Assembly: GCA_963924565.1 (NCBI GenBank)
Contig: OZ004607.1
Coordinates: 2,480,001-2,544,000, forward strand
Direction of reading: 5' to 3'
DNA: 64,000 nucleotides
Source of the DNA: Ascidiella aspersa
Lineage: Eukaryota
Numbering within the stretch: the stretch's first letter is position 1; every line of letters begins with the position of its first letter. Below the pieces are notes generated by a model, which saw only the letters and a list, made by a program, of their open reading frames with translations, was not told where the DNA came from and searched no databases. The position numbers and the translations under genes were made by a program. Of the stretch, positions 1-64,000 are shown piece by piece.

Positions 1-1467
1 AATCCAACCAGTAGGCCCTTCAGGTGCTTCCTCGATTATCCCCCCCATTAACAGCTCTTCTAATTTTAATTCCACTTTTTCTCTCAGCTGAAATGGAATT
101 CTTCTCACAGGCTGTGCCACAGGTTTAACTTTATCATTGATGTGCAACTTCAACTTGTATTCCTTCAACAAACCAATTCCAGAAAACAGTTTTGGAAATC
201 TGGACAAAACATCATCATACACAGAGTTCACACAACTTGGCCCCAAGTGTAGTAATCCTAACACTTCTGCAGTATGCTTTCCAAGCAAGGTGTGACCTTT
301 TTTTTCTGTGACAATAAAATCTACCTTGCACTCTTGAAGACTGTCTTTAGATTTCACCTGGGCTGTAAAAGTTCCTAAGGTAGCAAGAGGCCCTTTACTG
401 CCATATGCATACAACGTCTTGGTAGACTTTCTGGTTTCTGCTTTAATTTTCTGCTTCTTTAGCCATTCCCATGTATCCTTGTCAACAATATTTGCTGACG
501 CCCCTGAATCAATCAAAATATTTGGCAAGGTAACACCACCAATTACCAGTGTCACTGTATAAAACTCTGTTAGAGGTTTTAGACCAAAAACAAATCCATC
601 ACCATCTTCTTTCTCTATTCCATTTTGTACAGTGTTATTATTGGAACGCCTTTCAAAAAGACGATGTCCCTCTTCACCATTATATTTTGATGGCTGGAAA
701 CCATTGGACCAACACTTTGATTTAAAGTGTCCAACTCTACCACATTTAGCACAAGCTTTTTTTCTAGCTGGACATATCATATCTTTCTTAAAATGTCCCT
801 TTTGACCACAAGCAAAACAGGTTTTTACTTCTTTTCTTGATGTTGAAGCAACCTGACGTTTTCCAGGCTTTTCAATGTAGTTGACTGTCTGGCTTTCCTC
901 CATCACTTTTGCTTGAGAATTCACAGCTTCAAATGCTTTGGACATTGACAACACATCTTTAAGGGTAAGTGTATCTCTCTCCAGAAACTTTCTACGTAGT
1001 GCATTTGAGTGACATTTATCAATTACTTGATCACGAATTTGGTCATCTGTCTCATTTCCAAAATTACAAGTAGCTGCACTTTGCCTTAGTCGACATACAA
1101 ACTGATCAACTGATTCGTCATTTGTTTGATGCAATTGACGAAACAAGTGTCTTTCAAAAGGTATGTTGCACTTTGGCATAAAATACTCATTTAAAACAGT
1201 TAAAGTTTCATCATAGGTCTTATTGTCATCTTCCTCGTTTACTAATGTATAGTAAATTTCCTGCACATTCATACCTGCAGTATGTAGCAACAGTGCCTTT
1301 TTCTGAGCGCTACTCGTGATTCCCTTTCCCACCAAGAATAGATTGAAAGCTCGTTTCCAACGCTTCCAGCGTTGAGACAAACCATGTGCATCGTCTTGAA
1401 CATCGAACGGTTTCAGTGCACCAACATCACTGTTTGACATTCCCACGAGGGCAGGATTCCCTTCCAT
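1..1467 (-). CDS. Gag-protease-(RT) polyprotein, 3'-partial
   Basis: Translated by hand: MEGNPALVGMSNSDVGALKPFD...WKRWKRAFNLFLVGKGI (Gag); two zinc knuckles CFACGQKGH...C and CAKCGRVGHFKSKC; protease site ILIDSGAS; pre-RT motif PVAQPVRRIPFQLREKV. The ATG and the last codons (GPTGWI) are in the same frame. Missing from the ORF track because it has no stop inside the window. Confidence 0.9.
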   Translation of the reverse strand, partial: MEGNPALVGMSNSDVGALKPFDVQDDAHGLSQRWKRWKRAFNLFLVGKGITSSAQKKALLLHTAGMNVQEIYYTLVNEEDDNKTYDETLTVLNEYFMPKCNIPFERHLFRQLHQTNDESVDQFVCRLRQSAATCNFGNETDDQIRDQVIDKCHSNALRRKFLERDTLTLKDVLSMSKAFEAVNSQAKVMEESQTVNYIEKPGKRQVASTSRKEVKTCFACGQKGHFKKDMICPARKKACAKCGRVGHFKSKCWSNGFQPSKYNGEEGHRLFERRSNNNTVQNGIEKEDGDGFVFGLKPLTEFYTVTLVIGGVTLPNILIDSGASANIVDKDTWEWLKKQKIKAETRKSTKTLYAYGSKGPLATLGTFTAQVKSKDSLQECKVDFIVTEKKGHTLLGKHTAEVLGLLHLGPSCVNSVYDDVLSRFPKLFSGIGLLKEYKLKLHINDKVKPVAQPVRRIPFQLREKVELKLEELLMGGIIEEAPEGPTGWI

Positions 1468-1523
1468 TACCTTCAGAAAGTTCCACAATCAACCCAAATG
1501 TTGATTAAATGAATGAAAAACAG

Positions 1524-1536
1524 ATCCTCGTCGCCA
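1524..1536 (-). promoter_or_regulatory. Primer-binding site, tRNA-Ser(GCT)
   Basis: Plus strand ATCCTCGTCGCCA equals the metazoan tRNA-Ser(GCT) 3' end plus CCA (from recalled sequence), 2 nt from the LTR end. Confidence 0.85.
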
Positions 1537-1538
1537 AA

Positions 1539-1700
1539 TGTAGCGTCTCACTCACGCTTTTAGGGATTCAAACGGATTTATTACGCTGCTGTCAATTACG
1601 CAGCACAACTTCAGCACACGCTAGGTAGAATCCTTATGTACACAACAGTTCATGTAACAGACGACACGAAATGGTAACCGGCACATTATAAAACACTACA
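1539..1700 (-). repeat. 5' LTR (162 bp) of the Gypsy element
   Basis: TGTAG...CTACA inverted termini, internal AATAAA on the minus strand, directly abutting the PBS. Confidence 0.88.
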
Positions 1701-4290
1701 GATAGTGGTTATGTTAGAAATATAACTAGTTATGACAGTGATTAATGCGACTGTTTTAAGATGAAAAATCGGCGGACCATAACGTCCTATTTCACTTATT
1801 AATCTATTAGGCATACCGTTATGAGTTAGTTCAGCAGCTTAGAGCCTAACATACATTAAATACTCCAGTTTGTTATAACGCTTATTAGGTGTAGGCCTAC
1901 AAATATTTAAATAACGGCAAATTGGTGCGTCGATTTTAAATTTTGAAAGGCGGCGCGAGACGTCACACTCCGTTAAGCGAGAGGCATTCTTTCGCCAAGC
2001 GCGCGTCTAAAAACGCCTTTGTTTCGCCAAGCGCGCGTCTAAAAGTTAGTTTGCGAACCACATAAGTTATGTGTATGTGAGAAGTGTGATAAACATCAGC
2101 CAGTTGCAGTTATCTTGTTCTCAACTTTAAAAAGATTAGGATAAAAAAGAAAAGGAAGGTGGATATGTCTAGGTCAAGCCATTTATGGTAAGTTAAAACA
2201 TTACTGTTTTTTATTTAATTTATATGTCAACACTTTTGTTGAAAAAGAAACAAGAACATATACCCCACTGATATTTACTACTTTACCTTTTTTGGTGATA
2301 TTATTGTTGGACCCAGTCAAGTTCACACCAAAAACTTGTAGGTTAAGCAATGTTAATAAATAATTAATATAATACTATTTGACCCACCCTTATCCAAATA
2401 AAAAGACAATTTCTCCTTTGTTAAATCATTTATTTTAGTTTTTATTTTTATCTTTCAGCAATCCCAAACTGCAAAAAATGAAGTTGTCTCAGTGGATAAG
2501 AGTTACAAAAAGCCATTAGAGGTGCAAAATTAATATTTGCAATATTTTGCTATTTTATATGGTAATAATTGTCAATGTTGTTTTTAGATATTACCTTTAT
2601 TTGTACAAGTGTGCTTTATATAGTAAAATTCTTTACATGAGGCAATTTTGTTTACCTAAATAGTTTTGTAACATTAACTAAATTGCACTCATTGGAACTA
2701 TAGGTTACTGATAAACCAAATTCCATTAGTATCGGTACTTCTCATCATATTAATTTATGCACTTTGCCATGTTTTTCGATCCACTGTAGTGTTTTCTAAT
2801 TTGAAGTTAAATTTCTGAGAAAATTTTACATTAAAAATCACTAAAGAGTCTTTCCTGTAAATGCACTTATAAATTTGTTTTGCTCATTTTAATATAGTAA
2901 TGACGTAATTTGGTATTGGATCAGATCCCGTTACATTTTGCCTAAATTTTTTGTATTAGACATTCCTAATTTTAAGTATAAAAACACAAATATGCATGTA
3001 GTAAGTGATATTATTTTAAAGTATAGGCACATACAGACTACGGCACTATAATTTCTTTTTAACTTCATGTGTTTTTTTACAGACAAGCAAGGATTATTAT
3101 CAGCAGTGTCCACTATGCTTAACAATGGACCGTATCTGGTCAGGTGAAGGAAATTAACCAAACGCCATTGAAAAACAAAGAACTATTCTTCTGGTAAGAA
3201 ATATGTTTATAGCTCCTGTTAAGTGATAATATACAATAAAATAACTCCAAACAATAAAGACTAATGTTGCCTAAAATTGATACTGTTAACATTACTTATT
3301 TTATAATTCATATATGTTTAGATTAGTGGAATATATTTGTCTGATGGCTTTTGAGAAGGATCGCAAAACTTAGTTTGCATTAAGTGAAGGACATATTTGT
3401 TTTTGTAGAAAAAGACAACCACATATCATGTTACAAGGGCTGTCCAGGACTCCTAAATAACCATTCATAGCAGTGTTTGTCAGTGCAGAAAAAAAACTAC
3501 TGTTGTAAAAATCTAACCCCACTTCTGTATATACCATTGTGTGTTTAATATGAGTGATGTCCCCACATGTACGTTTAGCCCTTCATTTTTTATAGTCTTT
3601 TTGGTGAAACGTTCTTAAATGTTAGTGATACGTTGATTATAATTATTGTTTGCAAAATAATGCTATTTTCATTGTAATTTTAAAGTATTTTTCCTTATGT
3701 TGTTTTTTCTTTTGTATTTTTATTTGTCAAGTTCCATTTGTTACAACAGTGTTCTTTCTAATACACTTTCTTATTTGCTTCTTAGAAATTGTGGTGAACG
3801 CAAAATTATTTGGGTGAATTCTTTTTCTACCCAACAATGTTGAATTTCTCGACAAATGTATACCTTGAATATTATGTATGGCACGAACTAAAATTACCCA
3901 ATATAGCATTTGGGTGAAACAAAGCGATACCAAAAAATATTTATTGGGAATCCCCACGAGCGTACCCAGAAAAGTAAAGTGTGTACAACCTAATATTACC
4001 TAAGAATACCATTTGGGTGGAACAATGCGATACCCAAAAATATTTATTGGGAATCCCCACGAGCGTACCCAGGAAATTAAATTAGGTACAGGCTTATGTT
4101 ACACCCATGTAATTTAGGTAAAATAATGTGATACCCAATAATTTAGATTAGGTAGATATCAGTGGTACCCAAGGTATTTTGGGTATTAATTACCCAAAAA
4201 TATTTATTGGGAATCCCCACGAGCGTACCCTGTTTGACAAAAAAGTACCCAATGATTTTGGGTATTGAATACCCAATTTTGCTAACAGTG
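1701..4290. mobile_element. Probable CACTA/CMC-like DNA transposon, right part (left end presumably beyond the Gypsy insertion)
   Basis: Ends ...GCTAACAGTG (CACTGTTAGC terminus). Dense subterminal TACCCAA/TTGGGTA repeats and three copies of a ~40-bp unit AAAAATATTTATTGGGAATCCCCACGAGCGTACCC at 3930-4230. The left boundary is inferred only. Confidence 0.5.
1991..2044. repeat. 22-bp direct repeat x2 (TTCGCCAAGCGCGCGTCTAAAA)
   Basis: Two identical CpG-rich copies at 1991-2012 and 2023-2044. Confidence 0.8.
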
Positions 4291-4865
4291 TATGGCAGCT
4301 ACATATTACCTAACCACAGTAGATGCTTGAATTACTACTTCTCAGTCGCATTAACTGGAGATGATACAAGCTCATATCGAAACGTTTTAATCGTGATGCT
4401 GTCGATCTTCTTAACCTTTATGGCTTTGTAATTTATTAATTATCATTACTAAAATATCTTTTTTATATCGGTATCGAATAACGTACAAGTTGCAAACTTT
4501 TGCGATATTTGACGTATGTTTTGGTTAAGAGGCCGCTGTTTTTCTCAATTTAATCAATTTAATGGTGTTGTTTCGTTGTTTTTTACAAGTTCATTATAAA
4601 CCAAGCATTTTGCGCGAGTTTGGAAAGTTTAGTTCCTATTGAAAGGTTCGGGTTCGATAAACGTTTTTTTATGTTAATTGCGCAACAAAACAATAACAGT
4701 CTGGTCACAGATGTGCGCTTAAGAGAAAAAAAGAAATTTAAGTTAGTTAAGATAAGCAAAATTATCTATATAATATTAAAGAGCATTGGCCAGAGGTTGT
4801 GGCTGTGCAGTGCCTAGTATTATTAGTGAGCTATACTTGTTACTTTTCAGAACGAAAATTAAAAC

Positions 4866-5579
4866 ATGTCAAACAATCAAATTGAATTTTCTACGACGGA
4901 ACTGACAAAACAGAGCGATGATGGATTTTCTGATGATTCTGGGTCATCACAAGAACATGAACCTGTAAGTGAAGAGTCTGATTATAAAGAACAAAGTGAT
5001 TCGGATCTAAAGAAAACTTCTGAGAAGCAAATAAGTAAGGACAATCCAACAAAAAAGAACGAAATTGCAAGCAACAGCTTTGAGTTCCGTTGCAACATTT
5101 GCGAAAAGTTGTTCGAAAAGCGCTTTAAGCTCAATGCACATTTGTCCAGATTACACTTCAAGAAACACAAATGTGAGGTTTGTGGGAAACTGTTTGGGAG
5201 AAATAGCGAACTTGAAGATCATGTGAGAACTCATACTGGAGAAAAGCCTTTTAAATGTGCTTATTGCGCTAAATGTTTCAAAGTAGCTCAAAACTTGCAA
5301 GTACACGAACGAATTCACACTGGGGAAAGACCATATAAGTGCAAACATTGTGGAAAGCGTTTCACTCATTTGTCTAGCCTCAAAACTCATAACAAAATAC
5401 ACACCGGAGAAAAACCTTACAAATGTAAAGTTTGTGTCAAGTGTTTTGCTAGGGCAGCTACCCTTAAAGTTCATGAAAGAATTCACACTGGAGAAAAGCC
5501 TTTCAAATGTAAAGATTGCGAAAAATACTTTTCCCAGCTGGGACCTCTTCGAAAACATCAAAAGACTCACATCAAATGA
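4866..5579 (+). CDS. C2H2 zinc-finger protein, 6 fingers, acidic leader (ZNF-A)
   Basis: Open ORF with TGEKP linkers; splice acceptor TTTTCAG ending at 4850; AAACATG start; AATAAA at 5821. Confidence 0.93.
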   Translation: MSNNQIEFSTTELTKQSDDGFSDDSGSSQEHEPVSEESDYKEQSDSDLKKTSEKQISKDNPTKKNEIASNSFEFRCNICEKLFEKRFKLNAHLSRLHFKKHKCEVCGKLFGRNSELEDHVRTHTGEKPFKCAYCAKCFKVAQNLQVHERIHTGERPYKCKHCGKRFTHLSSLKTHNKIHTGEKPYKCKVCVKCFARAATLKVHERIHTGEKPFKCKDCEKYFSQLGPLRKHQKTHIK

Positions 5580-6807
5580 ATGCTTCGTAACAACAACAAA
5601 CCTTATAGTGCTTAGAACAATCCAATACAGATAAGCAAATGAATAACCACAAAACCTAAAATTGAAGTACACTTTTGCCTCGTTCTAATAACTTTCTAAA
5701 AATCGCTTTTTCATGTAAATTTACCAGTTGTTTCATCAGCAACTCTTGAAAGAAAATTTCTTGGCAAATTTAGCGCGTTTTTTGCTTTGTGTATCACCCC
5801 TAGATTTAAATCTGTCACAAAATAAATAAACAGCGCTGTGTTTAAAACATTAGTTTTTTATTACGTCATTTCTCGTAACATATATGCTTAATTTCGTGAA
5901 TTTAAACAGCCGCATGAAATTTATTAAGATTTATATTTATGCAACCACGCAAAATAAGCTCTACAACAGAATGGTAAAAAAATGATAAATGTTATGGTTT
6001 TGAAAGACTGCGTTCTTTAAGGCTACTGTAAGTTTTAACGGCCGAATATTTGTCTTTGTAAGTTGTAACGGCCCAATATTACTTTGGTTCTTTGAAACAG
6101 CATCTTGCAAGGAATATTAAACGACACTACTGTCTTATACCAATGTAAAAAATAATATATTATGCAATAAGAATATCAAAGCCCATACAGAATAACTCTT
6201 TATTCATTTTCAACATAGATATGATATTCTTATTACGTCTTACTACAACCTCCAACCATTATGCTCCAAAAAAAATATATTATGCGTTTTAAAAAATTAA
6301 CATCAAATAGCCGCATGTGGCCTGTGAGCCACAGTTTGCCAACCTCTGTAAATGTATATATATCATTTGTACCTGGATAATATACGAAATACATTGCGTT
6401 CTTTCAGTGAACTTTGATACTGGTTTCGGTTTGCCTAACAAGACAACATGATGCTCTAATGTGGACATGTTTGATAATGCTATAAACTAGGTAATCGGTT
6501 ATATATTAAGATGTCATCTTATAAGCAATAAATGCAAAAAGTTGAAAACGTATATGAGTTTGTCGCTTAAATGAGTTAATTTGCTGTGATTGTTGTTTGA
6601 TGTATAGAGTTTATATATTGTGTAAGATAAATTTAAGCATTCAATGCATTTATCTTTATAAATAAAAAAAGAAAACACGCAGCGCTTTAGCATCTAGCGA
6701 CTGTCTTTAAAAACTGCCAAACGACATCAACCATGATTAATTTTAAAGTATATTTGATTTGTCCGTTTCAAACCAAAAATAAACTACGCTTAATCTATTT
6801 GTACATG

Positions 6808-6900
6808 TAACTATCCATGCCTAACTTAAAACTAGCCATGCGTTACATTAAATCAGCCATGCGTTTCGGGCTTGCGTAAACGGAAATCATCAGTTTCAGA
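6808..6900 (+). promoter_or_regulatory. Putative ZNF promoter module: tandem CCATGCGTT motifs plus ETS-like CGGAA
   Basis: Motif array recurs at 12350, 22205, 28350, 39400 and 47995, each upstream of a ZNF unit. Confidence 0.45.
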
Positions 6901-7345
6901 AAAGCTGTGCGATGTTTATAGTTGCATTTCTGCAAAGCAGGCAGTGGCATTTTGTTTAGCTTATCGCGGTAAAAGCGTTCAACATTGTTTCTTAAAATTA
7001 CGATTTATTAGTTAGAAAAATGACAGCTGTATACGTTTGCTTGGAAACTGCAGATGTGGTTATGATTATATAATATACATAAAAATTTAGTGTTTATGTG
7101 GCAGCTCCATATTAACTAACAACAGCTACAATATTGGCCTTGTATATCAACACAATTTTAAATAAGGATGCACCATCATTAACCCTGTAAGAGGTTTAAG
7201 CCATTTAGTATAATTGTATACATGACGCTCAGTGGCTTATTTAGCAAGCTGTAAGTTGTAGGTTAAGAGTAGTAATTTAGCCGTCCATAGATTTTTGTTT
7301 ATGCTTCAGATAACAGTATGCTTTAGACTACAGTATTGTTTACAG

Positions 7346-7643
7346 CAGTTATTCCCAACTGTGTGCCGCGGCACACTGGTGTGCCTCGAGAGACTACTAA
7401 GTGTGCCGCGAAACTTTTTGTTATTTCGGAAAATAAGTTGTTTGTAATATACAAATTGGCATACACTTAGACTTAAAGCGCACTATAGCCATTACAAAGA
7501 ATCATGTTGAGACATTTGCAAATAGTTTGTCGTGTGGCAAGGGCGAATGTAAAATGACTCTATTGTTGTTCTGTTAAAAGTGTTCCGCGAAATATTTAAG
7601 ATATTTTTAGTGTGCCGTGAGTCAAAACATTTGGGAACCACTG
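7346..7643. mobile_element. hAT MITE
   Basis: CAGTTATTCCCAA...TTGGGAACCACTG TIRs; perfect 8-bp TSD GTTTACAG. Confidence 0.9.
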
Positions 7644-8087
7644 GTTTACAGTATGCCGGTAAAAAGCGAACAGACTTACGGGATGTCAATAACCTCCGCA
7701 GCGTGTTTCTTCTTAAAGAAAGGACCACTTAGGCCTAATAAGGATATATTCAATTTCTAACATCAATATAGCAACGGGATAATTTTTACCCAATGATCCT
7801 TTATTAATTTTACTTAAATAAAGGGTTTGCAATTATCCCTGTGCCATCCGTATGTATTGAGCTTTACTTTTCGGATTTTAAAATTTAAGCAATCTTGTTA
7901 AGTAAAGGAACTACTTATATATTTTATAAATCGCTATATTTTAAGACGTTGTACACCCCTGTCTTAAGATTGCAAGGTTTTTTTTTTTTGGTATGAGATG
8001 GTTGATTTATGGAATGTGGAGCTATTTGTATTGATGTGCAAAAAAAAACTCATTACAATTTTATGTTCTAGCAATACACCAAACACC

Positions 8088-8865
8088 TGTGGGGGTATGG
8101 GTCCGGATTAAATGAGTCTTCATTTATATAATTGCCAAGATGAATCGACCACACTCCTACAAGATTTGAGATGGCCTGTCTTCGTGAGGCCATTCAGGTC
8201 CAATTCTTTCCTTTAGTTCAGATACATGAACAGTCAATTTTTGCTGTCTTCAGTCAAAGCTGTAAAAGCCTCTATCTCTTTTTCTGGTTTATATTGATTG
8301 AACACGCTATTTATAGACGAGAATCAGTTAAGAAAATTTCTGCGATAAAGAAAGATTTACGTCATTAATTCTTATAATACTTAACAAAATATCACGTGAT
8401 AACAAGGCGTGGTTTAAACCTTTTTCACACTTATTTCTGACGCGAAACATACAAATTTTACGTCAAAATACGATTGCGAAACAGCCTCTGCCTCCAGTTA
8501 AAATGTCAACAGTTTAAAAATCACACAACCGGGGAAACCGGCTAATGTTCAGACCGCGGTGTTTTGAAACATATACAAAAAAACGGATGTAAATACCTTG
8601 ACGCATAAAAATTGGTGTCAGCAATTTGAATTGTTTGCAAATTCGCTGCAAATATTATGTGGTTGCAAGAAATCTACGTAACGGAATTTTACCGAAAACT
8701 TTCCGCTTATCGTTTGCACATTGGCTGCAAGGAGTAACGTAAACATTAGAATATGGTTACAAAGAATTTAGGCCATAGATTTTTACTGAAAATTTTCCGT
8801 TACGACACATCGATTAAAAACAAAAATTCTCTGTGTAAACACAATATGACAAAATGGCTTCTACA
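8088..8865 (-). repeat. 3' LTR
   Basis: Direct repeat of 11199-11976; TATAAATA on the minus strand near 8310. Confidence 0.93.
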
Positions 8866-11167
8866 AATATTCCCACGCTAGATTTTGGAACAGCTTGCAT
8901 ATTAAAAGCTGGTTATTTGTTTGTGAAATGTGTGTGGACACGTGGACGCGAAAATTGTTCGATCACATAACGCATTTGCGCAATTGTTTTAGTCAGATTC
9001 CTGATTCCTCGAGAAAGTTTTCTCTTTGGTGCCTGAATTAGCAACCGAGGACTTTGATGTCAGCGTTCGCTGAGTTGCTCGAAATTGTTGTGTGCTTGAC
9101 ACACCATTGCATTGCTGTGGATTGAGCTTTTCAGGCGATCTGTGCGGCAGCAGGGGAAACTCCCTGTTTGGTGCGTTGTAATTTTGACGTCACCGGAAAG
9201 CCATTCATTGTGCGCTGCGCTGTGCTGTGACCTTTCGCTGTCCAACGTGCTTTTGTATTCTGAAAAATGCGAAATATTTTTCGGCAGATGTGTGTTCGTA
9301 TGTCTTGAACATTTTGATTGCAACACTTCAAACTTAAGTTATTAACATTTTGGTTATAGACACACATATTTTTTTTATACTTATATATATATAGGCGCGA
9401 CAGGTTACACTTAAAGTTTGAGACAATTAATTATTGCAATATATTCATTTAAATTTATATTCTTTGCGATTCATACAATGACATATACTTTATAGCGATT
9501 ACATGGTTATTTAATTTACATTATACGCGATACATAGAGTAACTTATACATAATGGTAACATTTTTACATTTCTTCGCTTCAACAGCGATACATACAATG
9601 ATTATAGTTATAACAATTTTGCAACAAGTGAACATTTGTGGGGCATTTCGCGAGCAACGTGCATTTTCATTGAAATTGGTTATCGTCATTCGACTGGCTA
9701 GTCGAAGTTTATCATAACTTCATTTTGGCGTGGCAACTCTAGGGTTTGTGAAATAGGACAGGCGTTGTTGGAAATTCTATCCAGCTATTTAGTAATTGCG
9801 ACCGCATATAGGTCTTGGTCGGATAAGGGGATTTTCTTATCGTGGAAATGGTAGAATTAACCACCATGATATATTTAGGGTCAACGTAGCAACAACACGT
9901 TAGCGATGAAAACTAGTGACCTAGCAAGCTATAGGATATTTGACGTTACCGAATATCATTGGTAACTTGCGGAATACATTTATAGCACTCGCTGAGAACT
10001 AATGCGTATGCTATGTATTCTTTTGAAAAGATAAGTGAAATTTATCTGGAAACGTAGAATTTTTGCTTTACATTTCGCTTGGAGGGATTAAGTACCGGCG
10101 TTGAAAAGCGATAACTTACGGAAACACCGCTAATGGGTTTTGTCGGTTGCTAGCTTACCAACATATTCAAAAGCGATCGAGTGGCAACTAAGCCTTGTAA
10201 GCCAGGCACGCCTTGGGCGTAAGTTTACAGATGAACAAGCTACTTTTTACGTAGGGTCAAGTGTCTTAACGCGTACTGGCAATCCTTGTTAAAATAGTAA
10301 GCTTTTGCGAGTGAGTTTCACAAAATGGTTCATGAGATATAATATATTAGACGTATAGAAGTGTACACTTAAAATTAGTCATTTTGACTGGCTTGCGTTT
10401 TATAAGTAGCTGCGGATCCGTTTATAGAAACGCTGTTTGTTTTAGGAAGGGAAAATGCGGTTGGAAACGAGTTCAGTTTCCACGTAGAGTGCCGTTACGG
10501 AAATTGTTTGATTTACGCCTATTTAATTGGGGTTGCATTTGAAAAGCACGAAGGCAAGCGATGCATTGAAAATATTTACATAAAACATTTAACACATTAC
10601 GAACGCGAGCAGGGTTTTATCCCTAAAGTCGTGTTTATAGACTTACACGAGTTGAAGCATATTTTTCGCTTGTGAATGACATTACTATGCTTTTACGAAG
10701 TATTTCCGCTACGCGTGCTTTGACGCGGGCAAAATTTGGACACATTTGAATGGCTCAAAAAAATGTCGCATAAACACTTTACAGACCTTTCGGTCGGTAT
10801 TTTAATAATTATATACATATATATTAAAAGTATAATAGATTTTCACCTGATAAACTAGGCAGAATCAGTTATTGTGAAATCCATAATTCCGTTTCGTTTT
10901 CCATGATTCCAAACAGTGGTGATGTCTTTATCGGCAACGCTTGTTTGTATTTCGTGTTTCGAATTCCAAGCAAATGCTTTGCTGACGCTATGGAGCGTCT
11001 CTTCACGTATCTTTCGATGAGATTAATTTCTTCTAAAGCTGGCTTCTTGCAAGTTCCAAACATGACAGTTTTTAGGCGGCCGTTTGTAGGTGGTCCATAC
11101 AGATTAAGGCACATATTTTTTTCTTTGAGCTTCGTTTCTTCAGTCTTCTTGGGAAAGTAGTTTGCAG

Positions 11168-11195
11168 GTGGTTCGTTCGTCACACGCGGGCATCA
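11168..11195 (-). promoter_or_regulatory. Degenerate PBS resembling elongator tRNA-Met 3' end
   Basis: Plus strand GTGGTTCGTTCGTCACACGCGGGCATCA versus recalled tRNA-Met GTGAGTTCGATCCTCACACGGGGCACCA; 3 nt from the LTR. Confidence 0.65.
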
Positions 11196-11198
11196 ATT

Positions 11199-11976
11199 TG
11201 TGGGGGTATGGGTCCGGATTAAATGAGTCTTCATTTATATAATTGCCAAGATGAATCGACCACACTCCTACAAGATTTGAGATGGCCTGTCTTCGTGAGG
11301 CCATTCAGGTCCAATTCTTTCCTTTAGTTCAGATACATGAACAGTTAATTTTTGCTGTCTTCAGTCAAAGCTGTAAAAGCCTCTATCTCTTTTTCTGGTT
11401 TATATTGATTGAACACGCTATTTATAGACGAGAATCAGTTAAGAAAATTTCTGCGATAAAGAAAGATTTACGTCATTAATTCTTATAATACTTAACAAAA
11501 TATCACGTGATAACAAGGCGTGGTTTAAACCTTTTTCACACTTATTTCTGACGCGAAACATACAAATTTTACGTCAAAATGCGATTGCGAAACAGCCTCT
11601 GCCTCCAGTTAAAATGTCAACAGTTTAAAAATCACACAACCGGGGAAACCGGCTAATGTTCAGACCGCGGTGTTTTGAAACATATACAAAAAAACGGATG
11701 TAAATACCTTGACGCATAAAAATTGGTGTCAGCAATTTGAATTGTTTGCAAATTCGCTGCAAATATTATGTGGTTGCAAGAAATCTACGTAACGGAATTT
11801 TACCGAAAACTTTCCGCTTATCGTTTGCACATTGGCTGCAAGGAGTAACGTAAACATTAGAATATGGTTACAAAGAATTTAGGCCATAGATTTTTACTGA
11901 AAATTTTCCGTTACGACACATCGATTAAAAACAAAAATTCTCTGTGTAAACACAATATGACAAAATGGCTTCTACA
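11199..11976 (-). repeat. 5' LTR
   Basis: Direct repeat of 8088-8865, adjacent to the PBS. Confidence 0.93.
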
Positions 11977-12349
11977 CACCTTTAAGTTTGGCATATTTAT
12001 TAAAATTAAGCATTTGATATTGAAGAGTTAATCTAGGTCAACTTTTTTCCTTTCACACGGCAGCCTTAGTAACATTATCAATTTGACCAGAATTTAGTTG
12101 TTCTGTTCAAAAACTAGCCCCATTAGCACCAATTGATATACATCAAACAACACTACTTGTACTTTATATTCCATTTGTATTAAAATATGAATATAGCTTT
12201 TGAACTGTAGGGCCAAGTCACATTGAAACCACCAAAAAATAAATAAATATATTTGCAAACGGCAAACTAGAAATGACTACTAACCGTAGAGATAGTATAA
12301 AATTTTTCCAACATCAAAGTTTCCACTCCAATCCTAGCTGGTAAATAAA

Positions 12350-12725
12350 CCCAGCCATCCGTTACATAAAAACCAGTCATCCGTTAAGTAAAACTAGACA
12401 TGCGTTACACAAAACCAACCATGCGTATATAAACCATGCGTTCGGGGCTTAGGCAAATGAAAGTTGTTCGTTTAGAATGCACTTCTGTAATGCTTGCAGT
12501 GGCATATAGTTAAACAAAGTGAGGTCAAAGTGTTGCTTTGGTATTTATGTCACCTGTATATTTAGATTACATTATATTTATCGTCGACCTGACAGAATAA
12601 AACTAACGACAGCTAGGCCACAGTTTTAATCTTGTACATCAAAATAAATGAAGCACTATAGGACACTGAAGAATGCGTTATGCTGAGTAGCTTTTGTTTA
12701 AAGTTGTTTACAGTGCTGGTAAGTG
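12350..12725 (+). promoter_or_regulatory. Putative promoter and non-coding first exon of ZNF-B
   Basis: Five ~22-bp-spaced CAT(G/C)CGT motifs, then donor CTG|GTAAGT at 12719. The same donor is present in the paralog at 39654. Confidence 0.5.
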
Positions 12726-13902
12726 TGATTCTAATCAGTGGAAGCCAGTTGAGTATTAATTTAAATCTCGGTGGTTTGTATGTGTTGGGTTAGGAAAGCA
12801 ACAATTTCGTCAAGAATAAATGAGAATTTATTAAAGCAAAATTCGCCAAACCATTTCAAACAATAGTAAGAATAAGAGCATTTAAAAAGCAGCATCGAAT
12901 ACTCGAGCAGCCACTGATTAAACCTTTTTTGTTGTCACGATCTGCTGCTACGCTCCAGTGCGCACGGTGCTAGTAATATAACCTGAGGCTTTTGTAAGTT
13001 AACTTAGGTCCAGTAATTTCCTGACAGTAAACTGCAGCAAGATGCAACCTTAGAAATATTAGGAGCTATTTCATTATAGTAAGTATTTTCCAGAAAATGT
13101 TGCAACTAACTTTTGCAATTACAGTATTATATATAGGTTCAGTGTACCTTTCTGCAATTAGACTATTATAATATAGGTTTGTACCATTCTAATAGTTAAA
13201 TTGACTAGAGCTACTAGCGAGTCTGTGATGTTTTGTGTGGCTTTACGTTCATGTTATATTTGTGTGTTTTTTTTAGATGTGCAGTGCAGATTTTCTTAGG
13301 TTACTAAAGTTAGCATTACCATTTTGAACCGTATAACTAGATATTTGAAGATTTTAGTTATCTAATATCCAATGGTTATTTAAAATGAATAGTAACGTTG
13401 TTGCAATAATCCTCCCATGAATGTGGGGTTTGCAAATAACGCATGAATTCAGAATTAAGTGGATAATATATTAAGTTGGCACTGGAAGAAAGAAAGGTTT
13501 TTTGCATAATACATGTTAACACTGTTGCTCAAAATTTGCTGATTAACTTATGACAATTACGTCTATTACGTCACACGCTTGCTTGTTTTCTGCTGCTAAT
13601 GCTATAGTTTTTTTTATTGTTAACTACTTGTGTTGTTGGCTGATTTAGTAGTTGTAGGTAATTCGTTAACGAGTATTTCTATTTGCAGAAAAGAGTTTTT
13701 TGAATGTTAACGTCTATAATTACGCCACTGATATAATAGTTCATGCAAATTGCTAGATTGTCCATTTTGGTATTTCATTGGTTTGCTGATTTCGTTTATA
13801 TATGAAAACCGCATTCGTGGTGCGTATTAAACACGTCGATTGGCATCCTGACTAAAAGAAACTTTTCAAGTTATAACAGTAAAAAGAGCTACTAAGTTTT
13901 GC

Positions 13903-14232
13903 GACACAGTAAGTTGGAAAAATGGATTGTGGCTCTTTGTGAACAACACAGTAAGTTAGAAGTTAGGAAAATGGCTCTTTATAAATAATACAGTAACTTA
14001 GAATTAAGGAATGGGTTTTGGCAGATAATATAGTTAATTAGAAGTAGGAAATTTGGCTCATTGCGGATAATACAGTAAGTTAGAAGTAGGAAATTTGGCT
14101 CATTGCGTATAATACAGTAAGTTAGAAGTAAGAAATTTGTTTTTGCAGATAATACAGTAGTAACTTAGAAGTAAGGTATGTGTTTTTGCAAATAATACAG
14201 TAAGTTAGAAGAAAGAAAGGTCGCTCATTGCG
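13903..14232. repeat. ~42-bp minisatellite, ~8 units (ATAATACAGTAAGTTAGAAGTAGGAAATTTGGCTCATTGCG)
   Basis: Tandem degenerate units visible directly. Confidence 0.88.
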
Positions 14233-14423
14233 AATAATAAAGCATCCAAATGGTGGCCAACCCATGACGAACGCATTGTGCTCTCAGATTCCCTAAAGCA
14301 CTTTTAATACAGACTTGTGTTGTGTTTTCAAAGTTTAACTGGCTGGTTATATTTTAGACACAATATAGGTTGGATGACAACATGAATAAATGTGCTGAGT
14401 TTTTAGCATTTAAAAGAGAAAAC

Positions 14424-15395
14424 ATGTCGAACTACGAGATTGGAGTTACATCAAAAGATTTCCAATATGAGAACGATGATGATATTTCTAATCATCCTGT
14501 TGCCACGGTTACAGATTGTTCTTCACAAGAACATCAACCTGTGAAAGAAGAGTCTGATTGTGAAGAACAAAGTGACTTATATCAAATGGATACGAGAAAA
14601 GAACAAAGTAAGAGTCTTTCAACACAGAATACAGAGTTCCGATGTCACGTTTGCGAAAAGGTGTTTGAACATCAAAAACAGCTTAACTTACATTTGTCCA
14701 AGATTCACTTCAAGAAACACAAATGCAAGGTTTGTGGAAAACTGTTTGGTAGAAATTTCGACCTCGAAAGCCACATGCGAACTCACACTGGCGAAAAGCC
14801 TTTCAAATGTGCTTATTGCGATAAATGTTTCAGCCATGCTCAAACCTTAACAATACACAAACGAATTCACACTGGGGAAAGACCGTATGAGTGCAAAGAA
14901 TGCGGAAAATGTTTTGCCTATTTGGCCAGTCACAGAAATCACGAAAGAATTCACACTAGGGAAACACCTTTTCAATGTAAAGAGTGTGGAAAATGTTTTA
15001 TTCATGCACGAAGCCTCAGTTCTCATAAAACAACTCACACTGGAGAAAAACCATATAAGTGCAAAAAATGTGGAAAGTGCTTTAGCCAGGCAGAAAGTCT
15101 GAAAGCTCATCATAGGATTCACACTGGAGATAAACCTTACAAATGTGAAGAATGTGGAATGTGCTTTAGCCGGACATCAGATCTCAAAGCTCATCATAGG
15201 ATTCACACTGGAGAAAAACCTTACAAATGTGAAGAATGTGGAAAGTGTTTTCGCCAGATATCACATCTCGAAGCTCATCATAGGATTCACACTGGAGAAA
15301 AACCTTACAAATGTGAAGAATGTGGAAAGTGTTTTCGCCAGACATCAAGTCTTAATAAACACAAAAAAACGCACTCCAAAGAAGAAACGCTTTAA
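14424..15395 (+). CDS. C2H2 zinc-finger protein, 9 fingers, acidic leader (ZNF-B)
   Basis: Open ORF. Start placed at AAACATGTCG, homologous to paralog starts; an upstream in-frame ATG also exists. Fingers 6-9 are recent internal duplicates. Confidence 0.92.
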   Translation: MSNYEIGVTSKDFQYENDDDISNHPVATVTDCSSQEHQPVKEESDCEEQSDLYQMDTRKEQSKSLSTQNTEFRCHVCEKVFEHQKQLNLHLSKIHFKKHKCKVCGKLFGRNFDLESHMRTHTGEKPFKCAYCDKCFSHAQTLTIHKRIHTGERPYECKECGKCFAYLASHRNHERIHTRETPFQCKECGKCFIHARSLSSHKTTHTGEKPYKCKKCGKCFSQAESLKAHHRIHTGDKPYKCEECGMCFSRTSDLKAHHRIHTGEKPYKCEECGKCFRQISHLEAHHRIHTGEKPYKCEECGKCFRQTSSLNKHKKTHSKEETL

Positions 15396-16898
15396 AACAA
15401 AACTTCTGTTTAGCTTTGAATCTTGCAAAAACACATATTTGTAAAACTTATAGGTAACATAGAAAACACAGAAATACCAAACACAAACTTTGCAAAAAAG
15501 AATCCACAATGGTTGTAAATAATTAAAAATATATCTTCAATTTGAAGGAAATGTAAATATATTCGAGCTTCGAACATATATCGATGGGCAACTTCCTATG
15601 CTGGACTTATGCTACTTCAACAAAAGTAAAAACGGCGGATTTTTTACCACCGAACCGTTAGAGTATCTATTATCATTAAAACAGTTGCTTTAAAGTGTGA
15701 AGTCTTCACTTAATATTGTTAGTTTTCTGATCGAAATGGTTTTAAAGCGTTTGTAATTGTCGATGTACAATTTGTGTTTCAAACGTTTTAATGACATTTA
15801 CGCTTCGCATTTAAAAATGTAAGCCATCTTGTAGCGTAAAGGAAAATACAAATTACATGTTTTGTGTTTTATAATAAAAATGATTATTCAACAACACGCA
15901 TCCGAGGTTTTTGGAAAGAGTTGCGTATTTAAAACCACACAGAAATTAACATTACAGAAAAACATTTGAGTGCAAAATATGTCAAAAATGTGAGGTTATG
16001 ATACAAGTCTTTCAAATACTTTAATTACGCATAATGGAAACTTAGATTTAAATTTTTTCTGGTATTTAATCCTAGTTATACGTTGATTCAGCTTTTCAAT
16101 TTATCTTTACGTCGTCCGAGTGCGACTGTGGTAATAACTTTTAACACAACACGATTTCATTTTCTCGCTCAAGGCAATTTCCTTTAACTAGATTTGCTGC
16201 AATAAACTAAATATAATAAGCATACCTGGATGTTGGTGTTTCTGTTGTTTCCGTTTACATTTTTGGATATATAAGTTAGTGGTATTTTAAAGTTTTATAG
16301 TTATTAGACAATTTTGACGCAAAAGTGTAACTTGCATTCTACAATTCATGAGTTTAAGCATCTGCATTAAATTAATGAAAATATATATATTTATGCAACC
16401 ACGCGAGGGCTCTGAAGCCACAACAGAAGGTTGAAACATGAAAACAAATGATGAATATCATGGTAATTTTACAGAGTGGGTTCTTTAAAGCCACTGTAAT
16501 AGCTCAACATCGTCGTGTTTATGTTCTTCGAAGCAGCAACACTGAAATAATACAACAACACAGGATAAACTAGTTTGTTACGGAATTATACAAAAATATT
16601 ATTTCTGATTTGAATCAATTTAATCATAATTAATGCTGTAGATGCGCAACAGAACTTTATCAATCTTTGAAACAAAAAGCCACAGTTTTTAAACCTGTTA
16701 ATGTATACTTTGTTTGTACCTGGATAATATACGAAATAGAACGCGTTCTTGCAGTGAACTTAATACTGGTTTCGGTTTGCCCATCAAGACAGCACGGTGT
16801 TCTAAGGTGAAAATGTTTATAATTGTTTAAAACTAAATCAGTTATAAATCAAGACATCATGGTACAAGCGTCTAATCTCATTCGCAGCTGCGATAAAT

Positions 16899-17065
16899 AA
16901 CACTCTGCTAGCAGCAGCGTTGCGGGGATCGAACCCGTCGTTATCCTGGCTTACTGTTCAGTGTTCGCCGCTTTGTCAATCCGGCGCCAGGACAATTATC
17001 ACCGTTTATCTGAACAGGAAGCATCTTGTCGTTCGACCCGATAAAACCAACCAAGCAAATGTGTT
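16899..17065 (-). ncRNA. Candidate Pol III structured RNA (vault-RNA-like or tRNA-SINE-like), copy A
   Basis: B box GGTTCGATCC; terminal panhandle; internal 10-bp stem; conserved in 5 copies. Confidence 0.45.
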
Positions 17066-17555
17066 TAACGTCATATTAGTGTTTGTACTGAGTGCAGTTT
17101 ACTGTACAAGGCTGAACAGACTAGTTGCTGGAGATATCTTTTGGGAATTTTAATAAATCAAAGGCTTTAAAGCTGTATGGAATATTTAAAATATATACAT
17201 TTGTTAATTTTATTTTGTATTGCAAGCCATTTATATACTACAATGACCGCCGATTGTTTAAGTATGCCGAGTTAGGTTTTCATTAGGTCTATCTAACTTC
17301 TAATTAATGCCAGCAGATATAAATTTGATAAAGGGTTGGTGATATTTCTTATAAACGCACTTTAATCCGGTAGCTAGAAATTCGTGAAAGCTTTAGAAAC
17401 AATGAATGGAAGCTAAGGTAGTTTAAAGTAGATTTTAACATCATAAGAACTAGAGCTATTTCAAACAGTTGTTGTTAATATAAAGTAGCTGGGAGAGATA
17501 TAATTTCATGCAAAGCTCGTTTTCATGCGCTAGGGAGCTTTGTAATCCTATATAC

Positions 17556-18394
17556 CAGACCTGGGCAACATACGGCGGCCAGCGTAAAATTTTTCCCAAA
17601 ATACATATAATCATCTTAAACACTCTTTACAGAGATGGATCTATTCATGACCCCACAAAACCTTATTTTTATCCTGTTTTGAATACTAAAATGTAAATTG
17701 TTTTCGCGGTTCGCGCGAATCTTTTCTGACAAAAGCGTTCTCAGCATTATGCTACTCTCTCCAACGAAAGTTTAACAATCCTATCCTAATTTTATATACA
17801 TTTTAAGCTTCGGTCGAATGTATTCCGCCTATAAAATATGAACTAAATACTAGCCGATTTCCAAACTCTGAAACATACCGATTCGCATTTTGTCAACCTA
17901 ATTTAGTTAATGAATGCTATGTTGTGTGTTTCTCCCGATTTATATCGTCTTTGCAATATGGCCGTTGTATCACAAAACTTGAAGCCTCGAAAAGCAAAGT
18001 AAACATTGTAAGTTTTTTCTGAGACGTTTTTACGCATTTTAATCTTAAATTTTGAGTCAACTCGCCCACAACTTGATAAATTCTAATACAAGATATCTAC
18101 GTTTTGTATTTGTGCTCAATGCGTCACGTCTTAATATCTAAATTAAAGTTGGTATTTTAAAACAAATATACTGGCATTTTTGTTACGACGTCTTCTTCAA
18201 ATTCGACTTAAATTGCAATTTTTCAAGCTACAAACGTAACAACAAACTACGTAACAAGTTCGTTGGCCTATTTGTTTTATACCGCCAGAGCAAGACGTCA
18301 CACTGCGTGTATTTAAGATCCTATTTTTGACCTGGCCCGCTACAACATTTTAAGTTTGTCAAGTTGTCCGCGGTTAAAAAAATGTCCGCTCCTG
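17556..18394. mobile_element. Non-autonomous hAT element
   Basis: CAG...CTG termini, GGCCCG subterminal motif, perfect TSD CTATATAC. Confidence 0.85.
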
Positions 18395-18859
18395 CTATAT
18401 ACTTATGTTTCAATTGCCTAAGTGAATATTGTACTATAAACATTAGTACCGCTTATTTGAAATATATTATCGCCGTGAAACGTCGTTGTGGTTGTGATAT
18501 CCTTACTTCTGTCGTCTAATTATAATCAATTGCCAATTAAATGTTATTGGGCAAGCGGCGAACTTGTAATATCAATGCGCTTCTTTGAAATGCGTTTGTA
18601 CTGCAAAGTAACACTCGATCGTCAAGATAAGCTGTATAGGTTTACTAACAAAGTCGGGGCAATACACATGGGTTTGCAGAACCGACTCTAGTAATGTTGC
18701 ATTCTTCGCAGTGAAGAATGGTTGCGGTATGGACATTATAAATTATTACAGTCGATATTTAAACGCGCCTTAATTTAATGTTATAAGGTTAGCTTGACCA
18801 TCTTTCTTGGGCTGTTAATTTGATAAATCAGTAATAAATATAATTCAAGACATTTTTAT

Positions 18860-18932
18860 CTTTCAGGAAATAAATAAACATGTCAAAACACCAGACCGAT
18901 TTTGCAACAAAATATTTGAAAAACGAAAGCTC
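18860..18932 (+). pseudogene. ZNF 5' remnant (acceptor plus MSKHQTDFATKYLKNES), body deleted
   Basis: TTTCAG...AAACATGTCA matches the family start; homology stops after ~17 codons. Confidence 0.7.
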
Positions 18933-19544
18933 AATAATTTCCACCCCTAGGCTTGGATTTCAATTTACAGTGCATTTCAATGGTTTCAGTTCGCCAAACA
19001 AGACATAATAGTGTTCTATCAATATTGGTTCATTTTTCCTTATTACTGCTATAGATTTTGTTCGTCGAAATGGTATTGATATAATGCGTTTTATTTTTAC
19101 CTGTGATTTAAACTATAGTTGTTGCCAAATGTGTTTAAGCTGAATTTTGCGATCCAAGCAAATATTGTAAGTTGATTATGGACATTAATGTTTTAAAAAG
19201 CGTTACTTGTTAAAAGTGAATATATATATAAAGGTCACAGTCCATTATACACATATCCAATAACAGATCCTTCTTAAATAATTGAACCGCAAATGGTTCT
19301 TCGTAATTTCTACATTTTATGTGTGTTCGCAATTTCCAACGTTTGTTGCTATAATCAGTCATTTCGCTGTAAACGTTTGTAATGCTAATTTGAAATATAT
19401 TTATTATCTCCGTAAGACATCGTTAGCATAAGCGTTTAATTGTGTGATACCCTTCCTACATTTATCTAATCATTACTAAGTGCCAATCTAAATATTAAGT
19501 GTCATATCTAATTATTATTAAGTATTTTGGAAAATATTTCTAAA

Positions 19545-19660
19545 AGTTTTTGCTATGTACAAGAGAAAACCACATACGAGAATTCAAACTGAAGAAAAAA
19601 CCTTTGGTCTCAACAATATTGAAATACTTTTAAATCGATCAGCAAATCTCAATTTGTTCA
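19545..19660 (+). pseudogene. Highly decayed zinc-finger remnant
   Basis: CATACGAGAATTCAAACTGAAGAAAAAACCTTT resembles H[10 protein letters not shown]; duplicate at ~30030-30145. Confidence 0.5.
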
Positions 19661-19982
19661 AAATTGTAAATCTAACAAAGAAAAGAAATATTCTTCTTGA
19701 ATTATGAATGCACAAAACTAGAACTGTGTTATCGGGAAAATATCATATTTCTCGTCTCTTTCATTGTTATAGGTCATGTTGCGCAGCATTGGAAAACTCT
19801 CAACAAGTGAATGGCAACATGTGTAACGGAAGTTATGTGGCCGTTCTTGGTGGTTTCTTACATTGTGTTTACACGCGCAAAAGGTGTTAGGGTTATATTG
19901 CGGTCTTTAAAGCAGTAAATACTTTAGTTTGGTTTATTGTCAAACGTACAAGCGTCTTATCTCATTTGCAACTGCAATAAAT

Positions 19983-20056
19983 AACACTCTGCAAGCAGCA
20001 GCGTTGAAGGAAGCATCTTGTCGTTCGACCTGATAAACCAATCAAGCAAATGTGTT
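19983..20056 (-). ncRNA. Internally deleted copy B of the candidate structured RNA
   Basis: Both terminal arms retained; ~95 nt including the B box deleted. Confidence 0.4.
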
Positions 20057-20641
20057 GAACGTCATAGTAGTGTCTGTACTGAGGGGAGTTCACTGTACAA
20101 GGCTGTACAGACTATAAGTTGCTGTAAATATATTTTGGTAATAGTAATTAATGAAAGGCTTTAAGGCTGAAAGGAATATTAAAGTATATACATTTGTTAA
20201 TTTTATGTTTTATTACAAGCCATTTATATACAACACTACAGCCGATAAAGTACAACGTTTTTAGTACGCCGAATCAGGTTTTCATTAGGCCTATCTATAA
20301 CTTCTAATTGATGCCAGAAAAAGAGATGGTTATATTTCTTACTAAACCTTAAGCTTTACAGTGCATTTAAAGATATAACATAAACGTAATAGAAGCAAAT
20401 AGAATTCTAGGCTTTCATTAACTACTTGAATACGAGGTCGACGGTTCGCTTTGATAACAACTTTGTCGTTGTTTCCTGTTTGTTTGTACAACAATTATAG
20501 AACGTCTTTATGCCTAAACGTGGCGCATTTATTAAGGGATTTAATACACTTAGCATTTAGCCAACTATATGCACACTCTATTTTCTGGTGCTTGTGCTTC
20601 TGGCAAATTCCCAGCAAGTTCCTACTAACAAGATGCAGCAG

Positions 20642-20724
20642 GTCTGCGTAGTTCAGTTGATAGAGACGGTCCCGGTTAGAGACAGTGCCGGTATGGCGGG
20701 AGGTTTTCTAACCTCACCACAGAC
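20642..20724 (+). mobile_element. tRNA-derived SINE head or tRNA pseudogene
   Basis: Acceptor-like GTCTGCG/CACAGAC, A-box-like TAGTTCAGTTGATAGAG, T-arm remnant; relatives at 31163, 48975 and 60236. Confidence 0.6.
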
Positions 20725-21146
20725 TAATTTTCCGGATGCAGCAGTCAATAGTGCTATGGTTGTTTCTCGACCTTCTCACAGCAATCTGCTTAGCAATTAC
20801 TTGATACATCGACAGTTACTTTATGACCGTGGTCCTGAGTTCTAGTTTCATTACAAGGTAATTTTACGAACAGTTTACAAACGAGGAAACAGATTTAACA
20901 GCCTCTCTCTCTGCCTAATAAATGGATGCTTAATGTTATGGTAATTATGCCAAATAAGGTCCCAAATCGTACGCATTGACATTATGTATACATCACATAT
21001 TACAGCTATATTTTTTAGAATTATTGAAGATTTCTAGAATTGCTTATTATTGCGTAGTAATCTTGTGAGTCTCAGAAACAAAGTAGACAACTTCAGGTGA
21101 ATAAAGTGCAATAGCAGATCATAAAAAAGGTGTTTTTATACCAAAC

Positions 21147-22940
21147 TGGAATTAACATTACACAAGAAACATGTGAACTGAAACCTAATGTTATAAAATG
21201 GCGTACGTCGGGCATAATGAAAATAGACCGACACATAATATTTATGTCGGAAAAAGTTAACCATCGGAAAGTTGTAAACTATTACTTGCGACCCCTTCTT
21301 ACAATTTTGCAAGATAAAAGTTTATTTTGGTTGCTGATCAAACTTCAACGCCTTTTTCGTTTTTATAATCGCTGTAAAATATTTAATGAATGTCGTCAAA
21401 CTTTTTGTTTCTATAACAACATGTCTTTTGGTATTTAAATTTAGATTATGGAGCAAAAATTTTAAAAGCATTTTACAAGTATGTTTAGTTAGGCTTGCCA
21501 AAGTAAAACGAGATACATACCGTTCACCAACCTCACACCTATACGTCCTTAGTTTGCCATTATTTTACTGTTAAACAGTTGTTTAATGGTATCGATGGAC
21601 AGGCAGGCTACTGTGTAACTCTATGTATATATGTTGCCTTCCGCTGTAATTTTGATTTCTAACGTTTGTTTGAAGCCTTCATTAAACATTACTACTCAAC
21701 ATTGCTTATTTGTAGTCACAATGCACGTGACTGTTGTCTACTGACGGGTGACCAAACCGAACAGTGGACTATCGGCGTTTTTCGATGCATTGTACTTTTT
21801 AAGACTTATAGACTAGCGACTTTAATAACCGGGTTATTTTATCGTGTGTTCTGAGATTTGTGAATATATATTCAACGAGCAATCAACTGAGTGAAGTGAC
21901 TCTTTCTAGGGTTCAAGAAGTGTAGGTCAGTCATTTAGGCGGCCTTACCTGTAAATACGTCTGCTAATCGCTAAATGCTATATACTGATACGCTATCAGT
22001 TCTTATAATGTTACTGCAAAACATAGCAATGCTGTATTTTGTTAATTCCATTCCTTAAAATCGAGCAGAAACTTTTGAGAAAAAATAAACGTCTTTAAAA
22101 ACTGCCAAATGACCCCAACCATGAATAATTTTAAAGTATATTTGATTTATTTGTTTCAACCCAAAAATAGAATACGCTTAATCTATTTGTACATGTAATC
22201 TATTTGTAACTATCCATGCGTTAGATTTAATCAGCCATGCGTTTCGTGCTTAACGAAACGGAAGTTATCAGTTTCAGAAAAGCTTTGCGATGTGTATAGT
22301 TGCATTTCTGTAAAGCAGGCAGTGGCATTTAGTTTAGCTTATCGCGGTAAAAGCGTTCAGCATTGCTTCTTAAAATTATGATTTATTTGTTAGAAAAATG
22401 ACAGCTATATACGTTTGCTTGGAAACTGCAGATGTGGTTATGATTATATAATATACATAAAAATTTAGTGTTTATGTGGCAGCTACATATTAACTAACCA
22501 CAGCTACATTATTAGGCCTTGTATATCAACACAATTGTCAATAAGGATGTACCATCATTAACCCTGTAAGAGGTTAAAGCCATTTATTATAAATGTATAC
22601 ATTACGCTCAGTGGCTTATTCAGTAATCTTCAACTTGTAGGTTAAGAGTAGTAATTTAGCCGTCCATAGATTTTGGTTTATGCTTCAGCTTACAGTATGC
22701 TTAAGCCTACAGTATTGTTTACAGCAGTGATTCCCAAACTGTGTGCCTCGAGAGACTACTAAGTGTGCCGCGAAACTTTTTGTTATTTCGGAAAATAAGT
22801 TGTTTGTATTATACAAACTGGCAAACACTTAGACTTAAACGCGCATTATAGCAATTACAAACAATCATGTTGAGACATTTACAAATAGTTTGTCGTATGG
22901 TAAGGGCGATTGTAAAATGACTCTATTGTTGTTCTGTTAA
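21147..22940 (+). repeat. Segmental duplication, paralog of ~27300-29110; 22090-23040 also matches ~6700-7710
   Basis: Near-identical sequence, including the shared hAT MITE at the same site. Confidence 0.9.
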
Positions 22941-22976
22941 AAGTGCGCCGCGAGTCAAAAAATTTGGGAACCACTG
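22725..22976. mobile_element. hAT MITE (duplicated copy of 7346-7643)
   Basis: Same TIRs and TSD GTTTACAG. Confidence 0.88.
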
Positions 22977-24070
22977 GTTTACAGTATGCCGGTAAAAAGC
23001 GAACAGACTGATGGAATGTCAATAACCTCCGCAGCGTTTCTTCTAGCTGTTTAAAAAACGAGCTACTGTATGAACGCGAGGAAGTATGAAGCAAAATGTT
23101 ATTAAACCCAGTTTTAATCCAGGGAGTGTATACCTTTTACAAAAAAGGTATAAACTATAGTGACATGTTTAGGCGATAATATGACGCAATAATAGACGAC
23201 ATTTGGTGATAGGGCCTCAGTGTGTGGCGAGCCAACTTATAATTGTAGTTCTAGTTTATCACTGCTTGTACTTACGCGAGACAAGGTTAAATCAATGTAT
23301 GTTTGCTCAAAATCTATTTTCTACATCTTATTGTAAACGTATAGCAGTCATCAGCCCTATACACATGTTTTGTCAGAATGAAAACAATTGCGTCCAAACT
23401 TTTATAAGTAATTCGTTATCATTATTAACATGTATTTTTAAATAGCATCGGGCTGGCACATTCGAATAACCAGTTCCAAACTTTTTGGTCAAGAGGCCGC
23501 TGTTAGTTTCGTCGCGATATTCGTTATCAATCTAATGGTGTTGTTGCGTTGTTTTTTTATTTCATTTTAAACCAAGCATTTTGAGAAGTTTGGAAAGCTT
23601 AGTTGCTATTGAAAGGTTCGGGTTCGATAAACGTTTTTTATGTTAATTGCGCAACAAACCAATAACAGTCTGGTCACAGATGTGCGCTTTTACATGAGAA
23701 AAAGGGAATTTAACTTACTTTCATTAATGAACAAAACTATTTATATAATATTAAAGAGCATTGGCCAGAGGTTGTGGTAATGCAGTGCTTCGTATTATTA
23801 GTGAGCTTATACTTGTTACTTTTCAGAAAGAAAAATTAAAACATGTCAAACCACCAAAGTGATTTTTGTACGAACTGACAAAAGAAAGCGAAGTTGGATT
23901 TTCTGATGATTCGGTTGACACGATTACAAATTGGTCATCACAAGAACATCAACCTGTAAGTGAAGCGTCCGATTGTGAAGAACAAAGCGACTTAGATCAA
24001 TTGGATATTTCTAAGAAGGATAGAAGTAAGAATAATCCAACAAAAGAAGGACAAAATTACAAACAACAAC

Positions 24071-24835
24071 ATGGAGTTTCGATGCAACATTTGCGAAAAG
24101 TTGTTTAAAAATCGTCGTAAGCTTAATATACATTTGTCCACAGTTCACTTCAAAAAACACAAATGCAAGAATTGTGGGCAACTTTTCGGGACTGCAACCG
24201 CACTTGAAATTCACATGCTAATTCACACTGGCGAAAAACATTTCAAATGTGCTTACTGCGATAAATGTTTCAACCATCCTCAAAACTTGAAAGTCCACGA
24301 ACGAATTCACACCGGGGAAAGACCACATGACTGCAAAGTTTGTGGAAAATGTTTCACTCATTTGTCTAGCCTCAAAACTCATAATAAAATACACACCGGA
24401 GAAAAACCTCACAAATGCAACGAATGTGGAAAGTGTTTTATCGTAATATCAAGTCTTAAACAACATGAAAGAGTTCACACTGGAGAAAAACCTTACAAAT
24501 GTGAAGAATGTGGAAAGTGTTTTAGCCTGGCAGGACATCTTAAAGAGCATAAAAGAGCTCATACTGGAGAAAAGCCATACAAATGCAACGAATGTGGAAA
24601 GTTTTATCGCCATGCCTCAAGTCTTAATAAACACAAAAGAACGCATCCTAAAATGAAACCTTTAAAACCAAAACTTGTGACTAGTTTTAAATCACACAAA
24701 CAGGAAATGAAACACAACAATGGTATGTTATATAAGTTCAAGATATATCTGCAATTTATAGAAAATATGAATAAGTGCGAGCTTCGAATATATATCAAAG
24801 TGCAACTTCCTATTCTGTATGCCACTTCAACTTAA
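24071..24835 (+). CDS. C2H2 zinc-finger protein, 7 fingers, leaderless (ZNF-C); possibly a pseudogene
   Basis: The ancestral ATG at 23843 reads 11 codons to TGA after a frameshift. The finger array is open from ATG 24071, and the C-terminus reads into the former 3' UTR. Confidence 0.65.
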
Positions 24836-25545
24836 TTAAAGGAAGGACCACTTAGGCCTAATAAGGATATATTTAATTTCTAACATCAATATAGCAACGG
24901 GATTGTATAATTGTTACTCAATGATCCTTTATTAATTTTACTTAAATAAAGGGTTTGCAATTATCCCTGGGCCATCCGTATCTATTGAGCTTTACTTTTC
25001 GGATTTTAAAAGTTAAGTAATCTTGTTTAAGTAAAGGAACTACTTATTTATTTTATAAATCGCTATATTTTAAGATGTTGTACACCCCTGTCTTAAGATT
25101 GCAAGGTTTTTTTTTTGGTATGAGATGGTTGATTTATGGAATGTGGAGCTATTTGTATTGATGTTCAACAAAAAAACTCATTACAATTTTATGTTCTCGC
25201 AATACACCAAACACCTTTAAGTTTTGTTTTGCATATTTATTAAAATTAAGCAGTTCATATTGAAGAGTTAATCTAGGTCAACTTTTTTCCTTTTACACGG
25301 CAGCCTTGGTTACATTTCCAGTTTAACTAGATTTTAGTTATTCTGTACAAATGTACGCTAGAGCTTACGTCATTTGTGGCTCGCACGGTTCTATTATGAC
25401 GTAAAAATGCTAGCTGTGTTCTTAACAAATATAAGCGGCTGATTGCAGCAAGCACATTGGTAAGTTAAACCCCATTCTGACATATTTTGAACTACTTTCT
25501 ACAGCAGTAGAAGTTGTGCACTTGTTGAGGAAGGTATTTAACTTG

Positions 25546-26245
25546 CACGGATCCGTCAACACAGAATGCAACGTTCCGATGTCACGTTTGTGAAAAGGAA
25601 TTCAAAAACTGTGACATACTAAAACAGCATTGGCTGGAGTTCACTTTAAGAAACACAAATGCAAGGTATGTGGGAAAATGTTTGGAACAATTTATGCACT
25701 TGCAATCCACATGCGATTTCACACTGGAGAGAAACCCTTCAAATATAATTATTGCGCAAAATGTTTCCACCTAGCTTCAAACTTGACAGTACACGAAGAA
25801 TTCACACTGGAGAAAGACCATATGAGTGCAAACATTGCGGAAGATGCTTTACCCAAGCACATCATCGTAATGATCACGAAACAATTCACACTGGAATAAA
25901 ACCTTACAAATGCAAAGATTGTGGAAAATGCTTTTCTCAATCAGGAAGTCTAACAAACCACGAAACAATTCACACTGAGTTAAAATCTCACCAATGCAAA
26001 TATTGTGGAAAATATTTCAACCTTGCTGCAAGTCTTAGATCACATGAAAGAGTTCACACTGAGGAAAACCTCACGAATGTACAATTTGTGGAAAATGTTT
26101 TAGCCAGAGAAGACATCTTAAAGTTCATGAAAGAATTCACACTGGAGAAAAACCTTACGAATGCAAAGAATGTGGAAAGTGTTTTAGCCAGGCATCAAAT
26201 CTTAATAAACACAAAAGGACCCACTCAAAAGAAGAAACATTTTGA
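25546..26245 (+). pseudogene. 5'-truncated, multiply frameshifted copy of ZNF-D (32.4 kb)
   Basis: Fingers split across frames (ORFs 25630 and 25752); Cys-to-Tyr change in finger 3; near-identical to 32445-33147. Confidence 0.92.
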
Positions 26246-28866
26246 AACCAAAACTTGCGACTAGTTTTAAATCTTACAAAAACATTTACGTGTAATAACT
26301 GTTTTGTATTATATGAAACATATAAATTGTTTTTCAACAAATAAAGCACAACAATTGTTGTAAAAGTTAATGAGATCTCTGCAATTTAAGGAGCGTGAAT
26401 GTGTGCGAGCGTAGATTATATATCGATGAACACTTTTATATGTTGGTCTTATGTGCCAATTTAGAAAAAAGTAAAATTAAAGGACCAGTTCGTAAGACTG
26501 CATTACATTTCCAAAATTGATAAAGTTTAAGTATTCTATATCATTTTACCCACTGGACATCTATATATTTTGAGATATTAGTATCGTTAAAACAGTGGCT
26601 AAGTTGTATAATATTTATTTAATCCTATTCTTCTTGACGTCACAATGGTGTTAAATAAATAATAGTCCCATACCCACTCCCTACAATGTCTGGCGTTGTT
26701 TGTCCATTTAGCTTGCAAAAATATACCTGTAAAACTTATAGTTCTATAATAATAATTAATAGCCAAAAATTCATAGAATAAAACATAACAATGGTTGTAA
26801 ATAATAGAAAATATGTTTACAAATGGAAATATGAATATTGTGAGTTTCGAACATATATCAAAGTGTAACTGCCTATACCAGTGTTTCTCAATCTATATGA
26901 CACAAAATTGGTTCTGCACTGCTGTAGTTCACTTGGGTAGATTACTGGGACTGGTTCTAGGCAAGATATCATTCAAATTTAAGAAAACTTAAATTGATGT
27001 TTATTTGAAAAGAGTTGAAAAAAGTTTACAAATACTGGTCTATATTCTATACTTAATGCCACTTTCGCCAAGTTAATACGGATACTCAATTTGTAAAATC
27101 GAGAAAGTAACAGGTTTAATATACACTATGGTTAAATAAATCGTTTATAATTATTCCCACATTTTATATATATAATTTCTATCAAACAATGTTGTGAATT
27201 TTACTTTTTAGATTGTCTAAGTAAAGATAAGCAATCCTATTGTTTAAACATATATAAAAAATTATAACTTGTTTTACGCATCTGAGATAGTCCAAGAAAT
27301 CTGGAATTGACATTACACAAGAAACATGTGAACTGAAACCTAATGTTATAAAATGGCGTACGTCGGGCATAATGAAAATAGACCGACACATAATATTTAT
27401 GTCGGAAAAACTTAACCATCGGGAAGTTGTAAACTATTACTTGCGACCCCTTCTTACAATTTTGCAAGATAAAAGTTTATTTTGGTTGCTGATCAAACTT
27501 CAACGCCTTTTTCGTTTTTATAATCGCTGTAAAATATTTAATGAATGTCGTCAAACTTTTTGTTTCTATAACAACATGCCTTTTGGCATTTAAATTTAGA
27601 TTATGGAGCAACAATTTAAAAAGCAGTTAACAAGTACGTTTAGTTAGGTTTGCTAAAGTAAAACGAGATACATACCGTTCACCAGCCTCACACCTATACG
27701 TCCTTAGTTAGCCATTATTTTACTGTTAAACAGTTGTTTAATGGTATCGATGGACAGGCAGGCTACTGTGTAACTCTATGTATATATGTTGCCTTCCGCT
27801 GTAATTTTGATTTCTAACGTTTGTTTGAAGCCTTCATTAAACATTACTACTCTACATTGCTTATTTGACGTCACAATGCACGTGACTGTTGTCTACTGAC
27901 GGGTGACCAAACCGAACAGTGGACTATCGGCGTTTTTCGATGCATTGTACTTTTTAAGACTTATAGACTAGCGACTTTAATAACCGGGTTATTTTATCGT
28001 GTGTTCTGAGATTTGTGAATATATATTCAACGAGCAATCAACTGAGTGAAGTGACTCTTTCTAGAGTTGAAGAAGTGTAGGTCAGTCATTTAGGCGGCCT
28101 TACCTGTAAATACGTCTGCTAATCGCTAAATGCTATATACTGATACGCTATCAGTTCTTATAATGTTACTGCAAAACATAGCAATGCTGTATTTTGTTAA
28201 TTCCATTCCTTAAAATCGAGCAGAAACCTTTGAGAAAAAATAAACGTCTTTAAAAACTGCCAAATGACCCCAACCATGAATAATTTTAAAGTATGTTTGA
28301 TTTATTTGTTTCAACTCAAAAATAAAATACGCTCAATCTATTTGTACATGTAACTATCCATGCGTTACATTACATCAGCCATGCGTTTCGGGCTTAACGA
28401 AACGGAAGTTAGCAGTTTCAGAAAAGCTGTGCGATGTGTATAGTTGCATTTCTGTAAAGCAGGCAGTGGCATTTAGTTTAGCTTATCGCGGTAAAAGCGT
28501 TCAGCATTGCTTCTTAAAAGTATGATTTGTTAGAAAAAAATGACAGCTATATACGTTTGCTTGGAAACTGCAGATGTGGTTACGATTATATAATATACAT
28601 AAAAATTTAGTGTTTATGTGGCGGCTACATATTAACTAACCACAGCTACAGTATTAGTCCTTGTATATCAACACAATTGTCAATAAGGATGCACCATCAT
28701 TAACCCTGTAAGAGGTTAAAGCCATTTAGTATAAATGTATACATTACGCTCAGTGGCTTATTCATTAATCTTCAACTTGTAGATTCAAAATAGTAATTTA
28801 GCCATCCATAGATTTTTGTTTATGCTTCAGCTTACAGTATGCTTAAGCCTACAGTATTGTTTACAG

Positions 28867-29110
28867 CAGTGATTCCCAAACTGTGTGCCTCGAGAGACTA
28901 AGTGTGCCGCGAAACTTTTTGTTATTTCGGAAAATAAGTTGTTTGTATTATACAAATAGGCAAACACTTAGACTTAAACGCGCATTATAGCCATTACAAA
29001 GAATCATGTTGGGACATTTACAAATAGTTTGTCGTGTGTCAAGGGCGACTGTAAAAGGACTCTACTGTTGATCAGTTAAAAAAAAGACTCTACTGTTGAT
29101 CTGTTAAAAG
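28867..29110. mobile_element. hAT MITE, right end truncated (third copy of 7346-7643)
   Basis: Left TIR and GTTTACAG flank present. Confidence 0.8.
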
Positions 29111-30463
29111 TTATTACGGTTATTATTTTTGTGTAAATTATCACGTTTTCGTATTGAACTAATATTGAGGCTCTCTGGTAAAAAAATAATAACGAGCAAT
29201 TAGAAAATATTATTAACAGATCCCAGTTATTAAATCCTGACGTTTAACTAAAAGTTTGAAAATGGCGAATGCTTTTATAAATGCTTTTTATAAAGGCGGG
29301 TATATTATTTACTAGGCCTATAAATAAAAGTTTACGTTAAACTAATTTGCAACAATCGTAAACTTATAAAATGCTAAAATTGTAAATTAAAGTATATATT
29401 TATGCAACCACACGAGGGCTCTGAAGCCACAACAGAATGTTGAAACATGAAAACAAAGATGAATATTGTGGTTATTTCACAGAGTGGGTTCTTTAAGGCC
29501 AGAACAGCCGAACATCGTCGTGTTTTCGTTCTTTGAGCAGCAACACTTAAATGCTACAGTATAAACTAGTTTGTTGCGGAATTATAATTTCATTTGTACC
29601 TGGATAATTAATAAGTATAAGAAAAAACCTGGGTTCTTTCAGTGAGCATTTTAATGGTTTCAGTTCGCCAAACAAGACATAATGGTGTTCTATCAATATT
29701 GGTTCATTTTTCCTTATTAATGCTATAGATTTTCTTCGTCGAAATGGTATTGATATAATGCGTTTTATTTTTTACCTGTGATTCAAACTATAGCTGTTGC
29801 CAAATGTGTTTAAGCTGAATTTTGCAATCCAAGCAAATATTGTAAGTTGATTATGAACATTAATGTTTTGAAAAGCGTTACATGTTAAAAGTGAATATAT
29901 ATATAAATCAAATTGAACCGCAAATGGTTCTTCGTAATTTCTACAAGTTATTTGTGTTTGCAATTTCCAACGTGTTTTGCTTAAATCAGTCATTTCGCTG
30001 TAATAAAAATTTGGAAAATGTTTCTAAAAGTTTTTGCTATGTACAAGAGAAAACCACATACGAGAATTCACACTGAAGAAAAAACCTTTGGTCTCAACAA
30101 GATTGAAATACTTTTAAATCGGTCAGCAAATCTCAATTTGTTCAAAATTGTAAATCTAACAAAGAAAAGAAATATTCTTCTTGAATTATGAATGCACAAA
30201 ACTAGAACTGTGTTATCGGGAAAATATCATATTTCTCGTCTCTTTCAATGTTATAGGTCATGTTGCGCAGCATTGGAAAACTCTTATGTGAATGGCAACA
30301 TGTGTAACGGAAGTTAAGTGGCCGTTCTTGGTGTTTTCTTACATTGTGTTTACCTGCGCAAAAGGTGTTAGGGTTATATTGCGGTCTTTAAAGCAGTAAA
30401 TACTTCAGTTTGGTTTATTGTCAAACGTACAAGCGTCTTATCTCATTTGCAGCTGCGATAAAT

Positions 30464-30626
30464 AACACTCTGCTAGCAGCAGTGTTGCGTGGTTCGAACC
30501 CGTCGTTATCCTGGCTGCATTGTTCGCCGCTTTGTTAATCCCCGCGCCAGGACAATTATCACCCGTTTCCCTGAGAAGAAAGCATCTTGTCGTTCGACCT
30601 GATAAAACCAACCAAGCAAATGTGTT
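30464..30626 (-). ncRNA. Candidate structured RNA, copy C
   Basis: B box GGTTCGAACC; same stems as copy A. Confidence 0.45.
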
Positions 30627-31162
30627 TAACGTCATAGTAGTGTCTGTACTGAGGGGAGTTTACTACAGACTATAAGTTGCTGTAAATATATTTTGGGAAT
30701 AGTAATTAATGAAAGGCTTTAAAACCGAAAGGAATATTAAAGTATATACATTTGTTAATTTTATGTTTTATTACAAGCCATTTATATACAACACTACAGC
30801 CGATAAAATACAACGTTTTTAGTACGCCGAATCAGGTTTTCATTAGGCCTATCTATAACTTCTAATTGATGCCAGAAAAAGAGATGGTTATATTTCTTAC
30901 TAAACCTTAAGCTTTACAGTGCATTTAAAGATATAACATAAACGTAATAGAAGCAAATAAAATTCTAGGCTTTCATTAACAACTTGTCGTTGTTTCCTGT
31001 TTGTTTGTACAACAATTATAGTACGTCTTTATGCCTAAACGTGGCGCATTTATTAAGGGATTTAATACACTTAGCATTTAGCCAACTATATGCACACTCT
31101 ATTTTCTGGTGCTTGTGCTTCTGGCAAATTCCCAACAAGTTCCTACTAACAGGATGCAGCAG

Positions 31163-31245
31163 GTCTGCGTAGTTCAGTTGATAGAGACGGTCCCGGTTAG
31201 AGACAGTGCCAGGATGGCGGGAGGTCTTCAAACCTCACCATAGAC
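31163..31245 (+). mobile_element. tRNA-derived SINE head (duplicate of 20642)
   Basis: Same tRNA-like remnant inside the duplicated block. Confidence 0.55.
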
Positions 31246-32421
31246 TAATTTTCCGGATGCAGCAGTCAATAGTGGTTTGGTTGTTTCTCGACCTTCTCAT
31301 AGTAATCTGCTTAGCATTCACTTGATACATCGACAGTTACTTTATGACCGTGGTCCTGAGTTCTAGTTTCATTACAACGTAATTTTACGAACAGTTTACC
31401 AGCGAGGAAACAGATTTAACAGCCTCTCTCTCTGCCTAATAAATGGATGATTAATGTTATGGTAATTATGCCAAATAAGGTCCCAAATCGTACGCATTGA
31501 CATGATGTATACATCACATATTACAGCTACATTTTTTAGAATTATTGAAGATTTATAGAATTGCTTATTATTGTGTAGTAATCTTGTGAGTCTTAGGAAC
31601 AAAGTAGGCAACTTCAGGTATAAAGTGCAATAGCAGATCACACAAAAGTGTTTTATCCGAAACTCCTTTTATGTATAGTATTCCAAACTGCTGTAAATTC
31701 ACTAAAAACTTTATTCTATTACGGTTTAAATGATGCTACATAAAACAGTTGGGTTTGTTTATTCAGTTTGTGCTTTTTATACTTAAAAGTTAAATGCATT
31801 CTAATGCTTGTTTTCAAGCCCAAATTACCTTCTTATGTCCTAGGTTTGCTCATTAATTCTTTATACACGTGCGTTTCTAATTTGGATAATTGCTTAAACA
31901 TTTGTGTTTTCTTATGGCGTAAAGCAAAATGACGATTTTTGCGCTTCTTATAACGACCAATTGCTTGAGATTATCACATCAATTTTTATTGGCGCGATGC
32001 TGATTTGAATTTGCCAGGTCCCTTCATTTTTGTGTAATTATAATTAAGCGTCAATTTAATCTTATTGGACGAGTAGCTTTTTAAACTGGATTTGTTTGAA
32101 CTTCTAGGTGCATGAATTTTGTAATTTTTGTTTGCCTTTTTACCTTATTAAAATGCGTTTCTATTGCGAACGTAACGCTTTTATAGTTAACAAGAATCGT
32201 AATTATGAGGTTAGATAGGATCGTCTAGATTTGTTGTGCTAGTAATTTAATGAATAATTTATAAAAATAGTTTATCACACTATGTTTCAGGAATTAAATA
32301 AATATGTTAAACCACCATTTTTTCTAAAGGTTCTGTTGCCACGATAACAAATTGGCCATCACAAGAAAATTAACCTGTAAGCAAAGAGTCTGAAAATAAA
32401 GAACAAAGTGATTTGGATCAA

Positions 32422-33147
32422 ATGACAACCAAGAAGGAACAAAGCACGAATCCGTCAACACAGAATGCGACGTTTCGATGTCGCGTTTGTGAAAAGGAAT
32501 TCAAAAACTGTGACATACTAAAACAGCATTTGGCTGGAGTTCACTTTAAGAAACACAAATGCAAAGTTTGTGGGAAAATGTTTGGAACAATTAATGCACT
32601 TGCAATCCACATGCGAATTCACACTGGAGAGAAACCCTTCAAATGTGCCTATTGCGCAAAATGTTTCCACCAAGCTGCAACCTTGAAAGTACACGAACGA
32701 ATTCACACTGGGGAAAGACCGTATGAGTGCAAATATTGTGGAAGATGCTTTACCCAAGCACATCATCGTAATGATCACGAAACAATTCACACTGGAATAA
32801 AAGCACACCAATGCAAATACTGTGGAAAATGTTTTAACCTTTCAGCAAGTCTTAGATCACATGAAAGTGTTCACACTGAGGAAAAACCTCACGAATGTAC
32901 AATTTGTGGAAAATGTTTTAGCCAGAGAAGACATCTTAAAGTTCATGAAAGAATTCACACTGGAGAAAAACCTTACGAATGCAAAAAATGTGGAAAGTGT
33001 TTTAGCCAGGCTTCAAATCTTAAAGTTCATGAAATAATTCACACTGGAGAAAAACCTTACAAATGCAAAGAATGTGGAAAGTGTTTCAGCCAGGCAGGCC
33101 ATCTTAGTAGACACAAAAGAACGCACTTTAAAGAAAAAACCTTTTAA
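32422..33147 (+). CDS. C2H2 zinc-finger protein, 8 fingers, leader inactivated (ZNF-D)
   Basis: The ancestral ATG at 32304 stops after 7 codons, and there is an in-frame TAA at ~32371. The array is open from internal Met 32422. Confidence 0.75.
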
Positions 33148-34762
33148 AACTAAAATTTGCGACTAGTGTTAAATCGTTGAAAAACATATACGTGTATAAC
33201 TAGTATATATTAAGTTTTGTTGTATATTAAACATAGAAATTGCTTTACAAAAAATAAAACACAACACTTGTTGTAAAAGTGAAAGAGATCTCTGAAATTT
33301 AAGGAGTGTGAATGTGTGCGAGCTTAGAATATATATCGATGAGCAACTACCTATGCTGTACTTTATGGTACTCCAGCAAAAGTTAAATTGAAGGACCAGT
33401 TCATTAGACTGCATTCAATTTCCAAAATTGTAAAAATAAAGAATTCTATATTTTTTTACCCACTGGACATCTATACATTTCGAGCTATTATTATCGTTAA
33501 AACAGTTGCTCCAAGTTGTGTTATTTATTCGTATTATTTGTGTATTTGCAATGTTGTTAAATAAAATAACAGTCCCATACCCTCTCCCTACAATGTTTGA
33601 CGTTGTTTTGTCCATTTAGCCTACCAAAATATACCAACTTTTTAGTTGTATAATAAACAAATTGCGAACCTACACTTTATAATTTTTTAAAATAACAATA
33701 GTTGTAAAAAATTAAAATTATATCTGCAAATAGAAATGTGAATATTGCGCAAGCTCCAAACATATATCGAAGTATGCTTATACCAGTGTTTCTCAACCTA
33801 TGGGCAGCGACACAATATTGGGTCTCCACTGCTGCAGTTCACTTGTTAGACTGGGGTTGGTTCTAGGCAAGTTATAATTCAAATTTGGGAAAACATAAAT
33901 GTTAGAAGCAATTTCTATGATTTAATTCATGACACTTTAGCCAAAGTAAAAAAGCCAGACCCGTTAATAAGGATGTGATAACGATAAAGTAACAGTATTC
34001 TGTATTTGTAATCCAGTTATTTTTTTCGTCGCCATGGTGTTAAAAAATAAAGCGTTTGTAAATTAATTAATTATCCCTCCCATTTATGTGCATAATTCGA
34101 AAACGCTGCCATTTTAAACACTGCTATGACTTTTACTTTTCATCTTTTTTATTATATAAACAATCTTGTTGCGTAAACGAAATACAAATTATGATTTTTT
34201 TTTGGTTTTAATAAACGCTGCGTGTTAAATGCGCATAAAATGGGAATGCCAAACTAAGCACGCATCCGAGATTTGCATATTATATTTCGCATTTGAACAA
34301 AACGGGAATTGACATTTAAGAAGAAACATGTGAGTGCAAATGTGTTAGTTACCGTAAGTTTTCATAAATTTTAAAAAATGGCGTACGTCGGGCATTTCGC
34401 AAAACAATCGTAAAATTGCAAAGTGTTAGTTTCGACCCCTCGTTATAACGTTGATAGATGGGAATTCAGCTGTTTCATTTTATCTTTGCGTCGTGCGGGT
34501 GCGACTGCTGATAACAACTGTCATCTTTGCTTGCTGATTGCGCCTTCAGGGCCTTTTTCGTTTTTATAATCGCACTAAAATATTTATGGTCGTCGCAACA
34601 TTTTAGTCACAATAGCAACATGCCGTGGTGTTTGTATTTAGGTTATGGAGCAACAATTTGTAAAGGACTTGATAATAGAGCTGATAAGTGTACTTTGTTA
34701 TAAGAAGATGAAAGCCGAACCATACTGTTGATTCAATTTTCGCCACAACAGATTTGAAATCA

Positions 34763-35410
34763 ATGGATATTCAGCATTTAAGTGGAGGGTCCGATTGTGA
34801 AGAACGAAGCAAGCCTCTGATTGTTCGAAGAAATATCACCAAAGATCTTTCAAGAAGCAAAAGAAAATCCAAGCACGAAGCTGAAACAAACAAAGAGTTC
34901 AGATGTGAAGTTTGCGAAAAGTGCTTCAAAGGTCTTTACGCGCTTCGCGAACATTTGTCCAGACTTCACTTCAAGAAGCACGAATGTAAGTTGTGCGCGA
35001 AAATGTTTGGAACCAAGCACTTGCTTAACACTCACATGCGAACTCACACTGGAGAAAAGCCGTATCAATGCAAACAATGTGCGAAGTTTTTTTCCCAGTT
35101 GGGACACCTCAGACAACATGAACGAATCCACAGCGGGGAGAAACCTCACAAATGCAATCGTTGCGCTAAAGCTTTTGTACAGTCGAGTGCTCTTAAAACG
35201 CACGAACGAATCCACAGCGACGAGAAACCTTTCAAGTGCAAGCAATGTGCAAAATGCTTTCGCTCGTCTTCAGATCTTAAAACACACGAGAGGATTCACA
35301 CTGGAGAAAGACCTCACCGATGTAAATACTGTGAGAAAAGTTTTGTTCAGGCCGGACATCTTCGAACACATGAAAGGACGATTCACATCGGCAAAAAGCC
35401 GTATAAATAA
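34763..35410 (+). CDS. Divergent C2H2 zinc-finger protein, 6 fingers (ZNF-E)
   Basis: Acceptor CAACAG at 34751; retains the HFKKHEC signature; GC/CpG-richer codons; stop codon overlaps AATAAA. Confidence 0.9.
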   Translation: MDIQHLSGGSDCEERSKPLIVRRNITKDLSRSKRKSKHEAETNKEFRCEVCEKCFKGLYALREHLSRLHFKKHECKLCAKMFGTKHLLNTHMRTHTGEKPYQCKQCAKFFSQLGHLRQHERIHSGEKPHKCNRCAKAFVQSSALKTHERIHSDEKPFKCKQCAKCFRSSSDLKTHERIHTGERPHRCKYCEKSFVQAGHLRTHERTIHIGKKPYK

Positions 35411-36535
35411 AAACATATATTTCCCTTACATTGCTTTAATAAATTTGTTACATTAATGCCTTGCGTAGCAATTGCGCTAACGATGTTTCAGTTCGACCAT
35501 TATTTCTCACTGCTGTTTGTTTATACCTGCTATTAAAATATCTGATGTCAAAAAAGTCACCCGACATATCTTTACGGTGCGTTTTGGAATGCAGGGTTAA
35601 TGAGCTTAGCACATTGAACAAAATTAACTGAGATTTAAGTTCATGAGGCGTGAAACTGCGTAAGAAAGCAACAAGTCCGACATAAAACTGTATGTTATAT
35701 TTACATCACGTCTCAACAACTTCAAAGTTGCTCAAACCTGGACAGCTGCTAGAATGCAAACTTCTCTTGAGGGCAGCACTTATGTCGGCGTAAGACTGCA
35801 TTGATGTTGCTTTTAACGGTTGAGATTACTTAGGTCCATGTTCTAGTGGGATATTCCTAAAACGAGACGCACGGTTAAACGTTTTTGAGCACTCCTAAGA
35901 AATTATTGTTTTATTTAAACCAATGTCAGCGTTTAAATATGTCAAAGGAAAATTATGATTAATTATTAAGATCCTAATAAACATGGTAATGTAAAAATGT
36001 CTAGTTTATTAATGAATTGTAATCCATTGATACATAATGGAAAATCTATATTTATTGGTGGGAGGATTGAAACATAACGCCTGTATGTTGGAAACCATGC
36101 ACCATTCGAGTTTGCGATTCAGACGCTGTTGTTTTACTTGGTCTCCGCTGCGCAATACAAAGCAATAGCAACTCGGTGTGAAGTTAGCTGCTTCAACACA
36201 TGAACGCAAAAAACGCACTTGGCCAATCTGCAGTGCAACATATTTTGCATTAGTTAAGGTCCGTTGCGCCAGATAGCCGTGGCTTCTTGGGATTTACCAA
36301 CGAGCTAAAAATAGAATAGACTAATTTAACGAGTTGCAATATTTCGTTTAAGGCATTGTTGTAATGTCAGATAAGGTTTCCTTACAGTCAAGTTGAGTTG
36401 GATTGTCAATTTAAGGCGATTTAACAATTTTATTTCACGCCTTGGTTTTGTTCTGTATTTTGCAAATTACTAATTTAGCGAAGGTTAACTAAGAAGTTTG
36501 TAAGTTTGACAAATCATGAGTTTGTTGTTCTAAAC

Positions 36536-36845
36536 CAGGGATGTCCAACATTTTATTATAGTGGGCCGCATTGACGCTTGAAATAATTTAATGGGCCGCA
36601 GAACCTATTAAGTTTCAAGATTAAGTATTGTTCTTTAGAGTTATAACGGGCCTTTATAGTTATATATATATATTTTTTACCAATACTATACGATTAGTGC
36701 GCCCCTAAAAGCTGACTGGTACATTTAAATTAGGTTAATATTGAACGTTTAAAATACTACTTGGGAGTCGAAATGACTAGCGGGCCGCACCAAAATTTCA
36801 GACGGGCCGCAATGTGGCCCGCGGGCCGCAGGTTGGACATCCCTG
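36536..36845. mobile_element. hAT MITE
   Basis: CAGGGATGTCCAAC/GTTGGACATCCCTG TIRs, GGGCCGC repeats, TSD TTCTAAAC; empty paralogous site at ~52285. Confidence 0.95.
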
Positions 36846-37146
36846 TTCTAAACTAAGCCATCAAGATAAACAGGTTGGCCAAATGAATAAAAAGAATACC
36901 TCCTCGAACTATTAGAGAGGTAGAGCTTCAAATTTTAAGCTTAATTCTTAAAGTAACAATTCCCGTACAGCATTTACGCTTTGTGATAAATATTTACGTG
37001 GTAAAAATATTTGTTTAACTTTGCGCATTACATAATAACAACAGCTTATGGAGTGTATAATTCGTGGAAAGAATTACGCTAAGAAGTTCATTACAGCAAC
37101 TGTGAGCGGCGTAGTACAGTTTGTGATCGAGTAACGTCACTTAGAG

Positions 37147-37684
37147 CAGGGATTCTCAAATGTGTATAGCCAAATATACCTTAGATTTACCTGAATGTAT
37201 GGCGTATCCATTAAACATGATAAAATGAAAAGATCAAACACGTGTTTAACATTGAAAGACATAACGTGGTATCAACTAGTTTAGACGAAAGAAATGCTCG
37301 GCCCGTTAGAGCGTCAGTGCCAAACTTTCTAAGATCCGTTGCTTACATAATCAGCATGACAGTGATAACTAAATTCACTACAGTTATTTGTGTTTGAAGC
37401 GAGTAAAAATAGCGTCGAAACAAAATGGTGATTATGGATGAAATTTGTAATATTTTGCTACTTCATAATAACAATTCCAATCACAGGGATTTGTAAATGT
37501 CTAGATTTAATTCACACATGGGCGCTGCGCTTTGCAAGTTTCACCTTTTTCTCGCTCGTGTCATGAACGTTAACAACAACTTCTTTTAATCAATTGTTTG
37601 GAAAATCTTAACAAATCCAGCAAAATTAAATCGTTTTACGTACGTAAGAAATTTTAGTCGCGAACCCCAGTTTGACAACCCCTG
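37147..37684. mobile_element. Old hAT MITE (partial paralog from ~52633)
   Basis: CAGGGATTCTCAAA/TTTGACAACCCCTG; decayed TSD ACTTAGAG/ATGTAGAT. Confidence 0.7.
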
Positions 37685-38338
37685 ATGTAGATTGCATATA
37701 TATAATATAACTTGCAATATTCAGGACTAAGCATTTTATGTAAGTTACTAACATGAGTAACTAACACTTGTACAATAGTATTAAGCGAATGCCGGTAAAT
37801 AGCGCTTTAATTGACGCCACGAGCTACGATTAAACAGTCAACTCATCGCATTAAGTGTTCCTGTGAGTTGTAACTCGCTAAGTAGTAACGAAGTAACCAA
37901 ATAAAACAAGGAAAGCGGTTGTTAACAAATATGAGATACTTTGGGGGTACCAGAGAAATGCAGACTCAGTTTGTCACGGTATTTATAAATACTTTGGAGC
38001 AAACAGGATCACAATGCTATTACCTTTCTTACTAAATATTACATTGATAGACATATTGTGTAGTTTATATATTCAATTATTATATATATTGCTTTTTACA
38101 TGGATACATGGAATGCAATACTTAGTAGAAAAAACGTAATGTTGTATTCTTCGCAGCGAAGAATTACTGATTGCTGTGCGAGACCTTACATAAGTTTTAA
38201 TTTTATCAGCAAGTTCATATTCTGCGGGGGTTAAGATCTCAAAATTTCTACTTTCTGTGTTGAACCTCAATGGAATCTGCTGCTACTATCAAAGGGTAAT
38301 TTGTTTAGCAAACTTCTTTTTCCAGGAAATTGGTAAAA

Positions 38339-39082
38339 ATGTCAAAGCACGAAGGGTATTTTGTAAGTACAAAGCTGAAAAAGGAGAGCGATGATGGATT
38401 TTGTGATGATTCTGTTGAAACAATAACAAATTGTTCATTACAAGAACATCAACCTGTAAGTGAAGAGTCCGATTGTGAAGCACTAAGTTACTTGAATCAA
38501 ATGAATGCTACGGAAGATCAAAGCAATAGTCTTTCAACACAGAATACAGAGTTTCGCTGTCACATTTGCGAAAAGTGTTTCAAATATCGTTACAAACTAA
38601 AACAGCATTTGACTGGATTTCACTTCAAGAAACATAAATGCAAGGTTTGCGGGAAAATGTTTGGCAGAAATAACGACCTTGAAATCCACGTGCGAACTCA
38701 CACCGGAGAAAAGCCCTTTACATGTGCTTATTGCGATAAATGTTTCAACCATGCTCAAACCTTGAAATACCACGAACGAACTCACACTGGGGAAAGACCA
38801 TATCAGTGCAAATATTGTGGAAAATGTTTTACTCGATTGTCACATCTCAAAACACATAATAATATACACACTGGGGAAAGACCATACAAATGTAAAGTTT
38901 GTGGAAAATGTTTTAGCCATACAGGAAGTCTTACATATCATGAAAGGATTCACACTGGAGATAAACCTTACAAATGCAAAGAATGTGGAAAGTGTTTTAG
39001 CCGGACATCACTTCTTACTAAACACAAAAGAACTCACTCTAAAGAAGAAACCTTTCAAAACAAAACTTGTGATCAGTTTTGA
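38339..39082 (+). CDS. C2H2 zinc-finger protein, 6 fingers, full acidic leader (ZNF-F)
   Basis: Acceptor TTCCAG ~13 nt upstream; AAAATG start; open ORF. Confidence 0.93.
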   Translation: MSKHEGYFVSTKLKKESDDGFCDDSVETITNCSLQEHQPVSEESDCEALSYLNQMNATEDQSNSLSTQNTEFRCHICEKCFKYRYKLKQHLTGFHFKKHKCKVCGKMFGRNNDLEIHVRTHTGEKPFTCAYCDKCFNHAQTLKYHERTHTGERPYQCKYCGKCFTRLSHLKTHNNIHTGERPYKCKVCGKCFSHTGSLTYHERIHTGDKPYKCKECGKCFSRTSLLTKHKRTHSKEETFQNKTCDQF

Positions 39083-39853
39083 ATCGCACAGACAATTATT
39101 CCTGGAAAAATTTTTTCTAATATATTAAACGTAGAAATTGCTTTACAGAAAATAAAACACCACAATGGTCGTACTTATATATAAAATAAAACTGTAATTT
39201 AAAGGAAATGGAAATATTTGCGAGCTTCGAACATAAGAGAGCCGCAAATGGCCTGCGAGCCTCAGTTTTCCAACCTCTGTAAATGTATGTTTATTTGTAT
39301 CTGAATTAAAAACTGCGAACAACTAAGAAAGACAGTGGAGATAGTTTCATCCATATGTTTCCTACATCAAATTTTCCACTCCAATCCTAGCTTGAACATA
39401 TACCAGTTATCCGTTACATAAAAAACAGTCTTCCGTTACGTAATGCCGTCCATGCGTTTCATAAAACCAACCATGCGTATATAAACCATGCGTGACGTTT
39501 GGAACTCAACAAAACGGAAGTTTTTGGTTGTACAAGTTGTGCTATGTTCACTTAGTTGTACTTCTGTATTGCGTGAAGTGAATGGCAGTAATTTAAATTC
39601 GAGCTGCATAATTTTCCTATGGTATTTGTGTGGACATTACAGCATTATTGCTGGTAAGTATCAGTGGAAGCAAGTTAAGCATAGTTTAAGCAGCATGATT
39701 AGTTGTTAGTAACTTGTATGTGTTCACTTCGAGAAGCATCTTGAATTGAATTAAAAATAAATACAGAAAACGTGACCAACCATTCAAATATAATAATAAG
39801 AATAAGAGCATTTGAAAAGCAGCATCGAAAACTCGAGCAGCCACTGATTAAAC

Positions 39854-40230
39854 CAGTGTTTCTGAACCTTTTTAGCGCTCGTACCCTTTGAGCTTTCATA
39901 AACTTTTCTCGTACCCCTTGCCTACAATGGTCGACGGAAGTAAAGAAAATTGTAATATTAGGAATTAAACTCAGTGTATTTATAACTTACGCGCTGAATA
40001 CATGCAATAAATACATTCTTGTAAGTCTAACAATATTTACAACACACAAACAATCAGACAATTTACTAATGGCTATTTGTTGTTGCTTTACGTAAATTAG
40101 CGCATAATGTCACGCTGCATGTCGTACCCCCTGCTTTGGTGCTTCGTACCACTAAGGGGTACACGTACCCCCTGCTTTGGTGCTTCGTACCACTAAGGGG
40201 TGCACGCACCCCCCTGGTTAAGAACCCCTG
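39854..40230. mobile_element. hAT MITE
   Basis: Perfect TSD GATTAAAC; GTACCC repeats; empty site at 12916; internal 41-bp tandem duplication. Confidence 0.92.
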
Positions 40231-40863
40231 GATTAAACCTTCTTTTGTTGGTCACGCTGTGCTGCTACGCTCTAGTAAGTTTGCCTGAGGCTTTTGTGAG
40301 ATTACTTAGATCAGGGTGGTCCAATCCTAGGCCCGCGGGCCACATGTGGCCCGCAACATCATTGTTCGTGACCCGCGAACAGTGTTGAACCATTGCAATC
40401 AGGGGCGCCCGCAGAAAATTTTCCAGGGGGGGCAATCAGGGGCGTAACCAGAAAATCAAAAAATGGTCCTGAAATTTCAACTTAGGGAATTCCCCCTTTT
40501 CCGCCTGATGTTAATGAATAATGACGTCATTGAAATAGTGACAGTATGACGTCATAGAATGGTAATTGCAAGCCGATAGAAAAAAACCAGAAACAGCCAA
40601 ATACGTCCAGCAATAGCGAGCACGTGCGTCATTGACAATCCTGTCAGGCGCCAGCTGCGAAACCACAGTGTGCAAGCGTTAACTTTAGGGAAAAAACAAA
40701 CCAAGACCTTAAAATATGTGTGTTTAATTGTGGTAGAATAATACATAATTCGACTATCAGCAGCGCAGTTTTCAAGTTCCATGAACGGAACAAAAAAAGA
40801 AATAAGGTTTGACTTAGCGTTGTCAATTGTCGAATACACACTTGCGAATCAGTCAACCTAAAC

Positions 40864-41589
40864 CAGCGCTTCTCAACCAGTGGGGGCCATAAAAACATTT
40901 GAGGTGGGCCACAGACCAATTTAAAAAGCTAGATTTAGTTTCATTTGTGTCATTGTATTTAATTTTAAAGGAATAATGGTTTGGCAGAAATTAAAAAGGA
41001 ATGTAAACTTATTGTTCAGCCGCAAGTATCTCACTAATGCACGGTTGATTAAATAATCTGTTTTGAAATATGTTCTGCTGTGTTTTGTTCTAAACCAGGG
41101 ATGGCACGCGACCTAATAAAAAATGGCACGCAAGCCCTCCTAAAATAGGCTACTTAATTTGTTATTCACCCAATTGTCAAAAAATACTTTATTTTGTACA
41201 GTAAATTGCTAATTTTTTATACAGTAAAATCATTCTAATAGTATAACAATATATTGTAGTGGAGGCTAGCATTTACATAACTATAAAGTTTGGTGTGAGG
41301 AAACAAGAAGCAAAATTCAGCTCACGGACGGACAGTTTGTTGCAGTAATGCGCACTGCTATACGTATTTATTGTTTTTAAAAATGCGCTTTTATTATTAG
41401 AAAGTATTAGTTACTAAACTTTGGCACGGGAAGAAGTTATAGGATAAAAATTGGCACGCCGGCATGATTGAGTTGGACACCCCTGTTCTAAACCTATTTT
41501 AAAGGTTTTTCTTTCATAAAAATTCTATTGGGCCACAGAATTTTTTTGCAACGTACATGGGCCACGAAAAAAAAGGTTGAGAACCACTG
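40864..41589. mobile_element. Nested hAT MITE (same family as 46341-46695)
   Basis: TIRs CAGCGCTTCTCAACC/GGTTGAGAACCACTG; perfect TSD ACCTAAAC. Confidence 0.92.
41096..41485. mobile_element. hAT MITE nested in 40864-41589
   Basis: CAGGG...CCCTG termini, TGGCACG repeats, perfect TSD TTCTAAAC. Confidence 0.9.
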
Positions 41590-41812
41590 ACCTAAACAAA
41601 CAACGAAAGAGAAAAACTATCCAGCGTTTACGGTCGACCAAACTAAAAACGAAAAACGGCGTTTTGCGCTTGATTTTGGCTTATTGTTTTTGCAACTTAT
41701 GAACGATAAATTATATCTCGCTTCTGGAACGAATTGTTTCACAGGATTTTACTGCGACTAAAATGCTAACGCCCTGACCATTTACATGTTTGTTAAAAAA
41801 AACATTCTACGC

Positions 41813-44800
41813 CAGGGGTTCTTAAACTGCACTGTCATTCGATTAAACACCAAAATTAAACACCTGAAATGGGCGAAAATGTAACATGTTTAAAAATAAA
41901 CATGTTTAAATTTCAGGTGTTTAGACGTTTTGCCGTTTATTCGGTCAGGTGTTTAGAGCTAGTATTCAGTGTTTCCAAATCAATTCCACAAAAATTTCAT
42001 TGGGTTAACCATTTTATTGCGCGAAAAAGGTGAAAAACAACAAATAGCTCAACACAGTAACAGTTTTAAAAAATGTAAAACTTGGAAAAGAAAACTCTAC
42101 GTAAAAAATTAAAAGCTCATTTCAGAAATGAAGAGGTAGGAAAACTGAAAACATATATAATACACAAAATGACATGTTGGAATTGGGTACAATGAAAGTG
42201 TTAAGAGAAAAAGTAAATAAAAGCAACAAAAGATATATATTTTTTAATATTTATAATTTTCTATACGTGGGTTGTTTAAAAACATATATAAACACAGGGC
42301 AACTGGATGTATAACTTAAATACTGGGCATATTAACAGACTCAAATAGCAATAAACTCAACCTAACAATTTATTCGACAAGTGTTGTTTTTCCACTTATT
42401 TAACGTTCATTCCATCCACTAATATACAAATGCAGAAATGCTGCTGTGTCGTTCGAAAGGTTCACTCAGTAAAGGCCTCGAAGAGTTTTTCTTTTTAGAA
42501 GACAAGTTGAGCACGGATGCCTAAGAAATAAAATATACTTTGATAAATTTTATGCAATGAATAAAATTATATGCTGTCACAGAGTAGAACAACTCTTTTT
42601 GCTAAACCTCATAAAATTTACAAATTTACTCAGCAGAACCATTACATGTCATGTCATAAAATATGTTTTAGTCTGTCACTAATCAATACGAAAACATATT
42701 CTTATGACATGTACTATAAGTATAAGGCAATGCAGTCTTTTGGAAACATAGCATTAGGAAATGTATTATTTATGTTACACAGTGACCCAATGACAATTAA
42801 ATCTCTATTTTTAATTATGTATCTACCACAAATTTAAAAATTAGATAAAAACTTAGAGTAATCACCTTGTGTATCAATTTTAGGAGTTTTATACTCTTTT
42901 GTTGTTTTCCGCTTGAACTTTTCCTGGGCTTGAATTTTACCATCTTACACTTTGCAATTAAAATTCCTGTAAATAAATAAAACAAATCTAATTAAAATAT
43001 ATAATTCTATTGAAGGGGTCAGTAGTGTACCAAAAGTACTACAGATTAAATTCTACATTTAAAGATGGAATGTAAAACTAAAACAATGGAAATGATAAGC
43101 TAAAACACATATTGAAGTACTTCAGAAATTTTGTAAAGATTAAAAAAACATCAAAAATGGTGAAAATGAATATTATTTAACATATATTTTAGTGTTCTAT
43201 GATAAATCGTTTAGAGTAATAGTCTAAAAAATATATATTATTCGATTAGGAAAAGCAAACAGTTCTCCCCGTTGGCTTCTAAAACTAAAAGATAAAAGCG
43301 AAATTTAAATAAAGGGACAATATAAAACCTGTTTTAAAACTAAATTTATGTAAAACAGGTAATCAAAATTTACTTACATTTTCACAGTTAATCTTCTATT
43401 AACGAAGTTGTTTTTGAAGTCGAAAATAGCAAATGGTTTGGTGTAATTGATCGCCCTGAAACAAAGCAGTGTAATCTAAAAAACTTTATTAATTATTAAT
43501 CTATTAAAAGCATACTTAATTATTTTTAGCAGAACATTTAAATTGCTATTTAAGTTTAAAAAATGGCATACACACCTTGACTGTTTCGCTTAATCCTTTC
43601 ATGTCTACAAAGTGTAAGCAACAAACCATCATGAAATAGACTTTTATAACTTTCATTGCTTTAGGATTTATAAATAAAAAAATTCTGAAACAAAAATCCA
43701 CTTTTAGTCATTTCGCTTGAAAATTTCTTTTTAACATACATTTCACATCCTAGACCTGTCAGTCTAGCACAGCTAATGAAACATTATTATTGCTATACGC
43801 ATTTATCAACAAGCAAATTACAATAAATTTTATATAGAAATCATCACTATACACATTAGTATTTGTTTAACCACAATTTCAGTAACTCGAAAGCCAAATT
43901 ACGCAAAAACGGCTTTAACTGTAATGTATAACTTGTACCAGTTTAAACCTTTTTCACTCACTGTTCAAACTGTCGCGCCTTTCGTCACAGGCCAGTGAAT
44001 GTTCATCGGACCGAATCAATTTCAAATAATTTAACTCATGAATTCATTTGTGTATTTTTTATGTATAATATAACATAAATTTTGTTTCAAAACATAACAC
44101 ATTACTATAAATAGTTAAAATATATCTTAAATCAATACTTACTAATTGTCTTTTCGTCGCGCGTTCTTTATCTTTGTCGTGAATTAAGTAGGTCATGGCG
44201 GCACAAAACCACACAGTCTCGCTTAGTACTTTAGTTCAAAGTTATTCGCAAGCTACATTTATGAAATTAAATATTCGCCAAACAAATGTTAAGTTAGGAA
44301 ACTATGATTTAAGTAGTTTTGTTGTGATCTTTTACGACCTTACATGCCAACTTGTATATTTAAATAGTGGACAAAATCGATAGACGAAATCTTTCATAAA
44401 ACAACCAATCAGTGCTTTAAAATAGCTTTAACCTCTCACCAACATCGCCACACATCAACATAAATGTCTGCAGCAATAAATATACAAGAATGCATCGAAA
44501 TAAACATGTCTAATAATTGACGTGTTGAAATATCAGGTGTTTAATCGTCAACATGTTTAAAATCGTCATTTGTGCTTGAAATCTCCCAATATTCGTTGTT
44601 AAACACGTCAAAATATCAGGTGTTTAGCAAAAAAACGTTCAGGTGTTTATAATTTAAACATCAAAACTAAAATTAAACACGAAGGTGTTTAAATTAGGTG
44701 TTTAAGTGTTTAGATTTTAAACGTGTATAGACCGTTTTGGTGTTTAAGTTTAAACACCGTTCTGACAGTGTGGGGTACATGGACCCCTTGGGGGTCTGTG

Positions 44801-45048
44801 AACTTATTTTAGGGGGTACATGAAGGCCAAATTAAAGTGAAAAATTAAAGTAAAAAGTTTAAATTAAAAATCAAACGTTTTAGCAATGTATTTAGACCTT
44901 ATTTTATCATCAGCATATTTTAAAGTCTATTTTTATTTTAACGTCAATTAATGACATCATCTCTGAATATTTCTCGCCTACCGTGGGCAACACAAAGCCA
45001 AAAACAAAAATTTAGGGGTCCGCGGTGAAAAAAGTTTAGGAACCCCTG
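41813..45048. mobile_element. Nested hAT MITE split by a CACTA-like element
   Basis: CAGGGGTTCTTAAACT/AGTTTAGGAACCCCTG TIRs; TSD TTCTACGC/GTCTACGC. Confidence 0.88.
41830..44770. mobile_element. Non-autonomous CACTA/CMC-like transposon (2.9 kb)
   Basis: CACTGTCA...TGACAGTG TIRs, 2-bp TSD TG, many subterminal AAACAC/GGTGTTT repeats. Removing it restores the host MITE end AAACTGTGGGGTAC. Confidence 0.85.
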
Positions 45049-46077
45049 GTCTACGCATATAAACTGCAGTCTTCTAAATTTAAAGTTTTATTAAATACGC
45101 ACAATTTTGCCTGTCTCATTATCACTCGATTTCAGTTGCGCACAAGTTCAACGAAGCAGCAAGTTTATGGAGCTTATATGTCTTTCGACGTAACTTTTTG
45201 ATGATGTTTTGTGGCGTCATCTTTAAAAAATTATCATTCATCCACCCCTGGTACACACGTAGCACTTTATGTGGCCCGCAATGCTGTCAACCTTGGACCA
45301 CCCTGACGTAGATCAAGTGATTGAGCTAATGTTGTTGGACGATTAGAGCTCCTACTCTTATGCAAAAGTATGTTTTATTGGCAGTAAACCGCAGCAACAT
45401 GTCACAGTGTAAATAAATAGGAGCTATTTTATTATGATATTATGTGACAGAAAATTAGAAAAATTAAAATTTTGCAACTTGCATGTAACTTTTACAATCG
45501 GTAGAGCATTATGTAAAGGTTTCAACCTTTCTTATAGTTGAATCAACTAGGACCACATGCGACTCTGTTAGTCTGTGTCGCGTTATATTTGTGTTTTTTT
45601 TTTCAGTTGTTTGTGTCAAAGAACTAAAAAAAAACATATTCAAGAAAATTTAATAGCTAGTTTTATAAACGCTTATCAGAGAACCTATTCACCGATATTT
45701 TTATAAGTATTCGACTTAGGAAGAATCACTCATATTTTATTGCAGTTTGTATTGCTTTCGCGTTTCATTTTATATTTGTGTTTTTTTTCAGATGTTCAGT
45801 GCAGATTTTCTTAAGTTACTAATGTTAGCATTGCCATTTTTAAATCGAATAACTAGATATTAGAAGCTTTTAGTTATCTAATATCCAATGGTTTATAAAC
45901 GTAAAGTCGTTTAATTATCCCCCATATAATAAGTGTGATTTGTGAATAACACACAAATAAGAAAGTAAAGAAAAGTGGCTCTTTTTTTGCGAATGAGCTA
46001 AATAAAGGAATGTAGATCTTTGCGCATAATACATTAAGTTATAAGTACGAAACTTGTTTTTGTGGATAATACATCTT

Positions 46078-46283
46078 TAGGTTTAGATAGTGTATCTCTC
46101 CACGTTTCCTTTTTTCTGACGTCTGCCTTAACAATATATATATATACACTTACAATCTGTGACTTCTCTCTATGTAGAAAATGAATAAAGATTTATTCGA
46201 AACGTTCAAAATGATATCTACTTCTGTATGGGCTTTGATATTCTTATTACGTCTTACTACAACCTCCAACCATTATGCTCCAA
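46078..46283. mobile_element. Short insertion of an unclassified dispersed repeat
   Basis: Flanked by ACATCTT direct repeats; absent from the paralog at ~13515; a rearranged copy lies at 6166-6270. Confidence 0.55.
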
Positions 46284-46340
46284 ACATCTTAAACTGTTGC
46301 TCAAAATTTGCTAATTATCTTGCGATAATTGCGTCTAGTA

Positions 46341-46695
46341 CAGCGGTTCTCAACCAGTGGGCCACGGCTCACTGGTGGGCCATAAGAACATTTTAGGTGG
46401 GCCACAGACCAATTTAAAAAAGATAGATTTATTGAACAATTTAGTTTAATCTCGATCACTATGCTAAGTATACCTAATTTTACAGGAATATTGGGGAGGA
46501 ATTAAGAAGAAATGTAAATGACACGGAACTTTATGTTCAGAAGCACGTACCTCACTAATACACGGTTGAATAAATAATCCGTTTTGACATATGCTCCGCT
46601 ATTTTTTTGCTATAAACATTTTTTATAGTTTGTTCTTTCATCAAAATTATTGGGCCATAGAACTTTTGTGCAACGAAAAAGGTTGACAACCACTG
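46341..46695. mobile_element. hAT MITE
   Basis: Perfect TSD GTCTAGTA; empty site GTCTATTA at 13561. Confidence 0.93.
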
Positions 46696-47177
46696 GTCTA
46701 GTACGTAACACGCTTTCTTTTTACTGCTGTTAATGCTGTAGTTTTTTTTTATTGTTAACTACTTGTGTTGCCGGCTGATTTAGTAGTTGTTAAACATTCG
46801 TTAACGAAAAATTCTAATTGCAGATAAGAGTGTTGTAAATGTTAATGTCGATAATTACGCCACTGCTCCTATAATTAAATTGCTAGAATGTTAGTTTTAG
46901 TATTTCATTTACTGATTTTGTTTGTATTCAGAAACCAAACTAAGAAATGTGTTTCTTTGTAGATGCGCAAAATACAGTAAGTTCAAAGTAAGGAATGTTT
47001 TTTGTGTAGAATACAGTAATTTACAAGTAATGAATGTGGCTCTTTGCAAAGTACTATTACTACAGAATTGTGTTGTGTTTTAATAGTTTAACTGCCTTGT
47101 TTTATTTTTGACACAACATAGGTTTGATAATACCATGATTAAATATTGGCTAATTTTTAATGTTTAGCAGAGAAAAT

Positions 47178-47510
47178 ATGTCAAACTGTGAGTTTAAATT
47201 TGCGTCGAAAGATTTAAAATATGAGAGCGATGATGGATTTTTTTTGAAGAATGTGGAAGATGTTTTACTCAATTAGGTGGTCTAAAAGTGCATGAACGAA
47301 TTCACACTGGAGAAAAAACCCATAAGTGCAAACATTGTGAAAAATCTTTTCGTCAGTTAAGTGCTCTGAGAGTTCATGAAAGGATTCATTCAAGAGAAAA
47401 CCTAATGAATGTAAAGAATTTAGAAAATGTTTTGTTCAATTAAGTCGTATAAAAGTTGATAAACGAAGATAATCCATATGTAAAGAATGTGGAAAATGTT
47501 TGGCTCAAAA
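47178..47510 (+). pseudogene. ZNF pseudogene (paralog of ZNF-B) with internal deletion
   Basis: MSNCEFKFASKDLKYESDDGFF* fused out of frame to two fingers, then decayed fingers. Confidence 0.88.
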
Positions 47511-48515
47511 GAAACACAAATTTGTTCAATGCAATAAGTAGTTAGGTATATCTTATGTGGACAATGTAAATCGTTCTCTTAAAATACTTTTTTTTAAACA
47601 AAATAAAACTATTTATTCTGTAAAACTACAAAACAATTAACTTGTATCACCTAAATATTATGGCATACAACACTTTAATCGGCAAAATAAACGTGTAAAG
47701 TTCCTTAAACGTTTTTTTAGAATTATTTAGGGTCAAAGTATAACTTTTTTCTGAACTATAAACAGCTTGCTAAGTGCACATCACACAGTTACTTCGTCGG
47801 GGAAGGATTCCTTTGTCTCCATTTGTCCCTGGTTTTTACTTGATGATGAAACTGCCGATTCGAATTAATATAATATACATACATAACTATGCAAAAAGTT
47901 AAACAGCTAAGAAAGACATTGGGGAAAAGTTTACGTTAATATCTTTCCAGCATCAAATTTTCCACTCCAATCCTTGGTGGTACCTAAAAGATAAAACCAG
48001 CCATGCGTTTGGGGCTTGAGAAAATAGAAGTTATTGGTTTAGATCGCACTTCTGTAAGTAAGCCTGCGGTGGCATATCGTTTTACACAGTGAGATTAAAG
48101 TGTTGCTTTGAAACACATGGCAGTTAGTTTTAGATGACGTTATATTTTAAAGTGGAAATGAGTCACAATCATAATTACAACATCTAGGCAACAGTTTTAA
48201 CCGTTGTAAAGCAACACAGATGAAGCACTATAGGACACGCGTTTCGCCAGTTATATATGTGTATGGTTGTTTACATTGTTGGGAAGTGTGATGCTAATTA
48301 GTGGAAGCAAGTCAAGTATTAATTTAAACAGCAAAATTAGTTGTTATTGGCTTATATGTGCTTGGGTTAGGGAAGCATCTTAAATTGTCGCAAACACTTC
48401 CCAATTTAATAATAAAAATAAGAGCATTTAAAGCTAATGCAGTTCTTGGAAGTAAACTGTAGAAAAATGCAACATGGAAACAATTAGGAGCTATTTTATT
48501 ATACTTAGTATTTGA

Positions 48516-48691
48516 TGTAACAAGCAATTTCCTGAGTTGCTTCACCCTCCGCTCTTCTATCTAGCGGTAAACCTCCCTGTTTAATCACTGGCCTAACTGA
48601 TTATGTTTTAATAAAACACCAGGTTGTCCCATTAGATTCACTTAAATCCCTTTTCAAGCGTCTGATTTAAGCTCGCCCAAAAAAGGTAACA
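48516..48691 (+). mobile_element. Possible LTR remnant
   Basis: TGTAAC...GTAACA termini and internal AATAAA, at a break in paralog homology; no TSD found. Confidence 0.3.
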
Positions 48692-48974
48692 CGGTGTTCG
48701 ATGCGGTCTGCTGCGCAAGAATGCACAAATGTAGCATCGGGGTGTGGCGGGCTAGCTTAGATCGACTGGCAATTGTTGCTGTGCAATATCACGCGTCAAA
48801 CTAGCGCAAACAAGGTTTCTGTACATTGAAGTTATGTTTAGCTATTGCATTGATTTTACAGTAGATGTTAGTAAGGTTTTTTTACTATGTTAGCCACAAA
48901 CAGTTCATTCCACCTTATATCTAACTGATTAGCGGTTGTCAATAATAGTAAAAAGCAGCAAAAGTTGTTTAAGT

Positions 48975-49053
48975 GAGGCTGCTACTCGACTTGGTAGACC
49001 AGAGCGACGGTCCATGCTTGACCGAGGTAGTGAGTTTAAACCTCACCGCATAA
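48975..49053 (+). mobile_element. tRNA-derived SINE head
   Basis: Anticodon-like stem CGGTC-7nt-GACCG; T-arm GTGAG-TTTAAAC-CTCAC. Confidence 0.55.
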
Positions 49054-49665
49054 ATATTTCTTTAGCCTGTCTTTCTTGCAATATAATCCTGAAAAGCGGC
49101 TGGACTTAATAATATTAAAAGAGCAGCAAAAGTTGTTAGGTCCAAGCACATTTAAACCACGAACATGTAAATTTAGTTGATTCTGGACTCTGAAGGCAAA
49201 TATTAGTTGTAAGCTGCTCGCCTGAAATAAACTGTTAAAACGACGACGTGAAACTAACAATATTGACTGTGCGAAGCGATATAGAAATGAATTATAACAA
49301 TGAGAAAGTGCAGAAAATCCTAATGATCGTAAACAGATCGATTTCATAATGCTTGATTTTCCCGTTTTATTTTTTCGCCCTGTATGCGCTTAGCTGCGCA
49401 AGACTGTAGGAAATATAACAAGCCTCAAGAATGTGGCGAGCCAATTTAGCGTTGTAGTTCCATTGGTATCACACCTAGTACTTACGCACTAAAAAGTTTT
49501 TTATGTCTGCTTTAAATCTTGTCAACTAGTGGGTTTGGATAGGCCAAGCTATCATTTCCACATCTTATTGTAGAAGATCAGCAGTAAGTTATTTTAACGT
49601 AAGTTTATTTTTCAGTATTTGATAATTTGTTGGGATTTAAAAAAAGTTTCAGAAAATAAAAAAAC

Positions 49666-50718
49666 ATGTCAACCCGTCACAACGTTTTGTTTGCGATGGA
49701 TCGGATAAAAGATTGTGGAGAGGACAAAACAAATATCAGAAAAGAACAAAGCAAGAATCAAACAACTACAGAGTTCAGATGTCACGTTTGCGAAAAGCGT
49801 TTTAAAAATATTTCCGTCTTAAAATATCACTTATCAAAGGTTCACTTCAAGAAACACAAATGCAAGGTTTGTGGGAAACTGTTTGGTGAAAATTACCACT
49901 TTAAACGCCACGTGAGAACTCACACTGGAGAAAAACCCTTTAAATGTGCTTCTTGCGATAAATCATTCAACCGAGCTCAAACTTTGAAAGTACACGAACG
50001 AATTCATACTGGCGAAAGACCCTATGTATGCAAAGTTTGTGGAAAGTGTTTTGCCCAGGCAGGACATCTTAAAGAACATGAAAGAATTCATACTGGAGAA
50101 CGACCTTATGAATGCAAAGAATGTGAAAAATGTTTTAGTAATGCCGGAGATCTTAAAGAACATGAAAGAATTCACACTGGTGAAAAACCCTACAAGTGTG
50201 CTTATTGCGCTAAACGCTTTAATCGAGCTCAAAACTTAAAAGTACACGAACACATTCACACTGGAGAAAGACCCTTTGTATGCAAAGTTTGTGGAAAGTG
50301 TTTTACCCATGCAGGAAGTCTTAAATATCACGAAAGAATTCACACTGGAGAAAAACCTTACAAATGTAAAGAATGTGCAAAATGTTTTACCCATGCAGGA
50401 AGTCTTAAATATCATGAAAGAATTCACACTGGAGAACGACCTTATAAATGCAAAAAATGTGGACAATGTTTTACCCATGCAGGAAATCTTAAATCTCATG
50501 AAAGAATTCACACTGGAGAACGACCTTATGAATGCAAAGAATGTGGAAAATGTTTTACCCATGCAAGAAGTCTTAAATATCATGAAAGAATTCACACTGG
50601 AGAACGACCTTATGAATGCAAAGAATGTGGAAAATGTTTTAACCAGGCAGGAAGTCTTAAAAGACATAAAATGACGCACTCTAAAGAAGAAAGCTTTAAA
50701 AACAAAACGTGTGGTTAG
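49666..50718 (+). CDS. C2H2 zinc-finger protein, 11 fingers, shortened leader (ZNF-G)
   Basis: Open ORF; acceptor TTTCAG at ~49652; fingers 7-10 near-identical (THAGSLKY type). Confidence 0.93.
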   Translation: MSTRHNVLFAMDRIKDCGEDKTNIRKEQSKNQTTTEFRCHVCEKRFKNISVLKYHLSKVHFKKHKCKVCGKLFGENYHFKRHVRTHTGEKPFKCASCDKSFNRAQTLKVHERIHTGERPYVCKVCGKCFAQAGHLKEHERIHTGERPYECKECEKCFSNAGDLKEHERIHTGEKPYKCAYCAKRFNRAQNLKVHEHIHTGERPFVCKVCGKCFTHAGSLKYHERIHTGEKPYKCKECAKCFTHAGSLKYHERIHTGERPYKCKKCGQCFTHAGNLKSHERIHTGERPYECKECGKCFTHARSLKYHERIHTGERPYECKECGKCFNQAGSLKRHKMTHSKEESFKNKTCG

Positions 50719-51928
50719 GTTTAATTGTCACAAATAACTAAACCTGTAAAACTTTTTTCTAATTTAATAAACGTAAAAATTGCGAACAAAACTTTACAGA
50801 AAATGAAAGAGGCAATGCCGATTGTAAATTGTAATAAAAATATATGCACAGTTTAACGGAAATGTGAATTTAACGTTAGCTTCGAACATATGTTGATGTA
50901 CAACTTCCTATGCTGTACTTTTATGCCACTTCAGCAAAAGTGAAAGGAAGGACCAGTTAATTGGAGTGTATTCAATATCTAAAATCGAATTTCTAATAAA
51001 CTAAAATAATGCTGCACTTTTTACCCACTGAACCTCTATTCATTTTACGTTAACCATTATTATCGTTTAAACAGCTGTTTAATCCTGTTCATTTTCTCGT
51101 CGCAATGGTTAAACAAAGCGTTTATTATCAATATACCATTTGTATGCATAATGTATACCAAGCGCTGTCATCACTTTCACTTCTCGGATTTTTAATTTAG
51201 GCAATCTTTTTGCGTAAAGTAATGTACATATTACAAATTGTTCAAAGTTTTTTGTATAAAACGTAACATGTTAAAGGCGCATATGCAAAGGTGATACCAA
51301 GCTAAACACGCATCCGAGGTTTGTGGAAGAAGTTTCGCAAATAAAATAAACAAGAATTGACATTTAAGAAAAAAACATGTAAATGCAAATCTCAATTATT
51401 GAAACCTAACGTTGTTAATAAAGTTTATCAAATGCGTACGTCGGGCATGTTGTAAAATCGGCCGACGCATAATTTTTATGTTTCAGGAAATTCCAAAGTT
51501 GTAAAGTGCTACTTCGGCCATTTAGTTATAACATTCTTTTGTACAACTTTATTTCGACGCGCATAACCTTCTAAGAATACAACAATTAATATATTGTACT
51601 ACATTGTTCCTTAATGGAAAAGCAATATTGAATGGTAGGAGAGTTAAAACATAACACCCACATATTAGAACCAACGCATTCGGTCGACTTTCCGCATTAA
51701 ACGCTGTTGATTTACTTGGTCTCCGCTGCGCAATACTAAGCAATAACAACTCACATCAACTCGCGAAAGAAAAACGCACTTGGGTAGTCTGCAGTGCAAC
51801 ATGTTTATAAAGTAAACTATTTCATTAGTAAGGTCCGTTGCGCCAGATAGCTCTGAGTAAAAGATCTAGCTAAAAATGGTATAGACAAATTTAGCGAATT
51901 ACAATGTGCAGCCAGTTTAATAAGGCTT

Positions 51929-52066
51929 TCCGTGTTAGTCGCATTCCGTGTTATTTACCCTGATGAAGACGACCTGTATAGGACGTCGAAACGTCGGAAT
52001 AAAAATTACATTTGCCAGAAGAGCTCTACAAACCTGATATTATGCCTGGTAGCAATAGCTTATATA
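51929..52066 (+). mobile_element. Penelope-like retroelement / retrozyme fragment
   Basis: 138-bp insert flanked by a 13-bp direct repeat TTTAATAAGGCTT; absent in the paralog at ~36350; contains a hammerhead. Confidence 0.75.
51951..52002 (+). ncRNA. Minimal type I hammerhead ribozyme
   Basis: CTGATGA core (51960), stem II GACG-A-CCT-GTAT-AGG-A-CGTC, then GAAA-C-G-TC with cleavage after 51995; stem I TTATT(TA)CC/GGAATAA. Confidence 0.8.
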
Positions 52067-53737
52067 TTTAATAAGGCTTGTTTGTAAAACAAAAAATGTT
52101 CATTTACAGTCAAGTTGGGTCGGATGTTTATTGTGATTTCGGGCGATTAAACAATTTCATTTCACTCGTTTGGTTAGGTTCTGTATTTGTAAAGTAAAGG
52201 TAAGTAACTATTCAGCAGAGCTGTCAAATAAGTAAAGTCAACTAAGTAAAATTTAATAAGCTCGAGCTATCGTGAGTATGTTGCCCTAATTAGTCCATCG
52301 AATAAAACACAAAAACAGGTAGGCTAAAAGAATGAAAAGTAAATATTTTTGAAATTTTAGAGAAGTCAAGATTTAAATTTTAACCTTAATTGTTAAAGTA
52401 GTATAACCCATAGAAAATTATACAATATAAAATTTATTTTCATAGTATGGCAAATAAATGTAATGCTGCTTATAGGTCTGTTGTATGCTTGATAGCTGTG
52501 CGCAGTACATAGTAACAACAGCATAAGGACTGTATAATTAGTGTGGTATAATGTCAGTAAGAAGTTCATTACAGCAAACTGTGAGCGGCTAAGTTCAGTT
52601 TGTGATCAATTAATATTACTTAGAGACTTAGAGCAGGCCTTCACAAACTTTGCTTAACCAACTATACTTTAAATTTACCTGAATGTATGACGTACAACCT
52701 AAAATTATAAATGAAAAGACCACGGTTTGTAGGCCATAATTCAGGTCTATCTGCGTTAAGAGTAATTTAAATTTAGACGAAATAAATGGTCGGCCCATTA
52801 GCCCATAACTGCTAAACTTTCTAAAGATCGCTGGCTTACGTCATCAGCCCGGCAGTGATAATTGAGTTCACTACAGTTATTTGTGTTTGCGGCGAGTAAA
52901 AATAACGTCGAAACAAAATGATGCTTATGGTGGAACGATGTAATAGTTTGCTACTTATAATAGCATTAAAATAAAACGGATCAATTTGTTGATGTCTAGC
53001 TTAATGGGCGCTGCGCTCTTAAGTTTCAACATTTTTTTCGCTCGTGTCATAAACGTAACAATTGATATTTTCTTTAAATCACTGGTTCAGAAAATCTTAG
53101 AGAATTACGGGCCCGATTTGTCACATAATTGTGGAAAGCTTTGGAACAAAACAGGATAACAACGGTATTACTTTTCCCAAGGAATATTAATATGGTACAC
53201 GCAATACTAACTCGATTAACTTGTAAAACGCAAGTGGGCAGCCAGAATTCGTCTGATTTATTTTAAATATATTTGGTGAACAATTTGACTTATTTCATCG
53301 TACGTAAACACAATACAGTAGTTAAATGGTGAATTTAGCACTGTTTTATGGGTCAAGCACCCCTAACTCGCCGTCAATGATTGAAGGTCTGTAGGATTTC
53401 TTATAATGCATTGTAATTTCGTAAGTCTTAGGAACAACATAAAACTAGTTAATTACAATCCTGATCAGGCTGACTGTTTCAGCAAGGCTCAACGAAGGCA
53501 TTTTGTGTACTATATATGTTGTTGTTACACTTCAACATGGTAATGCAATACTAGTAATGTTACATTTTTCACAGCAAATTATTTCGCTTATGAACACCAT
53601 AGCTTGTCACAGTCGTTATTTAAGCGCCCTTCAGTTTGATTTTATTAGGTTATGTCGGCCATCGTTTTTGGGTTAGTAAATTGATAAACGATAAAAATAG
53701 TTTCGCACACTTCTTATTTTTCAGAAAATTCGTAAAA

Positions 53738-54549
53738 ATGTCAAACCAAGGCAATTTTGTAATTTACAAAGCTGAAAAACGAGGGCGAAGATGGTTTTTT
53801 GAATATCGCATTGTCAGCATGACAGAATGTATATCACAAGAACATCAACCTGTAGGTGAAAAGTCTGATTGCGTAAAACAAAGTAACTTGGATCAAATGA
53901 ATACTAGGAAAGAACAAAACAAGAGTCTTTCAACACAAAATACACAGTTCCGATTCAAAAATCGCCACGCACTAAAACATCACCTGTCTAGAGTTCACTT
54001 CAAGAAACACGAATGCGTGGTTTGTGGAAAACTGTTTGGGAGAAATATCGAACTTGAAAACCACGTGCGAATTCATACTGGAGAAATGCCCTTGAAATGT
54101 ACTTATTGCAATAAATGTTTCAATATAGCTCAAAACGTGAAAGTACACCAACGAATTCACACTGGAGAAAGGCCTTTTAAAAGTGCTAAAAAACATTTTG
54201 CGATAAATGTTTCAACCGAGCTTACATCTTCAAAAGACACGAACGAATTCACACTGGGGAGAGACCATATGAGTGCAAAATTTGTGCAAACTGTTTTAAC
54301 CAAGCAGGACATTTTAATAATCATGAAAGAATTCACACTGGCGAGAAACATTACAAATGCAAAGAATGTGGAAAGTGTTTTAACCTAGCAGGAAATCTTA
54401 AAACACATGAAAGAATTCACACCGGAGAAAAACCTTACAAATGTACAGAATGTGGAAAGTGTTTTGGCAAGGCAGGACATCTTAGTAGACACAAAAAAAT
54501 TCACTCTAAAGAAACCATAGTAGAACAAAACTTGTCAAAAAAGCTCTGA
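53738..54549 (+). pseudogene. ZNF pseudogene (close to ZNF-H)
   Basis: CxxC of finger 1 deleted; frameshifting insertion near 54190; downstream fingers continue in another frame. Confidence 0.88.
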
Positions 54550-55367
54550 AAAGTATTTCTGAAACCTTTCCAACCCATTGAACACTGAGATAACAAAAAA
54601 GAACAAAACAACTATTAATTGTAAATAATTTGGAAAACGCTTTGTAACTTAAACAGACACAATTGTTAATAAAGGAAATATAAATATTTGCGTTAAACAC
54701 TTACTTAAAGTGCAGTTGTCAATACTTTTAATGAATGACTTCATAAAATTTTCAAGGTGACAAAAGTAAAAAGTAATTAATCAAGCAAGCATTATTTTAC
54801 CAGCTAGTTTTACTACAAACATTTCATTACAAGCCAGCCCACATTTGTGTACAAATAAATTGGTAACAAAGATGTATTTAATCACTGAACTTGATAAAGT
54901 ATTAGAATTCTTTTCAAACACTTTCTGATATTATCATTTTTTAGATTTTATTATAAAACACCAGTTCGCAAGACTTCACTTATGGACTCAAGGCAACGGT
55001 GTTCTAATGTAAAAATGTTTTATCAGTGATTAGTGTTCCAATTAATTGTACCAGGCCAATCAAAACAGATTTAGCTTTTAATACTATAAAAGATGTTTCT
55101 CTAATTAACACTGTTACTCTAAAAATTCCAGATTCATTCAATCAGACAAGCGTTAATACCAGCTAAAGTGGACATAAACAAGTCCAAATATTTCATCCCA
55201 GGCTAAACATTTGTTAAATAAACCTTTAAAGGAAAATGTATTTCATTTCTAAACTTGATAATAGTAGCATCTATCTACTTGTACTTTAACTTTTATAATA
55301 CAACACTAAATTCTCTTCTACGCAATTACAATCGTTGTCGAACGACTGATTTAATTTCACCTTTTTC

Positions 55368-55781
55368 CAGTGTTGTAAACAAGTCATTTTAAAACGACTT
55401 AAGTCCCAGTCAAGTCATTCTTAAAATAACTTAAGTACAAGTCAAGTCTTTTTGAATAAATGACAAGTCAAGTCCCAGTCAAGTCATAATTAGAGCCCCT
55501 GTCAAAAAAATAAAACTTTAAATTATGAAAACCGGCAAACTCCTCCGATTATTATGAGTAACTCAAGTCAAAAATAACATAAAAGCAGCATATAACAAGC
55601 AAATTCTTTTATGTGTAAAGATTGGCCTAAATAACGTAATTTTATAAATAATTGCTTAATTAAAACGATTTATTTTAACCCAAGTCATTTGCCCAAAAGA
55701 CTTAAGTCAAGTCAAGTCATTTAAAAACAGTGACTTAAGTGCTCTTAATTTAAGTCATTGACTTAAGTCATTGCAACACTG
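55368..55781. mobile_element. hAT MITE with CAAGTCA/GACTTAAGTC subterminal repeats
   Basis: CAGTGTTG/CAACACTG TIRs; TSD CCTTTTTC/CCTTTTAC. Confidence 0.85.
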
Positions 55782-55878
55782 CCTTTTACGGTAACACGGT
55801 GTTCTAATGTTTACAATGTTTGATAGTAAGACATTACCAAACGAACAAGTGAATCACGCTGTTGCAGCTGCGATAAAT

Positions 55879-56047
55879 AACACTTTGCTAGCAGCAGCGT
55901 TGCGTGGATTGAACCCGTCGTTATCCTGGCTTACTGTGCAGTGTTCGCCGCTTTGTTAATCCCCGCGCCAGAACAATTAGCTCTCGTTTCCCTGATCAGG
56001 AAGCATCTTGTCGTTCGACCCGATAAAACCAATCAAGCAAATGTGTT
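55879..56047 (-). ncRNA. Candidate structured RNA, copy D
   Basis: B box GGTTCAATCC; the stem substitution gives a G-U pair on the minus strand. Confidence 0.45.
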
Positions 56048-57338
56048 TAACGTCATATTAGTGGATGGACTGAGTGGAGTTTACTGTACAGCGCTTTACT
56101 ACCGACTAGTAACTGTTTACATCCATTAGAAATAGGAATAAAAGAAATGCTATAAGCCTGAAATGACTATAGTTGCTGTAAATATATGATAAGAAAAAAT
56201 TCTACAATTGTTAGTTTTATGTTTTTAGTACAAGTACTTATAACACTGGGAGCCGATAAAAGTACAACGTTTTGTATAAGTTCGCCGATGCTTTATTTAG
56301 ATGGAAGTCAGGTTTTCATTACGCCTATCTATTTCTAATTGATTCCAGCCAATAAAAATTGATTATATATTTTCTTATATTGAGCGCTTCAAATCGGTAG
56401 CTTAAAATTGTTTAAAGCCCTAAAAACAATGAATGGAAGCTACGGTTGTTTAAAGTAGATTCTCACATCGTAAAATCAAGAGCTGTTTTAATCCGAACAG
56501 ACTTTAGTATAAAATAATTGGAAGAGATATTATTTCCTGCAAAACTCAATTCAATGGAGTAGGTGGTTGGTTCGTAATTCTATATGCCAAAATAACAAGT
56601 TTGGATAAATGCATGTCGCTGGAAACATTTGAATGCTTGTCAAAAAAGTATTACTTCCCGTAGAACGTCGTTGTGGCTAGCGAGCGATTGTGAAAATTTC
56701 TGCCTTCGTCTAAATATTACAAACTGTCAAACAAATGTGATGGGCGAGCGACGAACTTGTAATTTCAATTCCGCTTCTTTAAAATGCGTTTATATTGCAA
56801 AAATAACACTCGATTGTAAATTGTGGACAAGGTACGTTGTATAAGTTTACTAAAGATTGGGCGATAACCTTGTCGGCAAACTGTGGGCCGCAGAACCACC
56901 ATCTTTGGTGGGCCGCGAGTTACTTTGAATAGATTAGTGTCATACTGTATTTGTTGGCCGCGTGATAGCCGTACATTCATTACACTTGTTTAAAAATTGG
57001 TGTGACATAGAATTTTTAACTATTTCATGGTAGTTTTACATAGTGGGCCATTCTATAGAACTAAAAAGAGTACTTTGGTCAGCGACAAAAATAGCTTCAC
57101 GGCCCCTGTTGTGTAGTTACAAGTGGAATATATGTTGCTGTTGTAAAGTAGTAATGTTACATTTTTCACATCAAATTATATCGCTTATAGACATCATAGC
57201 TTGTCACAGTCGTTATTTAATCGCCCTTCAGTTTGATTTTATGAGGTTATGTCGGCCATCTTTGTTAGCCTAGTAAATTAATATTCACAAAATAAGAAGG
57301 ATTTAGCGCACGTCGTTTTTTTCAGAAAATTAGTAGAA

Positions 57339-58016
57339 ATGTCAAACAACGAAGACTATTTTGTAATAAAAGAGCTGAAAAAAGAGAGCGAAGATGGATT
57401 TTCTAAATATCGCAGCATGACAGAATGTTCATCACAAGAACATCAACCTGTAAGTGAAAAGCCCGATTGCGTAGAACAAAGCAAGAATATTTCAACGCAG
57501 AGTACAGAGTTCCGATGTCACATTTGTGAAAAGTTGTTCAAAAATCGTCACGCACTAAAATATCACCTGTCTAGAGTTCACTTCAAGAAACACGAATGCA
57601 AGGTTTGTGGGATACTGTTTGGAGAACTTACCACACTTAAAAACCACGTGAGAATTCACACCGGAGAAAGACCCTTTATATGCAAAGTTTGTGGAAAGTG
57701 TTTTGCCCAGGCAGGACATCTTAAAGATCATGAAAGAGTTCACACTGGAGAAAAACCTTACGAATGTAAAGAATGTGGAAAGTGTTTTAGCCTAAGAACA
57801 AGTCTTAAAGGTCACAAAAACACTCATACTGGTGAAAAACCTTACCAATGCCAAGAATGTGAAAGGTGTTTTACTCAGGCAGGGTCACTTAAATATCATG
57901 AAAGGATACACACTGGAGAAAAACCTTACAAATGCAAAGAATGTGGAAAGTGTTTTAACAGGAAATCAAATCTTAATCAACACAAAAGAACTCACTCTAA
58001 AAAAGAAACCTTTTAA
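57339..58016 (+). CDS. C2H2 zinc-finger protein, 6 fingers (ZNF-H)
   Basis: Acceptor TTTTCAG at ~57325; open ORF. Confidence 0.93.
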   Translation: MSNNEDYFVIKELKKESEDGFSKYRSMTECSSQEHQPVSEKPDCVEQSKNISTQSTEFRCHICEKLFKNRHALKYHLSRVHFKKHECKVCGILFGELTTLKNHVRIHTGERPFICKVCGKCFAQAGHLKDHERVHTGEKPYECKECGKCFSLRTSLKGHKNTHTGEKPYQCQECERCFTQAGSLKYHERIHTGEKPYKCKECGKCFNRKSNLNQHKRTHSKKETF

Positions 58017-59449
58017 AACAAATCTTGTGATTAGTTTGAAATCTTACAAATATTTATACCTGTAACAGTTTTTTTCTAATATAATAAACGTAGAAATTGC
58101 GAACAAGCGTTGACAGAAAACTAAACACAATAATATTTTTAATATATGAAAATACATCTGAACATTATGAAAATGTGAATATGTGAAAGCCTCAAACATA
58201 TATTGATGCATAACTTCTTGTGATGTACTTTATGCCACTTCAGCAAAATTAAAAGGGAAGAAACAGTTCATAAGGATTAAATTTCTAACATCGATAAATT
58301 AGGAATTCAGAATTTTCCGAATATCTGATGTAGTTTCGTTAAAAGAGTGGCTTTAAGTTGTTGAAGCATCTCTACACCATTTCTGTAACGCTTTCATTAC
58401 TTTTCTTTTTCTGATTTTAATATCTTAGCAATCTTGTTGCGTAAAGAAATAAACTTGGCGTACGTCGGGTATTTAATGTTAACTTGGTCAATAAATATTA
58501 ATTTACGTTAAACAAATTTCTTACAAACCCAAAATTGTAAAATGTTACTTCCGACTTTTTTTTATAACATTGTAGATGGGAATTCATCTCTTTGTTTTAT
58601 CTTTCTCTTTTGTGGTGCGGGTGCGACTACTGATAACAACTTTCACACAACACGATTTCACTTTTCTCTTTCTTATTCATGTTAATTTTGTTTAATTCAA
58701 TTTTCGTTAATAAACTAAACAAAGTGATTAAACTTTGATTGGCTGGTTTGTGTTGTTTACGTTGAGTTTTTTCGTTTTATTTTTTTGATATATATTTTTG
58801 TGGCTTAAAGTTTATCTAAATTTTTAATTTTAGAAAATTTGATATTATTAAGTTTAATTTAAAAATAATCAAATATTTTGTTTTATAGTTCTTAGATAAT
58901 TTTGAGTGAAAAGTGAGTAACTTTGTGACGTCATGTTTTCGCGTAACTTGCATTCCACAATTCATGAGTTTAAGCATCCGCATTAAATTAATTGAAGTAT
59001 ATATTTATGCAACCACCCAAGGGCTCTGAAGTCACAGCAGAATGTTGAAACATGAAACAAATGATGAATATTATGGTTATTTTACAGTGGGTTATTAAGG
59101 CCATTATAACAGCCAAACATCGTAGTGTTTTCGTTCTTCAAAGCAGCAACACTAAAATGTAAAACAAAAACATTACCGTCTTTTTATATAAAAAAAAACA
59201 ACATTACCTGTCGCGTAACAGAACTTTATCAATCTTTGAAAAACTATCTTAAAGAGCCGCATGTGACGTGCGAGCCACAGTTTGTCAACCTATAATACCT
59301 TGCGTTGTTTCAGTAAACTTAAGTTTGCTCAGCAAGATAGCACGGTGTTCTAATGTGGAATTGTTTTAATACTGTATAAAACTAGTAAAGCGGTTATATG
59401 TTAAGACATCACTGAACGCGCAATAATCTCATTTGCTGCTGCGATAAGT

Positions 59450-59618
59450 AACACTCTGCTAGCAGCAGCGTTGCGTGCATCGAACCCGTCGTTATCCTGG
59501 CTTACTGTGCAGTGTTCGCCGCTTTGTTAATCCCCGCGCCAGGACAATTAGCTCTCGTTTCCCTGAGCAGGAAGCATCTTGTCGTTCGACCCGATAAAAC
59601 CAAGCCAGCAAATGTGTT
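59450..59618 (-). ncRNA. Candidate structured RNA, copy E
   Basis: B box GGTTCGATGC; best terminal stem TGCTGGC/GCTAGCA. Confidence 0.48.
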
Positions 59619-60235
59619 TAACGTCATGTTAGTGTTTGGAGTGAGTGGAGTTTGCTGAACAAGGCTGTACTGACTAGGCTAGTTTGCTGTAAATATTGAA
59701 AATGTGTAGAAGGCAAGTATATATGTGCTAATTTTTTATGTTTCCACTAAAACATTTATAAGACAGCTAAGTAAGTCCTTAGGATTTTAAAAGTTATGCA
59801 TCTTTATTGTAAATTTTGAAATGCAAGACACAAGGACTTATTGCTGTTAATTACTGTCAGAAAATAAGAGCGCGTGGCCTCGACCTCGTCAAGTTAGTTA
59901 GTTTTTTTTTAAATGCATATTAAAAGATATAACATACACGTAAGAGGCGCAAACAAACGGTGTCAATTCGCACAAGAATATAGGCTTACAGTAACTTATT
60001 TATATACGAGGTCTACTGCTCGCTTTGATGACAAATTTGTCGTTGTTTCCTACTTTGATTGCAGAACAATTACAGTATATTTTTAGGCCACAATTTGGCG
60101 CAATTATAATTATAACAATTTTGGCGCAATATTTGGCCCAAATAGGCGCATGTAGTCAGTCATATCCACAGACGTGTTTATGCTTCTGTTAATTTTCGGT
60201 AAGTTGTTTGCACTAACAGAATGCAGCAGGCATTG

Positions 60236-60295
60236 ATCTGTGTTGGTCAGTTGGTAAAGCGACGGTTTCGGTATGACCGAGGTCGTGAGTTGGAA
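60236..60295 (+). mobile_element. tRNA-derived SINE head, 3'-truncated
   Basis: TTGGTCAGTTGGTAAAGCGACGGT...ACCGAGGTCGTGAGTT; paralogous position to 20642 and 31163. Confidence 0.55.
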
Positions 60296-61268
60296 AGTTA
60301 TATCCGAGTAGTTTTACGAACAGTTTACAAACGAGAGAAAACAATAAAAGTCCTTTTGTGTATAACACGGTGATAAATGTCAATCGGGATTATTACAGCA
60401 TTTCAAAGGTATAGACTTATCATTGTTTTAGAACTATTAGAAGTTGCTAGGAATGCTTGTTATTGCTTTGTAATCTTGTGAGTCTTAAAAAAGGCAGATT
60501 TGGCCCTTAAAAGTGCAATAGCGGATGTTAAAAAAACTAGCTGTTCTATTCGAAACTCCCTTTTATGTATGCTATTTTAGACTGCTGTAAATTCTCTCCA
60601 AACTTGTTTCTATTGTGGCTTAAATAACGCAATAAAACAGTTGGTTCTGTTTATTTAGCTTTTGATTTTTACACATCTTCATATTCTTTTATGCCAAAAT
60701 TACTTTATTATGCCTTAGGGTGGCTTAGTAATTCTCTATACACGTACGATGTTAATTTGAATATTTATTTAAACATTTGGCAGGCCTTTTTTTAGAATAG
60801 CGTAAAGCAAGTCTTTTTGGGGGAGTTCTCGTAACCTGTATTGCCAGGTGCTGGAATTTTGTAATTTCCATGTGCCTTATTAAAATGGGTTTTTATTGCA
60901 AAAGTCACGTACATTTATTATTAACAAAGATCGAAGACTGTTGATAAAATAGGCTGCATACATGGGCCAATAGCATTGTAGTTACACTTTGCTAGATAAA
61001 AATCCCGAGTACTAATGTAGTAGAACGAATTCTTCTCAGCAAATTGTTTCAGTAATGGAGAACGTGGTTTGTCACAGTCGTTATTTAAACGCACCTTAAT
61101 TTGTTGTTATGAGGTTAGATCGTCCATCTATGTTGTGCTAAAATTTATATCTTTAGGAATAAAGTATAAATCTTTAACCACCAACTTTCCTGGTGTTCCT
61201 GTTGAAACGAAGAACATCAACCTGTAAGTAAAGATTCCGATTGTGAAGAACGAAGTGATTTGGATCAA

Positions 61269-62288
61269 ATGAATACAAGGAAAGAACAAAGCAAGAATAT
61301 GTCAACACAGAATACAGAGTTTCGATGTCACGTTTGCGAAAAGTGTTTTAAATATCGTTACAAACTAAAACAGCATTTGACTGGATTTCACTTCAAGAAA
61401 CATAAATGCAAGGTTTGCGGGAAAATGTTTGGAACAACTTTCAAACTTGAAAACCACATGCGAATTCACACTGGGGAAAAACCATATGAGTGCAAAGAAT
61501 GTGGAAAGTGGTTTACTCAGGCAGGACATCTTAAACAACATGAAATAATTCACACTGGAGAAAAACGTTTTAAATGTAAAGAATGTGGAAAATGTTTTGG
61601 CCGTGCAGGGAGTCTTAAAGAGCATCAAAGAGTTCACACTGGAGAAAAACCTTACAAATGCAAAGAATGTGAAAAATGTTTTAGCCAGGCAGGACATCTT
61701 AAAGAGCATGAAATAATTCACACTGGAGAAAAACGTTTCAAATGTAAAGAATGTGGAAAATGTTTTAGTAATCCTAGAAGTCTTAAAGTTCATGAAAGGG
61801 TTCACACTGGAGAAAAACCTTACAAATGCAAAGAATGTGGAAAATGTTTTAGTGAGGCAGGAAGTCTTAAAGTTCATAAAAAAGTTCACACTGGAGAAAA
61901 ACCTTACAAATGCAAAGCATGTGGAAAATGTTTTGGCCATGCAGGGAGTCTTAAAGAGCATCAAAGAGTTCACACTGGAGAAAAACCTTACAAATGCAAA
62001 GAATGTGGAAAATATTTTGGCCGTGCAGGGAGTCTTAAAGAGCATCAAAGAGTTCACACTGGGGAAAGACCGTATGATTGCAAATATTGTGGAAAATGTT
62101 TCACCCAAGCAGGAAATCTTAAAAATCATGAAAGAATTCACACTGGAGAAAAACCTTATAAATGCAAAGATTGTGGAAAGTGTTTTAGTGAGGCAGGAAG
62201 TCTTTATAGACACAAAAAACACACTCTAAAGAAGATGAACCAGATGGCATTGTGTAATCCAAATTGTATTGGATTCTCGATAAGTTAA
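61269..62288 (+). CDS. C2H2 zinc-finger protein, 11 fingers (last one distorted), leader lost (ZNF-I)
   Basis: Ancestral ATG absent near 61170; first ATG is at 61269. A 1-nt deletion in the last finger gives HKKH and a novel tail. Confidence 0.82.
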
Positions 62289-62535
62289 AAGAAATGCGTT
62301 TGTTGAATAAACACTCCTCTGAGGTTTTTGGGAAGAGTTGCGCATTTGAAACTTCACAGGGATTGACATTTACATATAAGTGCAAAATATGTGGAATTGT
62401 GGGACTTATTTACGCCTTTTAGTATAAATTAAAATCTAAATTTAAAATGACTGTAAATACAAAAAAAAATGCAATAATATTTTATAATACACAAAAAAGG
62501 AAAACATTTGATTGCGTGTTGTAAAAACTCACAGT

Positions 62536-63901
62536 CAGGGCCGGATTGTGGGTCCTGTAGGCCTAAGGCTATTTACCAGGAAAGGGCCTAATTTTGCAAA
62601 CGAATCTATAAAAAGTAGTAAAAACACATACATGAAAAATTGAAATTATATACCGGAAAATACCACAAACATAATATAAAAACATGTAATAAATGTAATT
62701 AAGTGTCATAGACTCATAGTGTAGGGGAGATGAGGGACAGTGGTTCACTTTTGAAGTTTTTATATCTGCAGGTTTAATTGCGTCCTAAAATCGGATTTAG
62801 AGGTCGTAACGTGAAGTTTAATCTACCCTTCAACATACCACAGCACTTAGCTTAAATTGTGAGAAGAGAAAAGTTAAATTAAGGCAGTTCCTAATTATTT
62901 AACAAATCAGTCATTTCAAATCAAACTAAAACCATTACAAAGCTTATTTTTGGACTCCGCCGAGATATTTTTATATTCGACTAATGTTTTGTCACTCTAC
63001 ATTCGCCGAGATGATTCCTAGATTTTTATTTTAATAATGCGGTATTAATATTTGCCAAATACCGTACGCTGTACATAACCTAGTTGATGAATATTGGCCT
63101 AAAAGTTGACCTTGAGTAACCCCGTGGCATACCTTGCGCGTTTCACGATGGAATGTTCTTTTGCAAACTCTTTAAGAAAATTGGGAAATCTCTGCACCAG
63201 AAAGCTTAAAGATTAGGCAAAGGGTATCGCTAAGTAAGTGACTGTCCGAAAAAACGCTGACGCCGCACCAAATGGCTACATATACAATAATTGTTTCTCC
63301 ACAGCGACAGGCCTTTATCAAATCTTGCCACACGCAAACGTACGATTAGGCGTAAAACTTCGCGACAAAACGTAATAAAAGGATACAACATTCTACTTTG
63401 AACATCCCTACTTGCGAGTAAATCAAAAGTCGTGTCAGAAAAATGAGTTACAATACGTTACAAGTGGAGATATACCGATATATCGGTATCGGTAAATGTA
63501 GGCCGATACTTTGGCCGATATTTTAGAAAAAATATATGATTTAATTTTTCCTGTAACAAACAAAAATAAATTGGTTTCAGCATCACGCCAAGTTAATATG
63601 CAAAATAATAGTTTAATAAAACTAAATCTTAGGTATATAAAAGAATCGGTATCGGGAATCGGTTGACAAAATGGTAAAAATTTGGGTATCGGTCCAAAAG
63701 GTATATCGGTCGATCTCCAGTTACAAGAAAGGTCATAACTAAAATCACAAATTTAAGTTAACACGCAAATCTTATAAATGAAGACACTTGTGTAGTTGGG
63801 TTTTGCAAACTTCGACCTAGCTAGAAAGTTATGCCCGTGGCCCACATATGACCTCTCCGTGCCCCCCCAAGGGGGGCGAGGGCCACGGTTGAGAAACCCT
63901 G
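62536..63901. mobile_element. Composite of DNA-transposon fragments
   Basis: CAGGGCCGGATT left end at 62536 and GGTTGAGAAACCCTG right end at 63901; no matching TSD. Confidence 0.35.
63465..63719. mobile_element. hAT (Ac-type) MITE with TATCGG repeats
   Basis: TGGAGAT/ATCTCCA TIRs; perfect TSD GTTACAAG. Confidence 0.9.
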
Positions 63902-64000
63902 TACTAGATTCTAGAACAAAATACAGATTCTATTAGATGAGATAATTTTTCTTTTTTGCCTCAAAAGTCGTTTCATTGTTTAAATCTTTAAATATCTTTT

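What the first reader, a model, noticed from the sequence alone, without database searches (positions are those of the whole stretch)
4866..62288. Lineage-specific tandem ZNF array with a non-KRAB acidic leader: candidate invertebrate analogue of KRAB-ZNF transposon surveillance
Seen in sequence: about 15 same-strand copies or remnants in 58 kb, finger number 6-11, active birth-and-death, interleaved with young TEs. The leader has two conserved blocks, (L)KxESDDGFxDD and SQEHQPVSEESDCEEQSD. Established knowledge: psi-K-x-E followed by acidic residues is the NDSM SUMOylation motif (LKKE at 38.3 and 57.3 kb, LKYE 47.2 kb, LKNE 18.9 kb, VKEE 14.5 kb). DDG-phi-x-D is the phosphorylation-independent beta-TrCP degron of Cdc25 (DDGFSD in ZNF-A, DDGFCD in ZNF-F). 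Inference: an undescribed effector module coupling SUMO-dependent repression with rapid turnover on fast-evolving DNA-binding arrays.
Basis: partly seen in the sequence, partly recalled or inferred. Interest (0 to 1): 0.7.

Follow-up and report, generated by a model that had tools for sequence, protein, structure and literature searches.

The report
Sea-squirt zinc-finger family with private leader
This is one stretch of a roughly 140-copy zinc-finger gene family, likely of a sea squirt, whose DNA-reading tips change fast while a short acidic front end, found in no database searched, is conserved; it likely parallels the transposon-silencing zinc-finger families of vertebrates, but the proposed SUMO site is not conserved and no target is shown.

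Summary
The array is real: 13 same-strand copies or remnants (not ~15), 4 with a full leader. It is a slice of a larger family: 147 leader matches, 142 on the first 10 Mb of one contig; 88 of 138 leader loci examined are open genes. Mitochondrial code and beta-TrCP point to an ascidian. The ~40-residue leader core is under purifying selection (dN/dS 0.30-0.35; DDGFSD 0.20-0.25), looks disordered and has no relative in Pfam or 1.84 billion proteins. The SUMO site is not a family feature (24 of 83 genes; dN/dS 0.7-0.9). The beta-TrCP-type DDG-phi-x-D is (49 of 83), but neighbouring residues are equally constrained. Base-contacting finger residues evolve at or above the neutral rate, as in KRAB and FiNZ families. 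Transposon targeting, repression and degradation are untested. Verdict: a new lineage-private version of a known pattern, closest to fish FiNZ-ZNFs.

The parts
4866..5579 (+). Intact gene A: leader (DDGFSD at 4917, middle of core deleted) plus 6 C2H2 fingers, one coding exon
14424..15395 (+). Intact gene B: leader without the DDG motif, 9 fingers; about 3-fold read depth over the leader on one strand in one RNA run
18880..18930 (+). Remnant: first 17 codons of a leader, no fingers
23843..24646 (+). Copy with two frameshifts in leader and spacer, 7 fingers
25556..26224 (+). Broken copy, leader lost, frameshifts in array; 82% alike to the 32.3-kb copy
32320..33147 (+). Copy with 5'-cut leader holding a stop; 8 fingers in one open frame
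34763..35410 (+). Divergent copy with a short leader that lacks the DDG part, 6 fingers; paralogue at C1 5.26 Mb
38339..39082 (+). Intact gene F: full leader (LKKE 38375, DDGFCD 38390), 6 fingers
38384..38485 (+). Constrained leader core in gene F (alignment columns 16-57)
47178..47500 (+). Remnant: 22 leader codons joined to finger debris
49666..50718 (+). Open gene with 11 fingers and a different short leader without the acidic core
53738..54549 (+). Frameshifted copy; first finger partly deleted
57339..58016 (+). Intact gene: leader with LKKE and EDGF but deletions in the core, 6 fingers
61200..62288 (+). Copy missing the first half of the leader; 10 fingers plus a broken one, internal repeats 81-84% alike
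22220..22390 (+). Family-specific non-coding block with a CGGAAGT word (ETS-type, label recalled), 0.4-3.1 kb upstream of start codons; likely promoter; copies also at 6842-7012 and 28364-28531
16880..17140 (+). Second conserved non-coding block, nearly confined to the clusters; copies at 30445, 55864, 59431
8088..11976 (.). Young LTR-like element (TG...CA, 778-bp repeats 99.7% alike, no long ORF), transcribed, polymorphic; a neighbour, not part of the gene family
1..1488 (-). Gag-protease frame of an LTR retrotransposon; a neighbour

Best explanation
This is a tandem family of single-coding-exon C2H2 zinc-finger genes whose base-contacting residues change fast while a disordered acidic leader is conserved, so the proteins likely read many different, changing DNA targets, likely including transposons, and use the shared leader to bind one common partner. 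Shown: family size and clustering, birth and death, purifying selection on the leader core, neutral-or-faster change at DNA-contact positions, no known relative of the leader. Inferred: the core is a multi-serine phosphorylation module (an S-x-x-S-x-x-T relay in 61 of 83 genes; kinase labels recalled) that holds a beta-TrCP-type degron and would make the proteins short-lived; the same core would also carry the effector function, most likely repression as in FiNZ- and KRAB-ZNFs. SUMO at the claimed lysine is not the mechanism.
For: 147 leader matches among 150 scored, 142 on contig C1. 135 of 138 leader loci are followed by fingers; 88 open, 50 broken. dN/dS on 78 genes: core 0.30-0.35, DDGFSD 0.20-0.25, spacer 0.7-0.8, structural finger residues 0.03-0.06. 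Fingers 3 and later in 14 clades of recent duplicates: contact positions 2.6 (CI 2.3-3.5) against 0.05 structural. In a stricter finger-by-finger count on 20 disjoint pairs: contact pN/pS 1.2-1.7 against 0.41-0.49 for other positions, position -1 at 2.0-2.9 (p 0.001-0.006). 83 of 83 arrays differ; 327 fingerprints among 522 fingers. DDG-phi-x-D in 49 of 83 against 0.0006 per shuffled leader; the motif is a described phosphorylation-independent beta-TrCP degron (PMC9606124, PMC10487276); a beta-TrCP gene is in the genome. The same pattern (clustered, acidic N-terminal domain, positive selection) marks FiNZ-ZNFs, whose knock-down de-represses young elements. A young, transcribed, polymorphic LTR-like element lies in the window.
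Against: No target, partner or repression is shown. In the stricter count, positive selection over all contact positions is significant at only one of three thresholds (p 0.31, 0.24, 0.03), and positions 3 and 6 are not above 1, so the value is likely inflated by mis-paired fingers. Among recent duplicates the leader evolves at 0.6, like the spacer. 34 of 83 open genes lack the strict DDG motif, and several old branches have lost it while keeping the rest. The 49 motif copies descend from one ancestor, so they are one draw; a loose beta-TrCP pattern arises in 21% of shuffled leaders. Residues that a degron does not need are as constrained as the motif. RNA depth on the one leader examined was about 3-fold, from 6% of one run. 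In bugs, ZF271-like expansion did not track repeat content (PMC6444547).
Confidence: 0.5

Rival explanations
1. The leader is only a turnover signal: a degron with phosphorylation sites that keeps many near-redundant DNA-binding proteins scarce, with no co-repressor; any effect on genes comes from occupancy.
For: The most constrained leader residues include G, F, S, D of the DDG motif; the model is disordered; no HP1, CtBP or HCF motif in 83 genes, an eh1-like word in 4 and a SUMO-binding word in 1 (patterns recalled).
Against: Constraint runs about 25 residues beyond the motif; open genes without the motif persist (34 of 83).
Confidence: 0.2
2. The family regulates host genes or binds satellite or structural DNA rather than transposons; the fingers diversify because of drifting or conflicting host targets.
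For: Fast contact residues do not name a target; ZF271-like expansion in bugs did not track repeat content. Conserved shared upstream blocks suggest a common expression programme.
Against: Across animals ZNF number tracks retroelement number and predicted sites favour elements (passages).
Confidence: 0.15
3. The leader is an acidic activation domain and the proteins are activators.
For: Median minimum net charge -12 per 39 residues, with conserved F and W.
Against: 0 of 83 leaders pass the published acidic-activator rule; median 4 W/F/Y/L where 7 are asked. The rule finds only one subclass.
Confidence: 0.08
4. The cluster is mostly a duplication-prone region of spare copies drifting without individual function.
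For: 50 of 138 leader loci are broken; leader dN/dS is 0.6 among recent duplicates; low RNA depth.
Against: Structural finger residues at 0.02-0.09 even in recent duplicates; leader core 0.3 on the deep tree.
Confidence: 0.07

Closest known systems
FiNZ-ZNF genes of cyprinid fish (Wells et al., bioRxiv 10.1101/2022.11.29.518450; passages read)
   Same: Lineage-private acidic N-terminal domain unlike known domains, many copies gathered on one chromosome arm, positive selection on base-contacting residues in recent duplicates.
   Different: FiNZ is 28 residues on its own exon; this leader is about 55 residues in the same coding exon as the fingers and carries a DDG-phi-x-D motif. FiNZ repression of elements is shown by knock-down; nothing is shown here. 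I did not align the two domains directly.
KRAB-ZNF genes of tetrapods (Emerson and Thomas, PMC2604467; passages)
   Same: Tandem clusters, birth and death, finger gain and loss, diversifying DNA-contact residues, TGEKPY-type linkers.
   Different: No KRAB match in the leader or in the genome search (weak as a negative); no separate N-terminal coding exon inferred; leader predicted disordered.
ZF271-like/APEZ expansions of hemipteran insects (PMC6444547; passages)
   Same: Independent invertebrate expansion, tandem clusters, pseudogenes, no KRAB.
   Different: I saw no shared N-terminal domain described in the passages read; there expansion did not track repeat content.
DDG-phi-x-D degron of CDC25A/CDC25B (PMC9606124, PMC10487276; passages)
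   Same: Exact motif match in 49 of 83 genes; a D-[DES]-G-x4-S spacing like that of CDC25A in 54 of 83.
   Different: Here it is embedded in a longer constrained core and is lost in a third of open genes; function untested.

Membership tests
KRAB-ZNF | N-terminal KRAB domain (PF01352) | tested here: not met
   No KRAB hit in 4 full proteins or in 49 leaders at E up to 1; 0 matches in the genome, with the tool's warning that controls did not ring.
KRAB-ZNF | Effector domain on an upstream coding exon | tested here: not met
   A pyrimidine-rich YAG lies 10-17 nt before the ATG in 54 of 83 genes, in mixed phase (21/26/7), so no coding exon joins in one frame (inferred, no spliced read seen).
KRAB-ZNF | Recruits KAP1/TRIM28 and represses | not testable with these tools
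   Needs experiments.
FiNZ-ZNF | 28-residue FiNZ domain, cyprinid-specific, own exon | tested here: not met
   Host is not a fish; the leader profile finds no protein among 1.84 billion representatives; single coding exon. No direct domain alignment was made.
Lineage-specific poly-ZNF expansion (the general kind) | Tandem clusters with birth and death and finger-number change | tested here: met
   2-17 fingers, 88 open and 50 broken of 138 loci.
Lineage-specific poly-ZNF expansion (the general kind) | Positive selection on base-contacting residues | tested here: inconclusive
   Likelihood 2.6; stricter count 1.2-1.7, clearly above 1 only at position -1. Far faster than other finger positions in both.
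Lineage-specific poly-ZNF expansion (the general kind) | Binds and silences transposable elements | not testable with these tools
   No binding predictor or element library available.
NDSM SUMO site | Conserved psi-K-x-E before an acidic patch (definition recalled) | tested here: not met
   24 of 83 at the site; dN/dS 0.7-0.9; not distinguishable from 1 under one of two frequency models.
beta-TrCP DDG-phi-x-D degron | Motif present, conserved and in a disordered region | tested here: met
   49 of 83 strict, 60 of 83 relaxed; dN/dS 0.20-0.25; pLDDT 57, pTM 0.15.
beta-TrCP DDG-phi-x-D degron | Binding and degradation depend on the motif | not testable with these tools
   Needs pull-down and half-life assays.
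Acidic activation domain | Charge at most -9 with at least 7 W/F/Y/L in 39 residues (PMC10550315 formula) | tested here: not met
   0 of 83.

The most novel reading that the evidence does not exclude
An ascidian lineage independently built a KRAB-like transposon-silencing zinc-finger system whose private leader both recruits a repressor and carries a built-in beta-TrCP timer, so that some 90 different DNA readers are made from a shared promoter and destroyed on a shared clock.
Probability: 0.15. Interest if true: 0.75.

Novelty: new variant of a known kind. Interest (0 to 1): 0.45.

Why it matters
Tunicates are the closest invertebrate relatives of vertebrates, and Ciona was counted among the poorest animals in poly-zinc-finger genes (just over 100; PMC2604467). 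A 140-copy family with its own constrained N-terminal module would be another independent case of the KRAB/FiNZ pattern, in embryos that are easy to electroporate. The shared start context would allow one knock-down reagent against many members, as was done for FiNZ. If the degron is real, it adds a way of regulating such families that I did not see described in the listing.

Tried and rejected
Complex prediction of a leader with the WD40 domain of Phallusia beta-TrCP (a stand-in): no verdict, score 0.06 against a mark of 0.34, alignments not used, controls not folded; no evidence either way. Homologue searches for the leader were blank: word-based search, 0 of 3 candidates; profile against 1.84 billion representatives, 0; ESM Atlas, none for the leader and only generic C2H2 clusters with fingers included. 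The full protein returned generic vertebrate and other ZNFs, no tunicate name among the 120 listed. No RNA holder was listed in the index; one raw RNA run showed no splice joint at gene B at the listing threshold, so cis- or trans-splicing at the acceptor is open. The conserved non-coding blocks are not tRNAs or Rfam families and not dispersed repeats; a GT[AG]AG donor within 300 nt after the ETS-type word was found in only 12 of 34 genes. Retrocopy origin of the C5 copy was rejected: it keeps about 850 bp of upstream DNA and the promoter-like block. Motif scans for PxVxL, PxDLS and DHxY gave 0 of 83. A dynein-light-chain-like T-x-T-D word and ATM-type SQE (62 of 83) were noted from memory and not tested.
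Full report
Observation. All C2H2 arrays in the window are on the + strand. Finger scan, tblastn and a leader profile give 13 copies or remnants: four with a full leader and an open array, four with open arrays and short or cut leaders, three frameshifted and two remnants. The quoted motifs stand where stated, but two of the five SUMO-like words are in remnants and one is at another position. Copies are mostly 70-82% alike in DNA, and spacer DNA is duplicated with them.

Host. In the mitochondrial COX1 and CYTB frames AGA and AGG fall at glycine positions, which is the ascidian code (label recalled). A beta-TrCP exon is 95% identical to Phallusia mammillata, 89% to two Ciona species, 88% to Clavelina and 77% to Styela. 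The host is therefore likely a phlebobranch ascidian. Earlier scan notes on this genome say the same.

Family. One leader as query gave 138 matches among 150 scored, another 147 among 150, 142 of them on contig C1, nearly all between 0.63 and 5.4 Mb. These are lower bounds, and some genes match twice. In 864 kb of fetched DNA a profile found 138 leader loci: 88 open with four or more fingers, 47 broken but followed by fingers, 3 without fingers. For 83 frames chosen by a start-codon rule, finger number runs from 2 to 17, all arrays differ, and 522 fingers beyond the second show 327 fingerprints. The first two fingers and their short FKKH linker are a family signature.

Gene structure. A pyrimidine-rich YAG lies 10-17 nt before the ATG in 54 of 83 genes, in all three phases (21, 26, 7). 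I infer that what is spliced on is non-coding and that leader and fingers share one coding exon. Two non-coding blocks travel with the genes and are nearly confined to the clusters. They are more alike than fourfold sites of the linked genes: 0.90 against 0.77 in 26 of 26 distant pairs, and 0.80 against 0.68 in 224 of 311 (found by BLAST, so biased upward, and the pairs are not independent). One holds a CGGAAGT word and is likely the promoter. One RNA run, 6% read, gave about 3-fold depth over the leader of gene B on the strand opposite to the element's reads, and no listed joint. Only 9.1 kb of the window was examined with reads.

The leader. No Pfam family fits (best E 0.006, one member of 49). 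A profile of 49 leaders found nothing among 1.84 billion representatives; two searches were blank too. AlphaFold2 gave pLDDT 57 and pTM 0.15, with a weak helix at residues 4-18 and no structure in the core. A codon model on 78 genes (5 of 83 dropped for frameshift or large gaps; 129 columns) gave dN/dS 0.30-0.35 for the core, 0.20-0.25 for DDGFSD, 0.6-0.7 for the first residues, 0.7-0.8 for the spacer and 0.03-0.06 for structural finger residues. Among recent duplicates the leader is less constrained, 0.6 (CI 0.5-0.8), equal to the spacer.

SUMO and degron. psi-K-x-E is at the claimed site in 24 of 83 genes; LTKE is the commonest word; these columns give 0.7-0.9. It is not the conserved feature. 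DDG-phi-x-D occurs in 49 of 83 genes, 60 with D/E exchanges, against 0.0006 per shuffled leader. The motif is described as a phosphorylation-independent beta-TrCP degron (PMC9606124 and PMC10487276, passages), and the genome encodes beta-TrCP. Against reading too much into it: the copies share one ancestor; a loose pattern arises in 21% of shuffles; several old members have lost it; and the free position of the motif, two threonines, the SQEH word and the SEESDC word are as constrained. An S-x-x-S-x-x-T relay in 61 of 83 genes suggests stepwise phosphorylation (kinase rule recalled). No leader passes the published acidic-activator formula (0 of 83; PMC10550315, passages).

The fingers. In 14 clades of recent duplicates (43 genes) contact positions of fingers 3 and later gave 2.6 (CI 2.3-3.5), those of fingers 1-2 only 0.7. 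On the deep tree single helix positions of fingers 1-2 reach 1.0-2.5. Because fingers are shuffled, I repeated the test finger by finger on 20 disjoint pairs (79, 72 and 61 finger pairs at three identity thresholds): contact pN/pS 1.19, 1.28, 1.68 (p 0.31, 0.24, 0.03), other positions 0.41-0.49, structural 0.05-0.09, position -1 at 2.0-2.9 (p 0.001-0.006), positions 3 and 6 not above 1. The strictest threshold lowers the synonymous baseline. So contact residues are free or mildly favoured to change; strong positive selection is not secure.

Mobile elements. A 3.9-kb element with 99.7% alike terminal repeats lies between genes A and B, is covered by RNA at about 17- to 137-fold on one strand, and is skipped by a contig of one run. 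A gag-protease frame opens the window. Neighbourhood is not targeting; binding could not be predicted here.

Mechanism. Best reading (0.5): many different DNA readers share one disordered phospho-acidic module that likely binds a common partner and likely shortens their life through beta-TrCP; by analogy with FiNZ- and KRAB-ZNFs they likely repress changing targets such as transposons. Rivals: turnover signal only (0.2), host-gene or satellite targets (0.15), activator (0.08), spare copies (0.07).

Comparison and novelty. The pattern is known: FiNZ-ZNFs (a TRIM33 link proposed in PMC11603059, passages), KRAB-ZNFs and other poly-ZNF expansions, where unannotated N-terminal domains were expected, and ZF271-like genes. 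It works like these in its evolution but is a member of neither KRAB nor FiNZ. Searches listed no paper on an ascidian family of this kind; searches none on this motif combination. I saw listings only for those, and the library lacks most subscription journals. New here: the domain, the single coding exon, the degron-like motif, the host group. Interest 0.45.

Noticed in passing
window 16880-17140 (copies at 30445, 55864, 59431): A 260-bp non-coding block, 85-95% alike among about 25 full copies, in the orientation of the genes, more conserved than their fourfold sites; not tRNA or Rfam. A few partial matches on C6 and C3. Could be an enhancer, a non-coding exon or an RNA.
   Followed up: partly
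window 8088-11976: Young non-autonomous LTR-like element, 4-bp target duplication, high copy by contig depth, transcribed on one strand, empty site in run X1.
   Followed up: partly
10-17 nt upstream of family start codons, e.g. window 38326: Conserved splice acceptor with no consistent upstream donor; could be a spliced-leader trans-splicing site, common in ascidians (recalled).
   Followed up: partly
window 49666-49780; G000:C1 957099, 2615589, 2637987, 5250905, 5300584: A subfamily with a different N-terminus (RHNVLFAM-like word) that has lost part or all of the acidic core yet keeps open arrays: a natural control for leader function.
   Followed up: no
G000:C1 2.41-2.77, 5.24-5.39, 0.90-1.05 and 1.34-1.46 Mb: Close paralogues pair across clusters megabases apart and on opposite strands, pointing to recent segmental, partly inverted, duplications.
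   Followed up: no
L139 (G000:C9 542001-550000): Two genes with the family's first fingers but a barely recognisable leader; possible outgroup for the origin of the domain.
   Followed up: partly
window about 6190-6270: Very high-copy short repeat (summed contig depth above 100,000), MITE- or SINE-like.
   Followed up: no
L112 (G000:C7 30046519-30046731): A nuclear fragment matching COX1, likely a mitochondrial insertion.
   Followed up: no
window 3888-4142: Short tandem duplication of about 100 bp, 80% alike, upstream of gene A.
   Followed up: no
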